Source of the DNA: a virus | Length of the DNA: 27,991 nucleotides | Reading direction: 5' to 3' (one strand) | UHGV virus genome: UHGV-0114978 | Shown here: positions 1 through 27,991 of the stretch, one piece after another | How positions within the stretch are numbered: position 1 is the first letter of the stretch | Layout: the number at the start of each line of letters is the position of its first letter | Notes under the pieces: model-generated | What the model was told of the DNA's origin: nothing | Database searches by the model: none | Seen by the model: only the letters and a program-made list of their open reading frames with translations | Made by a program: the position numbers and the translations under genes

Positions 1-2
1 CT

Positions 3-731
3 GGTAGCAACGTTGTACTGCCAGCAGAAGAAGCGGAAGAACTGGCACGAATTGCGCTGGCATCGCTGGAAGCAGAGCCGATAGGTTTCCGTTGCAGGCG
101 CAATGATAACCTTGGTGACTGGAGTTACGTATATCATCGAGAGCCAGATGATTTTGAGCGCAAACATTTAGTGATAGAGGGCATTTACGCCGCCCCTCCA
201 GCGCCAGTAGTACCGGAAGAAAAACCAATTCCTAATCCTCTTAGCATGTACGCGGTTGATGCGGTTGCCGCTATTGCAGAGGTAAGAGGCTGGAACGCCT
301 GCCGCGCTGCCATGCTTCATAGTGCCGAACCTGCAAGTAATCATGAAGAGTTGCCGCTTGATTATCGCCAAGGTCAAAAAGATGGTCTTGAATGGGCTGC
401 GCAGCTTGCAGAAGCAAATCACCCACAAACTGGCGACTGGCTTTACGATGACCCGCTGGAGCTGGCTAAAGCTATCAGAAAAGGTCCTGACATGCCCGAA
501 TTCGATGGACCAACTCCGGTAACTCCGGATGGTTGGATAAGCTGTAGTGAGCGAATGCCGGAAGAAACGGGTGACATTATTGTTGTTTCGGATGGCATTG
601 TAATGTCCGGGATTTCTTATTCTCGTCGTGACGGGTTCTATATAGCCGCATTGGAGTACGACGACGATGAACCAATTGGCGGTGTAACCCACTGGATGCC
701 ACTACCAGAACCGCCGCAGGAGGTGAAGTGA
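3..731 (+). CDS. Ea22-like early protein, 5' truncated at window edge; C-terminal DUF551-like domain
   Basis: Reading frame is open from base 3 with no upstream stop (the track starts at GTG 171). C-terminal block GWISCSERMPEE...HWMPLPEPP looks like the DUF551 domain of lambdoid Ea22-type proteins. Position upstream of xis matches the lambda early-left region. Confidence 0.5.
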   Translation, partial: GSNVVLPAEEAEELARIALASLEAEPIGFRCRRNDNLGDWSYVYHREPDDFERKHLVIEGIYAAPPAPVVPEEKPIPNPLSMYAVDAVAAIAEVRGWNACRAAMLHSAEPASNHEELPLDYRQGQKDGLEWAAQLAEANHPQTGDWLYDDPLELAKAIRKGPDMPEFDGPTPVTPDGWISCSERMPEETGDIIVVSDGIVMSGISYSRRDGFYIAALEYDDDEPIGGVTHWMPLPEPPQEVK

Positions 732-1009
732 TGGACTCCTTCGCGAAATATACGATTATTGACTGGATAGCATTCCTTCAGGTTTTGCTCATCTGGTTTT
801 ATATGGCTTACAGGAGTGGACAGTGGATTGTCAGTGTAGCCTGTAGCAAGGGATGGCGTTGGTGGAACCGAAAGAATAAAAAAGCACTGGCATTGGATTC
901 GTTTTACGAAGCATTCAATCTTAACAGCCTTCAGCCTGGTTCTGTCATTGTAGTCACCACTCAAAGTGGCATGACCATTCAGATTCATAAACCAAAAGAG
1001 GAAAAATGA
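728..1009 (+). CDS. hypothetical early-region protein (93 aa) with one hydrophobic segment
   Basis: ORF start overlaps the upstream stop (ATGA); hydrophobic stretch IIDWIAFLQVLLIWFYMAY; sits in the lambda-like b2/early-left region. Confidence 0.4.
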   Translation: MMDSFAKYTIIDWIAFLQVLLIWFYMAYRSGQWIVSVACSKGWRWWNRKNKKALALDSFYEAFNLNSLQPGSVIVVTTQSGMTIQIHKPKEEK

Positions 1010-1095
1010 TGTGGCCTATATGTGTTAATTGCGGACGGATGTGCCTATCTGGATGGTGCCGAAAGTGCGACAAATGCACGAAGCAAAGACAATAA
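1006..1095 (+). CDS. candidate 29-aa Cys-rich mini-protein (MMWPICVNCGRMCLSGWCRKCDKCTKQRQ)
   Basis: Strong SD AGAGGA 5 nt upstream of ATG 1006; start overlaps the stop of the preceding ORF; 6 Cys in 29 aa in CxxC-like spacing. Too short for the ORF track. Confidence 0.25.
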   Translation: MMWPICVNCGRMCLSGWCRKCDKCTKQRQ

Positions 1096-1166
1096 CAATC
1101 CTCGCACTCGCGGGGATTTCTTTTATCTGAACTCGCTACGGCGGGTTTTGTTTTATGGAGATGATT

Positions 1167-1466
1167 ATGGCTTGTTCAACATTCAACCCTTTAACGTTAC
1201 AGAAATACCATCCAGACCCTGAAGATTTATGCTCACTGTGTGGCGGAAATCATGGTAAAGCCGCCATGATCGAATGTAAGGACAAAATCCACATATGCCT
1301 TAATTGCGTTGATGTCCTCGTTGATATCAAAAATGAAAGAGAAGATAAAAATCGTAGCGAGGCTATTCGCGCCTTAGATTCATGGATGCGAGATGGGTAT
1401 AGTGCTGCGCAAATTTATGACTTAGCCATTTCAAAAGGCGAAATACCAGGTGTGCGAATCGAATAA
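1167..1466 (+). CDS. zinc-ribbon protein (CxxC-x19-CxxC), possibly Ea8.5-like
   Basis: Track ORF 1155..1466; GGAG sits 8 nt before ATG 1167 (MACSTFNPL...). Motifs CSLCGG and CLNC suggest a Zn-binding ribbon. Ea8.5 naming is by position and Zn-binding character only. Confidence 0.5.
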   Translation: MACSTFNPLTLQKYHPDPEDLCSLCGGNHGKAAMIECKDKIHICLNCVDVLVDIKNEREDKNRSEAIRALDSWMRDGYSAAQIYDLAISKGEIPGVRIE

Positions 1467-1486
1467 GAAGCGCACTCAAGCATCTT

Positions 1487-1669
1487 TTGGGGAAATCACA
1501 AATGCACTTCCGAGTCACAGGTGAATGGAATGGAGAGCCATTCAACAGAGTTATCGAATCTGAGAACATCAACGACTGCTACGACCACTGGATGATATGG
1601 GCGCAGATAGCACATGCAGAAGTAACCAATATTCAAATTGAAGAACTGAAAGAACACCAAGCCGCCTGA
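1487..1669 (+). CDS. hypothetical 60-aa protein immediately upstream of xis
   Basis: ORF ends 39 nt before xis, the same spacing I recall for the small ORF upstream of xis in lambda; its stop codon lies inside the terminator hairpin loop. Confidence 0.45.
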   Translation: MGKSQMHFRVTGEWNGEPFNRVIESENINDCYDHWMIWAQIAHAEVTNIQIEELKEHQAA

Positions 1670-1682
1670 TGGCGGTTTTTTC
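1661..1682 (+). terminator. intrinsic terminator-like hairpin GCCGCC-TGAT-GGCGG followed by TTTTTT
   Basis: Perfect GC stem plus T-run read directly from the sequence; lies between the 60-aa ORF and xis. Confidence 0.6.
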
Positions 1683-1708
1683 TTGCGTGTAATTGCGGAG
1701 ACTTTGCG

Positions 1709-1927
1709 ATGTACTTGACACTTCAGGAGTGGAACGCACGCCAGCGACGCCCAAGAAGCCTTGAAACAGTTCGTCGATGGGTGCGCGAATGCAGGATATT
1801 CCCTCCTCCGGTTAAGGATGGAAGAGAGTATCTGTTCCACGAATCAGCGGTAAAGGTTGACTTAAATCGACCAGTAACAGGTAGCCTTTTGAAGAGGATC
1901 AGAAATGGGAAGAAGGCGAAGTCATGA
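1709..1927 (+). CDS. xis: excisionase Xis (lambda-type, 72 aa)
   Basis: Translation MYLTLQEWNARQRRPRSLETVRRWVRECRIFPPPVKDGREYLFHE... matches lambda Xis as I recall it over the full length; 23-nt overlap with int as in lambda. Confidence 0.93.
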   Translation: MYLTLQEWNARQRRPRSLETVRRWVRECRIFPPPVKDGREYLFHESAVKVDLNRPVTGSLLKRIRNGKKAKS

Positions 1928-2975
1928 GCGCCGGGATTTACCCCCTAACCTTTATATAAGAAACAATGGATATTACTGCTACAGGGACCCAAGGACGGGT
2001 AAAGAGTTTGGATTAGGCAGAGACAGGCGAATCGCAATCACTGAAGCCATACAGGCCAACATTGAGTTATTTTCAGGACACAAACACAAGCCTCTGACAG
2101 CGAGAATCAACAGTGATAATTCCGTTACGCTACATTCATGGCTTGATCGCTACGAAAAAATCCTGGCCAGCAGAGGAATCAAGCAGAAGACACTCATAAA
2201 TTACATGAGCAAAATTAAAGCAATAAGGAGGGGGCTGCCTGATGCTCCACTTGAAGACATCACCACAAAAGAAATTGCGGCAATGCTCAATGGATACATA
2301 GACGAGGGCAAGGCGGCGTCAGCCAAGTTAATCAGATCAACACTGAGCGATGCATTCCGAGAGGCAATAGCTGAAGGCCATATAACAACAAACCCTGTCG
2401 CTGCCACTCGCGCAGCAAAATCAGAGGTAAGGAGATCAAGACTTACGGCTGACGAATACCTGAAAATTTATCAAGCAGCAGAATCATCACCATGTTGGCT
2501 CAGACTTGCAATGGAACTGGCTGTTGTTACCGGGCAGCGAGTTGGGGATTTATGCGAAATGAAGTGGTCTGATATCGTAGATGGATATCTTTATGTCGAG
2601 CAAAGCAAAACAGGCGTAAAAATTGCCATCCCTACAACATTGCATGTTGATGCTCTCGGGATATCAATGAAGGAAACACTTGATAAATGCAAAGAGATTC
2701 TTGGCGGAGAAACCATAATTGCATCTACTCGTCGTGAACCGCTTTCATCCGGCACAGTATCAAGGTATTTTATGCGCGCACGAAAAGCATCAGGTCTTTC
2801 CTTCGAAGGGGATCCGCCTACCTTTCACGAGTTGCGCAGTTTGTCTGCAAGACTCTATGAGAAGCAGATAAGCGATAAGTTTGCTCAACATCTTCTCGGG
2901 CATAAGTCGGACACCATGGCATCACAGTATCGTGATGACAGAGGCAGGGAGTGGGACAAAATTGAAATCAAATAA
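1905..2975 (+). CDS. int: tyrosine integrase Int (lambda-type, 356 aa)
   Basis: MGRRRSHERRDLPPNLYIRNNGYYCYRDPRTGKEFGLGRD... is near-identical to lambda Int from memory (I see only a few substitutions). C-terminal catalytic region with HELRSLSARLYE and HLLGHKSDTMASQY (catalytic Tyr) is present. Confidence 0.97.
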   Translation: MGRRRSHERRDLPPNLYIRNNGYYCYRDPRTGKEFGLGRDRRIAITEAIQANIELFSGHKHKPLTARINSDNSVTLHSWLDRYEKILASRGIKQKTLINYMSKIKAIRRGLPDAPLEDITTKEIAAMLNGYIDEGKAASAKLIRSTLSDAFREAIAEGHITTNPVAATRAAKSEVRRSRLTADEYLKIYQAAESSPCWLRLAMELAVVTGQRVGDLCEMKWSDIVDGYLYVEQSKTGVKIAIPTTLHVDALGISMKETLDKCKEILGGETIIASTRREPLSSGTVSRYFMRARKASGLSFEGDPPTFHELRSLSARLYEKQISDKFAQHLLGHKSDTMASQYRDDRGREWDKIEIK

Positions 2976-3210
2976 TGATTTTATTTTGACTGATAGTGAC
3001 CTGTTCGTTGCAACAAATTGATAAGCAATGCTTTTTTATAATGCCAACTTAGTATAAAAAAGCTGAACGTGAAACATTAAAAACCATTAATATCAATGTG
3101 TTACAATATCTTTAGTCTAAAAAATAGACTGCATAATGCTACAAAACACAACATATCCAGTCACTATGAATCAACCACTTAGATGGTATTAGTGACCTGT
3201 AACAGAGCAT
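2976..3210. other. attP attachment site; 15-bp core TTAGTATAAAAAAGC at 3049..3063 (reverse complement of lambda core GCTTTTTTATACTAA), flanked by P' arm (2976-3048) and P arm (3064-~3210)
   Basis: Core is identical to the lambda core. The int-proximal arm carries arm-type sites (ATTTTGACT, CAGGTCACTATCA as reverse complement). The distal arm resembles the lambda P arm with divergence in the middle. Confidence 0.9.
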
Positions 3211-3211
3211 T

Positions 3212-3251
3212 AGCGCAAGGTGATTTTTTTGTCTTCTTGCGCTAATTTTTT
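3212..3251 (+). terminator. tI/sib-like hairpin downstream of int-attP (8-bp stem AGCGCAAG/CTTGCGCT, then AATTTTTT)
   Basis: Inverted repeat and T-run seen in sequence; position beyond attP matches the lambda tI/sib retroregulation locus. A second imperfect 14-bp hairpin lies at 3282..3315. Confidence 0.5.
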
Positions 3252-3351
3252 GTCATAAAAACATGTCGCACTCCAGAGAAGCACAAAGCCTTGCAATCCA
3301 GTGCAAAGCTTTGTGTACCTTAGTTTTGTTTCATAGGTAACTCTGTGTTAA

Positions 3352-3654
3352 CTACGATGCAAGAATCCATACCAATAAGCATCCGATAATTGGGAAAGAA
3401 AAATCCAATAGACTTCCCACATCCCACACGCGTGGATCAAAACCTCCCCACCACGGCATGTTGATACGTTTCCCTTTCCCAAACTTTTCTATCCAGCGAT
3501 ATTCTGCCTGGGTGTGTTCACGCGCAATGAAGAACGTACAACCGGCTATCGCACCGTAAGCCCAGTTTCCGGTAAAAAGACCAACCAGAACTTGTGCGAC
3601 AACAGCGCAAAGTGCGTGAAGAATTGGTGTTATATCAACTTCTATATTCATCAT
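3352..3654 (-). CDS. hypothetical small membrane protein (100 aa, 2-3 predicted TM segments)
   Basis: Hydrophobic segments (LHALCAVVAQVLVGLFTG, FPIIGCLLVWILAS) flank a basic loop; sits between the tailspike and attP, a position often occupied by lysogenic-conversion or moron genes. Confidence 0.5.
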   Translation of the reverse strand: MMNIEVDITPILHALCAVVAQVLVGLFTGNWAYGAIAGCTFFIAREHTQAEYRWIEKFGKGKRINMPWWGGFDPRVWDVGSLLDFSFPIIGCLLVWILAS

Positions 3655-3730
3655 AAATAACTCATTCGATTTTCACAAATAAGCCGCCAACAAGAAGACG
3701 GCATTAACATTAAAATAATTATATATGATG

Positions 3731-5860
3731 CTATTCCTCAATACCTAACCTGCTTGAAACCTCCGGCATAACAGTAACCTGAAGGGTTTTTGATGAATCT
3801 GTGTTTTTAATTGCTATGCTGATATTGTCAGAAGTGCTGTTATTGTTTGACACTGTTATAGAGTTTGCATCCACCCCGAGTTTCGAATAAGCATCAGCAA
3901 AACTAAGACCAACACTTCCACCAACAACTCTATATGAACCATCAATTCTGAATGACGATATATTGTTATTGCTAACATCTCTAATTAGAACCCATATAGA
4001 AACGCCCCTGAAAACAAGGCTTGCCCCTGATGGTATTTGAAGTGATACAGTTCCTGTGGAACCGGGGGGGATACTGCCAGTATATTTAGTTCCGTGCAGA
4101 TATTTCCCCGGTAGATCTAAATACGAGGTGTCTGGCTGTAATAAATTATGTATATGTCTGCTATCTATGCTTCCAGACAGAACCATAGAATCATTTCCAT
4201 ATTCAATTATCCTTCCACCATCGTTACTTATTGTAAGTAATCCTTTGTTTCCTTTATTGTTTCTAACAGTTATATCAGAAGAATCCAGACGGACAATTGA
4301 TATATTTTTTTCTGTTCCATGACAATAATTTGATGAAATTTCACCTGTAACAAGTGACGTACATAAAATGTCTGAACTTCCATCACTGTCGCCAGTAATA
4401 GTGTTGCAGGAAATTAATGCACCATATACCAGACCTGTCGGAGATTCTCCAAATTGCTCTATAGTAATCCGTTTTGTGGTATTTGCTGATATGGTTATAT
4501 TATGAACATCGTCAGTTTGCGATGTTACTTTGATCCTTGATGAAACGGTATTTCCAGAAATAGTAACATTACTTGTATCATCCACCCATAAATATGACGA
4601 AAACGTATTACCTGATATGACTGAGTTACTCACCATTGAGTTCTCAAGCTCACATGAACCATAGCTATTGTTATGGTCATAATTTCCTATAATCCTTACA
4701 AATCCATTCTGGTTAATGAAGTTGTATGATGTTGCATTTTGTCCGCCATAAGTTGAGTTATGCGATGTTTCAGCATTTGTAACGCCTATATGTTGAAAAT
4801 GACCGGCATTTACAGAATCAGGAGCAACTGATGTACACCCTATTACTTTTGTGTTTTTGACAATTCTTGAATTAGGGTCATTCTCCAAATAATAGTTTTT
4901 TGCAACAAATGCCGTAGAGTAAAAGAAACCTTCAAATCTATTAAATAAAATCTGAATATCGTCATAATCTCTTTGGTCTTCATTTGCATAGCAATAAAAT
5001 GCTCTTGAAGACTCGGAGTAATCCTTGCATTTCTGAACGCCAGATAAAAGTGATCGGATTCTGCTAGATTTTATTCTAAATCCGTTGTGAATTAACGTTG
5101 CATCACCAACTAATGTTATTGGCTTAAACAATTCAACCTTATCAAAAACAAATTCACCACCATAAAATCCAAGTATAGCCCCTTCTGGTACTGCATTAAT
5201 AGCATTTTGAATTGCTACAGTATCATCTGTTATGCCGTCTCCTTTTGCACCAAAATCACGAACACTAATGGTGTCTCTCATCTTATCCTGGAACGTTCGG
5301 TACACAGCCCCAGAACCATACTGAATAAACCAACCAAAACCACCAACAACCCCGGCGATTGCAGCATCGACATAATTACGCATTGAGCGATTATTTACAG
5401 CATCCTGCTCAAGTGATGGATCTGCAAGGTTAGAAATTCTGTTTTGCTTTGCATCGTAATATTTTGCAAGCAGAGAGGGCTTCATCAATGCACGTCTGAA
5501 CCACCCAAAACATTGCTGGATCAGCATCGTCAGGTAGTCAAAGGCATCTTCATGCACTTCGGGGAAAAATTTTCCCTGATTGCGAAGGTCTGTCTCCTGC
5601 ACTACATCAAGCACACGATCTATCGTAATTCGCCATCCAGTAGCAAGCGGAGACAGAAGAACCACAGAACCGCCACTATAAGTGCCCGCCCCAGTTACCG
5701 TATAACCGGTATCCAGGACCAATTCTGTTACGTTCCCGTTCAGGTCAGACACCTGAACAACCAGGTCTGATTTTCTGAAAATTCGAAAAGTATACGGAAA
5801 CGATGTCGTAACGCCGTTACCGGTGTATTCGTTGTGGTCAACTTCGGTTGAGACCGTCAT
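3731..5860 (-). CDS. tailspike / receptor-binding protein with right-handed beta-helix (probable polysaccharide depolymerase)
   Basis: 709 aa. N-terminus (MTVSTEVDHNEYTGNGVTTSFPYTF...) resembles the virion-attachment domain of T7-type tail fibers. Motif DFGAKGDGITDDTVAIQNAI is typical of pectate-lyase-like beta-helix caps. GGAG RBS 8 nt upstream. Markedly AT-rich compared with neighbouring virion genes. Confidence 0.85.
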   Translation of the reverse strand: MTVSTEVDHNEYTGNGVTTSFPYTFRIFRKSDLVVQVSDLNGNVTELVLDTGYTVTGAGTYSGGSVVLLSPLATGWRITIDRVLDVVQETDLRNQGKFFPEVHEDAFDYLTMLIQQCFGWFRRALMKPSLLAKYYDAKQNRISNLADPSLEQDAVNNRSMRNYVDAAIAGVVGGFGWFIQYGSGAVYRTFQDKMRDTISVRDFGAKGDGITDDTVAIQNAINAVPEGAILGFYGGEFVFDKVELFKPITLVGDATLIHNGFRIKSSRIRSLLSGVQKCKDYSESSRAFYCYANEDQRDYDDIQILFNRFEGFFYSTAFVAKNYYLENDPNSRIVKNTKVIGCTSVAPDSVNAGHFQHIGVTNAETSHNSTYGGQNATSYNFINQNGFVRIIGNYDHNNSYGSCELENSMVSNSVISGNTFSSYLWVDDTSNVTISGNTVSSRIKVTSQTDDVHNITISANTTKRITIEQFGESPTGLVYGALISCNTITGDSDGSSDILCTSLVTGEISSNYCHGTEKNISIVRLDSSDITVRNNKGNKGLLTISNDGGRIIEYGNDSMVLSGSIDSRHIHNLLQPDTSYLDLPGKYLHGTKYTGSIPPGSTGTVSLQIPSGASLVFRGVSIWVLIRDVSNNNISSFRIDGSYRVVGGSVGLSFADAYSKLGVDANSITVSNNNSTSDNISIAIKNTDSSKTLQVTVMPEVSSRLGIEE

Positions 5861-5913
5861 GTTAAATCTCCAGATAGTCGCAGCACCCGTTGCGCCGCAT
5901 ATCTGGTTATTCT

Positions 5914-5935
5914 ATTACCTGAAAAACCACATATG
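5914..5935. promoter_or_regulatory. conserved 22-bp element ATTACC-N5-AACCACATATG, copy A (upstream of tailspike)
   Basis: Same element with identical internal spacing recurs at 24083..24104 upstream of the portal operon; each lies 30-75 bp upstream of a minus-strand late gene start. Confidence 0.4.
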
Positions 5936-5964
5936 GATAGGAAGGCTGTAAATATGAATAGATA

Positions 5965-5979
5965 TTACCTTTCAGGTAA
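5965..5979. promoter_or_regulatory. 15-bp palindrome TTACCTTTCAGGTAA (candidate operator), copy 1
   Basis: Perfect inverted repeat TTACC/GGTAA around a 5-bp centre; identical copy at 24146..24160, variants at 6346..6360 and 7390..7404. Confidence 0.45.
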
Positions 5980-6016
5980 TTTGCAAAACGTGCTGGATAG
6001 CAAACAAATTATTTGA

Positions 6017-6036
6017 TACTGTATAAATATACAGTT
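6017..6036. promoter_or_regulatory. LexA binding site (SOS box) TACTGTATAAATATACAGTT
   Basis: CTGT-N8-ACAG with AT-rich spacer, near-perfect match to the E. coli SOS box consensus TACTGTATATATATACAGTA; ends 19 nt upstream of ATG 6056 and overlaps a TATAAAT -10-like hexamer. Confidence 0.75.
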
Positions 6037-6055
6037 ATTGCATGGAGAAGATAAG

Positions 6056-6313
6056 ATGCAGCAGTATCACTATCCACTGGAAGACGGATTTACCGAAAGG
6101 ATTCACACGCCGGGAGGCGTCAGGTCACTGGTGGAAGGATCGCACTTGATGAAATTACTCCGGGATCTCGATAAGGATGGATTTAATGTCGATGGCCCAC
6201 TTGCCGAACTGACTGCACTGATTAACTACGTCACCAGCTCACAGATGTCTATGCGGGATCTGCAAACACATCTCGACTATTGTGCCGAACAATTACGAAA
6301 ACAAACCAGATAA
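6056..6313 (+). CDS. SOS-box-associated small protein (85 aa) homologous to the C-terminal domain of the downstream antirepressor
   Basis: Track ORF 6038..6313 begins at TTG; ATG 6056 has SD GGAGAAG 5 nt upstream. Residues about 34-80 align with Ant residues about 175-225 (by eye about 45 percent identity, for example LM.LL..L..DG..V.G..AELT...Y......RD.QTH..Y). Confidence 0.6.
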   Translation: MQQYHYPLEDGFTERIHTPGGVRSLVEGSHLMKLLRDLDKDGFNVDGPLAELTALINYVTSSQMSMRDLQTHLDYCAEQLRKQTR

Positions 6314-6345
6314 GGTTTGTAATTACCAAGTGGAGTGCTTATATT

Positions 6346-6360
6346 TACCTTTGCGGTAAA
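6346..6360. promoter_or_regulatory. palindrome TTACCTTTGCGGTAA (operator variant), copy 2
   Basis: One-base variant of the 15-bp palindrome, nested inside a longer inverted repeat GGAGTGC(6332-6338)/GCACTCC(6369-6375). Confidence 0.4.
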
Positions 6361-6451
6361 TTTACACCGCACTCCTCTTGTGCCATAGTAATCGGGCACT
6401 GGCAAAATCCAGTGCCGGGATTGGCGTCCCGGATTACTAAAAGGCGCATTC

Positions 6452-6471
6452 ACCGCGCAAGCGGTTTTTTT
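6452..6471 (+). terminator. intrinsic terminator ACCGC-GCAA-GCGGT followed by TTTTTTT
   Basis: GC stem with GNRA-type loop and a 7-T run, read from the sequence; sits 140 nt downstream of the 85-aa ORF and 160 nt upstream of ant. Confidence 0.65.
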
Positions 6472-6628
6472 ATGCGTATAGCACGGCCACATTCGTATTA
6501 TGGTGGGCTGTGTGGGGGCACCGAAAGGTGCGCCGGGTCCTTTTAGCCGGTTACGCCAACCCTGCACAGTTCACCACCAACCGATTGGCGTCGGTAGTGG
6601 TGATTAACCAGACTAAAAGGTAACCACT

Positions 6629-7324
6629 ATGACAGCTACAAAAAGCACGTCCATTTTTTCTTTCGAATCTCAAGCCGATATACGGGTAATCGTCATTAAT
6701 GGTGAGCCATGGTTTATCGCTTCAGATGTTTGTCGGGCTATAGGCATAGCAAACCATCGAGATGCTGTTCGAAAACTTGATGATGATGAGAAGGGCGTCG
6801 CTTCAACCGACACCCCTGGCGGTGAGCAAGAATCGATCATTATCTCCGAGTCAGGCCTCTACACACTGATCCTCCGCTGCCGCGATGCGGTGACACCAGG
6901 CACTATCCCATACCGCTTTCGTAAATGGGTTACAGGTGAGGTTCTTCCTCAGATCCGCCGCACCGGAAGTTACATTAAAAACTCGCTCCCGCAGGAAGAA
7001 CGCATAAAGATGGTTGCCGACCAGGTAGCCAACGCCACGGCGTCAGCAGTAATGCAGGCGATGAAGATAGAGAACAAAACCTACAGTGCCCCGCTGAAGC
7101 CCGGCTACCGCAGCCTGATTCATTCGCCGTCGGGTGTTCTCGGCCTGACGGAGAACTCACTGCTGATGAATCTGCTGAACCAGTTACAGGACGACGGGCA
7201 CGACGTATCGGGCGCGGCGGCGGAACTGACCACCATGTTCTGCTACATCGTCGGTGTGAGCAAATGCCTGCGTGATATCCAGACGCACGCGGAATACATC
7301 AACGACAAGGCAGGGTTCTTCTGA
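6629..7324 (+). CDS. antirepressor with N-terminal BRO-N (Bro/KilA-N type) domain
   Basis: N-terminal region FSFESQADIRVIVINGEPWFIASDVCRAIGIANHRDAVRKLDDDEK...SGLYTLILRC...FRKWVTGEVLPQIRRTGSY matches the BRO-N/phage antirepressor signature; 231 aa. Confidence 0.85.
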   Translation: MTATKSTSIFSFESQADIRVIVINGEPWFIASDVCRAIGIANHRDAVRKLDDDEKGVASTDTPGGEQESIIISESGLYTLILRCRDAVTPGTIPYRFRKWVTGEVLPQIRRTGSYIKNSLPQEERIKMVADQVANATASAVMQAMKIENKTYSAPLKPGYRSLIHSPSGVLGLTENSLLMNLLNQLQDDGHDVSGAAAELTTMFCYIVGVSKCLRDIQTHAEYINDKAGFF

Positions 7325-7389
7325 CGAGCGGCGGCACAGGGATGTGCCTTTAAATAATTCTGTACAGATTGCAGGTGAATAGCGTACTA

Positions 7390-7404
7390 TTACCCCAAAG
7401 GTAA
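7390..7404. promoter_or_regulatory. palindrome TTACCCCAAAGGTAA (operator variant), copy 3
   Basis: Same TTACC-N5-GGTAA arms; lies about 27 bp upstream of ATG 7431. Confidence 0.4.
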
Positions 7405-7430
7405 ACCGAGAGTTTACATGAGGGGGAAAC

Positions 7431-7619
7431 ATGGAAATCAACATCATTACATTGCTGAAGGCCATTATTGGCGGAGCGGGCTTAGGCTTTGCCCTACCAG
7501 GCGGATTATCTTTCCTGCTTCCTGCTTTTACTGTTACAGCTGGGATAGCCTATGCATTTGCTGTAGCTGGTGCTGTTGCACTCCCTGCTATCTATGCCGC
7601 AAAGAAGTTAGCCAACTAA
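7431..7619 (+). CDS. small Gly/Ala-rich hydrophobic membrane protein (62 aa)
   Basis: Strong RBS (GAGGGGGAAAC before ATG); two predicted TM helices rich in G/A (IIGGAGLGFALPGG, AGIAYAFAVAGAVALPAIY); stop is directly followed by the next ATG. Confidence 0.5.
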   Translation: MEINIITLLKAIIGGAGLGFALPGGLSFLLPAFTVTAGIAYAFAVAGAVALPAIYAAKKLAN

Positions 7620-7620
7620 A

Positions 7621-7953
7621 ATGCCTGATTTATCTTGGCTTGCGCCCAGAGATGCACAGCAATTGACAAGGTTTTATTTCATACTGTGCATTGCTTATCT
7701 TGCTGTTCATCTGATATGGGATGCCGTTTGCAAAGATACGCCTCCTTTTTCTTTGGATAAGTTGCAATACAAGATGAATGAGGTTTATTCATCATCTACT
7801 TTTGCAACCAGCGCATTCTTCATTGTTATTCTGTTCGATATGAAGAATCCACTGAGAACTTCAGATGCTTTCATATTCCCATTAATTATTGCTGCTCTAA
7901 CTGGCTTTATGATCTCATTATCAGCAATAGTGCCAAAGAAAGTAAATAACTGA
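7621..7953 (+). CDS. hypothetical integral membrane protein (110 aa, about 3 TM segments)
   Basis: Translationally coupled to the 62-aa ORF (TAA-A-ATG); hydrophobic segments FYFILCIAYLAVHLIW, FATSAFFIVILF, FIFPLIIAALTGFMISLSAIV; followed by a terminator. Confidence 0.55.
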   Translation: MPDLSWLAPRDAQQLTRFYFILCIAYLAVHLIWDAVCKDTPPFSLDKLQYKMNEVYSSSTFATSAFFIVILFDMKNPLRTSDAFIFPLIIAALTGFMISLSAIVPKKVNN

Positions 7954-7956
7954 ATA

Positions 7957-7979
7957 AGCCCGCTCTGCGGGCTTTTTTG
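7957..7979 (+). terminator. intrinsic terminator AGCCCGC-TCTG-CGGGCT followed by TTTTTT
   Basis: Perfect stem plus T-run immediately after the 110-aa ORF stop. Confidence 0.7.
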
Positions 7980-8050
7980 TGGACGAAACAAAAGTCAGTG
8001 CTACACTCATTAACGCCACATTGAGGTGGCTTATAGATGGAAATTTAACA

Positions 8051-8212
8051 ATGAAAAAAGCATTTGCTGCACTGTTCGTTTTGTTGTCTCTGGTAGCTTC
8101 AACTCAGGCCTTTGCCGGTCGTTGTCAGCACGACAGCGATACTGCTGCTGACGGCTCCCGCTGCGGTGGGCGTTCTGCGGATTCCCGTCCGGGCGGCGGT
8201 GGCATTCGTTAA
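8051..8212 (+). CDS. candidate small secreted peptide (53-aa precursor with signal peptide MKKAFAALFVLLSLVASTQAFA)
   Basis: Internal Met of track ORF 7979..8212 starts a classic Sec signal peptide (MKK n-region, hydrophobic core, AFA cleavage motif); predicted mature peptide about 31 aa, Gly/Arg-rich with 2 Cys. Confidence 0.4.
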   Translation: MKKAFAALFVLLSLVASTQAFAGRCQHDSDTAADGSRCGGRSADSRPGGGGIR

Positions 8213-8240
8213 AAACAAGGCCGCGAAAGCGGCCTGTTTG
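8211..8240. terminator. bidirectional terminator-like hairpin GGCCGC-GAAA-GCGGCC flanked by A-run and T-run
   Basis: Sits between convergent genes (plus-strand peptide ORF, minus-strand 273-aa ORF); reads as stem plus TTGTTTTT on the minus strand. Confidence 0.6.
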
Positions 8241-8241
8241 A

Positions 8242-9063
8242 TCACTGTGCAGTTTTCGCTGATCGATTTTCAGCTCTAAATTCAAGAACCGTTTCAATAT
8301 TTCTTTCCTTCAGCATATCAATAACATTTTTATTCATTTGACTATCACTGGTTAATAACTGGTAAACGTTGCTTCTCTCTTTATCAGAGTTTTCTTTAAC
8401 AGCTGCTTTGCATGCCAAATGCTTATTGAAATTTTCTACATCGCTAGTACAGGAATTTACGGCTGCTGATGAAATATCAGACGCTGAAGAAACACCGTCA
8501 TCCAAACGTTTTATAGCATTTTCTATACATGAGTTAAGGGAATAAACGACAACTGAGCGATACCCTTCAGACGCACACCATTCTAAATTTCTTGAAGGAT
8601 CGAGTGGTTTTACTTCGCTGGATTGAATTAACTTGTCAAAAACTGACTTATATTCAATCTGTTTTTTATCTATAGCCCATACTTCAGTAGCTGATTTATA
8701 ATTCCCCGTATGCCTATTAACATCAAATCCATGTTTTATAAGCAAATCTGCCCATGAAAGATTTATTGATTCATTGTTATGAGGCCATTTTCCTGTCAGA
8801 ACCGCCCCCATAGACCCCATATATCCGCCATATGATGGTATAGCACCATGGCTCAGTAACTTCTCTGCAACCACAGGGCAATTAATTACATAAGAGGCGT
8901 AAAGCCCATTCCATAAAGCCCCTCTATAGTAATCGCCACGATTAGGTTCTTTTAAGTCGATAGCCTTTGATAATTGTTCGCACGTTTTGCATGCATCAAA
9001 GTTATCCTTATTGCATTGCAATGAACTGGCAGCTGTAGGATTTACAGAGACTATTGAAAGCAC
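8242..9063 (-). CDS. Cys-rich protein with degenerate ankyrin-like motifs; probable secreted form starts at ATG 9083 via a -1 shift in an A7 tract
   Basis: Track ORF starts at GTG 9063. One nt after the upstream stop, ATG 9083 + A7 would encode MKKNFGIVLSIVSVNPTAASSLQC (a signal peptide) if read with a -1 slip or an A8 tract. LLSHGAIPS and LLIKHGFDVNRH look like ankyrin helix-turn motifs. Confidence 0.6.
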   Translation of the reverse strand: MLSIVSVNPTAASSLQCNKDNFDACKTCEQLSKAIDLKEPNRGDYYRGALWNGLYASYVINCPVVAEKLLSHGAIPSYGGYMGSMGAVLTGKWPHNNESINLSWADLLIKHGFDVNRHTGNYKSATEVWAIDKKQIEYKSVFDKLIQSSEVKPLDPSRNLEWCASEGYRSVVVYSLNSCIENAIKRLDDGVSSASDISSAAVNSCTSDVENFNKHLACKAAVKENSDKERSNVYQLLTSDSQMNKNVIDMLKERNIETVLEFRAENRSAKTAQ

Positions 9064-9084
9064 TATGCCAAAATTTTTTTCATC

Positions 9085-12000
9085 CTATTTCATCTGCTCT
9101 TCAACTTTATTTAGTAATGGTGATATCGCCCACAGATTCTGAAAAGGTAGCATTTTACGGACAGCGTGGGTTTGCTGGCTGTCAAATTCTCCGTTAAGTA
9201 CACCATTTGCAACCGTCGCGGCATCACCGCCAAGATCAAAGGTAGGACCAAGTAAAGCACCAATAGCATTACGACTCTGAAACCTTGATACCGGAGGCGC
9301 ACCAAACATCGCGCCAAGACCAAACCTACCGCCGCTTATGTTCTCAACGGTATTCAGCGGCTCAGAGAGCCAGCCAAGCATTCCGCCCCGGTCGATCCCC
9401 TCTTTCACAAGGTTATTCCAGCTGTAGTCGATATCGCGACCGCTTAACTTCTGTTTCATCATATAGACCATTGAGCCAAGCGCAATCGTGCCAAGCGCAC
9501 CAAGATAGAATGCAGCATCGCCCTGCTGGATACCAGATACCAGCACCCTGTTATGCTGTGCGAAGATAAACGTTTTGAACTGCGTGATCATCTTCCAGCC
9601 TTCTTTACTAAAAAACAGCGGTGTATCACCTACGCCAGGCGTTACAATCACTGAGTCTACATCTTTCAGCACTGCAGACTGGAAAATCTCTCTAGCGAAA
9701 CGGTCATCCCACAGATGACTATGCCCGGTTAACAGCCCGTCCATATCCTCTCCGTGCTTCCCGAATTGCTCCCCGATTCGGCGCAGAACATCTTCATTGA
9801 TGCCGACCTGTGCCATCTTCCGCATTTCACTTTTGGAGAGCGTGCCACCAGCAGAAACTTGGCGAGCCGCGTCAAGTATCCTCGACTGCACTATCATCCC
9901 AGACCATGATTTAAGTGCGCTGTTCCACTGATTCATCAGCGTCCAGTTACCGAATTTCTGCGTCATCCAGTTCAGACCTCGCTCAGCGGCGCTTCTCCGG
10001 CTATAGGGGTCAGTAAGATCCGCTATAGCCTTTGTACGCGTAGACAGGACATAATCAAGCCCAACTGCCATTTCTCGCAAATCCCTGGTTGCAATTTTTA
10101 CTGAGTCCATATTTTTAAGCATGCTTACCATTGGTCCGAGAGATTTTCTCAGGCCATGCTGCATCATCGGTCGCATCAGATCAGTTGCAGCGGAGACAGT
10201 CATTCCACCAAGCAAACGGAGGAAGTTAATATTCCTAGCAACTCGCCCGGCACGAACAAAGAAACTGCGTGGATCTTGAGGTGCACCGTAAGTACCAAGC
10301 AGTCGATCACGCATAGCCGTAATATCCCTAATATCAGCCTCCCGTTGCTTCTCAAGAACTGCACGTCGTTTAGGTGTTTTAGCCTCTTTTATTAGCCGGG
10401 TATATTCCTCACTAACCTGACGGATTTGCTCCCCCATATCTTTACGGCCAAACTGCGCAGTCAGCTCAATTTCTGGTGCCACCTGCCGGAGATAACTTTC
10501 CATGATGTAGTTAACATCTGATTCAAGAAAATCTTCTATACGCTCATCAGGAATAAGCAGCGTTCTGCTTTTAGTGAAACCAGCCCGACCAACGAGTCTC
10601 TCTGGGATAATATCGGCTGGTACAAGCCCGGAAGGTGCGCCTATTATTTTATTCACGATCTCGTCAGCAGCGTCCTCTGCTTCCTCTCGGGATAGAGGCT
10701 CCATCTGCTTCAGTGCTCGCTCGCGGCTTGCATTCAGCCTTGTGGTTGAATTTGCCCGTTTTTGCAGTCGGCGAAGCTCAGAACGATATTTCCGTGGATT
10801 ATCCAGCAACTCCATATGGCGCTGATAGACAGGAAGCTCACTCTTTGCCTGCGCTATATCATCAAGGAGTGTTTTAAGGTCAGAGCTTTCTTTCATCATT
10901 CTTGCCTGAAGTTTTTCTGATGAAGTCTCGGCCAACTCTTTTTCTATTCTTGTAAGACGCGCCTGTGTGTCAGTCTCCTGAGATATAAGCTTATTTCGTT
11001 TATCCAGTTCTTCCATGAGTAGAATTTTTTTACCAGACCATTTCTCCGCTTCAGCGATTTCACTAGCGAGAGCATCAGCGCGCGGTGCTGATTCCTCTGC
11101 AGTTTTTAGCAATGAATTTATCTTTTCAATTCGCTGACCTGCTTTGTCAGCACCTTTGGCACTAATCCCTTGTATCCAGTTGGCAATTCGCCCTCTGAAT
11201 TCAGTGCGGTCGGAAAGTATCTTATCGAACTTATAAATGCGGGGAAGATAACTCTTCGCCGTCACGACATCGATATCCTCAGGAAGGATCCCCAATTCCT
11301 GCATACGGGCTTTTGTGGTCTCAAAAATGGGGCGGATTCTGGCGGCTGCTTGTGAAACCTCAGGAATATCACTCTGATCACCACGGCGCATAGCCATGCC
11401 AACAGCTTCATTGAAATCAATAAAGTTCATCCTCTTCACGCCGCGGGCGCTGACAGATTTGCTGTACTGCTGGTAAGCATCACGAGTAGCTTCCATCTGC
11501 TTATAAAGCATGGCGTCGTATTGCTTAATCTTAGTCTCGACTGCCGTAAACGTAGCCAACCCCTCATCATTTTTGGCGAAGAAATAGTTATTTTCGGCAA
11601 GCTGCTGGTTAATCTGACGGGAGACAAGAGATGGTGATTGCGCCAAGCGGCCAGCAGGAGTGACACTCAACGTTTTGTTAGCAAGTCCAAGTCCAGCGAG
11701 CTGTTCCTGATCGAGTGTGGTATTGAAAACCTGAGCTGCACCAATGCTTTGAGGAGAATCCATACCTCGCAAATGATTACCTACTGAGTTAACCACTGCC
11801 TCGCGCGCGCTAGGTCCAGCAAGTAGCTGTGCACCAGCACCAAGGATCCCACCAACGAGAGCATCAACAACAACGTTCGATACGCTCTCCATCGGTGAGC
11901 GAGCTTCCTGAGTGGCCTGTAATGCGGCTTCTGATACTCCCCCACCAGCAGCATTCGCCAGGGCAAAACGCCCTGCCGTCTCAGCAATACTTCCTCCACG

Positions 12001-12474
12001 CGCTACCGCCCCTACAGGGATGAACATTGCAGCCACATTAACCGGGTCTATCATTCCCATTGCTAAGCTTGAAATAGTACCAGCACCACCCATTTCAGAT
12101 AGATATTCTCTATCTGTTCTTTGCTTATCGATTCGATGTTTAATTGCCATTGTTTCTTCATGCGAACCGGAGTTGATAAACGAATCTGCAAAATCTTCAT
12201 AGCCTTTAATATCTGCTGCATCGTTATCAAATGGGTTATATCCTTCAACCCTGTCAAACTGACTGAAAGGAGCACTGGCAATAAAGCTACCCAGCGTGTT
12301 ATCTATACGAAATGCTGCTTGTCTAGACCTTTGAACGCGTTGCTCACTGGTAAATGGGTTCACAGCAGAAAGCAAAGAAGGTGTTTCCATATAGAAATTA
12401 CTGTCATCAGGTGCTGCTATTTGCTGAATATCCTCGCCAAGCAACTCTTTAGGATCCTGTTCATATATCGGCAT
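9085..12474 (-). CDS. internal virion (core/ejection) protein, gp16-like by size and position (1129 aa)
   Basis: Last large gene of the core operon, start coupled to the upstream stop; Gly/Ala-rich putative membrane-interacting region (MGMIDPVNVAAMFIPVGAVARGG...) and long central coiled-coil; order matches T7 gp14-gp15-gp16. Confidence 0.65.
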   Translation of the reverse strand: MPIYEQDPKELLGEDIQQIAAPDDSNFYMETPSLLSAVNPFTSEQRVQRSRQAAFRIDNTLGSFIASAPFSQFDRVEGYNPFDNDAADIKGYEDFADSFINSGSHEETMAIKHRIDKQRTDREYLSEMGGAGTISSLAMGMIDPVNVAAMFIPVGAVARGGSIAETAGRFALANAAGGGVSEAALQATQEARSPMESVSNVVVDALVGGILGAGAQLLAGPSAREAVVNSVGNHLRGMDSPQSIGAAQVFNTTLDQEQLAGLGLANKTLSVTPAGRLAQSPSLVSRQINQQLAENNYFFAKNDEGLATFTAVETKIKQYDAMLYKQMEATRDAYQQYSKSVSARGVKRMNFIDFNEAVGMAMRRGDQSDIPEVSQAAARIRPIFETTKARMQELGILPEDIDVVTAKSYLPRIYKFDKILSDRTEFRGRIANWIQGISAKGADKAGQRIEKINSLLKTAEESAPRADALASEIAEAEKWSGKKILLMEELDKRNKLISQETDTQARLTRIEKELAETSSEKLQARMMKESSDLKTLLDDIAQAKSELPVYQRHMELLDNPRKYRSELRRLQKRANSTTRLNASRERALKQMEPLSREEAEDAADEIVNKIIGAPSGLVPADIIPERLVGRAGFTKSRTLLIPDERIEDFLESDVNYIMESYLRQVAPEIELTAQFGRKDMGEQIRQVSEEYTRLIKEAKTPKRRAVLEKQREADIRDITAMRDRLLGTYGAPQDPRSFFVRAGRVARNINFLRLLGGMTVSAATDLMRPMMQHGLRKSLGPMVSMLKNMDSVKIATRDLREMAVGLDYVLSTRTKAIADLTDPYSRRSAAERGLNWMTQKFGNWTLMNQWNSALKSWSGMIVQSRILDAARQVSAGGTLSKSEMRKMAQVGINEDVLRRIGEQFGKHGEDMDGLLTGHSHLWDDRFAREIFQSAVLKDVDSVIVTPGVGDTPLFFSKEGWKMITQFKTFIFAQHNRVLVSGIQQGDAAFYLGALGTIALGSMVYMMKQKLSGRDIDYSWNNLVKEGIDRGGMLGWLSEPLNTVENISGGRFGLGAMFGAPPVSRFQSRNAIGALLGPTFDLGGDAATVANGVLNGEFDSQQTHAVRKMLPFQNLWAISPLLNKVEEQMK

Positions 12475-15221
12475 TATTTGCCCCCTGCGTATATATTGCT
12501 CGGAAGGTAATTGGCTGAACCATAACCGAATGGTTTGGTCAGATCTGGAGGAGTATATCCATCTTTATTGCTGAACTGCGGCAGCGGATTGCCTTCTCTC
12601 CGCACTCTAGCCTCATCAACACGCTGTTGCTGGAACTGAATGGTTTGCCTGTACATTGGAGATGTCAGCTGATCCGGCTTGAAACGAACAGGGAGACCAT
12701 TTTCTCCAATATAATTTCTCGGTTCTATCGCTCCGTTTGCGTCAGGCTGTAAAACCATAACAGCATAACTCCTATCCCTTGCCGTAAGGCCATCAGAAAC
12801 AAGTATTAAGTCCGTATCACTGCGAGGACCGCCAAAGGATTTTGATTTAAGCTCGCGTTTTTCCTGCTCCCACTGCCCCTGTATCCAGTTACCAGCACCA
12901 TTATTTACTCCGTACAATGCCTCAGGTGCATACTTCATAACCTCTGCTTTGCCATTAACTGTAGAAACTCCCCAGGTGGTTCTGATCATGGCATTGGTCA
13001 TTTTCTCAGCCTGTTCTGCATCGCCACCTGTCTGTACAAAGTTAGCATCGTAAATTGTCTGGTAATCTCGCTGATAGGCCGCATTTGATTTTCCTGGATC
13101 GGTAATATCCGGAGACCACGAACCAAAGGAAGTCAGACTGCTGGCGTTATTTTGTGCAGCAGTTGCCCTCGCCGCGACATATTTTTTGTCTCGCATGGCA
13201 GTGGAAAGCATCTGTTTCATTCGGTCATCCTGTTGGAACACCTGGCTGTAAGCCATATCAACAGCCTTATCCTCCGGCACGCCAGCGCGGGAATAATCGT
13301 AAACCTTGCCGTAAAATGCCATCGTACTTTTATCAAGTGTTGCCGCTGCCGCCGGATTATTATCGAATAACTGACCGTAGAATTTTGCCATCGGGACAAC
13401 CAGCGCAGGATCTCTTGATGTTGCTCCACTGTTAAGCATTGTTTTAACCTGAGTTGGTATCATGCCGCTTTTAGTTGTGACGGTGACCAGTGTATTGATG
13501 CTCTGCGGATCAGATATGGAAAACGAAGGCGCGATATCCTGCGCGAAATAACGGTCTACCGCTGCCTGATTGTTTTTGTCGTTAGGGTCCAGCGGGAAGT
13601 TATTTTGCATTGAAGACACGAACCTGTTTCTTCCCTGCTGAATCTCCCACTCCCTATCCATCTCTTTAAATTTGGCCTGCATTTTCTCCCAGCGTTGCTG
13701 GTTAGCTGCAAATCCAGGAGCATTTGGATCCTGTGGACGTAAACGTTCAAGAATGTCTTGTCGTCCTTCTGGAGTGAGGTCTTTAGCGGCACCAATGACA
13801 CCTCCATATTGTATCTGCGCCTGCATATCCTTCCACTTCATAGCGCCAATGCGCGGACCATTGGCCCGGATAAAATCGTCCTCAGAAGGTAACTTCTCAG
13901 GTTTCAATCCTTCATCAAGGGCTGAATATGCATCTTTAACTACGGTGCTAAGCTGGTCCGCATACTGCTGGCGGTACTGATTTCTCAGCTCATTAGCCTG
14001 CCTCAATGCCTGTATTTGCATTTGAGGGCTCATAGCGTCAAATGCCGCATTGCCCGTATAACGCTTAGGTGAATCAAGGTTAGTTAGACCAAGGGCTGCC
14101 GAGATACCAGTTTCAAGCTGTTCGGTGCTATAAGGCATACTGCCATTTTCGTGTTTAATAATCCCAGCACATAAAGCAGCTAGTGTCTTTGGGTTAGAGA
14201 TATCAAGCTGATCATTCTCCCCAACACCAAGCTCACTACACAATGCCCTAATATAAGCATCAGTATTATTACCATCACTAGCCGGAGCATAGCGATTAAC
14301 AATCTCGCTAACGGTGTCATAGCCTTGACGCTGGTAAGACAACATATTTTTACCCAACGCGCGGATTCCATGCTCAGGGGTAGCAAACGTTGCAAAACGT
14401 CCATCACTACCTATCTGACCTTCCCACGGGTTAGATTTGCTCGCTTCAATATTACCAGGGTTATTATTACGTAAACCACGAGCATCCAATGAATTACCAT
14501 GTGATATTGCACGACTCACACCATCAAGATCCCCTGGCTCTCCATTAACCTGAAGAAACTCGTTGTATTTTTGAGCGATATTTCCTATCCATGCTTGCTG
14601 CCCCATTTGTTCCTTGAGCTGAGTTTTCTGCTGAACACGCCACTCATCAGGAAGCCCATGCGCATCAGCGTATTGATCAATAGATTCAAATCGCTGCTTG
14701 GCTAAATCGACAAATGCTTGGTTATCGCTATATAGCCCCGCAGACTGAGTGACAGCCAATGCATTTCCTGACAAATACGTTTGATCTTGGAATTGCTGAA
14801 ACTGCCCAACTTCATATCGACGTGCCTGATTGTAATAAGACTGCATAGACTGCTGGAGTTGAAAGGATAATTTATTCCTTTCCTCACTTTCAGGAATTGA
14901 GCCTAATAATGCCTGAGCCCTTTCCTGCATATTTTTCATAACAGCGTCACTCTGACCAAGAGCGTTTTTACCCTGTTTAGAAATCAGCCCATTTTCAGGG
15001 TTGTTAATCTGGTCATCTGCAAATTGGTTAAATTGCAGTAACGCCTCCTGGGCCATAGCAACATTCGCTTTCTGCCTAGCTTCACCATATGCCACCGCAT
15101 ACTGATCTGCGACATTCGCCAGCACCTGACCTGCTTGAGGAACATCGAAGGTCTGAAAACCACCGGTTTGCACACCACGACTTTGCACCTGGCGTCCGGA
15201 TGTAGTAGGAACAACAGGCAT
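12474..15221 (-). CDS. internal virion protein, gp15-like by position (915 aa), with a conserved NNPGN-containing block that may be a cell-wall hydrolase domain
   Basis: Translationally coupled on both sides; block RNNNPGNIEASKSNPWEGQIGSDGRFATFATPEHGIRALGKN looks like a conserved enzymatic or binding domain I cannot name with certainty. Confidence 0.65.
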   Translation of the reverse strand: MPVVPTTSGRQVQSRGVQTGGFQTFDVPQAGQVLANVADQYAVAYGEARQKANVAMAQEALLQFNQFADDQINNPENGLISKQGKNALGQSDAVMKNMQERAQALLGSIPESEERNKLSFQLQQSMQSYYNQARRYEVGQFQQFQDQTYLSGNALAVTQSAGLYSDNQAFVDLAKQRFESIDQYADAHGLPDEWRVQQKTQLKEQMGQQAWIGNIAQKYNEFLQVNGEPGDLDGVSRAISHGNSLDARGLRNNNPGNIEASKSNPWEGQIGSDGRFATFATPEHGIRALGKNMLSYQRQGYDTVSEIVNRYAPASDGNNTDAYIRALCSELGVGENDQLDISNPKTLAALCAGIIKHENGSMPYSTEQLETGISAALGLTNLDSPKRYTGNAAFDAMSPQMQIQALRQANELRNQYRQQYADQLSTVVKDAYSALDEGLKPEKLPSEDDFIRANGPRIGAMKWKDMQAQIQYGGVIGAAKDLTPEGRQDILERLRPQDPNAPGFAANQQRWEKMQAKFKEMDREWEIQQGRNRFVSSMQNNFPLDPNDKNNQAAVDRYFAQDIAPSFSISDPQSINTLVTVTTKSGMIPTQVKTMLNSGATSRDPALVVPMAKFYGQLFDNNPAAAATLDKSTMAFYGKVYDYSRAGVPEDKAVDMAYSQVFQQDDRMKQMLSTAMRDKKYVAARATAAQNNASSLTSFGSWSPDITDPGKSNAAYQRDYQTIYDANFVQTGGDAEQAEKMTNAMIRTTWGVSTVNGKAEVMKYAPEALYGVNNGAGNWIQGQWEQEKRELKSKSFGGPRSDTDLILVSDGLTARDRSYAVMVLQPDANGAIEPRNYIGENGLPVRFKPDQLTSPMYRQTIQFQQQRVDEARVRREGNPLPQFSNKDGYTPPDLTKPFGYGSANYLPSNIYAGGK

Positions 15222-15796
15222 CAGTAACCTCCTATTTTGAATCGGGAGTCAGAATTCATAAAACCTGAGTTAGATAACATTGGCGTCCCACCACTAGATG
15301 TACTTCCTTTAGAGAACGGACTCCACGTCCCACCAAACATCTGGTACGCACCGTATGCCTTCAGAGGCGCAGTGAGCAATGTTGTTGCTGCTCCCACATT
15401 CCCCTGTTTACGGGCTGAACTGGCTTCTGCTTTATAGTTGGCAGCCTGAACCTGATAACCGTAAGCCTCGCGTTGCGCGTTATTCACCGTCGTCAGCGAA
15501 TCAAGAGCGCCAAACTGGGCAGTGTCGCCAAATATATCCAGCGCGTTACCGGTAGATAAATCGGCGCCGGTCGCCCCCATTGTCGCCGCTTGAGTACCAA
15601 GCCGCTGTCGGGTCTCTCTGCGCCGTTGCTCAGCTTCAGCGTTACCTCTGTTTATTGCATCATTTGCCTGAGCAGTGGCTATATCTGCGTTCGCTTCTGC
15701 AACCTTCGAGGCATACTTTCCCTGTTGGTACTGGGTGTATGCCTGAATGCCACTCATGGCGAGCATTGCGCCACCAGCAATAACCGGATCGCACAT
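15221..15796 (-). CDS. internal virion protein B-like (T7 gp14-like, 191 aa)
   Basis: N-terminus MCDPVIAGGAMLAMSGIQAY resembles my memory of the T7 gp14 N-terminus (MCWAAAIPIAISGAQAISGQ); size 191 versus 196 aa; position before the two large core proteins. Confidence 0.6.
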   Translation of the reverse strand: MCDPVIAGGAMLAMSGIQAYTQYQQGKYASKVAEANADIATAQANDAINRGNAEAEQRRRETRQRLGTQAATMGATGADLSTGNALDIFGDTAQFGALDSLTTVNNAQREAYGYQVQAANYKAEASSARKQGNVGAATTLLTAPLKAYGAYQMFGGTWSPFSKGSTSSGGTPMLSNSGFMNSDSRFKIGGY

Positions 15797-16260
15797 TATT
15801 TTCTCTCCATGTGAAATCTGTGGAAATTAAGACCAAGAGCACCATAAGGCGCGGCTTCTTCAAGCCTGAATCCAAGCCAGTGCAGCCATGCTTTGGCAAC
15901 ATGGTTTCGCTCGTCGACGTAGTTTTCCAGGCGCGGATAAACTGCCAGCATCTGCTGCAATACAGGGCGGCAGTGGCGAAGAAATGTCTTCTGATATTTT
16001 TCAATACGGCTGGTTCCTACCAGCCAGGGCGTACCATTGCCACCGATCATTGACGCCGGAGATACGCCAAACATGGTTACCAGTTCTCCGTTCGCAAATC
16101 CTGACCAGGCCATAGTCGCAGTGCGAAGACCAACACGCAGCGCATCTTCGGTAGTCATCAGCGATACCGCATACAGTTCGTCAATATCAGCCTGACGAAC
16201 ATCCGGCAAAATCATCTGAAGATGCTCTTCGGTAGCGGGAACAATTCGAACATCGATCAT
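15796..16260 (-). CDS. small virion-associated protein (gp13-like position, 154 aa)
   Basis: Overlapping start/stop with neighbours inside the structural operon; no recognisable motif. Confidence 0.45.
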   Translation of the reverse strand: MIDVRIVPATEEHLQMILPDVRQADIDELYAVSLMTTEDALRVGLRTATMAWSGFANGELVTMFGVSPASMIGGNGTPWLVGTSRIEKYQKTFLRHCRPVLQQMLAVYPRLENYVDERNHVAKAWLHWLGFRLEEAAPYGALGLNFHRFHMERK

Positions 16261-18731
16261 CAGAATCCCCCAACAGTAAGGCGAGGAATAACGGCAAGAA
16301 CAGACAGCGGCAACGGATCAAGCTGACGGATTTTTACACGTCCGTTTTTGCCCCAGTTACTGTCCAGTTTCACTTCTACTTTTCCGGTAGCATCATCAAC
16401 AGGATCATCGTAGAACTCGAATTCACGCTGTGGATATTCGTACCATTTACCGCCGGGCGTAGTCGCCCAGATGCCGCGACTGGCATTCACAACCAGAGTA
16501 ACGGAGGGGATCACCTGTTTTTTGTCCAGCAGCGTTTCCTGTCCGTTAATGTTGATATCCAGTGTTTCGAATTCAGCAGTTATTGGCAGGCCGATGTGCA
16601 CAACAGCCCCCGGTGATTCCAGCGTGACGGCACCTCCGGAAACCACTTTCTGTGGTTCCACGTTCGCATCAGAGAGAATGTTTACGGTCTGGCCTTCAAG
16701 ATGAGACAGGCCTCCAAATGTCCGGCGTGCCATCTGCCAGTTCGTGGTGGCCACATTCCTGAGGGATGGCGGGACGTTCCTGTTAGCACGAACCACTACA
16801 GCGGTGTTGCTGGTTACAGAAATAATGTCGCAACGTAATTCTTTTGACACTTCATCGCCAGTATCAGGATCAGTTCCGGTATAAGGGAACTGTAGTTGCG
16901 CACCGACATCACTACTGGTGAAGTACGCACCGCCAGAAATACTGATTGTATATTCCGCGCGGTAATCCCATTCGCCAGAACCACCAGTGATGGTCATCGT
17001 TCTGTCAGACGTATTTCTTCCATCATAGCTAAGGCCAGAATCAACAAAGAAAGCATCTTCATCGCTGGTAAATAAACGGCTGGACAGTCGCTCGATGTAT
17101 CTCACTGTTTGCCCGTTAACGGTTCGGTTAACGACGAAATACACCGCATCTTCATTTCCTTCGCTGATACTGCATGTGCTTTCATATTTTCCGGTACTGG
17201 ATTGTGGTGCCCATGCAAAAACCTGCTGATCACGCAAATAGGTCATCACCAGTAATTTACCGTCATCACGAATGCAGAAGGCGCTGGAGTAAGGGACAAT
17301 AGAGAAGCACCAGTCAACAATGCTGTGCTTCTGAAAAAGATGATTGGCAAGGATGGTCAGGTCGTTCCCCTGATAGCCGTCAACATCGAATGAGTAGGCC
17401 AGATCACGGACAACACTGCCTTTCTCCTGGACGAACAGAGCAATATTCGCCACGGCAATTGGTGGGACATTGCTCGAGCCATTTGATCCCTGAGAGCTGA
17501 ATGCAAATGATGATGGGGTTAACACTTTGTTCTGGTCGCCGGTGATGACGTACTCACCTCCGGAAGTCAGTGCCACCAGCGAACCGACATCAATCAGGTG
17601 GCGGATCTCATTAACCTGACGCCCGGCATAGGTGTAGATAATTCTGTCGTCATCCTGCGTAGGATTGCTTTTGCCAAAATCCTTATAATCCCCGGTACGG
17701 CTGGCCCAGATAGTCTGAGGGAACGCAGTCGATGCGGCGAAGTAAAGACGTTGTTGATAATAAACAACAGTGCCAGGATAACCATTAACACTGTTCCAGG
17801 CATATTTAGCCCATTTATAGCTGGCATTATCCTCGCCAACTACCTGCGAAGGGATATAGGAAATCACCTCGGCAGTTGCAGTAGTTCCATTTGCAGCAGT
17901 GATACGGGCAATGCCAAAACCACTGTGCAGATATTCCCACTCAATGCCAGTATCATCATCACCGGATCCGCCCCAGCCATCCCATGATGTGCCTTCTGTA
18001 TGCGAAGGGCGCAAAGTACCTGTTTTGCCTGCTGTAACGGCGCGATAGTAGTTACTGTCTGCACGGCGAATATCGCCAATCGACGTACTCTTACTGGTTT
18101 CCCATACCGGCACTGAATCCACTGCAGGCTGTTCCAGATAGAACAATTTGCCTACCTGCTCCGCGCCAAAAATAGAGGCGCTTGCCGTTAACGTAATTGT
18201 CCCGGTGCTGGCGCTGGCATAAACCGTCACTGACTCGTCAATATTGATATCTTCAAATGGCCCGTTCTTCGTTACCACATCAACCAGTTGCCAGTTGTCA
18301 TGAGCATATCGGCGCAACTCTTTCGGCGGGTATGCCGGGTGAACCAGCGTAAGCACGTCGGCGCTTTGCGTGAATTTAATTCGGAACAGATCGGCTTCAG
18401 TATATGGCGTGGCAATTTCATAAATAACATTGCTGCTGTTCAGCACCAACGCACCATCTTTGATAACGCGCATGTACTGGTGTCCGAACTCCAGAGCATA
18501 AGTCTGAACCGTCGAGAATTGGAACGGGATCAGGCGGCATTTCCGATTTGGGTATTTGGCGGCACCGACAAAACGCGTACCAGGTCGATTCTCAACGCCG
18601 CCATACTGCCGCACGATAAAGTTATCGCACTTGCGCAATGCTACCTGGTACTTCGCCATGTCAATACGCCCGTACAACGACGGTCCAATCTCACCACCGG
18701 CAAAGCTGGGCTGGATCCAACTGATAGCCAT
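16260..18731 (-). CDS. tail tubular protein B-like (nozzle), 823 aa
   Basis: Position after the adaptor-like gene and before the core proteins, as for T7 gp12; N-terminus MAISWIQPSFAGGEIGPSL loosely resembles the gp12 N-terminus (M..ISQSIKNLKGGISQQP); size is comparable. Confidence 0.6.
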   Translation of the reverse strand: MAISWIQPSFAGGEIGPSLYGRIDMAKYQVALRKCDNFIVRQYGGVENRPGTRFVGAAKYPNRKCRLIPFQFSTVQTYALEFGHQYMRVIKDGALVLNSSNVIYEIATPYTEADLFRIKFTQSADVLTLVHPAYPPKELRRYAHDNWQLVDVVTKNGPFEDINIDESVTVYASASTGTITLTASASIFGAEQVGKLFYLEQPAVDSVPVWETSKSTSIGDIRRADSNYYRAVTAGKTGTLRPSHTEGTSWDGWGGSGDDDTGIEWEYLHSGFGIARITAANGTTATAEVISYIPSQVVGEDNASYKWAKYAWNSVNGYPGTVVYYQQRLYFAASTAFPQTIWASRTGDYKDFGKSNPTQDDDRIIYTYAGRQVNEIRHLIDVGSLVALTSGGEYVITGDQNKVLTPSSFAFSSQGSNGSSNVPPIAVANIALFVQEKGSVVRDLAYSFDVDGYQGNDLTILANHLFQKHSIVDWCFSIVPYSSAFCIRDDGKLLVMTYLRDQQVFAWAPQSSTGKYESTCSISEGNEDAVYFVVNRTVNGQTVRYIERLSSRLFTSDEDAFFVDSGLSYDGRNTSDRTMTITGGSGEWDYRAEYTISISGGAYFTSSDVGAQLQFPYTGTDPDTGDEVSKELRCDIISVTSNTAVVVRANRNVPPSLRNVATTNWQMARRTFGGLSHLEGQTVNILSDANVEPQKVVSGGAVTLESPGAVVHIGLPITAEFETLDININGQETLLDKKQVIPSVTLVVNASRGIWATTPGGKWYEYPQREFEFYDDPVDDATGKVEVKLDSNWGKNGRVKIRQLDPLPLSVLAVIPRLTVGGF

Positions 18732-19339
18732 CAGGACAACCTCGCAATGGTAAACTCATCAACCGGTGGCTGTGGTTCCTGTGATTCATTCTGGCTATGC
18801 GAGCCAGCACTAAGAATCACGCGATTGTACATATTGAGGGCAAACGTACCGAGGTCTGCATTCCCAGTCAGCGCCATGTTAATAGCTGCCGCAAGACGCC
18901 AGGCCAACGCCTCCATAAAAATGGCATCAAACATGTTCACATCTGTAACGCGAGAGACATACTTGAGCCATGCCTGAGGCTGGTCTGTGTAGATCAACTT
19001 TCCTGTTCCGTTGGTGTCTGCACCAACTTCGTACTGAACGCGCATTGCTGCTGTTGGATTGCGTACACCAGGAAGCATAATTTCAGTAATGCGCAGACAA
19101 TCTGACGGGTACTGGTACGCATATTCCCAGTCAGGCGGTGGATTGCTCGTATCTGCAAGCGCCACGCGTTTGGTAGCAAAGTTCCAGTCAAAATCAGAAA
19201 GCACAGCATCACGACAGGCCTCAAAGTGCAGCGAACATTCCCCCGCTTCCTTGCTGGCTTCCGTCAGGCTGTTAATGCTGCGGCTGTTGCCAATATTGGA
19301 CAGCGCACGATTACAGATCTCTACTACAGAGGCCATCAC
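18731..19339 (-). CDS. tail tubular protein A-like (adaptor/gatekeeper), 202 aa
   Basis: Size and position equal T7 gp11; N-terminal pattern EICNRALSNIGNSRSINSL resembles the gp11-family start (..VNDILASIGEPPVSTL). Confidence 0.55.
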   Translation of the reverse strand: MMASVVEICNRALSNIGNSRSINSLTEASKEAGECSLHFEACRDAVLSDFDWNFATKRVALADTSNPPPDWEYAYQYPSDCLRITEIMLPGVRNPTAAMRVQYEVGADTNGTGKLIYTDQPQAWLKYVSRVTDVNMFDAIFMEALAWRLAAAINMALTGNADLGTFALNMYNRVILSAGSHSQNESQEPQPPVDEFTIARLS

Positions 19340-19665
19340 TCACCTCCGTTACCGTACAGAGTTTCAGCCGCTGATTTTTCTACATCCCCGGAAACAGGAG
19401 TGATCGCCATATCAGTGATCTGCAGATCGGCGCTGCGATTAACGCCATCGTTAGTTTCTCTGGCAGACAGGCCTCGAATAACAGCCTTTGCAGTTATCAT
19501 CACTTCCGTTCCGACGCCCTTAGGTTGCGCCTTCAGCTTATTCAATGTGTCGTTATTAAGAGTGATGCACAGCCCCCACGGGTATTCATCGCGAGTTCTG
19601 GTTTCTCCGCTCTCATCATGGTAGCTGTCAGTGCCGGTTTTGAGGTTTACGAGTTCCATATACAC
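19336..19665 (-). CDS. small structural protein (109 aa), possible capsid decoration or head-tail joining protein
   Basis: Translationally coupled (ATGA overlap) within the virion operon between capsid and tail genes. Confidence 0.45.
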   Translation of the reverse strand: MYMELVNLKTGTDSYHDESGETRTRDEYPWGLCITLNNDTLNKLKAQPKGVGTEVMITAKAVIRGLSARETNDGVNRSADLQITDMAITPVSGDVEKSAAETLYGNGGE

Positions 19666-19709
19666 TCCTGCAATAAAGGGGCCGAAGCCCCTTGTCTGAT
19701 CCGCGAGGC

Positions 19710-20111
19710 TTACACGCCCAGTTCTTTACGCTTACCCGCAGTGAATTCGCCAGCCGTTAGTGGGCCAGTTGCGACGGAGTAGTTAACACGCAGATATCGC
19801 TGAACACCGGCAGGCACCTTTGCAGAAACAACTCGTTTACCTGCTGTCAGGGCGGTCTTTGCCAGTGCACCACTATCATAAATAGTGGTCCATGAGCTGT
19901 TATTCTCACTCGTCTGCAACTGGATGTTTACAGTTGCCTCACCACTTGCCGTGGCGGCTTCGTTAACCAGCACCCAAAACTCAAGCGGGTAACCCACGCC
20001 GATATCACGACGTTTTCCGTCAATTGGACCGAGATCGATTACGTCAGTAGAAGCCGCGGTATTCGTAACCGCCTGAGCTTCGGAGAACATCAACAGTTTG
20101 TCGGTGATCAT
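19710..20111 (-). CDS. small structural protein (133 aa) immediately downstream of the major capsid gene
   Basis: Beta-rich composition (alternating T/V/S); location typical for a decoration or cement protein. Confidence 0.45.
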   Translation of the reverse strand: MITDKLLMFSEAQAVTNTAASTDVIDLGPIDGKRRDIGVGYPLEFWVLVNEAATASGEATVNIQLQTSENNSSWTTIYDSGALAKTALTAGKRVVSAKVPAGVQRYLRVNYSVATGPLTAGEFTAGKRKELGV

Positions 20112-20162
20112 CTTCTTTCTCCATTAGTGGGTCTGTTACGACCCACAGGTTAATAACAGGCG

Positions 20163-21155
20163 TTACACCACGCGGGCTTCTGTTTCCAGAAGCGCATCAG
20201 TTTCACGGATTGGTACACCACGGAATGAAGTCCACCACTCGCCTTCAGTCTCTTTTACGCTGATAGCCAGAGATGTTTTCTCCAGAGACTGCAGATCAAG
20301 AGCCTGGCCTACAGTGCGGTTCATGTAGAACACCGGGCGGCCCATGCCACGGTTTGGAATGCGATGTAGTGCTTTAACCATCAACTTCGCAATATTTGCG
20401 GCAGAGGAAGGTTCTGAAAGATTGCTGACATCGATATTTGCAATGCGAACAACATAACGCCAGTCACGCAGAGCAAGTCCGTTGTCCCATTTGTAATGGG
20501 TGCGATAGCCTTCGTACTTGCCGCCATTAGCATCTTCCAGTGTCACCTGGCCTTTATCTTCCATCTGGATGCCAGCCTTCTGCCCTTTCGGGAAGATGCC
20601 ATGCACGGTGTTTTCGCCCCACACCACTAACCAGATTGAGGTGTTATCTGTACCCGTGCCACCAGCATCAATGATGTTCTGAGCATTACCCGCAGACAGG
20701 CTGGAATAGCGGGAGGACAGTCCCATAAACTGCTGAGGGTTAACGCTGGAATCACCATAAAACAGCGTCTGCGCCATCTGCTGATTCATCGCTTCAATAA
20801 ATGCGCGGTCTTCAGACAGGCGGAATTCGGCGGTATTGCCGTTCAGATCAGCCAGTGACTTATCGACTTCAGCATAGGTTTCCAGCATGCCCACGGAATC
20901 GGTTACCTGCACTGTGGTTGATTTGCTTGGCTGTACGCCATAGTTCAGCAAACGCCAGGTAGCTGAAGGTAAACCAGAACGAATGGTGGTTCGGTGTCCG
21001 GTAGGAAGGTTCCCTTCGACAAAAGGCATATCCTGAAGGATCGGGTTAGTTTGACCGAGAAGCTCGATAATCTTATCGACTTTCCCGTTTGGATCGACGC
21101 GCTTACCCCAGTCAGCCAGCGTTAGCGCAGTTAAGCCTTTAACAGCCATTGTCAT
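20163..21155 (-). CDS. major capsid protein (330 aa)
   Basis: Follows the scaffold gene in the canonical portal-scaffold-capsid order; size typical for HK97-fold podovirus capsid proteins. Confidence 0.7.
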   Translation of the reverse strand: MTMAVKGLTALTLADWGKRVDPNGKVDKIIELLGQTNPILQDMPFVEGNLPTGHRTTIRSGLPSATWRLLNYGVQPSKSTTVQVTDSVGMLETYAEVDKSLADLNGNTAEFRLSEDRAFIEAMNQQMAQTLFYGDSSVNPQQFMGLSSRYSSLSAGNAQNIIDAGGTGTDNTSIWLVVWGENTVHGIFPKGQKAGIQMEDKGQVTLEDANGGKYEGYRTHYKWDNGLALRDWRYVVRIANIDVSNLSEPSSAANIAKLMVKALHRIPNRGMGRPVFYMNRTVGQALDLQSLEKTSLAISVKETEGEWWTSFRGVPIRETDALLETEARVV

Positions 21156-21163
21156 TTCCTCTC

Positions 21164-21865
21164 TTATTTGCCATAGAGCACTTCGGCCGCACTACGCTGG
21201 CCTTCATTACCACCGGTGACCATGCCATCTTCAGACATCGCCTTTCCGATTTTCACGAACGTTTTGACCAGATCAGGGTGATTACCCAGCCCGGTGGTGT
21301 TCAGATATTCTTTGAGTTCAGGTGTCCCGAACTGGTCAAGCGCACGCTGTGCGGCGCTAAGGTTAGAAATCAACTTGTCGCCACCGATTTCTTTGTCAGC
21401 TTTTACATCCGCAGCCCACTGCTCGGTTGTTTTCTGCCAGGCTTCTGCCTGGCGCTGCTGAACACCTGCCAGAATCTTCGGATAAGCATCAACCAGCTTT
21501 TGCGCTTGCTCGTTGGTCAGGTTAAGTTCTCGCGCCACCGGCTCGAATTCCTTCAACGCTTCTGTATCCAGCTCTACGCCTTCGGCAGCCTGAAACTCGT
21601 ACTTCTCAGGCGCACCCTCTGGTTTATCGCCGTCCTTTTTTTCATCCTGCTTATCGTTTTCAGGCTTTTTGTCATCAGCAGGTTTATCGCCATCAGCAAC
21701 AGGTTGTGGCTTATCACCTTCCTGTTGTGATGGATCACCAACTGGAGCAGGGTTATCACCTGCAGGCGCTGACGGTTCTGACGCAGCCGGAGCTGCTCCA
21801 CCATCGACTGGTTGCTCATTGCAAAGACGGCGATACAGCAAACGCTCAAATAAATTCATGATCAC
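21164..21865 (-). CDS. scaffolding protein (acidic, helical, low-complexity; about 233 aa, true start may lie a few codons in)
   Basis: Pro/Ala/Asp/Lys-rich N-terminal half (PAASEPSAPAGDNPAPVGD...KPADDKKPENDKQDEKKDGDKPE), helical C-terminal half; located between portal and capsid. Confidence 0.7.
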   Translation of the reverse strand: MIMNLFERLLYRRLCNEQPVDGGAAPAASEPSAPAGDNPAPVGDPSQQEGDKPQPVADGDKPADDKKPENDKQDEKKDGDKPEGAPEKYEFQAAEGVELDTEALKEFEPVARELNLTNEQAQKLVDAYPKILAGVQQRQAEAWQKTTEQWAADVKADKEIGGDKLISNLSAAQRALDQFGTPELKEYLNTTGLGNHPDLVKTFVKIGKAMSEDGMVTGGNEGQRSAAEVLYGK

Positions 21866-22158
21866 TCCTGTTCACTGGCCTCTTTGGCCATCTTCAAATA
21901 CTGTTCAGGGCAATGCGCCATAACGCGCTGAAACAGTTCCAGCGCCAGATTGCGTTGCCCCTCATTAAATGCCATTGCCATAGCGTCCATCGGTGAGATG
22001 GCGGAAAACACACGGCCTTTCTCCAGCACCGACCAGACAACGCGACGCCCCTGTTCACTGCTCATGACAAAGCGAATGTCATCAATTTCACGCTGCGCCA
22101 TGTCACGTTGCTTACGGGCGTTTTCTTCTTTCAGTTGATCGTCTTCGTAATCTGTCAT
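21862..22158 (-). CDS. hypothetical head-assembly-associated protein (98 aa)
   Basis: Coupled to portal (upstream) and scaffold (downstream) by 4-nt overlaps; charged, helical. Confidence 0.45.
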   Translation of the reverse strand: MTDYEDDQLKEENARKQRDMAQREIDDIRFVMSSEQGRRVVWSVLEKGRVFSAISPMDAMAMAFNEGQRNLALELFQRVMAHCPEQYLKMAKEASEQE

Positions 22159-23834
22159 TGTGATTGCCCACCCTGACCACTAACTGCATTCGCCATAGCT
22201 GACAACACACTCGGATCCGAAGTTTTAGCTTCGCTTAGCGTCTTGGCCCCCTGTGCCGCCGCCATCCCCATCGCCATCATTTGTTGCTGCTGTTGTTGCT
22301 GTGCCCGTTGCTGGCGAGCCTGCTCAACCTGTTCCTGCGGAACAATGACGGTTGGAGACACTCCGGACATATCAGCGAATGCATCGATCGCCTGATCAAC
22401 GTTGAGTTTGTCGAGAGCTTCTGGTTTCGCTTGCGCAAGTTGACCAATGAAGTTAACCGTGGACGCCAGACTGGACAGGCCGATAGACTTCTGCGCCTGA
22501 GCCATGACGGAAATGTATTCGACCTTCAGGGGCATGCCTTCCATCGCGTCAGGCGGTGGCGGCAGCATGTTTTTACGCACCATCATCGAGAAAGCGCGGT
22601 CAATGAGAGGATTAAGACATTCGTCGTTCAGACGCTCCAGAACCGGCCCCAACATCAGAAGCTTTTCTTCTTTCATTTCGATCACCGCTTCAACAGGCAT
22701 TGAGCGGGTATTGATGTTCTGCAACATCATGAACAGATCGACGAAGTAGGCGCTGTTAATGATTTGACGAGTGTCCTGAATGTCTGCCACCAAATCTGCT
22801 GTACTGGGGTTAACCAGATAAGCAGGCCTGAAGCCATCCTGACCAGTAATCTGATCGATATACGTGATGTCGCCAGGAAGAAGGGAGGCACGCTGATTCT
22901 TGAGGGAAGTCGGAGCAACCATCGGCGGATTGGTGGCTTTATCAATCAACTGCGACTTGCGCTTCTGGAGACGCTGCAATGCCTTAACAGGTCCAAGCGC
23001 CAGCATACCCGGGCATGATGATCCATAAACATCTTCGCCATTAACTTCCCAGCGCGGAGCCATAATTGGAAACTCATCGAATCCGGACTCACGCAACAAC
23101 TTGTCGTTATCGCCACCAACCTCGTAATAAACCGATTTGAATGGCTTGTTCTTGCTATCCAGCTTCGATGTATCGCGGTCAATGTTCGGGTAAACCGAAT
23201 GCATCACTTCGATCCACTTCTCGTAGGTGCCGCTTTCCCACATGCTTTTTACGGATTCGCTGACGTTATTTAGCCCGAACTCCTGAACAAGCTGACGAAC
23301 AGTCATAGAGAACTTGCGAAAACAGGTGTCAACACTGCCACGAGGTGAGTTAGCCAGGTAGTAACTGCCTATCGGGAATGGCATTGTGCGAATGATGTCC
23401 TCGTCATCCTCCAGCACTGCCATTGCACCAGTGCTGTATGTGCCGAGGCTTCCGTATAACTGCGGCAGCGACTGATAGAGATTCGACTTATTGAACATAT
23501 CGTTCATGCGGTTCTGCACCGCCTCAAGCCACAACTTAACAGGGCCATAATCCATCATTTCAGGATCTGGCGTAGCCAGGCGAAACCACGGACGCGCGGG
23601 GCTTGTGATGCCTGACATCATGCCGCTGGCGAGAGTGCGCGCCGCCATAGTCCCGGTCGAATCAATAATACGTGTATTGCGTCGATCGTTACGGTTGACC
23701 TCAGAAGTCAGAAAGCGGGAACCACGCGGGTTGATGTAATCACTCAACTCGCGCCAGTGCGGCTCGAACGACTGACGCTCGCTTTCAAGTTGTGCGAACT
23801 GTTTGTTCAATCGCTCTTTAGTTGTTTCCGCCAT
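22155..23834 (-). CDS. portal protein (T7 gp8-type head-to-tail connector), 559 aa
   Basis: Size and C-terminal Gln/Met/Ala-rich tail (QQRAQQQQQQQMMAMGMAAAQGAKTL...) resemble T7 gp8 as I recall it; GGAG RBS 9 nt before ATG; follows terL. Confidence 0.88.
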   Translation of the reverse strand: MAETTKERLNKQFAQLESERQSFEPHWRELSDYINPRGSRFLTSEVNRNDRRNTRIIDSTGTMAARTLASGMMSGITSPARPWFRLATPDPEMMDYGPVKLWLEAVQNRMNDMFNKSNLYQSLPQLYGSLGTYSTGAMAVLEDDEDIIRTMPFPIGSYYLANSPRGSVDTCFRKFSMTVRQLVQEFGLNNVSESVKSMWESGTYEKWIEVMHSVYPNIDRDTSKLDSKNKPFKSVYYEVGGDNDKLLRESGFDEFPIMAPRWEVNGEDVYGSSCPGMLALGPVKALQRLQKRKSQLIDKATNPPMVAPTSLKNQRASLLPGDITYIDQITGQDGFRPAYLVNPSTADLVADIQDTRQIINSAYFVDLFMMLQNINTRSMPVEAVIEMKEEKLLMLGPVLERLNDECLNPLIDRAFSMMVRKNMLPPPPDAMEGMPLKVEYISVMAQAQKSIGLSSLASTVNFIGQLAQAKPEALDKLNVDQAIDAFADMSGVSPTVIVPQEQVEQARQQRAQQQQQQQMMAMGMAAAQGAKTLSEAKTSDPSVLSAMANAVSGQGGQSQ

Positions 23835-23848
23835 TTCAATGACTCCGG

Positions 23849-24055
23849 TTACTGACCAAGTAGCGTTTTACCGCTGGTATTAGCGGTTGATGTGTCGCCC
23901 TGAGAACCGGTAAGCAGCGTAGAACTACGACCAGCAGCAGCGCGACGGCGACGTGTTTCTTCGTCGCGGGCATCAACAACGGCGGCATCCTGCTCCTGTG
24001 GTGCTGCCTGAACTTCTGGTGTTGCAGGCACTGATGGTGAGCTACCCATGCACAT
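23849..24055 (-). CDS. candidate small disordered protein (68 aa) upstream of portal
   Basis: Stop TAA lies 14 nt upstream of the portal ATG; preceded by the same 12-nt stretch CGGAGTCATTGA that precedes the portal start. Low-complexity A/T/S/Q-rich sequence, so the coding call is tentative. Confidence 0.35.
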   Translation of the reverse strand: MCMGSSPSVPATPEVQAAPQEQDAAVVDARDEETRRRRAAAGRSSTLLTGSQGDTSTANTSGKTLLGQ

Positions 24056-24082
24056 ATCAATGACTCCGTACGCAATTAAATT

Positions 24083-24104
24083 ATTACCAATTTAACCACA
24101 TATG
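24083..24104. promoter_or_regulatory. conserved 22-bp element ATTACC-N5-AACCACATATG, copy B (upstream of the 68-aa/portal operon)
   Basis: Identical arms and spacing to copy A at 5914..5935. Confidence 0.4.
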
Positions 24105-24145
24105 ATTTATTTATCGTAGATAGTTGACATTTAACGCACAAATTA

Positions 24146-24160
24146 TTACCTTTCAGGTAA
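24146..24160. promoter_or_regulatory. 15-bp palindrome TTACCTTTCAGGTAA (candidate operator), copy 4
   Basis: Identical to copy 1; preceded by a perfect TTGACA hexamer at 24124..24129. Confidence 0.45.
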
Positions 24161-24482
24161 CTAAAGAGTTCATTCCGGTTGCTAACCTGACTGGCTTGTC
24201 GTTAAATTGAACAGGTGTAGTGAGCTTTTGTTTTGAGCAGTACGGCGTATGGCACATGCGCCGATAGCGGTCTGGATACGTTTAAGGGGCACCCTCCCTT
24301 GCTCGGGCAAACGAACCAGGTAGCCGGAATGTGCAAGTCGAGCGGTTTTATTCCGCGCACGGGGATTCACCATCCCGGCGATTCGGTGTGACGCCTCGGA
24401 AGAGACGAGGGTACAACGATGAGAGCATTTATGGAGCCGCGACAAAGTGTGGCGCCTTAACAGGCTAAGTGCTCTCAGCGTT

Positions 24483-24559
24483 GTGGCATTAGCTCAGTTG
24501 GACAGAGCAACCGCCTTCTAAGCGGTTGGTCGCAGGTTCGAATCCTGCATGCCACGCCA
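24483..24559 (+). tRNA. tRNA-Arg, anticodon UCU (reads AGA)
   Basis: Hand-folded cloverleaf: acceptor GTGGCAT/ATGCCAC, U8-A9, D-stem GCTC/GAGC, anticodon stem ACCGC/GCGGT with loop CU-UCU-AA, 5-nt variable loop, T-arm GCAGG-TTCGAAT-CCTGC, discriminator G, encoded CCA. Confidence 0.93.
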
Positions 24560-24602
24560 GAATCACGCCTAAGGACCGTGATGCCAGAAGTTCCAGGTGC
24601 TT

Positions 24603-24645
24603 GGCGGTGATGGTTTCCCTTGAAGGACTATCACCGCCCTTTTTA
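24603..24645 (+). terminator. terminator-like hairpin (9-bp stem GGCGGTGAT/ATCACCGCC, then TTTTT) downstream of the tRNA
   Basis: Seen in sequence; the 18-nt loop is long, so efficiency is uncertain. Confidence 0.5.
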
Positions 24646-24721
24646 CAGCAGGACGCCATTGCGATGACTTCATGCTGTAAACCAGTACAGCCACGGAAGG
24701 CATAACTCATTGCTTCCAGTT

Positions 24722-24745
24722 CGCCCGGTTCGCCGGGCATTTTTT
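24722..24745 (+). terminator. intrinsic terminator GCCCGG-TTCG-CCGGGC followed by A + TTTTTTT
   Basis: Perfect GC stem with UUCG tetraloop and a 7-T run; plus-strand specific. Confidence 0.7.
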
Positions 24746-24875
24746 TAAGGTGTGAATCATGAAATACGAATTCGATGGATTTTGATGTCGTGACATGTCA
24801 CAAACAGCCAGCCGATGAGCTGGATTTGTTTTATCCTCACCAGAGGATATCAGCAGCATTATCCCCTCCAGAGGA

Positions 24876-26351
24876 TTAAGCATAGGGATCGTAATCTGTA
24901 ATGGCCTTGCCTTGCTGGTTCTGCTGACCGGGAATTCGCAGACGCTTCGACACCGGGAAAGCAAACGTCAGCAGTAGCGCATCGCCTTTACCCGGCGAAC
25001 GCCCAAGCCGCTCCTTGATATCTTCCTTCGGTTCGATAACGATTTTACCGTCCACGCGAACTTTGTACTCTGCCGCCGACAGGTCGTCCGCTGTTTCCTG
25101 GTCATCCAGCATGCCGCCCAGCCTCAGCCATGTCTTGCATGCATTGAACATCTCCCCACGCTTGTTAAGCATCTGCGGGTCAGTGGACGCACCGCCGAAC
25201 GGAACAAGTTGCCATGTACGTCCCCAGCCATCACCGATTGACTTCAAACCGGTTCCGTAACCGAAGTCGATGAACACCGCGTCAGCCTGGTACTGGTCTT
25301 CAAAGTCAGCGATACGCTTCGCCATAATCAGATCGTCGGTGGTCTTGTTGCCAGTCCACAACACCTTACTGTGCAGCCCCTGCCGCAGGTATATCACAGC
25401 GTCATCAACGCCGGAGTATGCCGGGTCAACGCCGATTATCACCGGAGCATGTGCCACCTGCGCAGCGGTTACCACCCGTTTCATTGCCTCGTCAGTAAGA
25501 CCGGTAGGGATAAACTGCAATTCAGATGCATCAGGGAATATGCCACGCACACGGATTTTAACGAAGTCGCTGTCTTCCCCGTAGTCATCAACCCATTTCT
25601 GCAACTGATGTTTGTTAGTGCCTTCCACCGTCCGGCTGTCAATCTGCGCAGTTTTCCAGCGATGTTTATATTTGCGGAAACATTCGCGGAAACGTCCGGT
25701 GTTACGTGTAGGGTTTCCGAACGCCACCCAGATAATCTCAGTGTCTTCGTCCGTAAGCGCACCCTCAGCAACTTCCCACACCAGATCCGCAATGTTCGAC
25801 GCTTCATCGAATACCACGATGATGCGTTTGCGCTCGTTGTGTAGTCCGGCGAATGCCTCAGTGTTGTGCTCAGACCAGGGGATTGCGTCAGCTCGCCACC
25901 GCTTGTCGTGCCCAGGGTCATTGCTGTACATCGCGGTAGCGGTACAGGTAAACCAGTCTTTCGTGATAGCAAGGTTCGACCACTTGATAATTTCCGGCCA
26001 GGTCTTCGTTCGTAGCTGGTTGTCGGTGTTGGCGGTCACCACGACCTTACAATCCTCGCAAGTGGACATGCCCCAGTTGATCAACATTGAGATGAATGCT
26101 GATTTACCAATACCGTGGCCCGAAGCACGTGCCAGCATAAGCGGCTGATAGCGCGTCTCTGGATTCTGCAGGTGATCACGTATCTCTCGGAACGCATCAG
26201 CCTGCCACTGACGTGGGCCGGTGGCATGTGCCAGTTCAGTCCCCTCTTCCCCCCAAGGGAACGCATAGAGGACATAGCCAAGCGGATCGTGAGTGAACCC
26301 TGCAATATCCTCGATCAACTGCTCTTCAGGAGATAACGCTGTATCTGTCAC
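24876..26351 (-). CDS. terminase large subunit (491 aa)
   Basis: Walker A-like P-loop ASGHGIGKS near residue 77; acidic nuclease-like C-terminal half; start overlaps the terS stop (ATGA); immediately upstream of portal. Confidence 0.9.
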   Translation of the reverse strand: MTDTALSPEEQLIEDIAGFTHDPLGYVLYAFPWGEEGTELAHATGPRQWQADAFREIRDHLQNPETRYQPLMLARASGHGIGKSAFISMLINWGMSTCEDCKVVVTANTDNQLRTKTWPEIIKWSNLAITKDWFTCTATAMYSNDPGHDKRWRADAIPWSEHNTEAFAGLHNERKRIIVVFDEASNIADLVWEVAEGALTDEDTEIIWVAFGNPTRNTGRFRECFRKYKHRWKTAQIDSRTVEGTNKHQLQKWVDDYGEDSDFVKIRVRGIFPDASELQFIPTGLTDEAMKRVVTAAQVAHAPVIIGVDPAYSGVDDAVIYLRQGLHSKVLWTGNKTTDDLIMAKRIADFEDQYQADAVFIDFGYGTGLKSIGDGWGRTWQLVPFGGASTDPQMLNKRGEMFNACKTWLRLGGMLDDQETADDLSAAEYKVRVDGKIVIEPKEDIKERLGRSPGKGDALLLTFAFPVSKRLRIPGQQNQQGKAITDYDPYA

Positions 26352-26944
26352 TGATTACCATCCTGACGTTCTTTGAGTCGCTTCCTAGCTGCTGCTATGC
26401 GATCAGCAATTGTCACATTCACATTAACATCCAGACGTTCTTTGAACGCGTTGACATCAACATGCTTACCAATCAGCTCAAGGTTCTTCACCTTGTCAGG
26501 CCATTTAATTTTTTTGAGGATTGTCTCTATCGAATCCTCGTTCATGTTCATGATGGTCGATGACAGATCAAAGCCACTAAGCGTAGTGCGCCAGATTTTC
26601 GGCCACTCGCGGATTGGTTTAAGGCTCCCATCGTCGTTGAGGATATCGATCACGTCCATCTGGTCGATCTCCACCAAGCGCATGAGAACGTAATCAGCAC
26701 TGACGCGCATTCGTTTGTTGCGCTCCTCCATCAACTCGGCAATCCGTTTTTGAATGCGTTCATCGCGCATCATGGCACTGGCTTTAACTGCCGCTGTATT
26801 TGGGGAGAATCCTGCGTTAATCGCTGCCTGAGTCTGGTTTTCAGGCGTTTTGATGTATGACTGGCAATAAGCCTCCTGCATTGCTGTGAGCGGCTTAAAT
26901 TGCGTTGATTTGCGTTTATAGGTTTTAGGTTCAGCAGGCATCAT
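26348..26944 (-). CDS. terminase small subunit (about 198 aa; the track ORF extends to 27022 but the N-terminal 26 codons look non-native)
   Basis: From MMPAEPKTYKRK...QEAYCQSYIKTPENQTQAAINAGFS the sequence resembles small-terminase DNA-binding N-domains; GGTGG SD before ATG 26944; coupled to terL. Confidence 0.72.
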   Translation of the reverse strand: MMPAEPKTYKRKSTQFKPLTAMQEAYCQSYIKTPENQTQAAINAGFSPNTAAVKASAMMRDERIQKRIAELMEERNKRMRVSADYVLMRLVEIDQMDVIDILNDDGSLKPIREWPKIWRTTLSGFDLSSTIMNMNEDSIETILKKIKWPDKVKNLELIGKHVDVNAFKERLDVNVNVTIADRIAAARKRLKERQDGNQ

Positions 26945-27018
26945 AACCACCATGGTAATAGTTACCGTCGTGGTAATAGTACCATAAAAAATAAAGCCGC
27001 CATAGTTGGCGGCAGTAT

Positions 27019-27252
27019 TCAAAGTCCATCAAATTCATCGTAAAAACTCTCGTCAAGATACCCTTCCCATTTACCGCGAATGAAAATTACATCCTCGCCG
27101 CAAGGGTGCTGACTGTCGATAACTATATCCCTCCTGGCGCAACCATACTTATGCATGAGAAATTTAACCTCTTTCGGAAAATTTGCTGAGTTATCTCTCA
27201 TATCTTCAAGGTCGTAGCGTATTTTTGGCATAACACCTTCGTGACATGTCAC
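27019..27252 (-). CDS. hypothetical protein (77 aa) upstream of terS
   Basis: ORF coupled to neighbours by 4-nt overlaps; no recognisable motif. Confidence 0.4.
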   Translation of the reverse strand: MTCHEGVMPKIRYDLEDMRDNSANFPKEVKFLMHKYGCARRDIVIDSQHPCGEDVIFIRGKWEGYLDESFYDEFDGL

Positions 27253-27587
27253 ACTATTAATTTCGTTTCATGCCAGCCTTTGGTCACCCAGCATTGCGAG
27301 TCACCATTACACGGGCATGAATTCACAGGAACTATCTCGCCGCACTTACCGCAACGTTTTCTGCTGATCGATTTTATACGCCCGTGCACGCGAGCATCAT
27401 CCTGGCGGATAAGTAACGCAATATACTCACCAAATTCGTAAGGCACACGCCCGGGGCGACGCGTGGCACAGTTACGCTCCAGCATTTCAATTTCCTGAGC
27501 ATCAAGCACAATTTCCAGCTTACGCACGCCAGATGCAGCTTGTCTGGCTCTCTGAGCGGCTTTGCGCTCTGCTGCTGATTTAGCCAT
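27249..27587 (-). CDS. hypothetical protein (112 aa) with C-terminal Cys cluster (CGKCGEIVPVNSCPCNG)
   Basis: Basic N-terminus with possible ribbon-helix-helix-like segment, C-terminal CxxC...CxC motif; coupled to flanking ORFs. Confidence 0.4.
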   Translation of the reverse strand: MAKSAAERKAAQRARQAASGVRKLEIVLDAQEIEMLERNCATRRPGRVPYEFGEYIALLIRQDDARVHGRIKSISRKRCGKCGEIVPVNSCPCNGDSQCWVTKGWHETKLIV

Positions 27588-27981
27588 TCTGATTTTCCTG
27601 CATCATGAGGAAGACAATCATGGCGGCGCGGAGAGGGTTTTCATCTTGAGTCATATGATATGGGGTACTATCACTGCCAACTTTTCTATGCGCTGCCTTC
27701 CATAATCCATTTTCTGGCGCTGGAATAATGCCAATTCTGTTCTCTACGATAATCGGCTCTGCGTCTGATGGGCTTTTACAGTAATCAACCGTTTTTATTG
27801 CATAACCAGTTTCGTCATCCCACTCAACACCAACGATTGATGTTCCCAACTTTGCGATTTCGCAATCTTCGGGAGCAAATCCACAGCAAATTGCCACTCG
27901 CTTGTTAATTTCAAAATCACTTAACTGTGAATAATCCATTGTCATTTCCTCGCACGATGTCTTAGCCACCGGATATCCCAC
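27580..27981 (-). CDS. hypothetical lambdoid late-region protein (133 aa)
   Basis: ORF with start near the window end; the native start may be an internal Met (MTMDYSQL...). Confidence 0.4.
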   Translation of the reverse strand: MGYPVAKTSCEEMTMDYSQLSDFEINKRVAICCGFAPEDCEIAKLGTSIVGVEWDDETGYAIKTVDYCKSPSDAEPIIVENRIGIIPAPENGLWKAAHRKVGSDSTPYHMTQDENPLRAAMIVFLMMQENQNG

Positions 27982-27991
27982 AGGTGAGCCG

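Follow-up and report, generated by a model that had tools for sequence, protein, structure and literature searches.

A lambda-type integration cassette and epsilon15-like virion genes meet within a common tailspike segment of one metagenome contig

Results

The window, meaning the whole 27,991-nt stretch of DNA that was analysed, is the entire metagenome contig ena:ERZ1755950:NODE_369_length_27991_cov_4.97 (coverage about 5). Judged by its matches, it combines two well-known phage modules, one a lambda-type integration cassette and the other a set of epsilon15/phiV10-like short-tailed virion genes (Table 1). Module A (1 to ~3434-4763) is assigned to a P22-like or lambdoid phage, as the distal part of its early-left region. 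Besides ea genes, xis and int it contains a complete lambda attP including the tI/sib hairpin, the gene of a 100-aa protein and the 3' part of the tailspike receptor-binding domain. Module B (~4764-27991) is best described as a Uetakevirus (epsilon15/phiV10-like podovirus) morphogenesis block, with terminase, portal, scaffold-like, gp7-type capsid, adaptor, nozzle and ejection proteins, and a tailspike whose N-terminal domain is specific to the genus. Both modules appear ordinary and are already catalogued. As the window is a complete metagenome contig at ~5x coverage, their join rests on one assembly.

Both contig ends lie in genes common to two lineages (DUF551/Ea and NinX), and host sequence was found nowhere in the contig. 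The DUF551 gene encodes 242 aa before it runs off the contig, and related copies occur in lambdoid early-left operons and in Uetakevirus early-right operons. The neighbouring DUF4752 gene region is 98.7% identical to a metagenome contig (L185) of a free P22-like phage with an intact lambda attP. At the other end, the order of the small genes upstream of terminase matches that of Uetakevirus relatives.

Table 1. Features of the 27,991-nt window.
Feature	Coordinates	Strand	Evidence or remark
Ea-type early-left gene with DUF551 domain, cut by contig end	1..731	+	Pfam PF04448
DUF4752 small protein, lambdoid early-left region	728..1009	+	Pfam PF15944, E = 2.5e-36
Excisionase Xis	1709..1927	+	71/72 identical to lambda Xis; Pfam PF07825
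Lambda-type tyrosine integrase Int	1905..2975	+	353/356 identical to lambda Int; Pfam PF09003 arm-binding domain and PF00589
Complete attP: P'3, P'2, P'1, H', C-O-C', H2, X1/X2, P2, H1, P1	2972..3199	-	lambda alignment and motif coordinates
tI/sib-type hairpin then U-run, downstream of int across attP	3209..3246	+	fold -25.3 kcal/mol, z = -5.5
100-aa protein	3352..3654	-	phrog_1443; downstream of tailspikes in P22-like and Uetakevirus phages
Segment common to both lineages, contains switch point	3400..5270		100-aa gene and tailspike receptor-binding domain
Tailspike	3731..5860	-	phrog_13893, phrog_1171; PF12708
isrK-like RNA	6396-6471	+	Rfam RF01394, 77.9 bits; in region 6396..7324 with the next two features
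C4 antisense RNA	6496-6581	+	Rfam RF01695, 77.7 bits
Bro-N antirepressor gene	6629-7324	+	PF02498
1129-aa internal virion (ejection) protein, T7 gp16 position	9085..12474	-	phrog_342, phrog_16310
915-aa internal virion protein	12474..15221	-	phrog_1044
gp14-like internal virion protein	15221..15796	-	Pfam PF24072 T7_gp14, 33.7 bits (cutoff 27); phrog_418
154-aa internal virion protein, T7 gp13 position	15796..16260	-	phrog_308; PF11090 only E = 0.09
Tail nozzle (tail tubular B analogue)	16260..18731	-	PDB 8ck1 'Tail Nozzle', 6e-218; phrog_376
Head-to-tail adaptor (tail tubular A analogue)	18731..19339	-	PDB 8ck1 'Connector Protein', 4e-26; phrog_394
Gp10-like capsid protein	19336-19665	-	Pfam PF21628 / PF21190 for the pair 19336..20111
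Bbp16-like protein	19710-20111	-	second of the pair 19336..20111
Major capsid protein, epsilon15 gp7 / BPP-1 type	20163..21155	-	PF20911, E = 2e-149; PDB 3j4u, 3j40
Scaffold-like protein	21164-21865	-	phrog_458 / phrog_528 and PF25181 for the pair 21164..22158
Bbp19-like protein	21862-22158	-	second of the pair 21164..22158
Portal protein	22155..23834	-	PF12236, E = 1e-187; PDB 8ck0
tRNA-Arg(UCU)	24483..24559	+	ARAGORN; Rfam tRNA 73.3 bits
Terminase large subunit	24876-26351	-	phrog_2, phrog_51 and PF03592 (PHROG/Pfam) for the pair 24876..27022
Terminase small subunit	26348-27022	-	second of the pair 24876..27022
Three small genes upstream of terminase, last = NinX at contig end	27019..27981	-	PF10765 NinX

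The integration cassette has an Int with both domains, an overlapping Xis (1905-1927), and an attP with core, arm-type and IHF sites. Both proteins are 99% identical to those of lambda, and the three Int substitutions fall at residues 164, 245 and 248, which we take to lie away from the catalytic residues. The 15-bp attP core, GCTTTTTTATACTAA (3049-3063, minus strand; 0 expected by chance), is identical to that of lambda, the P' arm shows 100% identity, and the P arm is colinear as far as lambda 27471 (window 3319), with P1, P2, H1 and X1/X2 conserved. Between core and P2 there are some 20 substitutions, clustered around H2, where the IHF consensus still fits; those in H1 and H2 fall only where WATCAANNNNTTR is kept. 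The hairpin after int is also colinear with lambda, and presumably acts as tI/sib, a role known from that phage. As core and P' arm are identical to lambda and every arm-type, IHF and Xis site is present, together with the tI/sib hairpin, we consider attP intact. Phage DNA flanks both arms, and therefore the site is attP and not attL or attR. This bears out an earlier note on this DNA, which had described a near-identical Int and Xis, an identical core, and an intact attP with two phage arms as a mark of non-integrated DNA; the sequence to the right of the core, which would have refuted it if bacterial, is phage DNA. By analogy with lambda, Int would act together with IHF, Xis and Fis at the core and arm sites, and the 15-bp core would recombine with an attB that lies between ybhC and ybhB-bioA.

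Likeness to lambda ends at 1092 on the left and 3319 on the right, and the virion genes are not siphoviral. The exact Int allele occurs in 25,569 index blocks, with ybhC adjoining it in all 10 contexts shown. Prophages at attB-lambda share this Int allele and also the P-arm variant at their attL/attR (ybhC / ybhB-bioA). This variant recurs at attR of integrated P22-like prophages, one of which (L091) has 2 mismatches over 3045-3408.

The virion block is, on its sequence matches, epsilon15-like and not T7-like. From 3400 to 27039 it is 97-100% identical at the nucleotide level to Uetakevirus phages and prophages (phiV10, EC.W1-9, phiv142-3, SCZE5 prophage), and epsilon15-type virion proteins are present (PF20911, PF21628, PDB 3j40, phrog_1171). 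The epsilon15-like phages that the earlier note had suggested for comparison were the right family, and its view that these genes are podoviral rather than lambda-siphoviral was correct. Its description of a T7-like virion module holds for gene order only. The order is portal, scaffold-like, capsid, adaptor, nozzle, three to four internal proteins (at the gp13/14/15/16 positions) and tailspike, as in T7, where the last is a tail fibre. In contrast, T7 virion proteins gp8-gp17 showed no pairwise similarity to the window (BLASTP E >= 0.01; phmmer none). Among Pfam families that contain T7 proteins, only the portal (PF12236) and the gp14-like protein (PF24072) scored above threshold, while PF03906 and PF11090 fell below cutoff. 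The T7-type N-terminal adaptor claimed for the tail fibre comes down to the sub-threshold PF03906 match (E = 8e-4, 19.5 bits vs 25.2).

Other features also separate the window from T7. Its capsid protein belongs to the epsilon15 gp7 family, its terminase genes lie upstream rather than downstream, and its setting is temperate. A peptidoglycan-hydrolase domain (PDB 9vvp, 7q47, endolysin-like) lies in the gp15-position protein (915 aa, at aa 247-399), and the 1129-aa ejection protein had no match in the PDB or among T7 sequences. T7-like phages encode a single-subunit RNA polymerase and are virulent. No large unassigned ORF is left for a T7-type polymerase in the 28-kb window, the early region being outside it. 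The window does not group with the T7-like phages (Autographiviridae): its virion proteins match those of T7 at profile level only, and it has an antirepressor region along with int, xis and attP.

The window is colinear over 3400-27039 with Uetakevirus phages (phiV10, EC.W1-9, phiv142-3, vB_EcoP_ZX5, TL-2011b and the E. coli SCZE5 prophage, with Salmonella phage epsilon15 more distant). It has the same portal, gp7-type capsid, Gp10-like and Bbp16/Bbp19-like proteins, adaptor, nozzle, ejection proteins, tailspike N-terminal domain, terminase and tRNA-Arg. This stretch makes up 84% of the window at 97-100% identity to the genus, 1-3400 is unrelated to it, and ~12 kb of genome is unseen; the ICTV genus criterion is about 70% nucleotide similarity over the genome. 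In the relatives, unlike the window, the 100-aa gene is followed at once by a lysis cassette of four genes, and both the attP and the integrase (416 aa) are their own; the cassette and integrase are present in EC.W1-9, phiv142-3 and SCZE5. The genus-typical layout (tailspike, 100-aa gene, lysis cassette, attP, 416-aa integrase) was not found in the window, which has lambda xis-int-attP at that place, and there is no holin, endolysin or spanin among its genes. The window also differs by a unique in-frame 380-bp deletion in the Bbp16-like gene (19733/19734), in a segment kept in 13/13 relatives.

P22-like (Lederbergvirus-type) phages that use lambda Int share the layout ea-xis-int-attP-100-aa gene-tailspike: Escherichia phage JEP4 matches 515-3638 at ~97% (93% over 3280-3638), and the attB-lambda prophages of E. 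coli VTB96816v and GCA_964302735 match 3045-5270 at 98.5-99.0%, including the P-arm variant and the receptor-binding domain. Beyond this their tailspikes continue into a head-binding N-terminus like that of P22 (PF09008), and the ejection and virion genes that come next are of P22 type. PF09008 was absent from the window tailspike, and the virion genes are of Uetakevirus type. The window does not group with Lederbergvirus, its resemblance to P22-like phages extending only from 1 to ~4763.

Where do the two modules meet? The tailspike has two halves, a pectate-lyase-fold receptor-binding domain (3731-5270) and a Uetakevirus-type N-terminal attachment domain (~5271-5860) that matches PDB 8ck1 tail fibres (1e-33). 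This contig is the only known source of the exact tailspike protein. The exact 100-aa protein, which looks hydrophobic by eye, occurs in 113 index blocks, with P22-like prophages in all 10 contexts shown. Homology to Uetakevirus begins within its gene, at 3400, and the segment from there to 5270 is common to the P22-like and Uetakevirus lineages at 98.5-99.4% identity (99.3-99.4% in Uetakevirus prophages). Left of 3434 the alleles are P22-like. The SCZE5 prophage has 11 mismatches in 3434-4763, and is 100% identical over 4764-14990 except for one 10-nt indel. On these alleles, the switch of lineage is placed within the common stretch, at ~3434-4763.

No second example of the join was found. 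A Uetakevirus tailspike N-terminus lay within about 3 kb of bioA-ybhB in 0 of 5,426 complete E. coli genomes, which hold it in about 550 places elsewhere. Records joining both modules numbered 0 among 50,697 phage records and 0 among 157 fetched viral or metagenome loci. None of 80 IMG/VR Uetakevirus loci had a lambda int, and where the downstream flank was sufficient the lysis cassette followed the tailspike in all but one (L031). Uetakevirus genes were beside a lambda P arm in 0/40 viral loci and 0/37 metagenome loci. Comparable P22-like/Uetakevirus joins across other common modules were found in that metagenome contig and in two draft-assembly contigs (L141, L142), and none in complete genomes.

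Discussion

As the two modules meet inside a tailspike segment common to both parents, the join probably reflects a switch during assembly; at the outside it is a routine recombinant. We infer that two phages co-occurred in one sample, and favour such a switch over a propagating hybrid, with a probability of about 0.58. The contig would pass from the P22-like to the Uetakevirus parent inside 3400-5270, a stretch that both naturally have. Several observations support an assembly switch: both contig ends lie in genes common to the two lineages, free P22-like phages with an intact lambda attP exist in metagenomes (L185), comparable joins are confined to metagenome or draft contigs, and genomes, phage records and loci gave no second example. 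The missing lysis genes also support it, and any simple double crossover fitting both contig ends would lack them too. Against it, the alleles change once and cleanly, without random alternation, a pattern that one true crossover would leave as well. Had both parents been covered evenly, a de Bruijn assembler should have stopped at the 1.9-kb common stretch rather than crossed it, and the contig did break at shorter common genes at both ends. Moreover, real homologous recombination would find an excellent substrate in 1.9 kb of 99% identity, and the unseen remainder (about 12 kb) could hold lysis genes.

A genuine recombinant, in which a lambda-type ea-xis-int-attP from a P22-like or lambdoid phage replaced the int-attP-lysis segment of a Uetakevirus phage, is a serious but less probable alternative. 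It would need a crossover in the 100-aa gene or receptor-binding domain and a second in a common early gene (for example DUF1382, Ea22 or DUF551), and would integrate at attB-lambda and build epsilon15-type virions. The continuous contig with its single switch in a 99%-identical stretch is consistent with this, as are the early genes common to the lineages, which would permit the second crossover, and a predicted genome of ~39-40 kb, which fits the capsid. Furthermore, attP, Int, Xis and tI/sib are all intact, the P-arm variant works in nature, being present at attR of integrated prophages, and podoviruses of different lineages are known to exchange tailspike modules. However, the contig is a singleton, missing from all the genomes, records and loci searched, and it has the unique 380-bp deletion in its capsid-accessory genes. 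It would also have lost the one lysis cassette that its Uetakevirus relatives possess, yet the free attP form predominates in its DNA, implying that the phage is actively growing. We consider it unlikely that the contig represents a propagating Uetakevirus lineage in which the lambda ea-xis-int-attP segment took the place of the resident integrase, attP and lysis segment, and which now targets attB-lambda. Such a lineage would have used the common tailspike cassette and the common early gene as linkers, and would carry lysis genes at a new position or have another way out of the cell. The earlier note's mosaic temperate phage is borne out as two modules but not established as one phage: the junction falls in a 1.9-kb stretch common to P22-like and Uetakevirus phages, was found in no other genome, removes the only lysis cassette, and is known from a single low-coverage metagenome assembly.

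Two further readings take the molecule as real. The first, improbable, is that it is no lineage but a hybrid concatemer or cointegrate: one crossover would have joined a P22-like to a Uetakevirus phage when both infected or were induced in one host, and the product would have been sequenced from replicating or packaged DNA. It would explain an intact attP on a genome non-viable alone, and both parents carry the same receptor-binding domain, so that they likely share hosts. However, it should be a minority beside both parents, which an assembler consensus would not normally follow, and at the level of the contig it has the same appearance as an assembly switch. Least probable, at the margin of what we would entertain, is that this attP lies between tandem copies of an integrated prophage, the DNA being chromosomal. 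Tandem lambda lysogens do regenerate attP between copies, but this still requires an unprecedented hybrid at attB-lambda, of which complete genomes hold none, and the contig is without any host sequence.

The contig carries little biological weight: catalogued phages match both modules at 97-100% identity, and that temperate enterobacterial phages exchange modules is textbook knowledge. Of wider use is that a tailspike receptor-binding domain and its adjoining small gene are near-identical in two podovirus genera, so that this stretch is a natural linker for recombination and equally a pitfall for short-read assembly. 'Mosaic' phages from metagenomes with junctions in such cassettes should count as new lineages only with read-level support. 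A real join would amount to a modest case of swapped integration modules, in which an epsilon15-like phage was redirected to attB-lambda and lost its lysis genes in return.

Lambda-type integration module

The integration module extends from position 1 to ~3400. As the earlier note had stated, Int and Xis were near-identical to those of lambda, and the attP core (GCTTTTTTATACTAA), which it had called identical, matched lambda exactly, as did the P' arm in the alignment. The P arm was colinear with lambda as far as lambda 27471 (window 3319), with ~20 substitutions grouped around H2 that retained the IHF consensus. Every attP site could be placed in the window. Integrated prophages carry the same P-arm variant at attR (just two mismatches over 3045-3408 in one fetched locus, L091), so it is a natural, working variant. 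Phage DNA flanks both sides, so the site is attP; an attL or attR reading was ruled out, as both arms are lambda-type with phage DNA beyond each. The description of attP as intact, with phage rather than bacterial DNA to the right of the core, was thus borne out. E. coli prophages adjoining ybhC very commonly have exactly this Int allele. We take the hairpin downstream of attP to be the counterpart of lambda tI/sib.

Going by the protein families, Int would act at the mapped sites along with IHF, Xis and Fis to recombine the core with an attB located between ybhC and ybhB, and sib/tI would hold down PL-driven expression of int in the non-integrated state only.

Features of the two modules, with the evidence for each
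Feature	Position	Strand	Evidence
Xis	1709-1927	+	71/72 identical to lambda Xis; Pfam excisionase family
Int	1905-2975	+	353/356 identical to lambda Int; Pfam arm-binding and catalytic domains
P'3-P'1	2972-3003		motif
H'	3011-3023		motif
attP core, 15 bp	3049-3063	-	single occurrence; 0 expected by chance
H2	3091-3103		motif
X1/X2 region	~3143-3156		motif
P2	3158-3167		motif
H1	3169-3181		motif
P1	3188-3199		motif
Hairpin and U-run	3209-3246	int strand	-25.3 kcal/mol, z = -5.5
100-aa protein	3352-3654	-	phrog_1443; no Pfam family
tRNA-Arg(UCU)	24483-24559	+	ARAGORN and Rfam agree
Terminase small and large subunits			phrog_51, phrog_2, PF03592
Portal			PF12236; PDB 8ck0
Bbp19-like			PF25181
Scaffold-like			phrog_458
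Capsid, epsilon15 gp7 type			PF20911; PDB 3j40, 3j4u
Bbp16-like and Gp10-like			PF21190, PF21628
Adaptor and nozzle			PDB 8ck1
154-aa internal protein			phrog_308
gp14-like protein			PF24072, above cutoff
915-aa ejection protein, endolysin-like domain			phrog_1044; PDB 9vvp, 7q47
1129-aa ejection protein			phrog_342; no PDB match
Tailspike			phrog_13893, PF12708

Uetakevirus virion module

The virion module (3400-27039) had been described as that of a T7-like podovirus. Its gene order is indeed that of T7, but direct comparison of its proteins with T7 gp8-gp19 gave no significant match, and a true T7 relationship was ruled out. The tailspike scored only below threshold against the T7 tail-fibre N-terminal family PF03906 (E = 8e-4, 19.5 bits vs 25.2), and the proposed T7-type N-terminal adaptor was not upheld. 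The N-terminus of the tailspike does have a homologue in PDB 8ck1. T7 carries its hydrolase domain in gp16 (recorded as 'internal virion protein with endolysin domain'), whereas the window has a peptidoglycan-hydrolase domain at the gp15 position (12474-15221, minus strand, residues 247-399).

The correct label for the module is epsilon15/phiV10-like, and the epsilon15-like comparator also proposed in the earlier note was of the right family: megablast led to the Uetakevirus group. EC.W1-9 was 97.8% identical over 81% of query 1-24000, phiv142-3, phiV10 and TL-2011b gave similar values, and epsilon15 was ~75% identical over part of the virion region only. The Uetakevirus prophage of SCZE5, a complete E. 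coli genome, was 100% identical over 4764-14990 but for one 10-nt indel at 9074, in the short intergenic space that separates the genes for a 273-aa protein and the 1129-aa ejection protein. From the families assigned, this block would build an epsilon15-type T=7 capsid and a portal-adaptor-nozzle tail, with ejection proteins of which one would carry a cell-wall hydrolase; the tailspikes would attach via a genus-specific N-terminal domain, and their pectate-lyase-fold domain would recognise O-antigen.

At 19733/19734 the contig has a unique 380-bp deletion of a segment present in 13/13 relatives. A 111-aa gene is lost, and the first 125 residues of the Bbp16-like protein are joined in frame to the last 8 encoded by that gene. 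No long repeat flanks the deletion, which may reflect natural variation, mark a defective copy or stem from faulty assembly. The tRNA-Arg(UCU) gene lies opposite to the late genes; in the phiv142-3 record (23993-24069) the deposited annotation puts it on the other strand relative to ARAGORN and Rfam. The Uetakevirus moron region, flanked by the tailspike and ejection-protein genes, holds plus-strand RNAs and a Bro-N antirepressor gene (6396-7324). An isrK-like Hfq-binding RNA (RF01394, 77.9 bits) and a C4 antisense RNA (RF01695, 77.7 bits) lie directly upstream of the antirepressor gene, an arrangement that we take to resemble P1/P7-type immI.

The junction lies in a shared cassette

In all Uetakevirus relatives examined, the 100-aa gene comes next after the tailspike, then a lysis cassette of four genes, then attP and a 416-aa integrase. 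In the window, lambda attP-int-xis comes after the 100-aa gene, and the lysis cassette and 416-aa integrase are absent. This layout of tailspike, 100-aa gene and attP-int-xis is normal for P22-like phages with lambda Int, among which JEP4 matched window 515-3638. Prophages at bioA-ybhB in E. coli VTB96816v and GCA_964302735 were 98.5-99.0% identical over 3045-5270, covering the P arm, the 100-aa gene and ~513 C-terminal tailspike residues; beyond 5270, unlike the window, they carry the P22 head-binding domain and P22-type virion genes. As the P22-like and Uetakevirus matches overlap, 3400-5270 is common to both lineages and near-identical. The 100-aa gene lies downstream of the tailspike in both kinds of phage and forms one cassette with the receptor-binding domain, with its last ~16 codons differing between P22-like and Uetakevirus versions. 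Its product looks hydrophobic by eye.

Left of 3434 the window alleles are P22-like, and from 4764 on they are identical to SCZE5. Over 3434-4763 relatives of both kinds were ~0.8% different from the window, and five positions (4127, 4136, 4196, 4289 and 4763) were unlike nearly every relative compared. The best complete-genome identity for the receptor-binding domain was 99.4%, and assigning this domain to one parent by SNPs was only partly informative. The alleles thus point to a single switch between 3434 and ~4853, inside the shared cassette.

Searches for independent examples

All statements based on the window depend on one short-read assembly, as it is an entire metagenome contig of low coverage with SPAdes-style naming (ena:ERZ1755950:NODE_369_length_27991_cov_4.971220). 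Look-up of the exact tailspike protein returned this contig only, the exact junction pattern had no match in viral_contigs or genome_contigs, and no papers were found on the sample accession. Self-comparison revealed neither terminal overlap nor internal repeats, which ruled out a circular contig.

No record spanning the junction was found among the phage records searched. Complete genomes were screened with a synthetic query of bioA-ybhB plus the Uetakevirus tailspike N-terminus: this N-terminus lay within ~3 kb of bioA-ybhB in none of 5,426 complete E. coli genomes, and occurred elsewhere in them at ~550 places. Lambda int was absent from all 80 IMG/VR Uetakevirus loci, and Uetakevirus genes from loci with the lambda P arm (0/40 in IMG/VR, 0/37 in metagenomes). 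The exact 100-aa protein belonged to P22-like prophages in 10/10 contexts shown, and the contexts shown for the exact Int held no second mosaic. One metagenomic locus (L185) is a free P22-like phage with an intact lambda attP.

Similar joins across other shared modules were seen in one metagenome contig and two draft-assembly contigs. In the first (L031, IMGVR_UViG_3300039322_000270, 5548-10142), Uetakevirus virion genes pass across a shared tailspike receptor-binding domain into a P22-like segment comprising that domain, an O-acetyltransferase, a thrW-type attP and a P4-like integrase. The attP presumably holds the 3' 46 nt of thrW. No lysis cassette is adjacent, and the junction is spanned by no complete E. 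coli genome. In the other two (L141, GCA_036246645.1 BLCM01000054.1; L142, GCA_907166365.1 CAJRFG010000027.1), a PL operon of P22-like or lambdoid type (N, cIII, kil, erf or abc2, Ea22, DUF551) leads into Uetakevirus NinX and terminase. As this junction too is missing from complete E. coli genomes, the data suggest misjoins at the shared Ea22/DUF551 genes.

Is the join biological?

The likeliest reading is that the assembly switched between two phages present together (probability about 0.6), because hybrids turned up solely in metagenome or draft assemblies from short reads, with none among hundreds of finished prophages, and because lysis genes are missing. No holin, endolysin or spanin gene was found in the window, although a free attP form of the DNA implies productive growth; this, and the want of an independent example in phage records, complete genomes, IMG/VR or metagenome loci, tells against a genuine recombinant phage. 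Both contig ends lie within genes common to both lineages, and crossovers compatible with them (within NinX or within early-left genes, DUF1382, Ea22 and DUF551 among them) would not restore the lysis cassette.

Several points nevertheless speak against an artefact. One real crossover would give the same single clean switch, and 1.9 kb of sequence with 99% identity is ideally suited to recombination. Faced with equal coverage of both parents, an assembler should end its contig at such a shared stretch, not cross it. Moreover, ~12 kb of the genome lies outside the window. We therefore keep a genuine recombinant as a serious, if clearly weaker, contender, while a real but non-propagating hybrid molecule seems very improbable. 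Of the mosaic proposed in the earlier note, both modules are present and adjacent in the contig, but their join appears in a single short-read assembly, for which an assembly switch is the likelier source.

The label T7-like does not fit the window, and its type of virion genes excludes P22-like as well; as a Uetakevirus it is atypical, since the int and lysis arrangement of the genus is absent. Both modules are, from their 97-100% sequence identity to known phages, already catalogued, and the sole unprecedented element appears to be their adjacency, in one assembly. Temperate enterobacterial phages are well known to swap integration and tailspike modules. Proof that the join is real would make it another case of such exchange, of modest interest.

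Follow-up and report, generated by a model that had tools for sequence, protein, structure and literature searches.

Upstream of the tailspike gene of the virus genome UHGV-0114978, a 22-bp element of the form ATTACC-N5-AACCACATATG lies close to a short palindrome, and the same combination is found again upstream of the portal genes. These two places are referred to as copy A and copy B. They raise the question of which regulator they serve, and of how the tailspike gene, which is separated from the other late genes by a plus-strand island, could be expressed together with them. The earlier note on this DNA proposed that both copies are targets of a late activator of the phage. The present analysis covers the whole stretch of 27,991 nucleotides (the window) and its relatives, and leads to another answer: copies A and B are probably clusters of operators for the lysogenic repressor Rep, placed in the divergent promoter regions where the minus-strand late operon, interrupted by a plus-strand insertion, starts anew. 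This reading is drawn from sequence comparison.

Gene order and location of the two regions

The window belongs to a phiV10/epsilon15-type temperate podovirus of the genus Uetakevirus, and its structural region shows 95–99% identity with those of phiv142-3, phiV10, ZX5, and TL-2011b. The minus-strand genes are arranged in the order NinX, gp49-like, terS, terL, gp3-like, portal, and the head and tail genes, with the tailspike gene last. This array is interrupted by two plus-strand insertions (Table 1). Copy A is the divergent intergenic region between the tailspike gene and ant, and copy B is that between the gp3/head genes and the plus-strand tRNA-Arg unit. The description of both copies as lying upstream of minus-strand late genes is therefore true, but it is incomplete, since both are also upstream of divergent plus-strand units. 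In the phiV10 record, a terminator is annotated after terL. Because opposite-strand islands and terminators lie between the late blocks, a separate promoter is needed for each block.

Table 1. Positions of genes and regulatory features in the window (promoters are predictions; Rep operators and half-sites are putative)
Feature	Position	Strand	Remarks
Tailspike / tail fibre gene	3731-5860	minus	from the ORF list; annotated as tail fibre in relatives; downstream of copy A
Tailspike promoter	5909-5937	minus	-35 TCCATA 5937-5932, 17-bp spacer, -10 TAGAAT 5914-5909
Copy A 22-mer	5914-5935		ATTACCTGAAAAACCACATATG
Copy A lone Rep half-site	5914-5919		ATTACC, first 6 bp of the 22-mer; 50 bp from the full operator
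Copy A P14	5925-5938		AACCACATATGGAT; 1 mismatch to AACCAYATRTGGTT
Copy A full Rep operator	5964-5980		ATTACCTTTCAGGTAAT, perfect 17-bp palindrome; homologous to epsilon15 19895-19911
ant promoter	5994-5999, 6017-6022	plus	TGGATA, 17 bp, TACTGT; -10 inside the LexA box
LexA (SOS) box	6017-6036	plus	TACTGTATAAATATACAGTT; 2 mismatches to consensus; expected 0.00; conserved in 6 genomes
First plus-strand insertion (ant island)	6056-8212	plus	about 2.2 kb, ahead of the tailspike gene; LexA box at its front, ant, isrK-like RNA, C4, Bro-N
ant, small antirepressor	6056-6313	plus	SPC32H Ant homologue (PDB 5d50 chain E, E = 1.4e-46)
Third P14 cluster	6304-6317, 6322-6327, 6344-6360		P14, Rep half-site, and operator TTTACCTTTGCGGTAAA, respectively; ant island
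isrK/C4/ant2 unit promoter		plus	TTGTAA-17-TATATT; overlaps operator 6344-6360
isrK-like RNA, then C4 antisense RNA	6496-6581 (C4)	plus	ant island
Bro-N antirepressor gene (ant2)	6629-7324	plus	ant island
Rep operator	7389-7405		ATTACCCCAAAGGTAAA; downstream of the Bro-N antirepressor gene
gp3-like small gene	23849-24055	minus	phrog_831; opens the portal/head block
gp3/head promoter candidates	24078-24117	minus	ATCATA-17-TAATTT (-10 24083-24078) or ACGATA-17-TAAATT (-10 24094-24089)
Copy B 22-mer	24083-24104		ATTACCAATTTAACCACATATG
Copy B lone Rep half-site	24083-24088		ATTACC; 62 bp from the full operator
Copy B P14	24094-24107		AACCACATATGATT; inside the invariant block TTTAAATTATTACCAATTTAACCACATAT
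Cargo promoter (copy B)	24124-24152	plus	TTGACA 24124-24129, 17 bp, TACCTT 24147-24152
Copy B Rep operator	24145-24161		ATTACCTTTCAGGTAAC; homologous to epsilon15 2931-2947
tRNA-Arg(UCU)	24483-24556	plus	second insertion, between terL and gp3
Terminators after tRNA-Arg	24603-24638, 24723-24738	plus
Adjacent Rep operators	26943-26959, 26961-26977		abutting the terS start codon; same arrangement in epsilon15
terS promoter	26984-26976	minus	extended -10 TGgTACTAT; overlaps the operator pair

Composition of the repeat

The 22-mer and the palindrome are present at both loci at exactly the positions first noticed, and they are unique in the window. ATTACC-N5-AACCACATATG has two matches and no others even when three mismatches are allowed (0.03 expected). 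The palindrome is a 17-mer, and not 15 bp long as had been reported; the chance expectation for ATTACCTTTCAGGTAAT and ATTACCTTTCAGGTAAC at the two copies is 0.04. The observed motif counts were reached in none of 100 shuffles.

The 22-mer is itself composite: it consists of a half-site of the presumed Rep operator, a spacer of 5 bp, and AACCACATATG, which is the left 11 bp of an imperfect 14-bp palindrome. This palindrome, AACCAYATRTGGTT, is called P14 here. The hybrid site formed by the half-site, the 5 bp, and P14 is on the late-gene side of each cluster. The order and orientation of the motifs are identical in the two copies. The spacing from ATTACC to the 17-bp palindrome is unequal (50 bp in copy A vs 62 bp in copy B). 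When the two regions were aligned, no similarity was found beyond the motifs. Since the flanks are unalignable, the repetition is at the level of motifs and does not represent a recent duplication; only in the sense of shared motifs can the region be called duplicated.

The 17-bp palindrome as the probable Rep operator

The palindrome ATTACC-N5-GGTAAT is considered to be the operator of Rep, and binding is inferred. The repressor of this phage type is homologous to SPC32H Rep (PDB 5d50_A, E = 4e-42). The window ends before the immunity region, and the presence of rep is deduced from the near-identical SCZE5 and phiv142-3. A near-identical E. coli prophage encodes Rep and carries the same operator set.

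In a scan that allowed up to two mismatches, seven operators were found in the window against 0.74 expected, and 16 in the complete genome of phiv142-3 against 1.22 expected. Thirteen of these 16 are inside non-coding DNA, which makes up 10.5% of that genome. Copy A matches all 12 specified operator bases, and copy B matches 11 of the 12. Three operators are in the gap between the divergent rep and cro-like genes. A pair separated by 62 bp brackets a TTGACA promoter downstream of rep, and another 62-bp pair is upstream of the DUF1064 gene. Elsewhere, operators stand singly: past cro, close to the integrase gene, and inside the ant island. The centres of adjacent full operators are 17–18 bp apart. 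The sites thus extend beyond the late operons to the rep-cro gap, the region downstream of rep, and the promoters of the replication region and of ant. Because the same 17-mer family is present at early and immunity promoters, the palindrome does not behave as an activator box specific to late genes.

The operator map, including the half-site, is identical in all six genomes compared and in the near-identical E. coli prophage at guaA. Enrichment of the operator and its clustering between rep and cro were also found in epsilon15, SPN1S, Tyrion, BUCT711, and the SCZE5 prophage. Each of the five complete Uetakevirus genomes scanned has full-operator pairs at 62 bp in two contexts, with 63 bp in one BUCT711 pair. 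The 62-bp spacing in copy B is the same as that of these pairs, with the half-site taking the place of one member.

It should be mentioned that the RefSeq record of epsilon15 (NC_004775) annotates "protein_bind: repressor" at 2931-2947 and 19895-19911, which correspond to copies B and A, respectively. This means that the operator role at the two copies was already known by prediction in a sister phage, and that this part of the finding is known in kind.

Predicted promoters

Promoters were called with a crude sigma70 PWM, in combination with conservation, and all of the calls are predictions only. A consensus scanner found no sigma70 promoter in the region of copy A or copy B. The former statement that no obvious sigma70 promoter is present in the late-gene direction is too strong for copy A, where TCCATA or TTCATA as the -35, a 17-bp spacer, and an invariant TAGAAT as the -10 are conserved across the genomes. 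This predicted tailspike promoter is the top PWM match in four of five genomes and the second in Tyrion. In copy A, the Rep half-site would lie within its spacer, and P14 over its -35. In SPN1S, deletion of one nucleotide gives a 16-bp spacer; such a change would be tolerable for a promoter, but not for a rigid bipartite protein-binding site.

The two gp3/head candidates are weak PWM matches. They occupy homologous positions in all genomes, and both overlap the hybrid site of copy B. In the opposite direction, the predicted cargo promoter has a PWM score of 12.5, its TACCTT -10 is inside the copy B operator, and its TTGAC is invariant between variable flanks (six genomes, 69 loci).

At the predicted PL, DUF1064-gene, terS, and c4 promoters, the last 2 nt of the -10 hexamer fall within an operator. 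Those of PL, the DUF1064 gene, and c4 have conventional -35 and -10 elements, and that of terS has an extended -10. The full operator of copy A is centred at about -70 with respect to the predicted tailspike promoter and at about -57 with respect to the predicted ant promoter, and overlaps neither core. The LexA box precedes ant and overlaps its predicted promoter. The TGGATA-17-TACTGT prediction agrees with the ant promoter reportedly described by Kim and Ryu in 2013.

Conservation in the relatives

Both copies are retained at homologous loci in phiv142-3, epsilon15, SPN1S, Tyrion, and the Klebsiella phage BUCT711. Six Uetakevirus genomes, whose hosts belong to four genera, have conserved motifs and divergent flanks. 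The portal protein of BUCT711 shows only 59% identity, yet both copies are present, and ATTACC is common to all Uetakeviruses down to this level of portal identity. In Carin1, the next relative beyond the Uetakeviruses, neither the motif nor the repressor was found.

Copy B contains the block TTTAAATTATTACCAATTTAACCACATAT, which has a length of at least 28 bp and is invariant despite the fall in portal identity to 59%; the invariance extends from the candidate gp3 promoter or promoters to the ribosome-binding site. Homology between the genomes ends directly past the copy B operator, where the cargo differs. In copy A, ATTCTATTACC, from the half-site region, is invariant in the six genomes, as are ATTACC and GGTAA of the operator, and AACC..ATATG.AT of P14 is conserved. 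The portal-based set of loci consists of relatives of 99–100% identity and was used for population variation only. In 69 IMG/VR relatives, the variable bases are those of the operator N5, the outer base of the operator, and bases of the promoter spacer, and no others.

A model for the control of the late blocks

According to PMC9638917, which cites Kim et al. 2016, SPC32H Rep is a tetramer that binds palindromic DNA, and this tetramer is broken by Ant. PMC9986798 describes the tetramerisation domain of this protein as similar to DNA-looping domains. On the basis of these properties, the following model can be proposed. In the lysogen, a Rep tetramer on the full operator would reach the half-site, over 50 bp in copy A and over 62 bp in copy B. 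In each copy, this bridging would close the weak promoter that points towards the late genes and overlaps the hybrid site. In copy B, Rep might also close the cargo promoter, the -10 of which is within the operator. Upon DNA damage, LexA would leave its box beside copy A, so that Ant is made. Ant would then dismantle Rep, and the promoters of terS, the head genes, the tailspike gene, the cargo, and the early genes might open together. P14 would add a second layer of control on the same promoters.

The presence of the same elements, in the same order and orientation, ahead of two separated late blocks makes common control plausible, and release of all the operator-bearing promoters from Rep could account for co-regulation of the tailspike and head genes without an activator. 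The proposal that the two blocks are co-regulated is thus retained in its cis-elements; the shared regulator would be the lysogenic repressor, acting negatively, and not an activator. The steps of the model differ in strength. The motifs, their genome-wide distribution and conservation, the homology of Rep and Ant to the solved SPC32H proteins, and the epsilon15 annotation are observed. From these we infer the rest, namely that Rep binds both copies and loops to the half-site, where the promoters are placed, and what part P14 may play. Since the copy A operator overlaps no predicted core promoter, repression would require a loop to what is only a half-site, and the 50-bp spacing is poorly phased relative to 62 bp. 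In the hybrid site, the right half (AACCAC) is unlike GGTAAT, so that Rep may not bind the hybrid site at all.

P14, a second palindrome coupled to Rep half-sites

P14 is a previously unannotated 14-bp palindrome and a modest new lead. It is perfect in Tyrion, at 26452. Each genome contains three to six copies, an enrichment of about 10-fold. With up to two mismatches and dinucleotide shuffles, three copies were observed in the window (0.39 expected), five in phiv142-3 (0.40 expected), and six in Tyrion (0.53 expected); this test is partly circular, because the consensus was built from some of these sites. The sites after cro, in Tyrion PL, and in the ant island were left out of the definition of the consensus.

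P14 is found upstream of the tailspike gene (copy A) and of gp3 (copy B), and upstream of the lysis cassette in epsilon15, SPN1S, Tyrion, and phiv142-3. Further sites are just past the cro terminator, in Tyrion PL, and in the ant island, and a weaker one is in the DUF1064-gene promoter. An exact Rep half-site is located 3–5 bp from the edge of P14 in 16 of 21 matches, where about 0.3 would be expected. The commonest layout is full operator-N4-P14. The layout ATTACC-N5-P14 is found in copies A and B only, and there the left arm of P14 replaces the right half of the operator. No annotation of P14 was found in the records of epsilon15, phiV10, Tyrion, and phiv142-3. In the literature searched, nothing relevant was found on the motif or on phiV10 promoters.

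Most likely, P14 is bound by a second regulator with a modulating effect on these promoters. A more specific form of this reading is tentative: P14 might be a second operator interlocked with the Rep half-sites at 3–5 bp and read either by a regulator of the phage or by the second helix-turn-helix of Rep, which would place the late genes under two-key control. In that case, Rep and the reader of P14 would compete or cooperate on the hybrid sites of copies A and B. The two keys would correspond to immunity and timing, a scheme unlike those of lambda, P22, P1, and P2. Candidate readers are the Cro-like phrog_35 protein, a 66-aa protein at the position of lambda cII, and the HTH_3 of Rep (residues 104-148).

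Some other proteins were considered as binders of P14 but are not favoured. The gp49-like protein encoded beside terS (phrog_536) has a basic N-terminus and a CxxC...CPC...C motif; searches of Pfam, NCBIfam, and PDB gave no match, and its AlphaFold model (pLDDT 59.5) was too weak for a fold search. It is unlikely to be the reader, because Pectobacterium phage ZF40 carries a homologue of 66% identity and has no P14. The consensus sequences of DnaA, CRP, PhoP, ExuR/UxuR, IHF, and Fis did not fit P14 across its copies.

AACCACATATG, or P14 as a whole, could bind another regulator, maybe an activator, and in this respect part of the late-activator proposal survives. P14 would then replace the -35 at the tailspike and head promoters and, in the relatives, at the lysis promoter, with the 17-bp palindrome remaining a repressor operator. 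We consider this rather unlikely. It would suit the presence of P14 ahead of three late-gene restarts, namely those at copies A and B and, in four relatives, that of the lysis cassette. At each of them P14 is on the side nearer to the gene, in a region that has no good -35. It would also suit the enrichment of about 10-fold, a palindromic form like that of sites for dimeric regulators, and the arrangement P14-N5-GGTAAT, which is unique to copies A and B. However, a box at a fixed distance from the -10 and restricted to late genes was not found. The distance from P14 to the -10 is variable: P14 is over the -35 in copy A, but at the promoters of the lysis cassette, the DUF1064 gene, and Tyrion PL it takes up the spacer. 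It is also found at non-late places, namely downstream of cro, in the ant island, and in Tyrion PL, the -35 of which is good. Repressor sites overlap core promoter elements more typically than activator sites do, and the variable position of P14 speaks more for a site of repressor-like or modulating function than for a classical activator box. The sole candidate regulator beside terS, the gp49-like protein, is also present in the P14-free ZF40.

Somewhat less probable still is that P14 needs no other factor than Rep, being either a mis-spaced operator of low affinity (ACC-N6-GGT instead of ACC-N5-GGT) or a site for the C-terminal helix-turn-helix of Rep. The close association with half-sites described above (16 of 21 matches) points in this direction, and an ACC...GGT core is common to P14 and the operator. 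The distance from P14 to the centre of the neighbouring operator, about 19.5 bp, is comparable to the 17–18 bp between adjacent operators. Moreover, Rep has an N-terminal helix-turn-helix and, according to Pfam, a further one (HTH_3) at residues 104-148, and Rep, working as a tetramer, would offer four DNA-binding heads. Against this, the centre of P14, AYATRT, is conserved and the N5 of the operator is free, which indicates a different reading head. No P14 is found in the rep-cro intergenic region, the primary place of Rep action. The P14 of the lysis cassette is 28 bp from an operator, and its adjacent half-site is missing in three of four genomes. The C-terminal domain of Rep serves oligomerisation and Ant binding.

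An RNA-level role of the elements in the late or cargo transcripts, such as that of a hairpin in the leader, a terminator, or a site for RNase III, is very improbable. Any palindrome can form a hairpin, and predicted RNase III sites are listed for the cargo leader of copy B in the epsilon15 record; on the other hand, folding energies are ordinary in both regions and on both strands (z = -0.4 to -2.1), neither palindrome is followed by a T run, an Rfam search gave no family match, and the same 17-mer is present at promoter positions that are not transcribed, such as the rep-cro region. That the repeat is a functionless chance similarity or a remnant of duplication is hardly conceivable even for short shared motifs in AT-rich intergenic DNA, since the shuffles never reached the observed counts, both loci keep the motifs across four host genera while the flanks diverge, and population variation spares the motifs.

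Comparison with known systems

The closest systems are epsilon15 and SPC32H. The ATTACC-N5-GGTAAT 17-mer is shared with them, and in epsilon15 one copy precedes gp3 and another is in the interval that separates gp19 (ant) from the tailspike gene. The Rep/Ant/LexA switch of SPC32H has its counterpart here in a homologous Ant, a LexA box before ant, and the homologous Rep of this phage type. Unlike the present description, the epsilon15 record annotates the 17-mers and predicted IHF sites only, and not the element of half-site and P14. In addition, the isrK/C4/Bro-N antirepressor unit and the tRNA-Arg cargo are extras of this E. coli phage.

Phage P1 is similar in that one repressor, C1, acts through many operators spread across the genome, which are found at promoters of the early, accessory, and antirepressor kinds. 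The P1 operator Op51 precedes c4-icd-ant (immI), and here the Rep operator at 6344-6360 overlaps the predicted promoter of the C4/ant unit. The C1 operators are asymmetric 17-mers, and the P1 late genes depend on the activator Lpa; the operators of the present phage differ in being palindromic and directly at the starts of late genes.

As with lambda CI at OL and OR, the operators are palindromic, and three of them are between the divergent repressor and cro genes. Paired operators are also common to both, and in lambda, higher-order repressor oligomers bridge separated sites, as proposed here. The spacing is 17–18 or 62 bp in the present phage, in contrast to 2.4 kb in lambda. Induction would proceed via an antirepressor and not via RecA-stimulated cleavage, and operators are also present at late genes, the control of which in lambda is by the Q antiterminator.

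The stoperators bound by gp71 of mycobacteriophage L5 resemble these sites in being distributed across early and late operons, in short intergenic regions. L5 stoperators are asymmetric, orientation-dependent, and block elongation, whereas the sites here are palindromic and mostly over predicted promoters. The activator-dependent late promoters of P2 (Ogr), Mu (C/Mor), T4 (MotA), and lambda (CII) are different in design, since here the palindrome overlaps the -10/+1 region at several promoters.

These comparisons suggest that prophages of the phiV10/epsilon15 type have repressor operators before each late block, and not just at an early master switch. The presence of an operator set at every restart may explain how the late operon can stay coupled when cargo such as the ant island and the tRNA is inserted into it. 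The sole new lead is P14, the tight coupling of which to the Rep half-sites points to a second regulatory layer. Since phiV10 is used as a reporter phage, a map of the control regions helps in the choice of places for insertion of a reporter gene. The region is present, without annotation, in 528 of 5426 complete E. coli genomes, or about one in ten.

Two apparent antirepressor genes

The LexA-controlled antirepressor gene small ant is immediately followed by a module (window 6383-6581) that resembles P1 immI: a C4 antisense RNA, the C4 target and an IsrK-like sRNA precede a second antirepressor gene, encoding a Bro-N protein. The C-terminal domain of this protein is homologous to small Ant (phrog_450). 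On this evidence, the phage appears to carry two antirepressors, each controlled differently.

Positions of the features in the window and in related or ZF40 genomes
Feature	Genome	Position	Strand	Remark
c4-a1b1 target	window	6383-6435		target of C4 RNA, upstream of Bro-N antirepressor (6629-7324)
isrK	window	6396-6471		upstream of Bro-N antirepressor
C4	window	6496-6581		antisense RNA, upstream of Bro-N antirepressor
Rep operator-N4-P14-GATC-T-run	L003	31890-31924		outside window
	L005	33728-33762		outside window
	L006	35364-35398		outside window
Third palindrome GTGACATGTCAC	window	24790-24801, 27241-27252
	L003	7086, 24300, 26565
	L089 (ZF40)	5125, 7622, 14944
gp49-like protein	window	27249-27587	-	phrog_536 "transcriptional regulator"

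Site past the cro terminator in relatives

In three relatives (L003, L005 and L006), a conserved site composed of the operator of the lysogenic repressor Rep, the 14-bp palindrome P14 at a spacing of N4, GATC and a T-run lies immediately past the cro terminator. Read toward cro and rep, this operator-N4-P14 site has a layout like the position of PRE in lambda, the promoter for repressor establishment, from which cro is read in the antisense direction. The gene that follows the site, of 66 aa, occupies the position of lambda cII.

A third palindrome and the gp49-like protein

Against an expectation of 0.05, the third palindrome, GTGACATGTCAC, is strongly enriched, and it is located immediately past the stop codons of terL and the gp49-like gene, and also 3' of the gp49-like homogue in Pectobacterium phage ZF40, an unrelated myophage. 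The palindrome may be a site of the gp49-like protein, a putative regulator, or else a module-boundary sequence. The basic N-terminus of this protein is followed by a possible ribbon-helix-helix-like segment, and a zinc-type motif (C79-x2-C82 ... C91-P-C93 ... C99 ... H106) is invariant. No match was found in Pfam, NCBIfam or PDB, and the AlphaFold model was poor (pLDDT 59.5).

Other regions

The left end of the window (1-3350) is lambda/HK106-like integrase-excisionase-attP DNA (~97% identical), which comes directly after the tailspike gene and ORF 3352-3654. The lysis cassette that phiv142-3 has is absent from this stretch past the tailspike gene. The stretch is a mosaic junction or else a second, tandem prophage.

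In copy A of the repeated control region, the Rep half-site plus N5 of the 22-mer, ATTACCTGAAA (window 5914-5924), and the rightmost 11 bp of the palindrome (5970-5980) are exact reverse complements of each other. This match holds in this E. coli phage and not in epsilon15; it is therefore probably a coincidence.

According to both ARAGORN and Rfam, tRNA-Arg(UCU) (window 24483-24556) is a plus-strand gene and thus antisense to the late genes. The phiv142-3 record puts the homologous tRNA on the other strand, apparently through an annotation error. In the leader that separates copy B from the tRNA there is a conserved, GC-rich, hairpin-like element, GTACGGCGTATGGCACATGCGCCGATAGCGG (window 24240-24270), without an Rfam match. 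It is common to epsilon15, SPN1S and BUCT711, although their remaining cargo differs, and in the epsilon15 record the leader holding it has a predicted RNase III site.

Follow-up and report, generated by a model that had tools for sequence, protein, structure and literature searches.

Palindromes in a Uetakevirus-like metagenome contig as probable operators of the prophage maintenance repressor Rep

Palindromes and Their Surroundings in the Contig

The window is a complete metagenome contig of 27,991 bp, which is also the whole record. From 3400 to 27765 it shares 99.88% identity with a Uetakevirus (phiV10/epsilon15-like) prophage carried by E. coli SCZE5. Its left end is a P22-like/lambda-type int-xis-attP module, and the rep gene and lysis cassette are absent from the contig.

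An exact scan of the window for TTACC-N5-GGTAA gave five matches (5965-5979, 6345-6359, 7390-7404, 24146-24160, and 26962-26976), compared to 0.03 expected, and none of 100 dinucleotide-preserving shuffles of the window reached that count. Allowing one mismatch yielded six sites (0.60 expected), the sixth being 26944-26958 (TAACCACCATGGTAA); no palindrome was found in the lambdoid left end (1-3400). The palindromes at 5965 and 24146 are the same 15-mer and have similar neighbours. All six are intergenic, given a terS start at the ATG at 26944, and since non-coding DNA makes up 7.3% of 3400-27765, the probability that all six would fall there by chance is about 1.6e-7. An earlier note on this sequence had described the palindromes as lying outside the long coding regions, and this holds for the full set of six. 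Its four listed sites are real, with the second starting at 6345 rather than 6346, but the count was incomplete, as the terS-proximal pair (26962 and 26944) had been overlooked. Intrinsic terminators were considered for the palindromes and rejected (0 of 6 in terminator scans, -3.3 to -5.4 kcal/mol, no T-run).

Features between the tailspike gene and the accessory operon are listed below, with operators and half-operators given without strand.

3731-5860, minus strand: tailspike gene
5915..5929: putative auxiliary half-operator TTACCTGAAAAACCA, adjoining the conserved AACCACATATG (5925-5935)
5965..5979: predicted Rep operator TTACCTTTCAGGTAA, exact match, extended form ATTACC..GGTAAT
6017..6036, plus strand: LexA (SOS) box TACTGTATAAATATACAGTT, the sole window match to the 20-bp SOS consensus
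6056..6313, plus strand: ant, a small SPC32H-type antirepressor of 85 aa (phmmer match to PDB 5d50_E)
6317-6345, plus strand: promoter-like TTGTAA-17-TATATT (promoter scan, consensus match)
6345..6359: predicted Rep operator TTACCTTTGCGGTAA, exact match
6361-6389, plus strand: promoter-like TTTACA-17-CATAGT (promoter scan, consensus match)
6396-6471, plus strand: isrK-like RNA (Rfam RF01394, 77.9 bits, above gathering score)
6496-6581, plus strand: C4 antisense RNA (Rfam RF01695, 77.7 bits, above gathering score)
6629-7324, plus strand: Bro-N antirepressor (PHROG phrog_130 "anti-repressor Ant," E 2.2e-62)
7390..7404: predicted Rep operator TTACCCCAAAGGTAA, exact match
7431-7619, 7621-7953, and 7979-8212: accessory operon

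The palindrome at 5965-5979 lies between the divergent tailspike gene and ant, and its epsilon15 ortholog, 19895-19911, is annotated as repressor-binding. In an alignment of this region from six phages its half-sites are conserved (one base differs in phiV10) and its spacer is variable. On the tailspike side, the half-operator is 50 bp away from the full one, an offset kept in 7 of 7 genomes, and stands out as a conserved island in the same alignment. On the other side, the LexA box has two mismatches to the SOS consensus (0.00 such matches expected in the window), and the six phages share its CTGT..ACAG core and most of its remaining positions. Conservation and spacing indicate that it probably overlaps the ant promoter (-35 TGGATA at 5994-5999, -10 TACTGT at 6017-6022). 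The ant product matches 5d50_E, "Anti-repressor protein," over residues 2-84 (phmmer E 1.4e-46). The palindrome at 5965 is upstream of this likely promoter and does not overlap it, which counts against promoter occlusion at that position.

Downstream of ant, the palindrome at 6345-6359 is located between tandem plus-strand promoter-like sites, and the Rfam isrK match begins at 6396, 7 nt past the CATAGT hexamer. An equivalent site was found in phiV10, SCZE5, EC.W1-9, and Tyrion. The isrK-like RNA, the C4 RNA, and the Bro-N antirepressor follow one another in that order as a second antirepression module (6396..7324, plus strand). The palindrome at 7390-7404 directly follows a -10-like TACTAT (7385-7390) with a candidate -35 TGTACA at 7361-7366, a predicted promoter, and lies 27 bp upstream of the accessory operon; its counterparts are at 35938 in SCZE5 and, in the corresponding accessory region of EC.W1-9, at 26831. 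Since epsilon15 lacks these two modules, it has no equivalent of the palindromes at 6345 and 7390.

Two further control regions are found toward the right end of the contig.

23849-24055, minus strand: gp3-like gene of the head operon, followed by portal and further genes
24084..24098: putative auxiliary half-operator TTACCAATTTAACCA, adjoining AACCACATATG (24094-24104)
24146..24160: predicted Rep operator TTACCTTTCAGGTAA, exact match
24483-24559, plus strand: tRNA-Arg(UCU)
26348-26944, minus strand: terS (phrog_51, terminase small subunit; 198 aa, as in epsilon15)
26944..26958: second predicted operator, one mismatch, minus strand reads TTACCATGGTGGTTA (1-mismatch scan)
26962..26976: predicted Rep operator, exact match, minus strand reads ATTACCACGACGGTAA
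27013-26996, minus strand: intrinsic terminator

In the divergent region between the head operon and tRNA-Arg(UCU), a -10-like TACCTT (24147-24152) is contained within the palindrome at 24146-24160, 17 bp after a perfect plus-strand -35 TTGACA (24124-24129). Every phage compared keeps the TTGACA, the 17-bp spacing, and the palindrome, although the spacer sequence has diverged, and the palindrome is orthologous to epsilon15 2931-2947, also annotated as repressor-binding. The half-operator 62 bp away has the same offset in 7 of 7 genomes and is part of a highly conserved head-operon leader of about 60 bp, a block that is near-invariant in the alignment.

The terminase/packaging operon starts downstream of the intrinsic terminator, where the palindrome at 26962-26976 immediately follows an extended -10, TGgTACTAT; TGnTACTAT is kept in phiV10, SCZE5, and SPC32H. 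This palindrome is orthologous to epsilon15 12-27, again annotated as repressor-binding. The second one, 18 bp away, overlaps the terS ribosome-binding site and adjoins the start codon, and the 18-bp pair was found at terS in all relatives compared. An alternative longer terS ORF with a TTG start would run through the terminator, and the start is here corrected, relative to the call of automatic pipelines, to the ATG at 26944 as in epsilon15. Taken over the window, a -10-like hexamer adjoins, overlaps, or lies inside four of the six palindromes (consensus matches, with predicted starts), which fits repression by promoter occlusion.

The Operator Set in Relatives and the Rep Repressor

The same palindrome occurs at matching places in all six complete Uetakevirus genomes, with 14 sites in phiV10, 15 in epsilon15, 18 in SPC32H, 15 in the SCZE5 prophage, 17 in EC.W1-9, and 15 in Tyrion (at most one mismatch). 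Each of the six has two to three copies between rep and a divergent cro-like gene and two to three just downstream of rep (two and two in the SCZE5 prophage). No sites were found in 8 kb of host flanks of the SCZE5 prophage, nor any exact motif match in P22-like control phages of the same hosts. The epsilon15 record (AY150271.2) labels seven sites "protein_bind: repressor," all seven of which coincide with motif matches and three of which, at terS, head, and ant/tailspike, are the orthologs described above; these features may themselves be predictions. A base table of 33 exact sites (window, phiV10, SPC32H, SCZE5) has invariant half-sites and a varying 5-bp spacer and flanks, a signature of base-specific protein recognition. 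Orthologous positions are kept among phages of E. coli, Salmonella, and Enterobacter, including places where the flanks have fully diverged, and all relatives compared share one operator specificity. The earlier note had proposed that the sites link the accessory island to the late and tRNA region; instead, they are members of a set of about 15 operators distributed over the whole genome, with one or two at almost all transcription units.

Comparison of these genomes makes it very probable that Rep, the prophage maintenance repressor of Uetakevirus (epsilon15 gp38, phiV10 gp40, SPC32H Rep), uses the palindromes as its operators. Rep is an HTH protein without self-cleavage: no Peptidase_S24 domain was recorded for its homologs, which have only faint HTH Pfam hits. 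The C-terminal domain of the Rep homologs matches the tetramerization domain of SPC32H Rep (5d4z), and phiV10 gp40 matches SPC32H Rep itself (5d50_A) with E 4e-42. The two Rep types are only 43% identical, but both have an unchanged NLVNRW in the N-terminal domain (residues 36-41), which matches the shared half-site. Rep is 99-100% identical in at least 80 viral contigs.

For SPC32H, structures of Rep and its LexA-controlled Ant have been solved (PDB 5D50); Rep is reported to bind palindromic sites as a tetramer, and Ant to disassemble and release it (PMC9638917). The Rep tetramerization fold has been associated with DNA looping (PMC9986798). In phage ZX5, holin transcription fell by 99.97% when a Rep identical to that of phiV10 (gp40) was overexpressed (PMC9782041). 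The symmetric binder put forward in the earlier note is supported by these comparisons, although SPC32H Rep is reported to be a tetramer and not the simple dimer it envisaged. The note's placement of the repressor gene outside the window also agrees with the relatives, where rep, off this contig, is flanked by operator clusters.

Proposed Mechanism and Other Readings of the Sites

We infer that these particular sites are bound by Rep and that repression works through promoter occlusion. In a lysogen, nearly every transcription unit would have Rep on one or two of its operators, blocking RNA polymerase, with each palindrome taking one pair of HTH domains. The units so controlled here would be the terminase operon, the head operon with the divergent tRNA-Arg promoter, the tailspike promoter, the isrK/C4/Bro-N antirepressor module, and the small accessory operon. 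Upon DNA damage, LexA would leave the SOS box at 6017-6036, Ant (6056-6313) would be made and strip Rep off the DNA, and all units would be derepressed together.

As a tetramer, Rep could span site pairs with spacings of 18, 48-50, or 62 bp, but 18 bp and 48-50 bp do not correspond to an integral number of helical turns, which counts against bridging. We offer only tentatively the broader proposal that one tetrameric Rep with a p53-like looping domain silences every prophage transcription unit via about 15 operators, that the half-operators (50 and 62 bp) are weak loop partners, and that the lytic program is a single-step derepression without a late activator. The units meant are early, replication, packaging, head, tailspike, lysis, integrase, tRNA, and the second antirepressor module. 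Under looping, Rep-mediated DNA loops would span late promoters (tailspike, head operon). The 62-bp offset of the head half-operator matches that of 62-bp pairs of full sites near rep.

It is unlikely, but the most credible of the alternatives, that another phage regulator binds the palindromes, either the Cro-like product of the gene divergent from rep or a late activator (PerC-like/AlpA-like, from the early-left operon), the sites then being a lytic regulon. The late operons at terS, head, and tailspike lack a good -35 though sites lie upstream, as is typical of activator-dependent promoters, and the palindromes at 5965 and 6345 are centered at about -57 and -44 relative to the probable starts of ant and isrK, where activators can bind as well. 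In lambda-type switches Cro and CI use common operators, which makes co-use by a Cro-like protein plausible. Yet the densest clusters flank rep itself, as expected of the operators of a self-regulated repressor, the epsilon15 curators name the repressor as the protein bound, four sites have a repressing position over -10/+1, and the lysis genes, which have such a site upstream, are silenced by Rep overexpression.

Binding by a host transcription factor, or an origin of the sites by chance or duplication without function, is very improbable. The identical 15-mers at 5965 and 24146, with their similar neighbours, could suggest duplication, but the expected number of exact sites (0.03), their absence from the SCZE5 host flanks and, as exact matches, from P22-like phages of the same hosts, and the retention of orthologous positions across phages of three host genera despite diverged flanks all argue otherwise; we know of no E. 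coli factor with a TTACC-N5-GGTAA consensus. Least likely of all is that the palindromes act as RNA or DNA hairpins, whether as terminators, RNase III/processing sites, or attenuators. Each can form a stem of 5-7 bp, and RNase III sites are predicted in the epsilon15 record for some of these intergenic regions. However, the folds are weak (energies as above), A/U-rich, and without a U-tract, terminator scans detected none of them, and the sites lie in either transcriptional orientation and ahead of likely starts. The stem bases, moreover, never change across phages, whereas an element acting through structure only would show compensatory changes.

Comparison With Known Systems

The set of probable Rep operators most resembles the SPC32H Rep-Ant switch and the epsilon15 sites, with the same 15-17 bp palindrome at the orthologous terS, head, and ant/tailspike places. 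As in SPC32H, there is a small LexA-controlled Ant (LexA box upstream at 6017-6036, E 1.4e-46 to 5D50 chain E), and the Rep homolog of the 99.9%-identical SCZE5 prophage shares the N-terminal NLVNRW. In contrast to epsilon15 and SPC32H, the phiV10-type lineage has two extra predicted operators, at the isrK/C4/Bro-N promoter and before the accessory operon. The contig also has neither rep nor a lysis cassette, and a lambda-type int-xis-attP module forms its left end. With such a left end, and with rep off the contig, the immunity region of the source phage might be of another type. The contig could also be a genuine recombinant whose early and integration module is lambdoid, which would leave the operators orphaned or cross-regulated.

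Like C1 of phage P1, Rep is proposed here to be one repressor with many dispersed operators that silences most transcription units directly, and the predicted operator between the predicted promoters of the C4-RNA/antirepressor module would recall Op51 before the P1 immI operon (c4 RNA, icd, ant). P1 C1 operators are asymmetric 17-mers with the consensus ATTGCTCTAATAAATTT, which had no match in the window with up to three mismatches, and Rep is unrelated to C1. Unlike in P1 immI, no icd-like ORF lies between C4 and ant (a 47 nt gap), and an isrK-like RNA precedes C4. The palindrome sets of two to three between repressor and cro-like genes in the relatives, the palindromes at their early-left promoter, and binding by HTH domains are reminiscent of CI-Cro in lambda and P22 (OR1-3, OL1-3). 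Rep differs from lambda/P22 CI in having no Peptidase_S24 self-cleavage domain, being inactivated by an antirepressor instead, and operators also occur at late, lysis, integrase, and tRNA units, where lambda uses antitermination and not CI.

The Rep-Ant system is known in close relatives, where it has been annotated and its structures studied, and the contig is a further case of it, not a new kind of system. The analysis assigns a probable function to six intergenic elements and ties together the contig's control regions: the SOS-controlled Ant, the C4 RNA-gated second antirepressor module, the late operons, and the phage tRNA. On this reading, the phiV10-type prophages of E. coli, which are very common, share the operator code of the Salmonella phages epsilon15 and SPC32H.

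Copies of the palindrome in the window and in related phages

The 27,991-bp window contains five exact copies of the 15-bp palindrome TTACC-N5-GGTAA (starting at 5965, 6345, 7390, 24146 and 26962), compared with 0.03 expected from dinucleotide-preserving shuffles. A sixth copy, at 26944 and 18 bp from the one at 26962, appears once one mismatch is allowed; the scan found none in the left 3.4 kb. An earlier note had listed four sites and proposed a comparison with shuffled sequence, which bears out the enrichment. Those sites are real, with the second starting at 6345 rather than 6346, and the pair before the terminase genes had been overlooked. The observation of repeated palindromes is confirmed and now extends beyond that list. 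Their placement between genes also holds for all six, provided that terS starts at ATG 26944. Because only 7.3% of the stretch 3400–27765 is non-coding, the chance that all six would land there is about 1.6e-7.

The epsilon15-like ATG at 26944 is likely the true terS start. From it the product is 198 aa, the same as in epsilon15; automatic pipelines call a longer, TTG-started ORF that crosses an intrinsic terminator (27013–26996). Automatic annotation of relatives (window 26944–27022; L004, another sequence, 16310–16984) also uses an upstream TTG, which puts the terminator and both operators inside the terS "gene".

Sites matching the palindrome in other Uetakevirus genomes, with one mismatch allowed. 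Expected values were computed for phiV10 and epsilon15.
phiV10: 14 sites (0.65 expected)
epsilon15: 15 sites (0.61 expected)
SPC32H: 18 sites
SCZE5 prophage: 15 sites, and zero in 8 kb of host flank
EC.W1-9: 17 sites
Enterobacter phage Tyrion: 15 sites

Exact copies are absent from the P22-like control phages. The positional classes of sites are identical in every Uetakevirus genome compared, and phiV10-type phages have extra sites at the isrK/C4/Bro-N promoter and ahead of the accessory operon. Apart from occasional single-base variants, half-sites are constant across phages, in contrast to the variable 5-bp spacer and flanks; where E. coli-type and Salmonella-type phages wholly diverge, conservation starts at the operator.

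Positional classes of sites.
Pair with 18 bp spacing, ahead of terS
Single site, head/tRNA divergent region
Single site, ant/tailspike divergent region
One site ahead of the lysis genes
One site ahead of int
Two or three sites directly downstream of rep, including a 62-bp-spaced pair
Two or three sites between rep and the divergent cro-like gene
One site past the cro terminator
62-bp pair ahead of the next early-right unit

Make-up of the contig

The window is a complete metagenome contig (ENA ERZ1755950, NODE_369_length_27991_cov_4.97) of low coverage, about 5x. Positions 3400–27765 form one unbroken alignment with a prophage beside guaA in E. coli SCZE5 (99.88% identity), and match phiV10, EC.W1-9 and other Uetakevirus members at 95–98%. 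The left 3.4 kb is of another kind, seen in P22-like phages: lambdoid ea genes, xis, an integrase of the lambda type and an intact lambda-like attP. No lysis cassette was found on the contig.

1709–1927, xis
1905–2975, lambda-type integrase
about 2976–3200, intact lambda-like attP
minus strand, structural genes (terS, terL, portal, capsid, internal proteins, tailspike)

The P22-like/lambdoid module joins the Uetakevirus virion module at about 3400, within a small ORF (3352–3654) that protein look-ups found to be common in P22-like prophages. Since the contig is a 5x-coverage metagenome assembly, the junction may mark a genuine recombinant or a chimera assembled across a repeat. The exact right-end pattern of the window matches more than 120 unrelated lambdoid contigs; a search with the junction pattern returned as its sole match a P22-like phage sharing window 3045–5270, and protein look-ups found neither of two NinX start choices. 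In GCA_034538515.1 JAXRHH010000202.1 (8910–10008), P22-like injection, antirepressor and truncated tailspike genes abut DUF551-NinX and a Uetakevirus terS, an arrangement that suggests recurrent exchange or recurrent mis-assembly between the two phage types.

The tailspike gene (3731–5860; 10811–13035 in the viral contig L127) is mosaic. Its 5' end aligns to the phiV10 tail-fibre gene, and the N-terminal ~166–236 residues match tailspike/fibre families in PHROGs. Window 3045–5270, from attP-side DNA through the small ORF downstream of the gene into its 3' part, is 98.5% identical to L127, where the operator motif does not occur.

Operator geometry and adjoining genes

At four of the six sites the operator touches a -10-like hexamer. 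Promoter positions given here are read from consensus matches; a simple -35/-10 scan backs only the two promoters around 6345, and the others were judged by eye from conserved hexamers. The idea of a generic -35/-10 promoter at every site was dropped on the strength of that scan.

Promoter elements at or near operators.
6340–6345, TATATT; last base is the first base of the 6345 operator
from two bases past the 6345 operator, TTTACA-17-CATAGT with upstream TG; predicted start 6396
7385–7390, TACTAT; last base is the first base of the 7390 operator
24124–24129, plus strand, perfect TTGACA, followed after 17 bp by TACCTT within the 24146 operator
minus strand, just past the terminator, extended -10 TGgTACTAT ending on the 26962 operator
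5994–5999, TGGATA, -35 of a candidate ant promoter, with -10 TACTGT within an SOS box (consensus reading)

The second operator of the terS pair (26944) covers the ribosome-binding site of that gene. Repression by promoter occlusion would fit these positions. The operator at 5965, placed 14 bp upstream of the likely -35 of ant, probably acts on the leftward tailspike promoter, not on the LexA-controlled ant.

The promoter-like TTGACA-N17-TACCTT points toward tRNA-Arg(UCU), which is divergent from the head operon; every phage in the comparison keeps this arrangement, despite a diverging spacer sequence. Between promoter and tRNA lies an unannotated leader of ~320 nt (24161–24482; whole stretch 24124–24559); an Rfam search of 24060–24900 matched only the tRNA.

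Around strong sites, partners with at least one perfect half-site peak 62 bp away (31 cases vs. a mean of 1.2 per offset), with further peaks at 18, 17, 48 and 50 bp. The window has two conserved half-operators:

5915–5929 (with adjoining element to 5935), TTACC-N5-AACCA, 50 bp from a full operator
24084–24098 (with adjoining element to 24104), TTACC-N5-AACCA, 62 bp from a full operator

Both are on the late-gene side of the full operators, each is fused to a conserved AACCACATATG, and their exact offsets are kept in all seven Uetakevirus genomes. The composite element could serve as a weak site for Rep or belong to a late promoter or leader; an attractive arrangement would have tetrameric Rep bridging the strong and weak sites across late promoters. 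In epsilon15 the 11-mer CATATGTGGTT recurs past the operator of the lysis region, at a place that the record marks as a predicted RNase III site.

In 6396–7324, an isrK-like RNA and a C4 antisense RNA lie directly upstream of a Bro-N antirepressor gene. The predicted start at 6396 coincides with the first base of the Rfam isrK match, and no icd-like ORF was found between C4 and ant. Judged from sequence, this is a second, P1 immI-like antirepression module beside the LexA-controlled one. Three small accessory genes, preceded by a putative Rep operator, separate the Bro-N gene from the tail genes:

7431–8212, plus strand, genes of 62 aa (hydrophobic, membrane-like), 110 aa, and 77 aa (matches a membrane-associated PHROG)

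Rep as the predicted binding protein

The GenBank record of epsilon15 has seven features labelled "protein_bind, repressor, lysogeny"; all seven coincide with motif matches, and three are orthologous to window sites. These labels, together with the same sites at matching places in relatives, support the reading of the palindromes as operators of a DNA-binding protein, as the earlier note had it. The window palindromes are predicted Rep operators, of a kind already known and annotated. The rep gene itself was not found on the contig. The repressor of epsilon15 is 43% identical to phiV10 gp40, with NLVNRW invariant in the N-terminal domain of both repressor types, which fits the half-site they have in common. 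phiV10 gp40 matches the solved SPC32H repressor structure (5d50_A, E 4e-42); when the Rep alignment was used to look for co-variation at related loci, every Rep recovered was 99–100% identical to gp40. Palindromic DNA sites are bound by a tetramer of SPC32H Rep, which an Ant tetramer releases (PMC9638917), and the Rep tetramerisation domain has a fold linked to DNA looping (PMC9986798). Overexpression of a Rep identical to phiV10 gp40 lowered holin transcription by 99.97% (PMC9782041).

The window ORF 6056–6313 (85 aa) matches the SPC32H antirepressor (5D50 chain E, 5d50_E, E 1.4e-46). Upstream of it, at 6017–6036, is TACTGTATAAATATACAGTT, a LexA box close to consensus; the window contains no other SOS-box match. 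Together (6017–6313) the box and the ORF form a putative SOS-induced antirepression switch.

It is possible that a different regulator, such as a Cro-like protein or a late activator, shares use of the sites, but their clustering around rep, their -10/+1 positions and the repressor assignment by the epsilon15 curators favour Rep. Palindromes could also work as hairpins, for example in terminators. This is unlikely and was dropped, as the stems fold weakly (-3.3 to -5.4 kcal/mol) and lack a T-run, terminator scans called none of them, and compensatory changes, which an element defined by structure alone would show, are never seen in the stem bases. An origin by chance or duplication, or as host-factor sites, is contradicted by motif enrichment, by the lack of copies in host flanks and of exact copies in P22-like phages, and by conservation over three host genera.

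Among known systems the Rep-Ant switch of SPC32H and epsilon15 is closest, and the window is a phiV10-type member of it. Its logic is P1-like, with one repressor serving many scattered operators and, by prediction here, a C4 antisense RNA and antirepressor behind a promoter under repressor control. The proteins, however, are unrelated to those of P1, and membership among P1 C1 operators was rejected, the C1 operator consensus having no match in the window with up to 3 mismatches. Unlike lambda-type switches, Rep is without a self-cleavage domain, and operators are present also at late, lysis, integrase and tRNA units. To this system the window brings small additions: two operator positions peculiar to the phiV10 lineage, half-operators at fixed distances, and a conserved promoter facing the tRNA.

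Follow-up and report, generated by a model that had tools for sequence, protein, structure and literature searches.

The region between the tailspike gene and position 7324 of the window (the whole stretch of 27,991 nucleotides analysed, from virus genome UHGV-0114978) comprises two antirepressor modules, adjacent yet separable. It belongs to an E. coli prophage of the phiV10/epsilon15-like type (Uetakevirus) and is the E. coli version of the already known prophage switch of phage SPC32H. The locus is very probably best explained by a LexA-gated trigger gene, ant1, followed by a separate module in which the RNAs IsrK and C4 accompany a second antirepressor gene, ant2. These two genes are the only ORFs with family support in the region, which contains the following features:

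5965..5979, no strand: palindrome O1, TTACCTTTCAGGTAA, extended ATTACC-N5-GGTAAT, putative Rep operator in the divergent tailspike/ant1 intergenic region
5994..6022, plus strand: candidate ant1 promoter proposed from conservation only, -35 TGGATA (5994-5999), 17-nt spacer, -10 TACTGT (6017-6022)
6017..6036, no strand: predicted LexA box (SOS box), TACTGTATAAATATACAGTT, from matrix score, uniqueness and positional conservation
6056..6313, plus strand: ant1, predicted 85-aa small antirepressor, ATG at 6056, stop at 6313, Shine-Dalgarno GGAG at 6044-6047
6317-6345, plus strand: weaker promoter-like site TTGTAA-17-TATATT just 5' of P_isrK, its -10 touching O2
6345..6359, no strand: palindrome O2, TTACCTTTGCGGTAA, directly adjoining the IsrK promoter at its -35, centred at about -44 from the IsrK 5' end
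6361..6389, plus strand: P_isrK, predicted by promoter scan, -35 TTTACA, 17-nt spacer, extended -10 TGcCATAGT
6396..6471, plus strand: IsrK sRNA, Rfam RF01394, 77.9 bits (threshold 50), full length
6421-6427, plus strand: IsrK target copy b1, TTGGCGT, in a hairpin loop
6437-6444, plus strand: IsrK target copy a1, CTAAAAGG, complementary to C4
6452-6471, plus strand: IsrK intrinsic terminator, hairpin and T-run, from the terminator scan
6496..6581, plus strand: C4 antisense RNA, Rfam RF01695, 77.7 bits (threshold 45), full length
6539-6546, plus strand: C4 antisense element a', CCTTTTAG, in a loop
6553-6559, plus strand: C4 antisense element b', ACGCCAA, complementary to TTGGCGT
6585-6591, plus strand: C4 target b2, TTGGCGT, in the ant2 leader, exactly complementary to b'
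6613-6620, plus strand: C4 target a2, CTAAAAGG, in the ant2 leader, exactly complementary to a'
6629..7324, plus strand: ant2, predicted 231-aa BRO-N antirepressor, Pfam Bro-N E 2e-21

The LexA box and ant1

The sequence TACTGTATAAATATACAGTT agrees with the E. coli LexA consensus TACTGTATATATATACAGTA in 18 of 20 positions. On a position weight matrix trained with 23 published E. coli LexA boxes, whose training sites span 12.7 to 27.0 bits and whose consensus reaches 29.9, it scores 28.1 bits; 200 shuffled versions of the window reach 20.1 at most. It is the sole site of at least 12 bits in the window, where all others lie at or below 10.6, and likewise in the whole SCZE5 prophage and the whole epsilon15 genome. 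Two CTGT-N8-ACAG sequences, at 20133 and 24675, were considered as extra SOS boxes and rejected, at no more than 10.5 bits each. The 12 epsilon15/phiV10-like relatives examined all keep the same distance from the box to the ant start, and the box is found at the same position in phages of Escherichia, Salmonella, Enterobacter and Klebsiella with varying flanking bases; in the Klebsiella relatives the left arm is degenerate (ATATGT) and the score falls to 17-18 bits. The SPC32H box occupies the same alignment columns. SPC32N, which we take to be the SPC32H variant with constitutive Ant production, differs from SPC32H by two bases in the 2249 bp compared, one of which replaces C by A in the CAG of the box's right arm and falls in the same columns here.

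A preliminary description of this DNA had placed a near-consensus LexA box at exactly these coordinates and proposed the matrix scoring, which bears it out. It also had the box overlapping the promoter of the 85-aa ORF. A consensus promoter scan found no sigma-70 promoter matching in at least 9 of 12 positions at the box, but a candidate with 7 of 12 matches is conserved, its CTGGA(T/A)A and the spacing to the box being kept in 13 of 13 sequences, Klebsiella phages included. With TACTGT assigned as its -10 hexamer, the -10 would coincide with the left arm, so that the LexA box would overlap the ant1 promoter. An alternative promoter, TTGATA-17-TATTGC, was discarded as not conserved.

Ant1 matches chain E of PDB entry 5D50 ('Anti-repressor protein') over residues 2-84 with E 1.4e-46 and phrog_450 with E 7e-48, has no significant Pfam match, and shows 86.7% identity in a tblastn comparison with SPC32H ant. 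Entries 5D50 and 5D4Z belong to the SPC32H Ant/Rep switch. As judged from these matches, ant1 is the orthologue of SPC32H Ant and of epsilon15 gp19. The rep gene lies outside the window, and Rep was examined in the near-identical E. coli prophage SCZE5, which is 99.9% identical to the window over 3400-27420 and 100% identical at the ant locus. Its 194-aa repressor matches 5D50_A (E 4e-42), is ~45% identical to SPC32H Rep (by eye from the alignment) and contains only HTH domains in Pfam, with no S24 peptidase domain; the cognate repressor is accordingly classed, from its predicted domains, with the non-cleavable two-HTH Rep type of SPC32H.

The SPC32H Ant/Rep lytic switch under LexA was reportedly worked out by Kim & Ryu in 2013 and by Kim et al. 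in 2016. A passage of PMC7380047, citing Kim & Ryu 2013, describes how LexA cleavage in the SOS response gives rise to an antirepressor by which the repressor is inactivated, and one of PMC9638917, citing Kim et al. 2016, an Ant tetramer that engages two dimers of Rep and disrupts the Rep tetramer. In ZX5, whose locus is 98.5% identical to that of the window, mitomycin C raises the phage ~100-fold, from 1e7 to 1e9 PFU/mL (PMC9782041). The preliminary description had proposed SOS induction through a LexA-controlled antirepressor and not through repressor autocleavage, and the orthologue of SPC32H Ant, the orthologous box and a Rep without S24 peptidase all agree with it. Given the 87% identity of Ant and the one-base box change of SPC32N, this core claim is correct but already known; since the SPC32H mechanism is solved, the locus adds an orthologue and not a principle.

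The palindrome O1 lies 38 bp upstream of the LexA box. Its pattern occurs exactly five times in the window against 0.6 expected, and it is kept at the same position in 11 of 12 related phage loci, the right arm being GGTGA in phiV10 and TL-2011b. In its GenBank record, epsilon15 has the same motif labelled 'repressor, lysogeny', and both there and in SCZE5 the motif clusters round rep; from this annotation and clustering we infer that Rep binds O1-type palindromes. The palindrome is found ahead of late operons as well, an uncommon location for the operator of an immunity repressor, and this counts against the assignment to Rep.

The IsrK, C4 and ant2 module

The two Rfam matches between the genes, IsrK and C4, were missed in the preliminary description. 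The C4 element a', CCTTTTAG, complements the copies of CTAAAAGG at 6437 and 6613, and b', ACGCCAA, those of TTGGCGT at 6421 and 6585; a2 includes the ant2 Shine-Dalgarno AAGG, 8 nt 5' of the ATG. Both sets, a'/a1/a2 and b'/b1/b2, show three-way covariation, with four sequence types in seven phages: b is TTGGCGT, TTGGTCT or TTGAGAC, each matched by its own C4, and a is, depending on the phage, CTAAAAGG, CTACAAAGG or CTAAGCGG, with compensatory changes in the C4 of that phage.

The predicted promoter P_isrK has identical hexamers in Tyrion, Kp ST11-OXA245phi3.2 and TL-2011b, and its block is conserved in six of seven loci, the -35 being lost in phiV10. O2 is located 51 nt upstream of IsrK in six of the seven loci and 48 nt upstream in phiV10. 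Promoter and palindrome are conserved whatever DNA lies further upstream, the position of O2 being kept even where that DNA is unrelated. The terminator that the preliminary description had seen after the 85-aa ORF does exist as the hairpin and T-run at 6452-6471, but it is the 3' end of the IsrK sRNA. In the window, Tyrion and Kp ST11-OXA245phi3.2 alike, the terminator scan found none from the ant1 stop (6313) as far as IsrK, so that transcripts from the LexA promoter must continue to 6471 or beyond, and part of them may run on into ant2; through this read-through LexA may have some direct influence on ant2. A 37-aa GTG ORF overlying C4 (6510-6623, 'Ash family protein' in ZX5) was considered as the equivalent of orf45 or icd and rejected as not conserved: an ORF ending near the ant2 start has no equivalent in Tyrion, KpST512 or Kp4865-1, and the 37-aa ORF has no PHROG match.

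In Gifsy-1, a promoter directly 5' of isrK drives isrK-orf45-anrP, the IsrK terminator is leaky, G28/G31 of IsrK pair with C162/C159 of orf45, and IsrK supplied in trans raises anrP translation ~140-fold (PMC4825925). The paired bases fall inside the TTGGCGT/ACGCCAA elements. By the order and pairing of its predicted elements, module 2 is a cassette of the P1-immI / Gifsy-1 isrK-anrP type.

Ant2 combines a BRO-N domain (aa 17-107) with a second domain at its C-terminus (aa 150-226, nt 7076-7306). Compared with Ant1, the C-terminus shows 43% identity (E 3e-16), and the domain matches 5D50_E (E 2e-13) and phrog_450 (E 6e-36). From these similarities it is a paralogue of the small Ant1, a relationship of which we found no description, and it is only ~40% identical to the phage's own Ant1 in every phage. 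A word-indexed protein search with Ant1 returned close standalone homologues only; fusions surfaced solely in a profile search, in which the Ant1-like domain was found elsewhere joined to four N-terminal heads, BRO-N, AntA, Rha and ORF6N. Ant2 is identical in 230 of 231 residues to ZX5 ORF4, whose overexpression reduced lysogens ~1000-fold and lowered rep transcription in ZX5 (PMC9782041). The ant2 gene of phiV10 carries a frameshift.

SPC32H, epsilon15, BUCT554 and BUCT711 lack the BRO-N cassette and have ant1 only, and in TL-2011b, Kp4865-1 and KpST512 the cassette is separated from ant1 by 0.7-1.3 kb of inserted DNA. A second, C4-RNA-gated antirepressor 3' of ant1 is found in E. coli, Enterobacter and Klebsiella members, and the ant1-IsrK spacing of 82-83 nt is conserved in three genera. 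At least 80% of the locus is present in 238 of 5,426 complete E. coli genomes. Both genes named in the preliminary description, the 85-aa ORF and the BRO-N gene, are present, but their joint control by LexA as a two-gene module is not supported, given the conserved promoter, palindrome and IsrK/C4 layer over the Shine-Dalgarno that the BRO-N gene has of its own, and the loss of the cassette in four relatives and its displacement in three. The integrase at 1905-2975, from which a 'lambda-int' chassis had been described, was rejected as this phage's own, its segment matching the end of a different, abutting lambdoid prophage; in SCZE5, the Uetakevirus integrase adjoins guaA.

Proposed switch and alternative readings

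Module 1 (5994-6313) would be the induction trigger. In the lysogen, LexA would occupy 6017-6036 across the ant1 promoter; upon DNA damage, LexA self-cleavage would allow the 85-aa Ant1 to be made, which would bind the non-cleavable HTH Rep and dismantle its DNA-binding tetramer, opening the lytic promoters. This dismantling was shown for the SPC32H orthologue and is expected here by analogy. Module 2 (6343-7324), with its own promoter and a Rep-type palindrome alongside, would transcribe IsrK, C4 RNA and ant2. The C4 loops a'/b' would pair with a2/b2 in the ant2 leader, masking the ant2 Shine-Dalgarno, and IsrK would carry b1/a1 as decoy copies of the C4 targets, ending in a leaky terminator. 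Ant2, as a fusion of BRO-N to an Ant1-like domain, most probably uses the latter, at its C-terminus, to bind Rep. Because ant2 has a separate promoter and C4 control, LexA would directly control ant1 only; its effect on ant2 would be indirect, by inactivation of Rep at O2 or by read-through transcripts carrying IsrK.

That the LexA-like site has no SOS function, and is either an AT-rich palindrome arisen by chance or an operator bound by some phage protein, is scarcely credible. LexA binding is predicted here from sequence, and the left arm is degenerate in the Klebsiella relatives; however, the score exceeds the shuffle maximum, the box persists in four genera despite varying flanks, a one-base box change separates SPC32N from SPC32H, and reviews describe the SPC32H Ant family as LexA-controlled (PMC7380047). 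A single LexA-controlled operon, ant1 - attenuator - ant2, in which the hairpin at 6452-6471 merely sets the ratio, would fit the common orientation of the two genes, the lack of a terminator in the three scanned stretches from the ant1 stop to IsrK, the constant ant1-IsrK spacing in three genera and the leakiness of the Gifsy-1 IsrK terminator (PMC4825925). We consider it very unlikely, as an autonomous promoter and operator stand directly 5' of IsrK in six of seven loci (phiV10 having lost the -35), the Gifsy-1 counterpart functions with the isrK promoter alone (PMC4825925), ant1 occurs without the cassette in four relatives or at a distance from it in three, and C4 would block ant2 translation regardless of the promoter.

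The modules could also be linked by RNA. As the ant1 mRNA would stop at the IsrK terminator, the first one 3' of the LexA promoter, the b1/a1 decoy sites would form its 3' end; the SOS-induced message would thereby deliver decoys that titrate C4 or open an inhibitory fold, unlocking ant2 in a two-stage, self-reinforcing induction. The exact identity of b1/a1 to the ant2-leader targets and the ~140-fold effect of IsrK in trans in Gifsy-1 (PMC4825925) speak for such a relay, which nevertheless appears unlikely: the ant1-IsrK transcript and its stability are hypothetical, the adjacency of ant1 and IsrK is not universal, a protein on O2 could stop read-through, and Ant1 alone is enough in SPC32H, which is without module 2. 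Somewhat doubtful is the reading of module 2 as an anti-phage or superinfection device, in which Ant2 would target the repressors of heteroimmune prophages and C4 would confer type-specific immunity as in P1/P7 immI. Immunity specificity predicts what is seen in C4 and its targets, four types among seven otherwise similar phages; cross-acting antirepressors are known in Salmonella (PMC3121763), the Ant2 C-terminal domain diverges from the phage's own Ant1 in every phage, and some relatives have lost the module or retain it in decayed form, phiV10 combining a frameshifted ant2 with the missing -35. On the other hand, ZX5 ORF4, the counterpart of Ant2, cut the lysogeny and rep transcription of ZX5 itself (PMC9782041), and the Ant-like domain points to the same Rep family as the target. 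A LexA trigger on ant1 beside a separately controlled ant2 module remains our preferred reading. Distinctly unlikely, in our estimate, is a broader scheme that makes the locus one RNA-linked circuit, in which LexA would release Ant1, Rep would be switched off and IsrK would feed forward to Ant2, the Ant1-like domain being a portable Rep-binding module grafted onto BRO-N, AntA, Rha or ORF6N heads. If true, it would explain the role of the variable C-termini in 'BRO/Ant/Rha' antirepressors.

Related systems and significance

SPC32H is likewise a Uetakevirus, with ant divergent from the tailspike gene, an orthologous Ant (87% identity), the LexA box at an equal distance from the start codon, the same upstream palindrome and a non-cleavable HTH Rep. 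It differs in being a Salmonella phage, whereas the host here is E. coli, in its Rep, only ~45% identical, and in having no IsrK-C4-ant2 cassette; in the window, ant1 lacks its own terminator and is followed by the cassette. P22 immI consists of mnt-arc-ant with the sar antisense RNA beside the tailspike gene. The preliminary description had regarded the present locus as its equivalent, and the position next to a podovirus tailspike gene and the antisense RNA layer over an antirepressor cassette do resemble it; however, the window has no Arc or Mnt genes, its Ant protein is different, and the Rfam search gives C4 and IsrK, not sar. The P22 ant gene is dispensable for SOS induction (PMC7380047).

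The isrK-orf45-anrP-isrJ region of Gifsy-1 (PMC4825925) shares with module 2 a promoter just 5' of isrK, an IsrK with a leaky terminator, a structured RNA and an antirepressor gene, and the pairing of the middle hairpin of IsrK with downstream RNA. In contrast to Gifsy-1, the window has no conserved orf45-like leader ORF coupled to ant2, C4 a' itself covers the ant2 Shine-Dalgarno, the cassette is preceded by a paralogous antirepressor under LexA control, and it belongs to a podovirus and sits beside the tailspike gene. The operator beside the promoter of P1 immI is the C1 site Op51, whereas here it is a Rep-type palindrome. In P1/P7 immI (c4 RNA - icd - ant), as described in PMC7313666, citing Citron & Schuster 1990, a C4 RNA is made from one transcript together with the target it acts on, duplicated targets flank c4, an antirepressor is regulated and the loops vary by type, all as in module 2; the window differs in having no icd and in its antirepressor, a BRO-N/Ant-like fusion and not P1 Ant.

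The parallel drawn earlier with Tum and the Gifsy antirepressors applies to the regulatory logic: Tum of 186, GfoA/GfhA/GftA of Gifsy phages and AntC of N15 also combine a non-cleavable repressor with a small antirepressor outside the immunity region under direct LexA control (PMC3121763). It does not extend to the proteins, as Ant1 belongs to the distinct SPC32H Ant family (phrog_450), the only one it matches in Pfam, PHROG and PDB searches, a distinction drawn from these searches; ant1 also has no dinI-like partner gene in the window.

The modest new points of this locus are the C4-RNA-gated antirepressor downstream of ant1, the paralogy of the Ant2 C-terminus with Ant and the occurrence of this domain on four N-terminal heads. 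The Ant1-like domain offers a hypothesis for the repressor-contacting part of BRO-N/Rha/AntA antirepressors, and the locus is a tractable system for studying how the SOS response is combined with antisense-RNA immunity. The switch sets when phiV10-like prophages wake; close relatives of these phages infect or lysogenise O157 and O103 EHEC, and DNA-damaging antibiotics would act on it via LexA and Ant1.

Setting of the locus

The window carries a Uetakevirus prophage of E. coli, of the phiV10/epsilon15 type, and the region studied lies between the tailspike and internal virion protein genes, with transcription opposite to both. Positions 5861-7430 are 95-98.5% identical to phages phiV10, TL-2011b and vB_EcoP_ZX5 (ZX5), and two E. 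coli strains have this stretch in their chromosomes at 100% identity; window 3400-27420 shows 99.9% identity to a prophage found between guaA and yfgI in E. coli strain SCZE5.

Features of the locus and its surroundings
3731-5860, minus strand: tailspike gene
5965: palindrome O1, upstream of ant1
6017-6036: LexA box, 20-mer TACTGTATAAATATACAGTT
6056-6313, plus strand: ant1, small antirepressor, 85 aa
6345-6359: palindrome O2, TTACCTTTGCGGTAA, upstream of IsrK and adjoining P_isrK
6361-6389: promoter-like site P_isrK, TTTACA-17-CATAGT with TG ahead, immediately upstream of IsrK
6396-6471: IsrK sRNA (77.9 bits)
6421-6427 and 6437-6444: target copies b1 and a1, in IsrK
6496-6581: C4 antisense RNA, after IsrK (77.7 bits)
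6539-6546: C4 element a', CCTTTTAG
6553-6559: C4 element b', ACGCCAA
6585-6591 and 6613-6620: target copies b2 and a2, in the ant2 leader
6629-7324, plus strand: ant2, 231 aa, Bro-N domain at residues 17-107
7390-7404: palindrome O3, TTACCCCAAAGGTAA, upstream of the next small-gene cluster
from 9085, minus strand: internal virion protein genes
24146-24160: palindrome upstream of the portal operon
26962 (26944-26976): palindrome at the start of the small terminase gene

The lambda-type integrase, which the preliminary description counted as part of the phage chassis, belongs to a different prophage. Window 1-3400 is one end of a lambdoid prophage, with excisionase and integrase (int at 1905-2975), and abuts the Uetakevirus prophage; it occupies the place of the holin, endolysin and Rz genes, then yfgI, in SCZE5, and the Uetakevirus part is without its lysis genes on this side. 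The junction, present in no complete E. coli genome of the collection searched, may reflect a prophage inside a prophage, or a deletion or hybrid. A plus-strand tRNA gene (24483-24556, Rfam score 73 bits; tRNA-Arg in the SCZE5 annotation) lies between terminase and portal, in the reverse orientation to the structural genes.

The LexA box and the small antirepressor

The ant1 product matches PDB 5D50 chain E, "Anti-repressor protein" (E 1.4e-46), is 86.7% identical to the product of the gene annotated ant in Salmonella phage SPC32H and its variant SPC32N, and has epsilon15 gp19 as its counterpart. The repressor gene, rep, lies outside the window; the 194-aa repressor of the SCZE5 prophage matches 5D50 chain A over its full length (E 4e-42) and contains helix-turn-helix domains only, the S24 peptidase domain being absent. 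SPC32H has the same ant orthologue and LexA box position as the window. There, LexA reportedly represses ant, and the small Ant is said to inactivate Rep, which reportedly stays uncleaved during SOS; SPC32N is said to be constitutive for Ant through a single-base substitution in its LexA site. The sequences bear this change out: the two phages differ at two bases over the 2249 bp compared, one being a C-to-A in the right-arm CAG of the LexA box. According to a review, self-cleavage of LexA results in production of an antirepressor, which inhibits the lytic repressor (PMC7380047, citing Kim & Ryu 2013), and a later paper summarising structural work describes an Ant tetramer that binds two Rep dimers and so breaks up the DNA-binding Rep tetramer (PMC9638917). 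Since Ant, the LexA box and the SCZE5 Rep, which lacks the peptidase domain, all match the SPC32H system, the core proposal of the preliminary description, LexA control of a small antirepressor, is right.

The box itself lies exactly where the preliminary description places it and withstands matrix scoring. With a matrix built from 23 E. coli LexA sites from the literature, it reaches 28.1 bits, more than any of the training sites (12.7-27.0; consensus 29.9), against a maximum of 20.1 in the shuffled window (n=200), and no second site in the window exceeds 10.6 bits. It is the sole site of at least 12 bits in the whole SCZE5 prophage, as is its equivalent in the whole epsilon15 genome, so these phages have a single entry point for SOS input. 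In all 12 related loci collected from Escherichia, Salmonella, Enterobacter and Klebsiella phages, a LexA-like box is spaced 39 nt from the start codon of the small-gene homologue, with scores of 17 to 28 bits and a degenerate left arm in the Klebsiella phages. At the box, a consensus scan turned up no good sigma-70 match. Because a CTGGA(T/A)A block 17 nt upstream of its left arm is kept in all 13 sequences, the best candidate for the ant1 promoter would be TGGATA (5994-5999), 17 nt, TACTGT (6017-6022), which would place the -10 inside the LexA site.

Five copies of the palindrome TTACC-N5-GGTAA are present in the window (0.6 expected). The same motif is annotated as repressor sites in the epsilon15 GenBank record, clustered on both sides of rep, and clusters likewise around rep in SCZE5; it is probably a Rep operator. 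At P_isrK its centre is at about -44, a position compatible with repression or activation alike. Epsilon15 shares the placement at the portal operon and small terminase gene. Were the palindrome the operator of Rep, the late operons would be direct targets of this repressor; alternatively, another protein shares these sites. Downstream of O3, on the plus strand, comes a group of genes for small membrane or secreted proteins (7431-7619, 7621-7953 and 7979-8212), with a terminator (7956-7974) after the first two; the third product has a signal peptide and matches phrog_14503, "membrane associated protein". This moron-like cargo may be under repressor control.

Antisense RNAs and the BRO-N protein

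The terminator noted in the preliminary description between the two genes (6452-6471) exists, as the 3' end of the IsrK sRNA. P_isrK, the palindrome and their spacing are kept in six of the seven phages with IsrK/C4, including three with unrelated DNA upstream; phiV10 has lost the -35 through a small deletion. In phiV10 (4485-5445) the second module is decaying, ant2 being frameshifted to 194 aa with most of its Ant-like domain gone.

Elements a' and b' of C4 are each the exact complement of sequences present twice, in IsrK and in the ant2 leader, where a2 includes the Shine-Dalgarno AAGG, 8 nt ahead of the ATG at 6629. The seven phages fall into four sequence types, and the three copies co-change in each (b: TTGGCGT, TTGGTCT, TTGAGAC; a: CTAAAAGG, CTACAAAGG, CTAAACGG/CTAAGCGG). 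This C4 design with duplicated targets is shared with P1/P7 immI (PMC7313666), and the IsrK/antisense/antirepressor design with Gifsy-1 isrK-orf45-anrP. In Gifsy-1 a promoter immediately ahead of isrK drives the operon, in which IsrK has a leaky terminator and pairs through G28 and G31 with downstream RNA; anrP translation increases about 140-fold when IsrK is provided in trans (PMC4825925). The positions of both residues fall within the TTGGCGT loop. Gifsy-1 and P1 use a leader ORF, whereas this locus has no conserved counterpart, so the simplest model is that the ant2 ribosome-binding site is occluded directly. A 37-aa GTG ORF over C4 (6510-6623), annotated "Ash family protein" in ZX5, is unconserved in relatives and without a PHROG hit, and the annotation is probably spurious. 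Positions 6402-6604 are 77-81% identical to a segment, mostly unannotated, in well over 100 records of Stx1/Stx2-converting phages; Shiga-toxin phages are thus probably a widespread home of the same antisense-RNA-gated cassette.

Residues 150-226 of ant2 match the small Ant (43% identity, E 3e-16), 5D50_E (E 2e-13) and phrog_450 (E 6e-36); by these matches the second gene is a BRO-N domain fused to an ant1 paralogue. Tyrion and three Klebsiella phages also have this fusion after C4, each about 40% identical to the small Ant of its own phage. In ZX5, whose ORF4 is identical to ant2 at 230 of 231 residues, ORF4 overexpression lowers lysogens about 1000-fold and cuts rep transcripts by 75%, and the phage is mitomycin-inducible; LexA, the small Ant and the RNAs are not mentioned in that paper (PMC9782041). 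A profile search over 1.84 billion representative proteins found the Ant-like domain in only 60 clusters, mostly standalone proteins of about 86 aa. In seven of eight longer proteins scanned with Pfam it is C-terminal in a Bro-N, AntA, Rha or ORF6N protein (the eighth has no Pfam hit), which suggests a repressor-binding module of composite antirepressors.

Possible coupling of the two antirepressor genes

A single operon with both genes jointly under LexA, as the preliminary description had it, is wrong as simple co-control. Only ant1 is present in SPC32H, epsilon15, BUCT554 and BUCT711, with a hairpin directly 3' of it in epsilon15 and SPC32H, and 0.7-1.3 kb is inserted between ant1 and IsrK in TL-2011b, Kp4865-1 and KpST512; ant2 also has its own conserved promoter-like site and the IsrK/C4 layer. 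Some coupling is nevertheless indicated in the window, Tyrion and Kp ST11-OXA245phi3.2, where IsrK begins 82-83 nt past the ant1 stop with no terminator between them, so SOS transcripts must end in or read through IsrK. One idea is a relay, in which SOS-induced ant1 mRNA would carry the IsrK decoy and help to unlock ant2.

What stands of the two-gene module is thus the LexA-to-small-antirepressor step, already known from the close relative SPC32H, and not the simple LexA co-control of the BRO-N gene. No description of a C4-RNA-gated paralogous antirepressor beside ant1 was found in the literature searched. The locus is an E. coli member of a known switch type, to which such an antirepressor lies adjacent.

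Follow-up and report, generated by a model that had tools for sequence, protein, structure and literature searches.

The locus studied here raises the question of why one prophage should carry, side by side, two genes for proteins built on the same kind of domain, one of them small and preceded by a LexA box, the other joined to a BRO-N domain. The window, i.e. the whole stretch of DNA that was analysed (27,991 nt), is a phiV10/epsilon15-like (Uetakevirus) prophage of E. coli. In the region tested, its sequence agrees with that of E. coli strain SCZE5 at every position (100% identity), and the prophage site has yfgI and guaA on either side. A preliminary description of the sequence had treated the small protein as a stand-alone copy of the tail of the larger antirepressor. 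The features of the locus are as follows.

3731..5860, minus strand: tailspike gene with a pectate-lyase-like domain, divergent from ant, the tsp-ant arrangement being identical in SPC32H
6017..6036, no strand assigned: predicted LexA (SOS) box overlapping the ant promoter, TACTGTATAAATATACAGT, with 0 mismatches to the pattern
6056..6313, plus strand: ant, encoding the 85-aa free antirepressor, assigned by homology as the SPC32H Ant ortholog
6361..6389, plus strand: sigma-70-like promoter directly 5' of isrK, TTTACA-17-CATAGT with TG, found by consensus scan only
6396..6471, plus strand: isrK-family sRNA (Rfam RF01394) with an intrinsic terminator (6452-6465, then a T run)
6496..6581, plus strand: C4-family antisense RNA (Rfam RF01695)
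6501..6608, plus strand: candidate ORF of 35 aa overlapping C4, read from the sequence, which stops 20 nt 5' of the ATG of the BRO-N gene
6585..6620, plus strand: predicted downstream C4 target sites, TTGGCGT at 6585-6591 and CTAAAAGG at 6613-6620
6629..7324, plus strand: gene for the 231-aa BRO-N::Ant-like antirepressor, matching ZX5 ORF4 and PHROG 'anti-repressor' families
6677..6949, plus strand: BRO-N domain of that protein, residues 17-107 (Pfam PF02498, E=2.3e-21)
7076..7306, plus strand: Ant-like C-terminal domain of that protein, residues 150-226, a paralogue of free Ant by its matches to 5D50_E and in BLASTP

The two proteins share a homologous domain. BLASTP aligned residues 2-75 of the 85-aa protein with residues 150-223 of the BRO-N protein without gaps (32/74 identical, 43%; E=3e-16). 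The Smith-Waterman score of the pair was 163, against 26.4 +/- 4.4 for 2000 shuffles of either partner, with a maximum of 61 (z about 31), which rules out chance similarity. Both proteins also matched phrog_450 (E=7e-48 for the free protein and E=6e-36 for the BRO-N protein) and the solved chain 5D50_E, the former over its residues 2-84 (E=1.4e-46) and the latter over residues 150-226 (E=1.9e-13). The preliminary description had confined the resemblance to about 50 C-terminal residues; the similarity itself holds, and its extent has to be widened to 74 aa, nearly the whole of the small protein. Every motif that had been picked out by eye (LM.LL, DG, AELT, RD.QTH and Y) falls inside the BLASTP alignment, and the pairwise alignment that had been proposed as a check scored far above its shuffled controls. 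The BRO-N assignment is likewise borne out, PF02498 scoring 76.7 bits against a cut-off of 25.6. What had been the core of that description, one homologous domain with a free copy behind a LexA box and another copy fused to BRO-N, therefore stands on the BLASTP alignment and on TACTGTATAAATATACAGT. No family model for the Ant domain exists in Pfam or NCBIfam; DUF724, its sole Pfam match, lay below the cut-off and was rejected as noise. The AF2 model of the 231-aa protein had a pLDDT of 49.8 and was unfit for a fold search.

Homology identifies the free 85-aa protein as an ortholog of Ant from Salmonella phage SPC32H. The single solved chain that it matched, 5D50_E, is the 86-aa 'Anti-repressor protein' of the SPC32H Rep-Ant complex, and tblastn gave 86.7% identity to the annotated ant of SPC32H and of SPC32N. 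A GGAG ribosome-binding site lies 8 nt 5' of ant; LexA box, ribosome-binding site and ATG are aligned between the ant upstream regions of the window and of SPC32H. The LexA box that had been proposed for the free protein is present at 6017-6036 and is the unique LexA-type site in the window, where the chance expectation for such a site is 0.03. Full-length homology, a predicted LexA box at the promoter and a Rep-type repressor in the prophage thus occur together, as expected of an SPC32H-type Ant. In SPC32H, LexA reportedly represses Ant, and Ant is said to inactivate the non-cleavable Rep (Kim & Ryu 2013; Kim et al. 2016). As summarised in PMC9638917, the SPC32H Ant tetramer engages a pair of Rep dimers and disrupts the Rep tetramer that binds DNA.

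The two systems are alike in their orthologous Ant proteins, in the position of the LexA box, in an ant locus that lies beside the tailspike gene and divergent from it, and in the repressor family. They differ in that the Rep of SPC32H is 41.5% identical to that of the window's prophage although the Ant proteins are ~87% identical, and in that SPC32H is without the downstream isrK-C4-BRO-N cassette. Since the free protein is the ortholog of the SPC32H Ant in PDB 5D50, it represents the canonical antirepressor of the genus, one that has already been characterised, and the framing of the free form as a detached tail has to be inverted. Free ant was found in 529 of 5426 complete E. coli genomes (~10%).

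The relationship between the two forms was traced through the domain's relatives. The family is small: when 1.84 billion representative proteins were searched exhaustively with a profile, just 61 clusters reached E<=1e-3. A word-index search with the C-domain as its only query mainly gave short or partial proteins, and the architectures became visible through the full-length and exhaustive profile searches. In a neighbour-joining tree, the domain falls into two well separated clades. One is made up of free proteins of 82-115 aa, comprising the SPC32H-type Ants and remoter free relatives. Members of the other, which we call the C-module, are nearly all fused, apart from a few proteins of 95-97 aa that start within the linker region of the fused forms and for this reason look like truncations. 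Eighteen positions are conserved across the two clades, and at four others each clade has its own fixed residue (L55M, V59I, S61G and S65C in Ant85 numbering). The heads that precede the C-module are Bro-N, AntA, Phage_pRha and ORF6N; the C-modules behind them are near-identical, and within E. coli tails that are ~85-90% identical at the protein level stand behind differing heads. The modularity that the preliminary description had suspected is thereby supported. The C-module occurs in 470 of the 5426 complete E. coli genomes at >=90% nucleotide identity (~9%), in a maximum of three copies per genome.

At the locus itself, free ant stands alone in SPC32H, SPN1S and epsilon15, and both copies are present in E. 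coli, Enterobacter (Tyrion) and some Klebsiella relatives, a distribution which marks the isrK-C4-BRO-N unit as an insertion. A recent tandem duplication is ruled out by the two old clades together with the lack of the cassette in SPC32H and epsilon15, so that the pair can no longer be read as recent duplicates. Judged from sequence comparison, the free and fused forms are the product of old paralogy and module shuffling.

The larger protein is identified, on homology grounds, as a second antirepressor of the prophage whose tail is a diverged copy of Ant. ORF4 of Escherichia phage vB_EcoP_ZX5, annotated 'anti-repressor', is identical to it at 230 of 231 residues and occupies the equivalent locus. 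Overexpression of ORF4 favours the lytic cycle (PMC9782041): lysogens fell from 1e9 to 1e6 and repressor mRNA was down by 75%, in an assay that used an overexpressed GST fusion and in which the effect was partial (PMC9782041). Unlike in the present reading, ORF4 is regarded in that paper as the sole antirepressor of ZX5, neither SPC32H nor an Ant-like tail is mentioned there, and the small gene upstream of ORF4 is left as a hypothetical protein, as which it is also annotated in the ZX5 record (PMC9782041). In a sample of 24 full-length homologs of the BRO-N protein (68-88% identical), mean pairwise identity was 0.76 in the Ant-like tail, 0.73 in the BRO-N head and 0.57 in the linker; the tail is conserved as much as the head, and the linker less, which fits a functional domain. 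A 16-nt deletion, corresponding to window positions 7170-7185, frameshifts the tail in phiV10 and in O157 typing phages 9 and 10. As phiV10 is a viable temperate phage, the fused domain is dispensable and the fused copy is an accessory one.

A pointer to what the tail acts on comes from the repressor. The prophage's own repressor, WP_000836290.1 of strain SCZE5, which is encoded beyond the window, matched SPC32H Rep (5D50_A) over its whole length at E=1.9e-41 and the crystallised C-domain of Rep (5D4Z_A) at E=4e-20. An Ant-like domain, free or fused, was detected in 35 of 50,697 phage records, and a full-length Rep homolog was present in 35 of these 35; one more record in the whole set had a full-length Rep homolog without Ant. 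In phiV10-like prophages, an AntA::AntC gene and a gene for a free 97-aa AntC adjoin the integrase, and each of these prophages has a 194-aa HTH protein at the repressor position. The co-occurrence of Ant-like domains with Rep is, short of biochemistry, the main argument for the tail as a Rep-directed effector, and from it we infer that the fused tail engages Rep. The identity to free Ant of no more than 43% and the four positions that are fixed differently in the two clades weigh against this, and the tail could also bind another partner, or act in oligomerisation only.

Two RNAs that did not figure in the preliminary description, isrK and C4, lie between ant and the BRO-N gene. They scored 77.9 bits (gathering score 50) and 77.7 bits (gathering score 45) against their respective Rfam families, and the 245-nt region folds far better than its shuffled versions do (z=-4.7). 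The C4 motif CCTTTTAG (6539-6546) has its exact complement, CTAAAAGG, both in isrK at 6437-6444 and downstream at 6613-6620, where the site overlaps the Shine-Dalgarno sequence of the BRO-N gene, 9 nt 5' of its ATG at 6629. A further C4 motif, ACGCCAA (6553-6559), has its exact complement, TTGGCGT, in isrK at 6421-6427 and downstream at 6585-6591. Family membership and these complementarities, together with analogy to known systems, suggest that C4 silences the BRO-N gene and that IsrK releases it, without LexA. With the two RNAs placed between the genes, the two copies of Ant would answer to different signals. The candidate 35-aa ORF is identical in phiV10; it is possibly, and with some uncertainty, the counterpart of Gifsy-1 orf45 or P1 icd, and its conservation may merely mirror the underlying RNA. 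Many Stx phages, and APSE phages too, have genes that are preceded by the pair of isrK and C4.

Each of these elements can be compared with systems already described. The c4 RNA of P1 and P7 works by an a/b-a'/b' pairing logic. Like the immI region of these phages (c4 - icd - ant), the window has a C4-family RNA with two motifs complementary to a'/b'-type sites 5' of an antirepressor gene. Unlike in immI, it is the antirepressor gene's own ribosome-binding site, not that of an icd gene, that lies under the downstream b' site of the window, and an isrK-type RNA with decoy sites stands ahead of C4. The BRO-N protein and P1 Ant have no family in common in Pfam or PHROG. Modular phage regulators with BRO-N, KilA-N, AntA and Rha domains were reportedly set out by Iyer, Koonin & Aravind in 2002. 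The proteins of the window resemble them in having generic N-terminal heads and variable C-terminal modules, the latter also occurring free-standing, and differ in that their C-module is without a Pfam or NCBIfam model yet is tied to a solved repressor-binding protein.

Gifsy-1 provides a precedent for a dual-input arrangement. In its isrK-orf45-anrP unit, IsrK activates translation of a prophage-inducing antirepressor, and the PisrK promoter has a position comparable to that of the site at 6361..6389 (PMC4825925). This prophage also has a small LexA-controlled antirepressor in addition to the larger one, which lies 3' of IsrK and of the C4-like RNA STnc1160 (PMC3121763, PMC4825925). However, the two antirepressors of Gifsy-1 are far apart, whereas those of the window are adjacent and have the effector domain in common. 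Similarity could be detected neither between the two Gifsy-1 antirepressors nor between them and the proteins of the window: the 85-aa protein gave no alignment at E<=100 with STM2621.1n, which was taken as the small Gifsy-1 antirepressor by its position after dinI, and AnrP gave no match to the BRO-N protein. Membership of free Ant in the Gifsy GfoA/GftA group was rejected for want of similarity, the function being merely analogous. What is particular to the present locus is that both inputs would drive one domain type.

We consider it likely that the prophage has two tandem antirepressors on one Rep-binding domain type, which answer to different signals, LexA/SOS on the one hand and C4/IsrK on the other. 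LexA would occupy the box at 6017-6036 until DNA damage removes it and Ant is made; Ant would then bind the presumably non-cleavable Rep-type repressor and strip it off its operator, and the prophage would be induced. At the second gene, C4 would pair through its two short motifs with its target sites over the BRO-N gene's ribosome-binding site and so keep the gene silent, and the decoy copies of both target sites in IsrK would relieve this block. Once made, the BRO-N protein would engage the same repressor family through its Ant-like tail, providing an SOS-independent, anti-immunity route to lytic growth, with the N-terminal head (BRO-N, AntA, Rha or ORF6N) as an interchangeable generic module. 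A closer coupling of the two genes can also be envisaged. The stretch from the ant stop codon (6313) to isrK (6396) has no predicted terminator, so ant transcripts would run into isrK, which carries both C4-decoy motifs. A two-stage feed-forward switch, in which SOS-driven ant transcripts read into isrK, titrate C4 and unlock BRO-N::AntC, possibly with the formation of mixed tetramers, nevertheless seems to us unlikely.

Other explanations differ in what they ask of the tail. It might be an oligomerisation (tetramerisation) module only, without contact to Rep, the activity residing in the BRO-N head or in the linker. This would be in keeping with the tetrameric state of SPC32H Ant given in PMC9638917 and with the association of BRO-N heads with many unrelated tails in the PHROG 'anti-repressor' families, and the 18 positions common to both clades could equally be core or oligomer-interface residues. 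Against such a role, the C-module is kept across four head families, which argues for a specific function in the tail; moreover, the module is confined to phages with Rep-type repressors, and free forms of the domain suffice as antirepressors in SPC32H. We regard a purely oligomerising tail as improbable. Tetramer formation, which that source reports for Ant, could also be taken to mean that the two proteins might act as a heteromeric or dominant-acting pair, an idea already raised in the preliminary description, with mixed tetramers through which the BRO-N protein would modulate the LexA-controlled Ant, be it by poisoning, tethering or potentiating it. The genes of the two proteins are neighbours, and the 43% identity and conserved hydrophobic positions of the fused and free copies are compatible with co-assembly. 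However, the two clades parted long ago and stand well apart, free Ant alone serves SPC32H and epsilon15, phiV10 has lost the fused domain, and ZX5 ORF4 on its own favours lysis, unlike what a dominant-negative protein would do (PMC9782041). Such a partnership is, in our estimation, very unlikely.

The frameshift in phiV10 bears on another reading, in which the BRO-N::AntC gene is a decaying passenger (a moron remnant) with no part in the prophage switch, and the similarity of the two domains is merely historical. The 16-nt deletion in that phage and in O157 typing phages 9 and 10, the lack of the gene in Salmonella relatives and the truncated-looking fragments of 95-97 aa would all agree with decay. 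Yet the large majority of BRO-N::AntC copies are intact, the C-module is present in the 470 complete E. coli genomes mentioned above, the tail has been conserved as much as the head, and the regulatory RNAs are preserved with their target sites. In addition, a protein 99.6% identical to that of the window is active on overexpression (PMC9782041). It would be surprising in the extreme if the gene were a mere passenger.

Two tandem antirepressors on one Rep-binding domain type, answering to SOS and to C4/IsrK, are thus our preferred account of the locus. All of its components are of known kinds, namely the SPC32H Ant/Rep pair, BRO-N antirepressors and immI-type control by C4 and IsrK, and no new kind of system is involved. 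As far as we searched, and with the primary SPC32H papers excepted, the explicit tie between the tail of a BRO-N antirepressor and the crystallised Ant is new. It joins two strands of literature that, as far as surveyed, do not cite each other: in the Salmonella strand the small LexA-controlled protein is 'the' antirepressor, and in the E. coli strand this is the BRO-N protein, with the small gene hypothetical. It also defines a domain family for which neither Pfam nor NCBIfam has a model. A tail that is a paralogue of Ant gives the BRO-N protein a testable mechanism, the engagement of Rep as in PDB 5D50. For the biology of these prophages, the arrangement suggests two separate inputs to induction, SOS and small RNAs, which would be relevant to spontaneous induction and to cross-talk among co-resident prophages.

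Two RNAs, matched through Rfam, lie between the two antirepressor genes, that of the free 85-aa Ant and that of the 231-aa BRO-N protein:

window 6396-6581, + strand, isrK and C4 antisense RNA

Complementary motif pairs are present in the window, both in isrK and across the BRO-N gene's ribosome-binding site. The isrK/C4 pair was absent from the preliminary description. The C4 RNA region is annotated in vB_EcoP_ZX5 as a 37-aa 'ash family protein' CDS (L009 2111-2224, equivalent to about 6510-6623 of the window), which is probably an ORF call atop a non-coding RNA.

In phiV10 and the O157 typing phages 9 and 10, a 16-nt deletion (L001, the phiV10 locus, about 5268; window 7170-7185) frameshifts the Ant-like tail of the BRO-N protein, so that the phiV10 gene is split into a 194-aa ORF and a 29-aa ORF (PhiV10p23 and p22). 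Three further genes were found 3' of the BRO-N gene in the window:

7431-7619, + strand, small hydrophobic-looking protein
7621-7953, + strand, small hydrophobic-looking protein
8242-9063, - strand, 273-aa protein

None of the three products had a Pfam match; the two small ones are possibly membrane proteins. At the position of these extra genes, the phiV10 and SPC32H annotations carry other genes, and the three may be morons.

The C-module, the version of the Ant-like domain found behind several N-terminal heads, is also encoded elsewhere:

L008 6001-6294 and L010 10001-10531, phiV10-like prophages, free 97-aa C-module protein or AntA::C-module protein
L005-L007 6001-6288, Klebsiella, 95-aa C-module protein

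In the two phiV10-like prophages these genes close the early-left operon and adjoin the integrase, which is a third location of the Ant-like domain; the prophage of the window has a DUF1382 gene at this spot instead. The Klebsiella genes sit within a small island that also encodes an AlpA-like regulator and the pair HicA/DUF1902; in L006, an acyltransferase gene and a tailspike-type (pectate-lyase-like) gene come after the island. It may represent either a satellite or the remnant of a prophage.

Two features of the window concern the extent and content of the prophage:

1-1335, host DNA (yfgH, yfgI) at the left end, and the prophage junction
24483-24556, + strand, tRNA gene, located between the terminase region and the portal region of the prophage

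The left junction falls between about 1117 and 1335, directly ahead of the lysis genes, and the opposite end adjoins guaA, beyond the window. The tRNA is tRNA-Arg according to the annotation of strain SCZE5.

Between this prophage and SPC32H, the antirepressor is far better conserved than the repressor: Ant (window 6056-6313) is about 87% identical to its counterpart, whereas Rep (L004:13426-14010, beyond the window) is only 41.5% identical. Cross-reactivity among heteroimmune phages has been reported for the Gifsy antirepressors. The much stronger conservation of Ant than of its target hints at such cross-reactivity here.

Follow-up and report, generated by a model that had tools for sequence, protein, structure and literature searches.

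A probable IsrK–C4 antisense-RNA immunity cassette of the P1/P7 immI kind ahead of a Bro-N antirepressor gene in a Uetakevirus-like prophage

What is encoded by the densely structured DNA that precedes a phage antirepressor gene, and by what means might it act on that gene? The question is raised by positions 6332-6628 of the viral sequence UHGV-0114978, analysed here as a single window of 27,991 nt, where the interval lies directly ahead of ant (6629-7324, plus strand) in an integrated Uetakevirus-like prophage. A preliminary description, made from the letters alone, had called the interval a leader without a convincing ORF, holding a three-way junction, an intrinsic terminator and further hairpins, and had proposed that ant is regulated at the RNA level. 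All of its hairpins lie where it placed them, far beyond chance expectation, and are reproduced by the minimum free energy fold of 6332-6640 (-132.7 kcal/mol, z = -7.6; 0 of 100 shuffles as stable). What looked like a structured leader belongs to a class of RNA switch already known from phages, so that the finding is real and already explained. We consider it probable that we are dealing with an antisense-RNA immunity cassette of immI type, related to c4 of P1/P7 and present here in the IsrK-C4 form that Gifsy-1, Stx phages and APSE share, with C4 as repressor of ant and IsrK as decoy. At the locus itself this reading is based on family membership, exact complementarity, element exposure and three-way covariation, and homologue experiments supply C4 repression (P1) and IsrK activation with compensatory mutants (Gifsy-1); for the window, we infer where transcripts end, how they are processed, and which way and how strongly the effects go.

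Two curated RNA genes, isrK (RF01394) and C4 (RF01695), fill what had been described as a leader, both with full-length matches above the Rfam gathering score; a search of 451 nt returned no match beyond isrK, C4 and c4-a1b1. The ORFs inside the interval, 6500-6607 and 6510-6623, were rejected as proteins, given the lack of a Pfam match for them and the length of the conserved-AUG ORF, which ranges across loci from 14 codons to fully open. The cassette is present in ~17% of complete E. coli genomes (941/5426), and in every record examined there is no RNA feature annotation at the cassette, while CDS calls overlie it in several phage records. Comparisons were made over a panel of 15 loci, comprising the window and 14 fetched loci, including P1, Gifsy-1 and APSE-3. 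The isrK gene lies directly 5' of C4 in 13/15 fetched loci; P1 has c4-a1b1 in this place, and one locus is interrupted by IS629.

IsrK occupies 6396-6471 on the plus strand (77.9 bits against a gathering score of 50, model positions 1-77 of 77). It consists of hairpin 1 (6396-6415; arms GCACTGG at 6396 and CCAGTGC at 6409), hairpin 2 (6416-6431; arms CGGGA at 6416 and TCCCG at 6427, loop TTGGCG at 6421), a single-stranded linker and the previously noticed intrinsic terminator at 6452-6471, which is indeed there as a stem at 6452-6465 (ACCGC-GCAA-GCGGT) with a T7 run, U7 in the RNA. Five of the six pairs of hairpin 1 show compensatory double changes and none is broken (14 loci), and its loop, GCAAAAUC, is nearly invariant. 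The loop of hairpin 2 carries the element a1, TTGGCGT (6421-6427, plus strand), complementary to a' of C4, and the single-stranded linker carries b1, CTAAAAGG (6437-6444, plus strand; unpaired probability 0.8-0.95), complementary to the C4 loop b'. The same region has the c4-a1b1 architecture, with two hairpins, a1 in the second loop and b1 immediately 3'. The c4-a1b1 model (RF03163) scores 45.1 bits at 6383-6435 (E 2.5e-10 in the 451-nt search), 1.6 bits short of its gathering score of 46.7, yet the region passes the isrK model. Judged by sequence, IsrK is here the equivalent of a c4-a1b1 module with an intrinsic terminator added.

Upstream, a consensus scan predicts a TG-extended sigma-70 promoter for isrK at 6361-6389 on the plus strand (TTTACA, 17 nt, CATAGT), and the start predicted at ~6396, a sequence-level prediction, coincides with position 1 of the isrK model; with its own promoter and terminator (6361-6389 and 6452-6471, both predicted), IsrK would be a discrete small RNA. 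The promoter aligns with that of Gifsy-1, whose +1 reproduces the published numbering and which itself reads TTGACA/TATATT with no inverted repeat, differing in this from the window promoter. Here the -35 is overlapped by an inverted repeat, TTACCTTTGCGGTAA (6345-6359, no strand assigned), a candidate operator by analogy with the operator Oc4 on P2c4 in P1. Perfect copies of the repeat number four in the window, where chance would give 0.45 even if 2 mismatches are allowed; the sequence given for the four-copy set is TTACCTTTNNGGTAA. Its position is conserved in relatives, and homology with strain PAR begins there. A hairpin at 6332-6375 was provisionally set aside as a terminator, having a tail of only 4 U and no conservation in strain PAR.

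The three-way junction of the preliminary description fared less well than its hairpins. The outer stem exists, GTAATC at 6388 with GATTAC at 6432, extending to 8 bp (TAGTAATC at 6386-6393 with GATTACTA at 6432-6439, plus strand). It is the doubtful part, with 7 bp in HEMP4 and <=6 bp, the chance level, in other loci, and its 5' arm is promoter sequence, overlapping the -10 region ahead of the start predicted for IsrK. Since it is not conserved beyond close relatives, the junction was dropped as a conserved feature. A sporadic "third stem" of this kind was described by Weinberg (2010).

C4 follows at 6496-6581 on the plus strand (RF01695, 77.7 bits against a gathering score of 45, positions 1-87 of 87, E 7.5e-14). 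Folded alone, this segment reaches -45.6 kcal/mol (z = -4.7), and its architecture agrees with the Weinberg (2010) description: a 17-bp outer stem, a GAAA-capped (GNRA) hairpin at 6518-6531 (arms GCACC at 6518 and GGTGC at 6527), a second hairpin and an unpaired 3' internal loop. The long outer stem, which makes 6501-6577 one C4 RNA, had been missed earlier, as had the complements of both repeated motifs that lie inside C4, CCTTTTAG at 6539 and ACGCCAA at 6553. By alignment to the annotated P1 c4 (48343-48419), the mature RNA is predicted to span 6502-6578 (77 nt) and to end in ...CACCACC. The first of the complements is b', CCTTTTAG (6539-6546, plus strand; single copy in the window), in the second hairpin loop, with an unpaired probability of ~1.0 at 7/8 positions and 0.39 at one, and with a duplex energy of -9.2 kcal/mol with b1 or b2. 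The other is a', ACGCCAA (6553-6559, plus strand), in the unpaired 3' internal loop, with an unpaired probability of 1.0 and a duplex energy of -10.3 kcal/mol with a1 or a2. C4 therefore exposes two elements complementary to a1 and b1 upstream and to a2 and b2 downstream, the last of these at the ribosome-binding site of the same-strand antirepressor gene (Bro-N, 6629-7324).

The downstream targets stand between C4 and ant. The element a2, TTGGCGT (6585-6591, plus strand), is the second target of a' and lies in the loop of a hairpin (6570-6603, plus strand) in which TCACCAC, from the 3' side of the C4 stem, pairs with a downstream GTGGTGA around CCGA-TTGGCG-TCGG; more closely, CACCAC at 6572 and GTGGTG at 6597 enclose CCGATTGGCGTCGG at 6581-6594. 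In the folding model this hairpin is an alternative fold of the unprocessed transcript, with a2 displayed in its loop. Its stem is kept at 7-11 bp in all 14 loci other than P1. PhiR12_3 shows a GC pair that is compensatory, and the inner stem, too, has changed in a compensatory way. The second target of b', b2, is another copy of CTAAAAGG (6613-6620, plus strand), unpaired in the predicted fold, which overlaps the ant Shine-Dalgarno sequence (AAGG) and is separated by 8 nt from the ATG at 6629. In 15/15 loci the b2 match lies 30-36 nt past C4 and abuts or overlaps the Shine-Dalgarno sequence of the downstream gene, which is antirepressor-class in every locus examined. In the window that gene encodes a Bro-N domain antirepressor (Pfam PF02498, E 2.3e-21; PHROG anti-repressor Ant families), named BRO-N domain-containing protein in RefSeq.

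The two identical TTGGCG loops, which the preliminary description had singled out as likely recognition elements, are functional ones, namely the a1 and a2 sites of C4. The shared motif is longer than had been seen: it extends to the 10-mer GATTGGCGTC, whose sole two copies in the 28 kb stand at 6419 and 6583, against 0.04 expected, and a second duplicated motif, CTAAAAGG, which had escaped attention, has only two window copies, at 6437 and 6613. Across the panel every locus has a b' of its own, 15 in all, while a' comes in 7 versions (8 counting the flanking loop base), and both target copies change along with them. For a1:a', 98% of cells are paired, and for a':a2, 100%; in each case 5/7 pairs show double changes and 0/500 shuffles reach the score, the a:a' covariation score being 0.76 against 0.19-0.20 in shuffles and <=0.11 in slid controls. 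The b' loops vary in length, so that their extraction would be complementarity-guided, and the b elements were judged instead by the length of cognate and non-cognate matches: cognate b':b2 matches average 8.1 nt, non-cognate ones 4.3. The b1 cognate match keeps the same position across the panel, and among close relatives (81-96% identical) all three copies change together, one case being the gain of a single nucleotide at b1, b' and b2 alike; the HEMP4 and EC69 alleles are natural variants of these elements. A comparison of homologous phages had been proposed as the trial of the hairpins, and both the hairpins and compensatory changes are kept there.

The same data bear on the partner that had been suggested for the loops, either an RNA-binding protein recognising both hairpins or a contact of the hairpins with each other. 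That the same loop stands on two hairpins speaks for such a scheme, and the near-invariant loop of IsrK hairpin 1, GCAAAAUC, could be a protein or Hfq contact. Yet the partner is encoded between the loops, as C4: there are 7 loop variants among the phages, each matching the a' of its own C4, and since the loop changes together with a' from phage to phage a protein site or self-contact is disfavoured, such drift not being expected of a conserved protein site. Identical loops also cannot kiss, because UUGGCG is not self-complementary. Already contradicted by covariation, this alternative seems to us highly improbable.

In the mechanism that we propose, transcription would begin at ~6396 from the promoter at 6361-6389, and most transcripts would stop at the terminator at 6452-6471, giving a ~76-nt IsrK with two decoys, a1 displayed by a hairpin loop and b1 in unpaired RNA. 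Readthrough transcripts would extend through C4 into ant, and C4 (~6502-6578) would be excised from them, by analogy with P1. There, C4 excision is carried out by RNase P. Freed C4 would pair through a' (ACGCCAA) and b' (given for this step as CCUUUUAG) with a2 (6585-6591, in its hairpin loop) and b2 (6613-6620) and, because b2 covers the ant Shine-Dalgarno sequence, would block ribosome binding, so that no antirepressor is made either from the resident prophage or from an incoming phage of the same specificity. IsrK, with identical a1 and b1, would compete for C4 both in cis, as part of the readthrough transcript, and in trans, in its short form; more IsrK relative to C4 would therefore free a2 and b2 and turn ant on. 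Competition of a1/b1 with a2/b2 was Citron and Schuster's proposal, as summarised by Weinberg (2010).

The layout is that of P1/P7 immI (Citron & Schuster 1990; annotated in NC_005856), where the order is likewise promoter, a1, b1, C4, a2, b2 at the ribosome-binding site and antirepressor gene, with b' in a C4 hairpin loop, a' in the 3' internal loop and a2 directly past C4; the window order a1-b1-[b'-a']-a2-b2-SD equals the annotated one. P1 C4 belongs to the same Rfam family (68.8 bits, against 77.7 in the window), and both loci have an operator-like site at the promoter. P1 differs in being without the isrK-type terminator, scoring as c4-a1b1 and not isrK, in its a and b elements (TTGACAG and GTTAGTGA), in its Ant, which is of a different protein family, and in being a plasmid prophage, whereas the window element is integrated. 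Moreover, P1 b2 covers the ribosome-binding site of icd, and ant depends on icd being translated; b2 in the window covers that of ant itself, with no icd and no ORF between b2 and ant. The APSE phages of Hamiltonella (Rouil et al. 2020, PMC7313666) resemble the window in this respect, with annotated isrK and C4 directly upstream of a Bro-N gene, b2 at its ribosome-binding site and no intervening ORF; their specificity elements (TTCGCAT and CTAAACAGG) are different, and overall identity is ~70%.

The closest experimental counterpart is isrK-orf45(STnc1160)-anrP of Gifsy-1 (Hershko-Shalev et al. 2016, PMC4825925), with isrK and C4 above threshold at equal spacing, an antirepressor gene downstream and the very a element of the window (TTGGCGT / ACGCCAA). 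Its b element is ATCACCG where the window has CTAAAAGG, and its cassette adjoins antQ, whereas that of the window adjoins a LexA-controlled ORF and the tailspike gene. For Gifsy-1, Hfq binding by IsrK and its activation of downstream antirepressor translation are known and partial terminator readthrough has been shown (PMC4825925); by analogy, readthrough of the terminator at 6452-6471 would be required for C4 and the ant mRNA. IsrK in trans raises anrP translation >100-fold, and G28A, G31A or C162U, C159U derepress anrP, with double mutants restoring the wild-type conformation (PMC4825925). On the present map G28A and G31A fall in a1 and C162U and C159U in a', so that the pairs G28-C162 and G31-C159 are exactly a1:a'. 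The literature that we found treats IsrK/orf45 of Gifsy-1 and c4/a1b1 of P1 as separate systems; because the Gifsy-1 compensatory mutations fall on the a1:a' pairing of the P1 scheme, we argue that they are one mechanism and that "orf45/STnc1160" is a C4 RNA.

The Gifsy-1 authors themselves favour a cis conformational switch with orf45 coupling over titration of a trans-acting C4, and in their experiments constitutive co-expression of the C4 homologue (STnc1160/orf45) raised IsrK toxicity (PMC4825925), a rise where a simple "repressor plus sponge" model would not predict one. Against the repressor–decoy reading also stand the 1.6 bits by which c4-a1b1 misses its gathering score and the cofolds in which C4 was joined to either IsrK or the ant leader, where the net gain is ~0 to -1.8 kcal/mol and the a/b contacts are absent. 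Such weak gain is not counted against the model, because nearest-neighbour secondary-structure cofolding cannot represent contacts between loops and internal loops, and for the same reason the output of whole-molecule duplexfold is meaningless.

Under the published switch model, C4 is not a trans-acting repressor at all: the readthrough RNA is silent while its IsrK part pairs with its C4 part. Short IsrK supplied in trans refolds this RNA and so allows translation of an ORF from the AUG in the C4 stem (6500-6607 in the window), whose ribosomes open ant. Native gels with two conformers, the reduced activation in orf45 start and stop mutants and 30S binding probes (PMC4825925) argue for it, as do the conserved AUG in the C4 5' stem and the match of ORF 6500-6607 to phrog_20442, the sole PHROG match of the interval ORFs. 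The latter is explained by CDS calls that overlie the conserved C4 RNA, ORF length varying across loci. Against the switch, the ORF from the C4-stem AUG has 14, 15, 31, 33, 35 or 45 codons or is open, and ends inside C4 in 4 loci; in Gifsy-1 it has 45 codons and overlaps the anrP start, whereas in the window it has 35 and stops 21 nt before the ant ATG, upstream of b2, so that overlap coupling is absent here. In addition, b2 sits directly on the ant Shine-Dalgarno sequence, processing would split the C4-stem AUG (by alignment to the annotated P1 c4 5' end), and a cis-only scheme needs no a2 and b2, yet these covary with a' and b' in every locus. We regard a purely cis switch as unlikely.

Somewhat less likely again is regulation at the level of transcription elongation, on the pattern of P4 CI or P1 icd-ant, with readthrough and not ribosome access as the main output; C4 would act on nascent a1/b1 to alter IsrK termination, or on a2/b2 to trigger a premature (Rho-dependent) stop upstream of ant. 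The 7 nt between the end of b1 and the terminator stem are consistent with this, and so are the overlap of the C4 stem with a terminator that Weinberg (2010) notes in some cases, the P4 CI, seqA and seqC analogy raised by the Gifsy-1 authors and the 8-fold rise of a Gifsy-1 transcriptional fusion with IsrK in trans (PMC4825925). The translational effect in Gifsy-1 is far larger, however, at 139-fold against 8-fold (PMC4825925), and the window lacks an icd-like coupling ORF and, in the stretch from C4 to ant, any hairpin that resembles a terminator with its U-run, while b2 overlaps the Shine-Dalgarno sequence in all loci, as translational control predicts. Beside C4 repression of ribosome access, control of terminator readthrough is possible as a secondary layer.

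The P4 CI RNA with seqA/seqC shares with C4 its processing, as an antisense RNA, from a leader transcript and its position between two complementary target sites. CI acts by premature transcription termination and controls replication genes, not an antirepressor. In the Gifsy-1 paper it is named as structurally analogous to IsrK/STnc1160 (PMC4825925).

The analogy first offered for this locus was Sar of P22, whose immI (Arc, Mnt, Sar) is comparable in that ant lies between ejection/core genes and a podovirus tailspike gene and is repressed at the RNA level. Sar is made from the other strand, its transcript crossing the start and ribosome-binding site of ant, and the arc and mnt repressor genes are adjacent. 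The window regulator, by contrast, is on the same strand and upstream; a consensus scan found no minus-strand promoter-like site in 5850-6700, and the neighbouring ORFs scanned gave no regulator-family match, belonging to families of unknown function or membrane-associated ones. RNA-level regulation of ant was thus the right idea, supported by the C4 and IsrK family matches and by covariation, while Sar is of the wrong family, the layout being that of P1/P7 immI (c4).

A wider reading, which we offer tentatively and think improbable as a whole, is a two-input antirepressor circuit with an operator-set IsrK:C4 ratio, coupling by SOS readthrough and an a/b "immunity barcode". One effector domain may be deployed twice, by itself in an 85-aa protein controlled through a LexA box (SOS input) and as a Bro-N fusion under IsrK/C4 (an SOS-independent RNA input), and the operator-like inverted repeat on the isrK promoter may set the IsrK:C4 ratio. 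Readthrough from the SOS promoter may yield a 5'-extended IsrK in which b1 is partly masked by the outer stem, so that the two inputs would be linked. ORF85 was considered and rejected as a GfoA-type antirepressor, since tblastn found no homologue in Gifsy-1 and NCBIfam gave no match for ORF85, nor for Ant. The a/b elements may be a rapidly diversifying RNA "immunity barcode", as the concerted three-site changes in prophages 81-96% identical suggest.

A striking structure has thus turned out to be a textbook-class phage antisense immunity module, recognised by Rfam at full score, and the concerted three-site changes among near-identical prophages amount to natural orthogonal RNA specificities, usable for tests of the decoy model and of heteroimmunity. 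For b2, a mutated form of CTAAAAGG, CTAAGTGG, is named as a design.

The leader at 6332-6628, between an SOS-controlled reading frame and ant, carries a system that is already known, the P1 immI / IsrK-C4 cassette. A Rfam scan of the window returned full-length matches to isrK (RF01394; 6396-6471), which scored 77.9 bits where the gathering score is 50, and to the C4 antisense RNA (RF01695; 6496-6581), with 77.7 bits and a gathering score of 45. Under relaxed settings the scan also picked up c4-a1b1 (RF03163, "a1, b1 targets of C4 antisense RNA", in a common clan with C4) at 6383-6435, with 45.1 bits, 1.6 bits under threshold. By consensus scan, a promoter-like site lies at 6361-6389 (TTTACA - 17 nt - CATAGT), and its predicted start at ~6396 coincides with position 1 of the isrK model; directly after the cassette comes ant (6629-7324), a Bro-N antirepressor gene. 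The window is an E. coli prophage of Uetakevirus-like (epsilon15-like) type, integrated beside yfgI and 100% identical to strain SCZE5. Of 5426 complete E. coli genomes, 941 carry the cassette; RefSeq annotates no RNA feature at it in any record examined.

All stems and loops listed in the preliminary description, which had taken two hairpins with an identical loop as a sign of an RNA-binding regulator or a loop-loop contact, occur in the sequence where they had been placed, and the hairpins are contained in the minimum-energy structure of 6332-6640 (-132.7 kcal/mol versus -97.4 ± 4.7 in dinucleotide shuffles; z = -7.6; matched by 0 of 100 shuffles). The terminator described at 6452-6471 (ACCGC-GCAA-GCGGT plus seven U) was also called by the consensus scan, while GCACC-GAAA-GGTGC and the other "further hairpins" proved to be internal parts of a single RNA, C4, which has a 17-bp outer stem (6501-6517/6561-6577) and alone folds at -45.6 kcal/mol (z = -4.7). 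Identity between the two hairpins extends beyond the loop to an exact repeat, GATTGGCGTC, found only at 6419 and 6583 across the 28-kb window (0.04 expected).

Elements follow the same order as in the annotated P1 genome (promoters, a1, b1, c4, a2, b2, icd, ant). Upstream of C4 are a1 (TTGGCGT, 6421-6427), in the loop of IsrK hairpin 2, and b1 (CTAAAAGG, 6437-6444), in the single-stranded IsrK linker. C4 itself contains b' (CCTTTTAG, 6539-6546), in the loop of its second hairpin, and a' (ACGCCAA, 6553-6559), in its 3' internal loop. Downstream are a2 (TTGGCGT, 6585-6591), in the loop of the following hairpin, and b2 (CTAAAAGG, 6613-6620), on the AAGG Shine-Dalgarno sequence 8 nt upstream of the ant ATG; P1 has icd, whereas the window lacks it and b2 sits on the ant ribosome-binding site itself. 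CTAAAAGG occurs in the window only as b1 and b2, and CCTTTTAG once. Partition-function calculations gave an unpaired probability of 1.0 for a' and ~1.0 at seven of the eight positions of b' (0.39 at the remaining one), with b1 and b2 mostly single-stranded; duplex energies are -10.3 kcal/mol for the a and -9.2 kcal/mol for the b elements. Given this complementarity and exposure, the identical loops are duplicate target sites for the RNA encoded in the stretch that separates them. RNA-level control of ant through repeated loops stands, but the partner first proposed and the analogy with P22 Sar do not.

For comparison we fetched P1, Gifsy-1, APSE-3, HEMP4, nine Stx or lambdoid phages and several E. 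coli prophages; the panel comprised 15 loci, the window and 14 fetched, P1 among them. Of the 15 loci scanned, 13 have isrK immediately upstream of C4, the exceptions being P1, with c4-a1b1 instead, and a locus truncated by IS629. The panel holds 15 distinct b' loops and seven distinct a' elements (eight with the flanking loop base counted), and complementary sites recur at constant positions: a1 at IsrK nucleotide 26, b1 at ~40-46, a2 1-6 nt after C4 and b2 30-36 nt after C4, adjoining the Shine-Dalgarno sequence. Matches between b' and b2 average 8.1 nt for cognate and 4.3 nt for non-cognate combinations. With a elements taken by alignment position and not by complementarity, 98% of a1:a' cells and 100% of a':a2 cells are paired, each with both-side changes at 5 of 7 pairs and a covariation score of 0.76; shuffled scores were 0.20 and 0.19, respectively, and in each case 0 of 500 shuffles reached the observed value and slid controls stayed at or below 0.11.

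In prophages 81-96% identical to the window all three copies are altered together. Strain 2015C-4498 has a 1-nt insertion at each of b1, b' and b2, strain PAR reads TTGGTCT/AGACCAA/TTGGTCT at a1/a'/a2 (a CG-to-TC switch versus the window), and HEMP4 and EC69 carry CTAAGTGG/CCACTTAG as b sites. Such concerted changes suggest, from sequence comparison, diversifying selection for orthogonal immunity RNAs. These near-identical prophages with different a or b specificities are four comparison loci (L019, L020, L021 and L005), aligned to window 6380-6640. Homologues retain the hairpins and show compensatory changes in them: double changes at 5 of 6 pairs of IsrK hairpin 1, with none broken, and compensatory changes in the a2-presenting hairpin, which none of the 14 non-P1 loci lacks. 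The loop of IsrK hairpin 1 (6403-6408, GCAAAAUC, or UAUAAAGC in one clade) is near-invariant while its stem covaries freely, a conservation that the a/b pairing scheme leaves unexplained.

In P1, as summarised by Weinberg et al. (2010; PMC2864571), pairing of c4 with a2/b2 keeps ant repressed, and Citron and Schuster proposed that a1/b1 and a2/b2 compete for c4. In Gifsy-1, IsrK readthrough yields a silent isrK-orf45-anrP mRNA, anrP translation rises >100-fold when short IsrK is supplied in trans, and downstream of IsrK there is a stable RNA, STnc1160, that arises by processing; mutations G28A and G31A (IsrK) and C162U and C159U ("orf45") derepress, and double mutants regain the wild-type conformation (PMC4825925). 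The transcript numbering was checked against the Gifsy-1 sequence, where the two AUGs that the paper names do fall at A107 and 119-121: G28 and G31 fall inside a1 (T26-T32), and C159 and C162 inside a' (A158-A164), so that the Gifsy-1 experiments are direct tests of a1:a' pairing. APSE phages have isrK and C4 annotated together upstream of a BRO gene (Rouil et al.; PMC7313666), and a 2025 review still gives IsrK and c4 as unrelated systems.

The best-supported reading is C4 repression of ant with competition by IsrK. C4 would be released from readthrough transcripts, at 6502-6578 as predicted by alignment with P1, and would pair with a2 (loop) and b2 (Shine-Dalgarno), blocking ant translation. 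IsrK would be in excess because most transcripts would end at its terminator and, bearing the same two sites, would compete for C4, the IsrK:C4 balance deciding antirepressor production. Identity, complementarity, exposure and covariation are observed here; repression by C4 and activation by IsrK are carried over from the homologues, and transcript ends, processing and quantitative behaviour are inferred. In Gifsy-1, extra STnc1160 strengthens IsrK toxicity (PMC4825925), an outcome that the simple model would not lead one to expect; a conformational component acting in cis, or an influence on termination, may therefore contribute.

The outer stem described around the first two hairpins (TAGTAATC 6386-6393/GATTACTA 6432-6439) is real, with 8 bp. 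Because the 5' arm lies over the -10 region, ahead of the predicted isrK start, the stem could form only in transcripts arriving from upstream. In distant loci it does not rise above chance, and no covariation could be scored because the 5' arm is invariant among close relatives. It is the sporadic "third stem", pairing sequence upstream of the first hairpin with sequence downstream of the second, that Weinberg et al. (2010; PMC2864571) described along with the two-hairpin a1b1 motif.

The Gifsy-1 "orf45" start is an AUG within the C4 5' stem; unlike there, the window frame from this AUG ends 21 nt short of ant. Its length differs among loci (14 to 45 codons, or a frame without a stop), an argument for conservation of the RNA and not of a peptide, and no reading frame across isrK/C4 is conserved. 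Gene callers put CDSs there (window 6500-6607; comparison loci L008 525-1361, L007 963-1136 and L006 932-1099), among them an 'immunity region' CDS in phage Ayreon and orf34 in VT2-Sakai, and calls of this kind appear to be the source of phrog_20442.

A LexA box (6017-6035) precedes the 85-aa ORF at 6056-6313, whose product matches ant residues 150-223 (7076-7297) with 43% identity (E 3e-16), both matching phrog_450. By this similarity, the SOS-controlled ORF is a stand-alone paralogue of the Ant C-terminal domain, so that one effector domain turns up under two separate controls. LexA box and ORF are kept with isrK-C4-ant in HEMP4, O157 typing phage 9 and two E. coli prophages; Gifsy-1 has no homologue of the ORF. 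A long hairpin (6332-6375, GGAGTGC...GCACTCC) followed by UCUUGU lies between this ORF and the isrK promoter and encloses one copy of a 15-bp inverted repeat; it may be a weak terminator shielding isrK from SOS-driven transcription, and strain PAR does not conserve it. The repeat, TTACCTTTNNGGTAA, has four mismatch-free copies in the window, all intergenic (5965-5979, 6345-6359, 7390-7404 on the minus strand and 24146-24160), versus 0.45 expected even allowing two mismatches. One copy overlaps the -35 of the predicted isrK promoter; another overlaps a promoter-like site (TTGACA) that precedes tRNA-Arg, at its -10 position. The 5-nt spacer of the repeat is inverted in O157 typing phage 9. The repeat is a candidate operator for some regulator.

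In Ayreon and Stx phages (six comparison loci: L008, L009, L010, L012, L013 and L014), isrK-C4 precedes Rha-like or antirepressor-type regulators, which adjoin replication gene O and are not Bro-N ant. Because different genes follow it in different phages, the cassette is a portable control unit, used for several antirepressor-class genes. Elsewhere, window positions 1 to ~1300 are host chromosome (yfgH, yfgI), and the end of the prophage falls just before the lysis genes (DUF2514 protein, GH19 endolysin, holins). The tRNA gene (24483-24556, plus strand; Rfam 73.3 bits; tRNA-Arg in RefSeq) lies within the prophage, flanked by the terminase and portal genes, both on the opposite strand.

Follow-up and report, generated by a model that had tools for sequence, protein, structure and literature searches.

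This locus raises the question of what two adjacent genes for small predicted membrane proteins do behind the antirepressor gene of a prophage, and whether their products serve phage exclusion, toxicity and immunity, or the physiology of the host envelope. The window, that is, the whole 27,991-nucleotide stretch UHGV-0114978 analysed here, is from a Uetakevirus (epsilon15/phiV10)-like phage residing in E. coli as a prophage, and its gene order runs from the tailspike through the C4 RNA and ant to the pair and on to the ejection-protein genes. The control RNAs at 6383..6581 on the plus strand form a P1-type immI set 5′ of the antirepressor gene, with two Rfam matches above the gathering score, at 77.9 and 77.7 bits. 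An earlier note had placed the pair in an immI-equivalent island, and the Rfam matches to C4 antisense RNA and isrK upstream of the Bro-N antirepressor gene bear this out. Both ORFs are found on the plus strand where the note had put them. The genes and RNAs that define the neighbourhood are the following.

6383-6435, plus strand: c4-a1b1 targets (Rfam, 45.1 bits, slightly under threshold)
6396-6471, plus strand: isrK RNA (Rfam, above gathering score)
6496-6581, plus strand: C4 antisense RNA (Rfam, above gathering score)
6629-7324, plus strand: Bro-N antirepressor-like gene, 231 aa (Pfam Bro-N, 2.3e-21; PHROG 130, 'anti-repressor Ant')
7431-7619, plus strand: gene 1, Gly/Ala-rich predicted membrane protein, 62 aa (ATG start, TAA stop)
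7621-7953, plus strand: gene 2, predicted 3-TM membrane protein, 110 aa (ATG start, TGA stop)
8051-8212, plus strand: conserved gene, 53-aa product (PHROG 14503) whose N-terminus resembles a signal peptide, right edge of the cargo slot

To judge from sequence comparison, both ORFs are genuine genes under strong purifying selection and not chance ORFs. Against the Klebsiella copy, gene 1 (RefSeq WP_000405096.1) has a dN/dS of 0.046 with a dS of 1.16, and gene 2 (WP_001113079.1) a dN of 0.079 with saturated dS; their homologues comprise 56 protein clusters and 83 representatives at 50% identity, respectively. The 62-aa protein is hydrophobic over its entire length, with 37% Gly plus Ala, a GRAVY of 1.33 and the C-terminus KKLAN, and its AlphaFold2 model (pLDDT 83) is a helical hairpin of residues 5-29 and 37-61 showing small-xxx-small faces. 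Residues K10, A21, G24, S27, P31, T36 and A40 are invariant, and K-x-I-I-G-G-A-G is the signature motif. Hydrophobicity in the 110-aa protein peaks three times, at about residues 19-33, 58-72 and 85-99, and the protein is modelled as three long helices (pLDDT 72), its conserved motifs being H-x-x-W-D...T-P-x-F, K51, D-x-x-N-P-L-R-x-S-D-A-F and P105. Hydrophobicity and models agree with the three TM segments previously given for the 110-aa protein and predict two in its Gly/Ala-rich partner. The two genes meet at TAA-A-ATG with a 1-nt gap and the sequence directly before gene 2 offers no convincing Shine-Dalgarno site, an arrangement that upholds the predicted translational coupling of gene 2 to gene 1.

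The pair occupies a cargo slot whose left edge is the Bro-N antirepressor gene. Homology to TL-2011b and phiv142-3 ends at about 7405-7409 and restarts at 7952, and the first palindrome and the terminator that flank the pair are part of the phage backbone and not of the cassette. No fewer than five other cargos occur between these flanks across at least 262 E. coli genomes. In sibling phages the slot, with the same flanks, palindrome and terminator, holds a YafO-family toxin cassette in which a 59-aa ORF precedes the toxin gene, other pairs of a small and a larger gene, or DUF4760; a pair of 55 and 147 aa is another of these cargos. The GC content of gene 2 is 37-39%, against 53-59% for the antirepressor gene, and two E. 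coli alleles of the pair have slot and leader in common, their gene 1 identity being just 58%. The pair is an exchangeable, moron-type accessory cassette, and its proposed status as accessory cargo in a hotspot is upheld by these alternative contents. Whatever the pair does, the slot behind the C4-RNA-controlled antirepressor is a well-defined cargo hotspot of Uetakevirus-like prophages that could be mined for further accessory genes.

The sequences that surround the two genes in the slot are the following.

7333-7348, plus strand: hairpin GGCACA-GGGA-TGTGCC, then TTTAAAT (inverted repeat right after the Bro-N stop codon)
7361-7390, plus strand: candidate weak promoter TGTACA (7361-7366), 18-nt spacer, TACTAT (7385-7390) (manual reading, leader alignment)
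7390-7404, no strand assigned: backbone palindrome TTACC-CCAAA-GGTAA (sequence, inverted-repeat search)
7401-7417, plus strand: second hairpin GTAAAC-CGAGA-GTTTAC, overlapping the first palindrome
7420-7426, plus strand: Shine-Dalgarno site GAGGGGG, ending 4 nt 5′ of the gene 1 ATG
7956-7978, plus strand: intrinsic terminator, 8-bp GC-rich stem then TTTTTT (terminator scan)

The earlier note had given the pair a promoter of its own with a palindromic operator. The promoter is not borne out, as a consensus scan finds none on the plus strand of 7325-7430 and what remains is a candidate scoring 8/12 against a scan threshold of 9/12. Relatives carry TTGCAG-17-TACTAT at this place, and because a 7-bp deletion hits that spacer the window retains only TGTACA-18-TACTAT. 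The palindrome is present, but it is not a private operator, being a backbone element with invariant arms and a variable spacer that is kept ahead of five distinct cargos and also in prophages from Klebsiella, Citrobacter and IMG/VR; it is missing where the pair lies on the Yersinia and Serratia chromosomes. It is operator-like in sequence and overlaps the putative -10/+1 region. The hairpin at 7333-7348 is likewise backbone, being kept in siblings with other cargo and in Klebsiella; it is not called by the terminator scan and may act as a weak terminator or mark a site of processing. The terminator at 7956-7978 is also kept behind other cargos and closes the slot. The antisense strand has two promoter-like sites near 7909-7946, no more than chance would give, and no known RNA family of Rfam, antitoxin RNAs included, reaches threshold within 7380-7990.

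Further downstream in the leader, CCCC (7393-7396) pairs with GGGG (7422-7425) and together with the hairpin at 7401-7417 makes up a two-tier stem, which in the folded model may plausibly occlude the Shine-Dalgarno site of gene 1. A GGAGG-type Shine-Dalgarno site is found in the equivalent position at all homologous loci, and similar leader folds, plausible by minimum free energy, are found in many relatives. The fold itself (-13.1 kcal/mol, z = -1.3) is not significant and neither is the covariation, with 164 of 500 shuffles attaining the observed score, and a leader that sequesters the ribosome-binding site is not upheld by these statistics.

Gene 1 lies immediately 5′ of gene 2 at every locus examined, and at most loci the junction has the form stop-N-ATG/TTG/GTG. 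Most occurrences are in Uetakevirus-like prophages. The prophages that carry the pair are those of E. coli, Klebsiella, Citrobacter and Pectobacterium, to which 18 IMG/VR contigs are added by a search with a narrower family alignment, and the Klebsiella gene 1 cluster alone is present on at least 1000 contigs. Beyond prophages, the pair is almost the sole cargo apart from qnrS2 of one non-mobilizable 4.9-kb Aeromonas plasmid (NZ_CP102109.1), forms a two-gene islet adjoining guaA in Serratia, and lies between a corA/zntB-like gene and an SBP_bac_5 gene at a chromosomal site that is syntenic in eight Yersinia species and is also occupied in Sodalis and a further genome. Upstream of the distant gene 2 homologues from marine sources lies a small ORF that encodes two helices and the K-x-I-I-G-G-A-G motif; this ORF matches the gene 1 profile at an hhalign E of 2e-4, and in one marine contig the pair has an inserted HigB toxin gene as its neighbour. 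The pair moves as a unit among prophage slots, a small plasmid and chromosomes.

The plasmid and Yersinia chromosomal copies are not predicted by a purely phage-centred reading of the locus. The conservation in related phages that had been looked for is found in part, as neither protein has a tblastn match among 50,697 phage records and the closest sequenced phages are without the pair, whereas Uetakevirus-like prophages of Klebsiella and others commonly have it.

Database searches give the pair no match of known function. The only family matches are to two PHROGs whose function is not known (13406 for gene 1, 36716 for gene 2). Pfam, NCBIfam and PADLOC-DB v2.0 return nothing at E <= 1 for either protein, and the neighbours of the pair also lack a defence match in PADLOC-DB v2.0 at this threshold. 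Sequence-profile searches of the PDB and Foldseek searches of the PDB and BFVD give nothing significant, the 63 distant gene 2 homologues produce stray single matches to Pfam, and a literature search by sequence fragments and RefSeq accessions finds no match. The resemblance of the 62-aa protein to small pore-forming or stress-associated peptides that the earlier note had seen holds for composition and not for family models, as no glycine-zipper, Hok/TisB-type or Pmp3-type model matches at E <= 1. The functional class proposed there, superinfection exclusion, abortive infection or toxin/immunity, is drawn from context and is a best guess of low confidence.

The reading we favour, tentatively and with the balance of probability still against it, is that of a hetero-oligomeric complex of the two proteins in the inner membrane, operating in the manner of a toxin and its immunity protein. 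The 62-aa Gly/Ala-rich hairpin would be the membrane-active component, forming pores or lesions, and the 110-aa 3-TM partner would restrain or neutralise it, its synthesis being tied to that of gene 1 by termination-reinitiation, often at weak TTG or GTG starts. The benefit to the carrier could be stable maintenance through addiction; alternatively, a disturbed balance of the two proteins would trigger abortive infection or the exclusion of incoming phages. Evolutionary constraint, the strict gene order, the predicted hairpin and 3-TM topologies and the toxin-antitoxin-like cargos of the slot all count for this reading, as do the HigB neighbour, the qnrS2 plasmid, the guaA islet and the two divergent alleles. 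Several observations count against it. Neither protein has homology to toxins, pore formers or immunity proteins in Pfam, NCBIfam, PADLOC, the PDB or Foldseek, and the predicted leader that would occlude the ribosome-binding site has no significant covariation or energy support. Type II toxin-antitoxin loci do not usually place the toxin first and couple the partner to it through weak starts. Retention at one syntenic site, as in eight Yersinia species and Sodalis, is uncommon among addiction or defence cassettes and is in keeping with a physiological role.

Such a physiological role, which we consider rather unlikely, would be a cellular envelope function that phages and plasmids would have captured as a fitness moron and that involves no intrinsic toxin. 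Examples are membrane homeostasis, service to a host membrane protein as its accessory subunit or its regulator, and protection from an external agent that damages membranes. The single syntenic site shared by Yersinia, Sodalis and one further genome and the strong purifying selection are what this explanation would lead one to expect. Membrane immunity proteins in general are similar to the 110-aa protein in size and 3-TM topology, and this likeness, found without homology, is consistent with immunity to an external agent, as is the gene for a T6SS immunity protein (Rap1a) in the neighbouring variable slot of a Citrobacter prophage. No known family matches, however, and repeated capture by unrelated mobile elements in the company of toxin-antitoxin-like co-cargos points to roles in conflict.

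Inner-membrane superinfection exclusion is an unlikely explanation. It would have the complex block assembly of the ejection conduit or DNA entry of short-tailed phages in the manner of SieA and without harm to the cell itself. The map of P22 reads ejection genes, sieA, mnt/arc/ant and tailspike, and the slot is the map equivalent of P22 sieA. The SieA protein of P22 lies in the inner membrane with three predicted TM segments, and identity between SieA types falls below 30% (PMC10883804), as the alleles of the pair likewise diverge within one slot. The 110-aa protein shares two features with SieA, about three predicted TM segments and a gene between the immI region and the ejection genes, and the prevalence of the pair in Uetakevirus-like prophages also speaks for exclusion. 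Similarity to SieA itself is nil: the profile of 63 gene 2 sequences aligns to P22 SieA with an hhalign probability of 0.2% (E = 0.37), and the cytoplasmic FxRYPxEAxxFNK motif of SieA types A-C is missing from the 110-aa protein. The fixed Yersinia chromosomal site and the copy on a tiny plasmid are also at odds with exclusion, and the model leaves the requirement for two coupled proteins unexplained. SieA and the pair are alike in that both are small, have three predicted TM segments and take the same map position between immI and ejection genes, SieA being expressed from the prophage; they differ in that SieA is a single protein of 162-164 aa, whereas the pair consists of two coupled genes and occurs outside phages as well.

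Class II microcins such as MccV/Cvi are small Gly/Ala-rich peptides with a GG near residue 15 and an adjacent polytopic immunity protein, and the pair could be read as a secreted bacteriocin of this kind, with MEINIITLLKAIIGG as a 15-aa double-glycine leader ahead of a hydrophobic Gly/Ala-rich peptide of 47 aa, the 3-TM protein providing immunity and a PCAT/MFP exporter being supplied from elsewhere. The GG at residues 14-15, the hydrophobic character of positions -4 and -7, the Gly/Ala-rich core, the bacteriocin-first order with a small membrane protein adjacent, and the presence of the pair on a small plasmid all suit this explanation, which we nevertheless regard as very improbable. About one family member in four has Ala in place of G14, with AG in those from Citrobacter and Aeromonas and in two others, and the hydrophobic residue at -7 is not kept in the marine homologue. 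K10 is invariant inside the supposed leader, a region conserved as much as the core, and the AlphaFold helix from 5 to 29 is continuous through the GG. No C39-ABC or MFP exporter gene is found within 6-8 kb at any locus whose gene table was read or on the 4.9-kb plasmid, no bacteriocin or microcin HMM of Pfam or NCBIfam matches at E <= 1, and a GRAVY as high as that of the 62-aa protein is extreme for a secreted peptide. The double-glycine leader was dropped as a leading explanation on family conservation, the absent exporter and the predicted continuous helix. The pair thus differs from microcins in its unconserved GG, in having neither an exporter nearby nor an HMM match, and in a peptide that is predicted to be a TM hairpin over its whole length.

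An auxiliary lysis-timing pair of a holin- or pinholin-like protein with a SAR-like, Gly/Ala-rich first helix and its antiholin is hardly credible: the two TM helices and a few low-ranked, non-significant Foldseek neighbours annotated as holins are outweighed by a full lysis cassette elsewhere in related prophages (two holin-family genes, an endolysin and a DUF2514 protein), a position not adjoining an endolysin gene, a C-terminus that is no long charged tail, the lack of a match to any Pfam or PHROG holin model, and chromosomal and plasmid copies without lysis context.

Extended to the whole family, the toxin/immunity-like reading leads to the proposal, possible if doubtful, that the pair founds a new and widespread class of two-component membrane systems in prophages, small plasmids and chromosomes of Enterobacterales, Aeromonas and marine Gammaproteobacteria, in which a glycine-zipper hairpin effector would be checked by a 3-TM partner and would act in phage exclusion, abortive infection or addiction, with no homology to described superinfection-exclusion, abortive-infection, toxin-antitoxin or bacteriocin families. 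If it is a membrane module for exclusion, abortive infection or addiction, the pair would be a compact, non-homologous addition of 540 bp to the known repertoire. It would also account for a very common prophage cassette of K. pneumoniae, with a bearing on host range in phage therapy, and might explain why a small qnrS2 plasmid is stably carried.

Among known systems, the YafO-family cassette of TL-2011b has the same slot, palindrome and terminator and also places a small gene first; its proteins are soluble with no hydrophobic segment detected, whereas both proteins of the pair are predicted membrane proteins. Type II toxin-antitoxin cassettes are mobile between replicons, as is the pair, and neither protein has homology to them in Pfam, NCBIfam or PADLOC. 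Hok, TisB, GhoT and glycine-zipper pore formers are short, very hydrophobic helices with small-xxx-small motifs. The 5′ leader of the pair could occlude the ribosome-binding site as in Hok, TisB and GhoT, but the partner is a predicted membrane protein and not an antisense RNA or an RNase. The RexAB proteins of lambda and gp30/31 of the mycobacteriophage Sbash are two-gene prophage modules in which a membrane protein reportedly acts as the effector. The pair has no homology to either (PADLOC is empty), and the division of labour differs as well, since those modules join a cytoplasmic sensor to a membrane protein whereas both proteins of the pair are small and predicted to be embedded in the membrane.

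The 62-aa and 110-aa proteins, encoded by ORF1 and ORF2, are predicted membrane proteins; the pair is mobile, strictly co-inherited and translationally coupled, and sits in a hotspot otherwise holding TA-like cassettes. The window represents a temperate phage of the Uetakevirus (epsilon15/phiV10)-like type, and the region matches the Escherichia phages TL-2011b, phiv142-3 and phiV10 relatives. The relevant features are as follows.

1905-2975, + strand: lambda-type tyrosine integrase gene
3731-5860, minus strand: pectate-lyase-like tailspike gene
6383-6581: immunity RNAs (c4-a1b1 targets, isrK, C4 antisense RNA), from Rfam
6629-7324: Bro-N antirepressor-like gene, directly downstream of the immunity RNAs
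7333-7348: short hairpin after the Bro-N stop codon, with a poor T-tract
7420-7426, + strand: strong Shine-Dalgarno site GAGGGGG 5′ of ORF1, read from the sequence
7431-7619, + strand: ORF1, 62 aa, ATG start, TAA stop
7621-7953, + strand: ORF2, 110 aa, ATG start, TGA stop
From 9085 onwards: T7-gp14-like and giant internal/ejection proteins

The positions and strand of both ORFs are exactly those of the earlier note, and by sequence comparison both are genuine genes. Relative to the Klebsiella copy (DNA about 77% identical), ORF1 has a dN/dS of 0.046 with a dS of 1.16, and ORF2 a dN of 0.079 with saturated dS. As the junction reads TAA-A-ATG, with the strong Shine-Dalgarno site at ORF1 and none comparable before ORF2, translational coupling by termination-reinitiation is the natural reading, in keeping with the coupling proposed earlier. 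The proposed Gly/Ala-rich small protein and three-TM partner likewise agree with composition, hydrophobic peaks and AlphaFold2 helices predicted from family alignments. The 62-aa protein (Gly+Ala 37%, GRAVY 1.33) is hydrophobic over its full length and modeled as a helical hairpin (H5-29, loop LPAFTVT, H37-61; mean pLDDT 83), and the 110-aa protein has three hydrophobic peaks (about 19-33, 58-72 and 85-99) and is modeled as three long helices (pLDDT 72). The corresponding RefSeq entries, WP_000405096.1 and WP_001113079.1, are both named hypothetical.

The assignment of the locus to an immI-equivalent island is borne out by the immunity RNAs lying directly 5′ of the Bro-N gene. isrK and the C4 antisense RNA score 77.9 and 77.7 bits in Rfam, the c4-a1b1 match (45.1 bits) falls slightly below threshold, and two promoter-like sites lie nearby (6317-6345 and 6361-6389). 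The immI module of this Uetakevirus-like podophage is thus C4-RNA-controlled, of the P1/P7 type. Just 5′ of the C4 region, a 91-aa ORF (6038-6313) matches PHROG 450 and PHROG 15539, as do residues 148-231 of the Bro-N protein, indicating a stand-alone copy of the antirepressor C-terminal domain that could be a decoy, a regulator or a duplication remnant. The integrase gene lies not far from the tailspike gene, at a position where the SCZE5 prophage, near-identical apart from this, has its lysis cassette and its junction with the host (yfgI side); the window is therefore arranged or permuted differently from the integrated form.

Homology to TL-2011b and phiv142-3 ends at 7405-7409 and restarts at 7952, which delimits a cassette of leader hairpin, RBS and two genes. 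Two elements are part of the backbone, namely the palindrome TTACC-N5-GGTAA at 7390-7404 and the terminator at 7956-7978. Searching 5426 complete E. coli genomes with the two flanks alone (7325-7409 and 7952-8240) places both in at least 262, with at least five kinds of alternative cargo between them: the pair (19 genomes), a 59-aa ORF followed by a YafO-family toxin gene, a soluble 55+147-aa pair, a protein of 210 aa, and a single-TM DUF4760 protein. The invariant palindrome precedes every cargo. GC content is 37-39% over ORF2, compared with 53-59% for the antirepressor gene. In E. coli a second allele, with 58% identity in the small protein, shares the slot and an essentially identical leader, and in one Klebsiella prophage the cassette and its terminator stand upstream rather than downstream of the Bro-N gene. 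The pair is exchangeable cargo in a hotspot.

Behind all cargo variants is a 53-aa ORF (8051-8212; PHROG 14503 'membrane associated protein', WP_000708858.1) with a signal-peptide-like N-terminus, two Cys and a Gly-rich tail, and without a canonical lipobox; a bidirectional-looking terminator (8218-8235) lies 3′ of it. A second variable slot (8242-9063, minus strand) holds a 273-aa ORF of PHROG 6118, to which no function is assigned (GC 34-44%). The genes in this slot differ among the relatives: TL-2011b has Ant together with an Arc-like repressor, phiv142-3 has a 118-aa ORF, and a Citrobacter prophage encodes a protein with a Rap1a (T6SS immunity) domain.

The pair had been described as lying behind its own palindrome-containing promoter; the palindrome is present, but as part of the backbone, and no + strand promoter passes a consensus scan of 7325-7430. 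Related phages with the same slot flanks (L026, L028 and TL-2011b) carry TTGCAG-17-TACTAT, whose -10 element abuts the palindrome. A 7-bp deletion in this spacer (7367-7384), shared with a DUF4760-bearing relative, shortens it from 17 to 10 nt in the window and leaves only TGTACA-18-TACTAT (7361-7390) as a candidate promoter, so that slot expression in this lineage may differ. Given the poor T-tract of the hairpin after the Bro-N gene, transcription may equally well read through from the immI operon. Between E. coli, Klebsiella, Citrobacter and IMG/VR prophages the palindrome arms do not vary but the 5-nt spacer does, a pattern that fits a putative protein-binding site; the Yersinia and Serratia chromosomal copies of the pair lack it. 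A second hairpin 3′ of the palindrome and a CCCC:GGGG pairing are predicted to occlude the Shine-Dalgarno site, with similar folds in relatives. Folding z-scores are only about -1.3 and covariation is no better than in shuffles (164 of 500 reach the observed score), leaving this modeled structure unproven.

Relatives of gene 1 form 56 clusters, all with names from Enterobacterales, and a full profile search for gene 2 returns 83 representatives at 50% identity, including marine Oceanospirillaceae and metagenome sequences (25-35% identity). The small gene is first and adjacent in all loci examined, namely five Klebsiella pneumoniae prophage loci, Citrobacter, Pectobacterium and one metagenomic prophage, Serratia fonticola (adjoining guaA), and 18 IMG/VR contigs (8.6-65 kb long, most of them near 40 kb); a nineteenth locus, outside this count, begins at the contig end with its upstream side unreadable. 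The Klebsiella gene 1 cluster occurs on at least 1000 contigs. In the five K. pneumoniae loci (about 8191-8526) an intact 111-aa gene 2 is missing from the gene tables, and annotation-based surveys therefore likely under-count the pair. In front of the marine gene 2 homologues, too, lies a small ORF with two helices and the K-x-I-I-G-G-A-G signature; the profile comparison for this partner gives hhalign E = 2e-4. The sole plasmid match is the 4.9-kb non-mobilizable Aeromonas veronii plasmid NZ_CP102109.1, annotated with only qnrS2 and one hypothetical gene, where the unannotated pair (1859-2409, minus strand; gene 2 62% identical to that of the window) is almost the only other cargo. In two S. 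fonticola genomes (L003 and L005, about 8205-8260) gene 2 is frameshifted near codon 22 and annotated with another N-terminus, starting at an ATG 19 nt past gene 1, so that tight coupling is lost. The pair is separated from guaA by an integrase Arm-binding-domain gene, which suggests that a prophage or island has decayed here.

Tentatively, the single most likely reading is a toxin/immunity-like arrangement. The two proteins would form an inner-membrane complex, in which the hairpin, with its small-xxx-small faces, may be a membrane-active effector restrained by the three-TM protein, serving addiction or abortive exclusion. This reading draws on the slot company (the YafO-family toxin and other pairs of a small and a large gene), on a HigB toxin gene adjoining the pair in a marine contig, on the minimal plasmid, on the persistence of the two genes as an islet in Serratia, on allelic divergence inside one slot, and on coupling that in many members uses weak TTG or GTG starts. 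What chiefly speaks against it is a chromosomal copy, syntenic in eight Yersinia species, Sodalis sp. RH21 and one further genome, with a corA/zntB-like gene on one side and an SBP_bac_5 gene on the other. In Y. rohdei and one related genome the small upstream gene was read directly, with gene 1 starts in the other Yersinia species and Sodalis placed by tblastn; the shared synteny indicates long vertical residence. It fits a physiological envelope role, which is only slightly less plausible, or a role purely in immunity or exclusion, which is a little less probable again, in neither case with self-toxicity. The most tempting alternative, in which MEINIITLLKAIIGG is the double-glycine leader of a microcin-like peptide and the three-TM protein its immunity, is very improbable: G14 is Ala in several lineages, K10 inside the supposed leader is invariant, the AlphaFold helix runs continuously through the GG site, no exporter lies within 6-8 kb of the copies whose gene tables were read or on the 4.9-kb plasmid, and no Pfam or NCBIfam bacteriocin model matches. 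A lysis-type role is similarly remote; a holin-type function is unlikely given a full lysis cassette elsewhere in related prophages and a C-terminus without a charged tail.

The homolog search proposed in the earlier note recovers the relatives described and no characterized family. Neither protein has a Pfam, NCBIfam or PADLOC match at E ≤ 1 or a significant match in PDB profile searches or Foldseek against PDB and BFVD, and PHROGs 13406 and 36716 are both of "unknown function". The family is uncharacterized and has no homology to any Sie, Abi, TA, holin or bacteriocin family described so far. The earlier interpretation is supported in part, in that the genomic context was right. The gene order of tailspike, immI, pair and ejection genes mirrors that of P22, where sieA lies between gene 16 and mnt-arc-ant-gene 9, although the immI of the window is of the P1 type (C4 RNA) and that of P22 of the Arc/Mnt type. 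P22 SieA, which has a three-TM topology (PMC10883804), lacks sequence similarity to the 110-aa protein but shares its map position and topology. Membrane-protein accessory cargo of a prophage is a familiar kind of thing.

Follow-up and report, generated by a model that had tools for sequence, protein, structure and literature searches.

The window analysed here, 27,991 nucleotides of the viral genome UHGV-0114978, comes from a phiV10/epsilon15-like (Uetakevirus) phage in which terL and the gp3/portal genes, all on the minus strand, are separated by a gap of 820 bp (24056-24875). This arrangement had been claimed in a preliminary description of the locus and is borne out by the coordinates; every sequence feature listed in that description lay where it had been placed. 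The elements of the plus-strand unit in the gap, with the flanking genes, are as follows.

22155-23834, minus strand: portal gene, 3' of the gp3-like ORF (PF12236, E 9.5e-188)
23849-24055, minus strand: gp3-like ORF
24082-24107, no strand assigned: ATTACC-N6-AACCACATATGAT, a conserved motif of the divergent control region, invariant in six relatives
24124-24152, plus strand: predicted sigma-70 promoter of the plus-strand unit, TTGACA-17 nt-TACCTT (sequence reading)
24145-24161, no strand assigned: operator-type palindrome ATTACC-N5-GGTAA(C); it overlaps both the -10 hexamer and the predicted start
24160-24239, plus strand: variable 5' transcript segment of ~80 nt (alignments of relatives)
24240-24419, plus strand: conserved pseudoknotted RNA core of ~180 nt (covariance model R1, covariation)
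24243-24247 with 24259-24263, plus strand: helix P1
24319-24337, plus strand: invariant 19-mer GGTAGCCGGAATGTGCAAG
24362-24365 with 24373-24376, plus strand: helix P4
24368-24371 with 24385-24388, plus strand: pseudoknot CACC:GGUG
24394-24398 with 24406-24410, plus strand: helix P5
24414-24483, plus strand: closing helix P6, CAACGAUGAGAGCA / UGCUCUCAGCGUUG, around a variable insert
24483-24559, plus strand: tRNA-Arg, anticodon UCU, CCA end encoded (ARAGORN, Rfam RF00005)
24562-24582, plus strand: 3' trailer hairpin AUCACG-CCUAAGGAC-CGUGAU, near-invariant in Uetakevirus and Klebsiella relatives
24603-24645, plus strand: intrinsic terminator T1, a 14-bp stem and T-run (hairpin 24603-24638; terminator scan)
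24646-24722, plus strand: spacer between T1 and T2, conserved in phiV10, Klebsiella phages, Tyrion and epsilon15
24723-24746, plus strand: intrinsic terminator T2, GCCCGGTTCGCCGGGC then T7 (hairpin 24723-24738; terminator scan)
24760-24786, plus strand: eight-codon remnant ORF at the position of the relatives' plus-strand cargo gene
24808-24823, no strand assigned: bidirectional hairpin resembling a terminator, located past the plus-strand unit and before the 3' end of terL (called on both strands)
24876-26351, minus strand: terL homologue

A TTGACA hexamer and a palindrome had been noted within 24124-24160, and both are present (the hexamer at 24124-24129, the palindrome TTACCTTTCAGGTAA at 24146-24160). 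A scan with a strict sigma-70 consensus called no promoter for the plus-strand unit because the -10 hexamer, TACCTT, matches the consensus at only three of six positions. The promoter call therefore depends on conservation in relatives: at more than 30 related loci, the same -35/-10 pair with a 17-nt spacer ranks first among promoter-like sites. The operator-type palindrome occurs five times in the window against an expectation of 0.76, with the further copies at the ant/c4 operon, beside the repressor gene and elsewhere. The homologous site of epsilon15 is annotated 'repressor, lysogeny', and ATTACC-N5-GGTAAT is found three times next to the repressor gene of that phage. As the -10 hexamer lies within a repressor-type operator, de-repression at induction is predicted rather than late timing, and control of the unit is predicted to be early and repressor-dependent. 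The neighbouring motif ATTACC-N6-AACCACATATGAT, of which a second copy lies 5' of the tailspike gene (5914-5937), probably belongs to the promoter region of the minus-strand gp3/portal genes.

From a predicted start near 24160, the leader would run for ~323 nt to position 24482, in agreement with the ~320 nt first estimated; promoter, start site and the RNase P cut discussed below are all predictions. In other Uetakeviruses, the variable segment at its 5' end folds into a long hairpin domain, which in the window is partly degenerate. In alignments, the helix AAAGCGCRC...GYGCGCTTT of this domain is present in Tyrion, Klebsiella phages and epsilon15.

The canonical plus-strand tRNA-Arg(UCU) of the preliminary description, lying opposite terS, terL and portal, was recovered by two programs. 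ARAGORN identified a single tRNA in the window, tRNA-Arg(tct), and an Infernal search with Rfam RF00005 matched the full model on the plus strand at 73.3 bits against a gathering score of 29. Identity elements for ArgRS in E. coli tRNA-Arg are A20, C35, U36 and a purine at position 73. Sequence reading places A20 in the D-loop (AGUUGGACA), with U34-C35-U36, G73 and an encoded CCA end, and thus the gene carries the sequence features for arginine charging; its expression and charging are predicted. The gene is identical in position and orientation to the tRNA-Arg(UCU) of other phiV10/SPN1S-type Uetakeviruses, and its sequence is 96-98% identical to those of phiV10, phiv142-3, TL-2011b and the O157 typing phages. 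A tRNA-Arg is annotated in phiv142-3, O157 typing phages 9 and 10, SPN9TCW, SPC32H and a Klebsiella phage, and is mentioned for vB_EcoP_ZX5. The tRNA gene is therefore real but ordinary and already known in this phage group. The phiv142-3 record places the tRNA on the wrong strand, and the records of phiV10 and TL-2011b carry an antisense 'hypothetical protein' in its place.

Codon supplementation is the usual explanation for phage-encoded tRNA genes, and the tRNA had been suggested to boost late translation. AGA accounts for 8.4 per 1000 codons in the ORFs of the window, an approximately fourfold enrichment over the ~2 per 1000 typical of E. coli. These codons are found mainly in the genes for the tailspike (15), the integrase (11) and large internal/tail proteins, and are absent from the terS, terL, portal, protease/scaffold and major capsid ORFs (19710-26351). 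The count for virion genes is thus divided, with a rich tailspike and internal proteins but no AGA in the head genes, and the suggested boost to late translation fits only in part. A comparison of single genomes points the same way as the enrichment, with 8.1 AGA per 1000 codons in the tRNA-bearing phiv142-3, about twice the 4.4 of the tRNA-less epsilon15. Both the reliance on single genomes and the lack of any need for AGA decoding in the most highly expressed head genes suggest caution over this argument. The AGA data, together with the convergent orientation of the unit and terL, would fit an explanation in which the leader is a mere precursor and the sole role of the unit is either the supply of tRNA-Arg(UCU) for translating late virion genes or interference with terL transcription. 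We consider this improbable, given the AGA-free head genes and an operator that predicts early rather than late expression, and further evidence against it comes from the leader itself.

Comparative sequence evidence indicates that the leader from 24240 to 24482 (core plus P6, ~240 nt) is a conserved, pseudoknotted structured RNA family, and so the guess that the leader might hold another non-coding RNA proved correct. Model R1 matched the core at 137.5 bits (E 1.7e-43) as the sole copy in the window, and one full-length copy each was found in the window, mEp460, phage P1 and the locus L097. Covariation was assessed on 44 non-redundant sequences and 35 base pairs, with a consensus structure drawn by eye from the same sequences. 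Compensatory changes on both sides were seen in 16 of the 35 pairs; cells changed on both sides numbered 119 compared to 32.5 in shuffles, with none of 500 shuffles reaching 119, and 95.8% of cells were paired as against 28-40% with slid partners. Helix P6, whose last base is nucleotide 1 of the tRNA, is preserved in 24 of the 25 distinct variants; GGGUAGCUCAC/GUGAGCUACUC is one example of its compensatory changes. Such changes count against a mere tRNA precursor. The 'hairpin-rich' character ascribed to the leader is likewise shown by covariation; its folding energy is only modestly below that of shuffles (z = -2.07 for the plus strand, -1.19 for the minus strand), and this weak support was therefore not relied upon.

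The 19-mer is invariant from phages of E. coli to those of Kosakonia and Klebsiella. It would take part in both a putative long-range pseudoknot (GCACAU:AUGUGC) and a putative helix (CGGU:GCCG), all pairs of which are invariant in the 44 representatives. Forced-mismatch scans of IMG/VR found rare C-to-U variants of this pseudoknot, which give a compatible G-U pair, and G-to-A variants, which give a C-A mismatch and occur only in copies with other damaging changes.

Two minus-strand ORFs (24182-24445 and 24489-24740) overlap the leader RNA and the tRNA and were considered as proteins. They were rejected, as the indels of relatives are not multiples of three and the block is conserved without codon periodicity. 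ORFs called across the leader RNA and tRNA in several GenBank records are probably spurious.

The leader RNA has never been annotated in RefSeq. No Rfam 15 family matched it at the gathering score in a scan of the whole window, at E <= 1 in the window or at E <= 5 in eight homologous loci. A literature search on put-like and tRNA-like prophage RNAs and on invariant strings, with the epsilon15 and P1 genome papers outside its scope, returned nothing relevant. The family is nonetheless widespread, being present in 1840 of 5426 complete E. coli genomes (about a third), on P1-type plasmids and in Stx2- and Stx2c-converting phages, and is confined to phages of the Enterobacteriaceae. The proposed comparison with related phages found the same insertion in the terL/gp3 gap of other Uetakeviruses, but the leader also occupies unrelated loci: it lies directly 3' of a CI-like repressor at the head of the lambdoid early-left operon, and within the repressor-controlled ban operon of phage P1, where the core is followed by a uORF and ban. 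The upstream same-strand ORF is a Peptidase_S24/HTH CI-type repressor in 56 of the 101 loci having such an ORF, a position that corresponds to pL/nutL/putL. Members of the family lie 30-120 nt 3' of strong promoter-like sites.

These distributions bear on whether the conserved block acts as RNA at all. The leader had also been suggested to hold the packaging site, and a DNA element of this kind, or an origin or recombination site, would fit the proximity of the terminase genes. We consider this very improbable because lambdoid immunity regions and the P1 ban operon, both remote from packaging functions, contain the same element, and because its variation preserves base pairs, including frequent plus-strand G-U pairs whose counterparts on the opposite strand would be C-A mismatches. 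The orientation of the element relative to promoters and terminators is also constant across leader-family loci.

Downstream of the core, the usual order is a tRNA or tRNA-like cloverleaf followed by a conserved terminator. A tRNA or cloverleaf fills this slot in 85 of 131 loci, the trailer hairpin is found in 41 of 131, a homologue of T1 (TTGGCGGT...ACCGCC-TTTT) in 95 of 131, and a terminator-like hairpin of some kind in at least 106 of 129. No tRNA is present at 89 of 138 leader-family loci, the family also occupies unrelated genome positions, and the idea of a mere precursor is already contradicted for the leader part. In the window, the two plus-strand terminators claimed after the tRNA were confirmed as T1 and T2 by a terminator scan, and the region contains five terminator-like sites compared to 1.8 expected. 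Transcriptional interference with terL, which had also been proposed, is unlikely because two to three plus-strand terminators separate, and so insulate, terL from the unit.

In phiV10, epsilon15 and a Klebsiella phage, a cargo gene begins directly 3' of T2, with its ATG ~20 nt past the terminator in phiV10 and the Klebsiella phage. phiV10 has ~350 bp of extra sequence at this position, encoding p03 (PF13876, Phage_gp49_66). Judged against these relatives, the cargo gene is deleted in the phage of the window, and the T1-T2 spacer (ATGACTTCATGCTGTAAACC...) looks like what is left of the 5' end of a former cargo gene. A DUF2829 assignment for the cargo gene of the Klebsiella phage is a depositor's note only; a Tad2/DUF2829 anti-defence role has been considered for the relatives' cargo, and the phiV10 protein instead matches PF13876.

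We tentatively read the locus, with somewhat less than even confidence, as a plus-strand, non-coding 'moron' unit that a phiV10/epsilon15-like prophage carries in its terL/gp3 gap. As in morons, the unit has its own predicted promoter and terminators, is inserted on the opposite strand within another operon, between terL and the head genes, and has contents, including the cargo, that vary among relatives. It differs from them in that all of its products in the window are non-coding (RNA and tRNA) and its promoter carries the phage's own operator. The unit would stay off in the lysogen until de-repression activates it, giving a transcript of the ~80-nt variable segment, the ~240-nt pseudoknotted RNA, tRNA-Arg(UCU), the trailer hairpin, T1 and T2. 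RNase P may cut at G24483 to free the leader from the tRNA, which could add AGA decoding for the AGA-rich tailspike, integrase and internal-protein genes. For the leader itself, we propose that it is not a spacer but a cis-acting early-operon leader, a role that we think could well be wrong although it is the one that we favour: acting on the transcribing complex or the nascent transcript, it would let a controlled fraction of transcription past the conserved terminators 3' of it, and would thus work in the manner of N/nut or HK022 put without being related to them.

The positions of the RNA upstream of terminators that precede the first early-left gene in mEp460 and the cargo gene in phiV10 and the Klebsiella phage, and of the core directly 5' of a coding gene in phage P1 and the locus L078 (in L078 with a ribosome-binding site and ATG), suggest such a cis role. 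The arrangement in mEp460 runs from the cI stop through a terminator, two TTGC-N7-GCAA operators, the RNA, T1 and T2 to the first early-left gene. A further promoter cannot fit in this stretch, and an N-like gene is absent from the annotation of the mEp460 record. The leader RNA is therefore the obvious candidate for passing the early-left terminators of this phage.

Comparison with known antitermination systems provides a mixed picture. Like HK022 put and lambda N-nutL, the leader stands at the start of a repressor-controlled early operon and 5' of intrinsic terminators before promoterless early genes. However, put RNAs, processive antiterminators that work in cis and need no protein factor, are ~70 nt long with two stem-loops and occur twice per genome, whereas the leader core is ~180 nt with pseudoknots and occurs once, and this single copy, as against putL and putR in HK022, counts against the cis model. 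No second, put-like copy was found by R1 with filters off in the window or the whole mEp460 genome, and there was no R1 match (E <= 1, filters off) in HK022 24000-30000, which we take to include pL, putL and nun although these are not annotated in the record. As a put-type antiterminator, then, the leader would fit by position but not by homology or copy number, and such an activity is hypothetical. A lambda-type nut site was also rejected, as no pair of boxA (CGCUCUUA / UGCUCUUUAACAA) and boxB occurs in the leader family; a strong boxA string was present in 3 of 138 loci, approximately the background rate, and those three are terminator tails.

Several observations fit the cis model poorly and lead to a different account, in which the unit is a self-contained non-coding RNA gene and the leader its product, a stable structured RNA of ~240 nt. 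An RNase P cut at the tRNA, or at the cloverleaf that resembles one, would release this RNA, which would then work in trans on some conserved part of the host machinery, for instance RNA polymerase, the ribosome, an RNase or a tRNA-targeting defence. The terminators would end the gene, and downstream genes would be expressed by leak-through. While doubtful in itself, a processed trans-acting RNA is nearly as likely as a cis leader. The leader RNA, tRNA or tRNA-like module, trailer hairpin and T1 move as one cassette between unrelated phage types, which fits a self-contained gene better than an antiterminator. The window and phiv142-3 retain the unit although the cargo gene is gone, whereas in epsilon15 T2 and the cargo ORF are intact and most of the core is missing; both count against the cis model and in favour of a trans-acting RNA. 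Similarly, in L097, L041 and L054 a terminator comes immediately after the core, and the flanking genes are on the opposite strand. The L097 layout, with plus-strand genes ~1 kb beyond that terminator, also counts in favour of the cis model. The extreme conservation of the RNA, with its invariant 19-mer, whatever the neighbouring proteins, and the frequent cloverleaf 3' of the core, are also consistent with action in trans. Set against these points are the copies in phage P1 and L078, which lie directly 5' of a coding gene with neither a terminator nor an RNase P signal 3' of the core, the lambdoid early-left genes, for which no separate promoter is visible behind T1/T2, and the failure to find a target or partner. 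The lack of a terminator 3' of the P1 core also counts against the cis model.

There are precedents for RNAs of the trans-acting kind. DicF is processed from the early-left dicBF operon of the Qin prophage, and the C4 RNAs of P1/P7 and the CI RNA of P4 are matured by RNase P; all are non-coding RNAs processed from repressor-controlled prophage early transcripts, as may be the case for the leader. These RNAs are short, of the antisense or Hfq type, and have known targets as well as Rfam models; the leader matches none of them, and it resembles a compact tertiary fold more than a base-pairing sRNA. A C4/isrK pair is present elsewhere in the window. GOLLD and ROOL are, like the leader, phage-borne, highly structured and often adjacent to a tRNA on the same strand. 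They are ~600-800 nt in length, far larger than the ~180-nt core, which has no Rfam match to either and differs in lying under repressor control at operon heads and in Enterobacteriaceae phages only.

Alternatively, the core could be riboswitch-like, sensing a small molecule, an ion or a tRNA and gating the early operon through a terminator, a ribosome-binding site or helix P6 as varied expression platforms. A compact, 5'-proximal core with invariant junction nucleotides and a covarying pseudoknot would suit this function, as would the variety of downstream elements (in L097 an immediate terminator, in L078 a ribosome-binding site with its ATG, in phage P1 the uORF and ban, and in the window P6 and the tRNA). 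We nevertheless think it improbable, because the core showed no alternative pairing with a terminator or ribosome-binding site 3' of it, T1 is 100-200 nt distant with a tRNA in between, the genes that follow have no function in common and no known riboswitch model matches.

Here we have described a locus in which the tRNA alone would be routine and the leader is the main result. The leader sits exactly where lambda has N/nut and HK022 has put, in lambdoid carriers with no visible way to express early-left genes behind strong terminators. Under any reading, it is a new structured RNA family in well-studied model phages, P1 included, and it corrects the annotation of ORFs called across leader and tRNA. 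It is possible, though we consider it unlikely, that the leader represents a new class of phage regulatory RNA, compact and pseudoknotted, that heads repressor-controlled early operons of temperate enterobacterial phages (lambdoid, P1-like and Uetakevirus) and governs terminator read-through. It could do so either by antitermination that needs no protein and has no relation to put, or by sensing a ligand or a tRNA as a switch. In that case, this would be a layer of the lysis-lysogeny programme not seen before, present in approximately a third of E. coli genomes.

The plus-strand unit (control region, leader, tRNA and terminators) lies in a gap that the preliminary description had placed between minus-strand terL and the portal operon, an arrangement that our analysis confirms. 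On one flank is a minus-strand ORF of 491 aa, annotated as the terminase large subunit in relatives, and on the other a minus-strand 68-aa gp3-like ORF followed by the portal gene (PF12236, E 9.5e-188). Over its full length the region shares 98.3% identity with Escherichia phage phiv142-3, and it is 96-98% identical to phiV10, TL-2011b, O157 typing phages 9 and 10 and vB_EcoP_ZX5, all of the genus Uetakevirus (epsilon15 group). The features of the gap are as follows.

24056-24875: terL/gp3 gap of 820 bp, with minus-strand ORFs on both flanks
24124-24129, plus strand: TTGACA hexamer, read from the sequence
24146-24160: palindrome TTACCTTTCAGGTAA
24483-24559, plus strand: tRNA-Arg(tct), the sole tRNA called by ARAGORN in the window
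24603-24638, plus strand: terminator, hairpin and T-run
24723-24738, plus strand: terminator, hairpin and T-run
24808-24823: bidirectional terminator

The tRNA is well supported as a real gene, matching the Rfam tRNA model over its full length at 73.3 bits (gathering score 29), and the plus-strand tRNA-Arg(UCU) originally read by eye is thereby borne out. The 77-nt gene encodes its CCA and contains A20, U34-C35-U36 and G73 (read from the sequence), which are arginine identity elements in E. coli; RNase P would process the transcript at 24483. The gene was previously known, since ARAGORN recovers it in phiV10, TL-2011b, SPN9TCW and two Klebsiella phages, several public records of relatives annotate it, and the vB_EcoP_ZX5 paper mentions one tRNA (PMC9782041). 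Annotation corrections follow for phiv142-3, where the tRNA is recorded on the wrong strand (L001 3190-3258), and for phiV10 (PhiV10p04, L002 3190-3441) and TL-2011b (L009 3190-3441), where an antisense 83-aa 'hypothetical protein' is called over it.

It had been proposed that a tRNA reading AGA could boost late translation, and this fits only in part. Among the non-overlapping ORFs of the window, AGA and AGG occur at 8.4 and 7.1 per 1000 codons; in E. coli the corresponding means are roughly 2 and 1-2. AGA codons number 15 in the tailspike gene, 11 in the integrase gene, and 12 and 7 in those of the two largest internal or tail proteins, but are absent from 19710-26351 (major capsid, protease/scaffold, portal and terL) and from terS (26348-27022), such that the proposal could apply to the tailspike and internal or tail genes and not to the head and terminase genes. 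Comparison of single genomes gave 8.1 AGA per 1000 codons for phiv142-3, which has the tRNA, versus 4.4 for epsilon15, which lacks it. These patterns are consistent with AGA supplementation by tRNA-Arg(UCU). AGA, AGG and ATA are together concentrated at 3731-5860, 1905-2975 and 9085-15221 (genes for the tailspike, the integrase and large internal proteins) and absent from head genes, an unevenness consistent with a different, lower-GC origin of these segments.

The suggestion that the leader (24240-24482, plus strand) might hold another non-coding RNA was upheld: it is well supported as one member of an RNA family that is widespread, under structural constraint and missing from Rfam. Alignment of the gap among diverged Uetakeviruses revealed long invariant blocks with indel-rich stretches between them, and BLAST searches with 24225-24482 also detected the element at sites unrelated to the terL/gp3 gap. 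These were in lambdoid phages (cdtI, mEp460, mEp390, 1720a-02 and Stx2a-, Stx2c- and Stx2k-converting phages), in P1, P7, D6, SJ46 and RCS47, and in one Lastavirus plus a phage whose deposited host is Stenotrophomonas. The element is present in 1840 of 5426 complete E. coli genomes, at 1920 chromosomal and 554 plasmid places, and the RefSeq annotation never held a feature beneath the matches listed for these genomes. A 19-mer, GGTAGCCGGAATGTGCAAG (24319-24337), was invariant in all 18 loci compared and had exact matches in at least 120 loci of IMG/VR; a scan of one genome per species gave 24 matches, all in Enterobacteriaceae genera except for two metagenome bins. Rfam 15 had no match to the leader at E <= 1 for the window or E <= 5 for eight homologous loci, and at gathering score placed no family on the leader in a search of the whole window. 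Targeted literature searches for the invariant strings or a similar RNA returned nothing relevant, and a prior description may exist elsewhere. ORFs called over the RNA in mEp460 (gp37), Stx2k, BUCT554 and mEp390 are probably spurious. For BUCT708, assignment to a Stenotrophomonas host looks odd because every other match is enterobacterial; this phage also has a sub-threshold RprA-like match just 3' of the core (L017 2631-2750; 50.2 bits, gathering score 70, E 0.0016).

Structure was derived from 138 loci, which reduced to 113 distinct core sequences and 44 representatives of <90% identity. The following elements were identified by eye and checked with RNAalifold.

Helix P1: hairpin with loop UAUGGCACAUG
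P2/P2a: close a variable domain just 5' of the 19-mer
P4: loop UUCACCA
Pseudoknot: CACC of the P4 loop with GGUG downstream; pair 155-175, C-G in 40, A-U in 4
P5: loop GAAGAGA
Pair 8-20: A-U in 24 sequences, G-C in 19
Pair 34-93: C-G in 35 and U-A in 9
Pair 152-160: A-U in 24, U-G in 12 and C-G in 7

Counted on the same sequences used for derivation, standard pairs fill 95.8% of alignment cells, a share that drops to 28-40% on sliding the 3' partners by 1-3 columns. Both sides change in 16 of 35 pairs, and cells changed on both sides number 119 versus 32.5 in shuffles, a value reached by none of 500 shuffles. Closing helix P6, in which 24414-24427 pair with 24470-24483, is kept in 24 of 25 distinct variants and shows complete compensatory replacements. 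G-U pairs are common (e.g. 20 of 44 at pair 6-22) and the structure is therefore assigned to the plus strand; that the conserved block is instead a DNA-level element appears very improbable. Two candidate helices involving the 19-mer, GCACAU:AUGUGC and CGGU:GCCG, are invariant at every pair and so lack covariation, and folding energies of the leader are unremarkable (z = -2.07 for the plus and -1.19 for the minus strand). Searches with a covariance model of this alignment found a single copy per genome, scoring 137.5 bits in the window (E 1.7e-43), 132.6 in mEp460, 127.4 in P1 and 163.8 in the L097 locus. We regard as unlikely the reading that the segment is a mere leader.

The neighbours of the RNA vary among loci. 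In 32 of 138 loci it is followed on the same strand, at 160-220 nt, by tRNA-Arg(UCU), and in 17 (the P1 type) it is preceded, again on the same strand, by tRNA-Ile2(CAU) at about 170 nt; the other 89 are without any tRNA. Many tRNA-less loci fill the slot with a tRNA-like cloverleaf of the form GUGGUGA-...-CACCAC, whose D-like and T-like hairpins covary and which adopts a four- or five-way junction. Counting tRNAs and tRNA-like modules together, 85 of 131 loci have one. That the leader is a switch sensing a ligand or a tRNA is a further interpretation, and one that we judge improbable. The cloverleaf occurs at L011 3243-3375 (mEp460), L016, L024, L093 and approximately 50 others, where the acceptor-like stem is GUGGUG/CACCAC, the D-like hairpin has the loop GGCUGA and the T-like hairpin a loop of 9 nt; that of L024 has a central arm with a 7-nt anticodon-like loop, UUUUAAU. 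ARAGORN made no tRNA call on these cloverleaves. Mosaics of additional conserved RNA-like modules, up to ~0.8 kb, make up the leader regions of L022, L046, L018 (mEp390 type), L016 and L045; one such module is 'module X' (CCCAGACGAUAUCUGAGUGG...GGAGCCGGUGGAAUCCCGGC, with a T-arm-like hairpin), which takes the place of P5/P6 at some loci and lies 3' of the tRNA-like domain at others.

We tentatively favour a cis-acting leader that controls read-through of terminators, because it is promoter-proximal in early operons, is followed by terminators and then promoterless genes, and has its core directly upstream of genes in phage P1 and L078 (core, 64-codon ORF, T1). A strong promoter-like site precedes the RNA by 30-120 nt in most loci, and the nearest same-strand upstream ORF is a CI-type repressor (Peptidase_S24/HTH) in 56 of 101 and P1 tciA (TerB) in 8 of 101. 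Of 131 loci, 41 have a trailer hairpin and 95 a homologue of T1, a plus-strand terminator 3' of the tRNA; by a generic criterion a terminator-like hairpin lies downstream in at least 106 of 129. The order in mEp460 is cI stop, terminator, two TTGC-N7-GCAA operators, RNA, tRNA-like domain, T1 and T2 (the second such terminator), with the first early-left gene immediately 3' of T2; its genome has a Q-like gene and no annotated N. The core of phage P1 is flanked by trnI and ban within the ban operon, which C1 controls, and P6, T1 and T2 are absent. A 24-codon upstream ORF between core and ban (L010 3200-3275) has a stop that overlaps the ban start (TAATG), which suggests translational coupling.

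A processed trans-acting RNA is, in our view, only slightly less likely. Consistent with it, the RNA-tRNA(-like)-T1 cassette moves as one, the L097 type stands alone with a bidirectional terminator directly 3' of the core, and the unit is retained in the window without cargo. The terL/gp3 gap is a hot spot for such cargo, plus-strand genes between tRNA and terL that differ among relatives: p03 (matching PF13876) in phiV10 and epsilon15, a 168-aa protein in SPN9TCW, a 263-aa protein in BUCT711, two genes in BUCT554, and three small genes plus an int-alpA RNA in Tyrion (L008 4161-4225; RF02996, 44 bits, gathering score 35.8). The window and phiv142-3 have lost theirs, a ~350-bp difference from phiV10 that maps here; with nothing but an 8-codon remnant 3' of T2, the unit is purely non-coding in the window phage. 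A trans-acting role is also favoured by epsilon15, from which the tRNA and the greater part of the core are missing (a 31.7-bit remnant by covariance model) and which keeps T2 and the cargo ORF, weighing mildly against an obligatory antitermination role of the core. Its breakpoints fall within a 13-nt repeat, TTCCCTTGATGCT, which occurs twice in SPN9TCW, once within the leader and again within the T1 loop, and the deletion also took the 5' half of T1; epsilon15 is a deletion derivative, formed by recombination between two copies of the repeat (L003/L165, ~2640-2720).

A non-coding unit on the plus strand, equipped with a control region and terminators of its own, is well supported in the window. 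The TTGACA hexamer and palindrome (24124-24160) and two plus-strand terminators of the preliminary description are present, with the bidirectional terminator as a third. A strict promoter scan of the region made no call because the -10 hexamer, TACCTT, fits just three of six positions. The fuller palindrome, ATTACC-N5-GGTAA(C) (24145-24161), overlaps this hexamer and the predicted start site, and the motif occurs five times in the window (0.76 expected). A two-part control module, ATTACC-N6-AACCACATATGRAT, ~40 bp and operator ATTACCTTTCAGGTAA, is present both at 5914-5979 (5' of the tailspike gene) and at 24082-24160 (5' of gp3/portal), which suggests shared regulation of these minus-strand units. 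Another operator copy (6345-6359) precedes plus-strand Rfam matches to isrK (6396-6471, 77.9 bits) and C4 antisense RNA (6496-6581, 77.7 bits), directly 5' of a Bro-N antirepressor ORF (6629-7324); the region looks like a P1 immI-like c4/ant module, and the same pair adjoins antirepressor genes of mEp460 and 1720a-02. The depositors of epsilon15 label its homologous site 'repressor, lysogeny', and in that phage ATTACC-N5-GGTAAT occurs three times beside the repressor gene, with further copies before terS, gp3 and the tailspike gene. From the depositors' annotation and the repetition of the motif, the plus-strand unit is predicted to be silent in the lysogen and active after de-repression. Such repressor control would follow the same pattern as the lambdoid pL and P1 Pban contexts.
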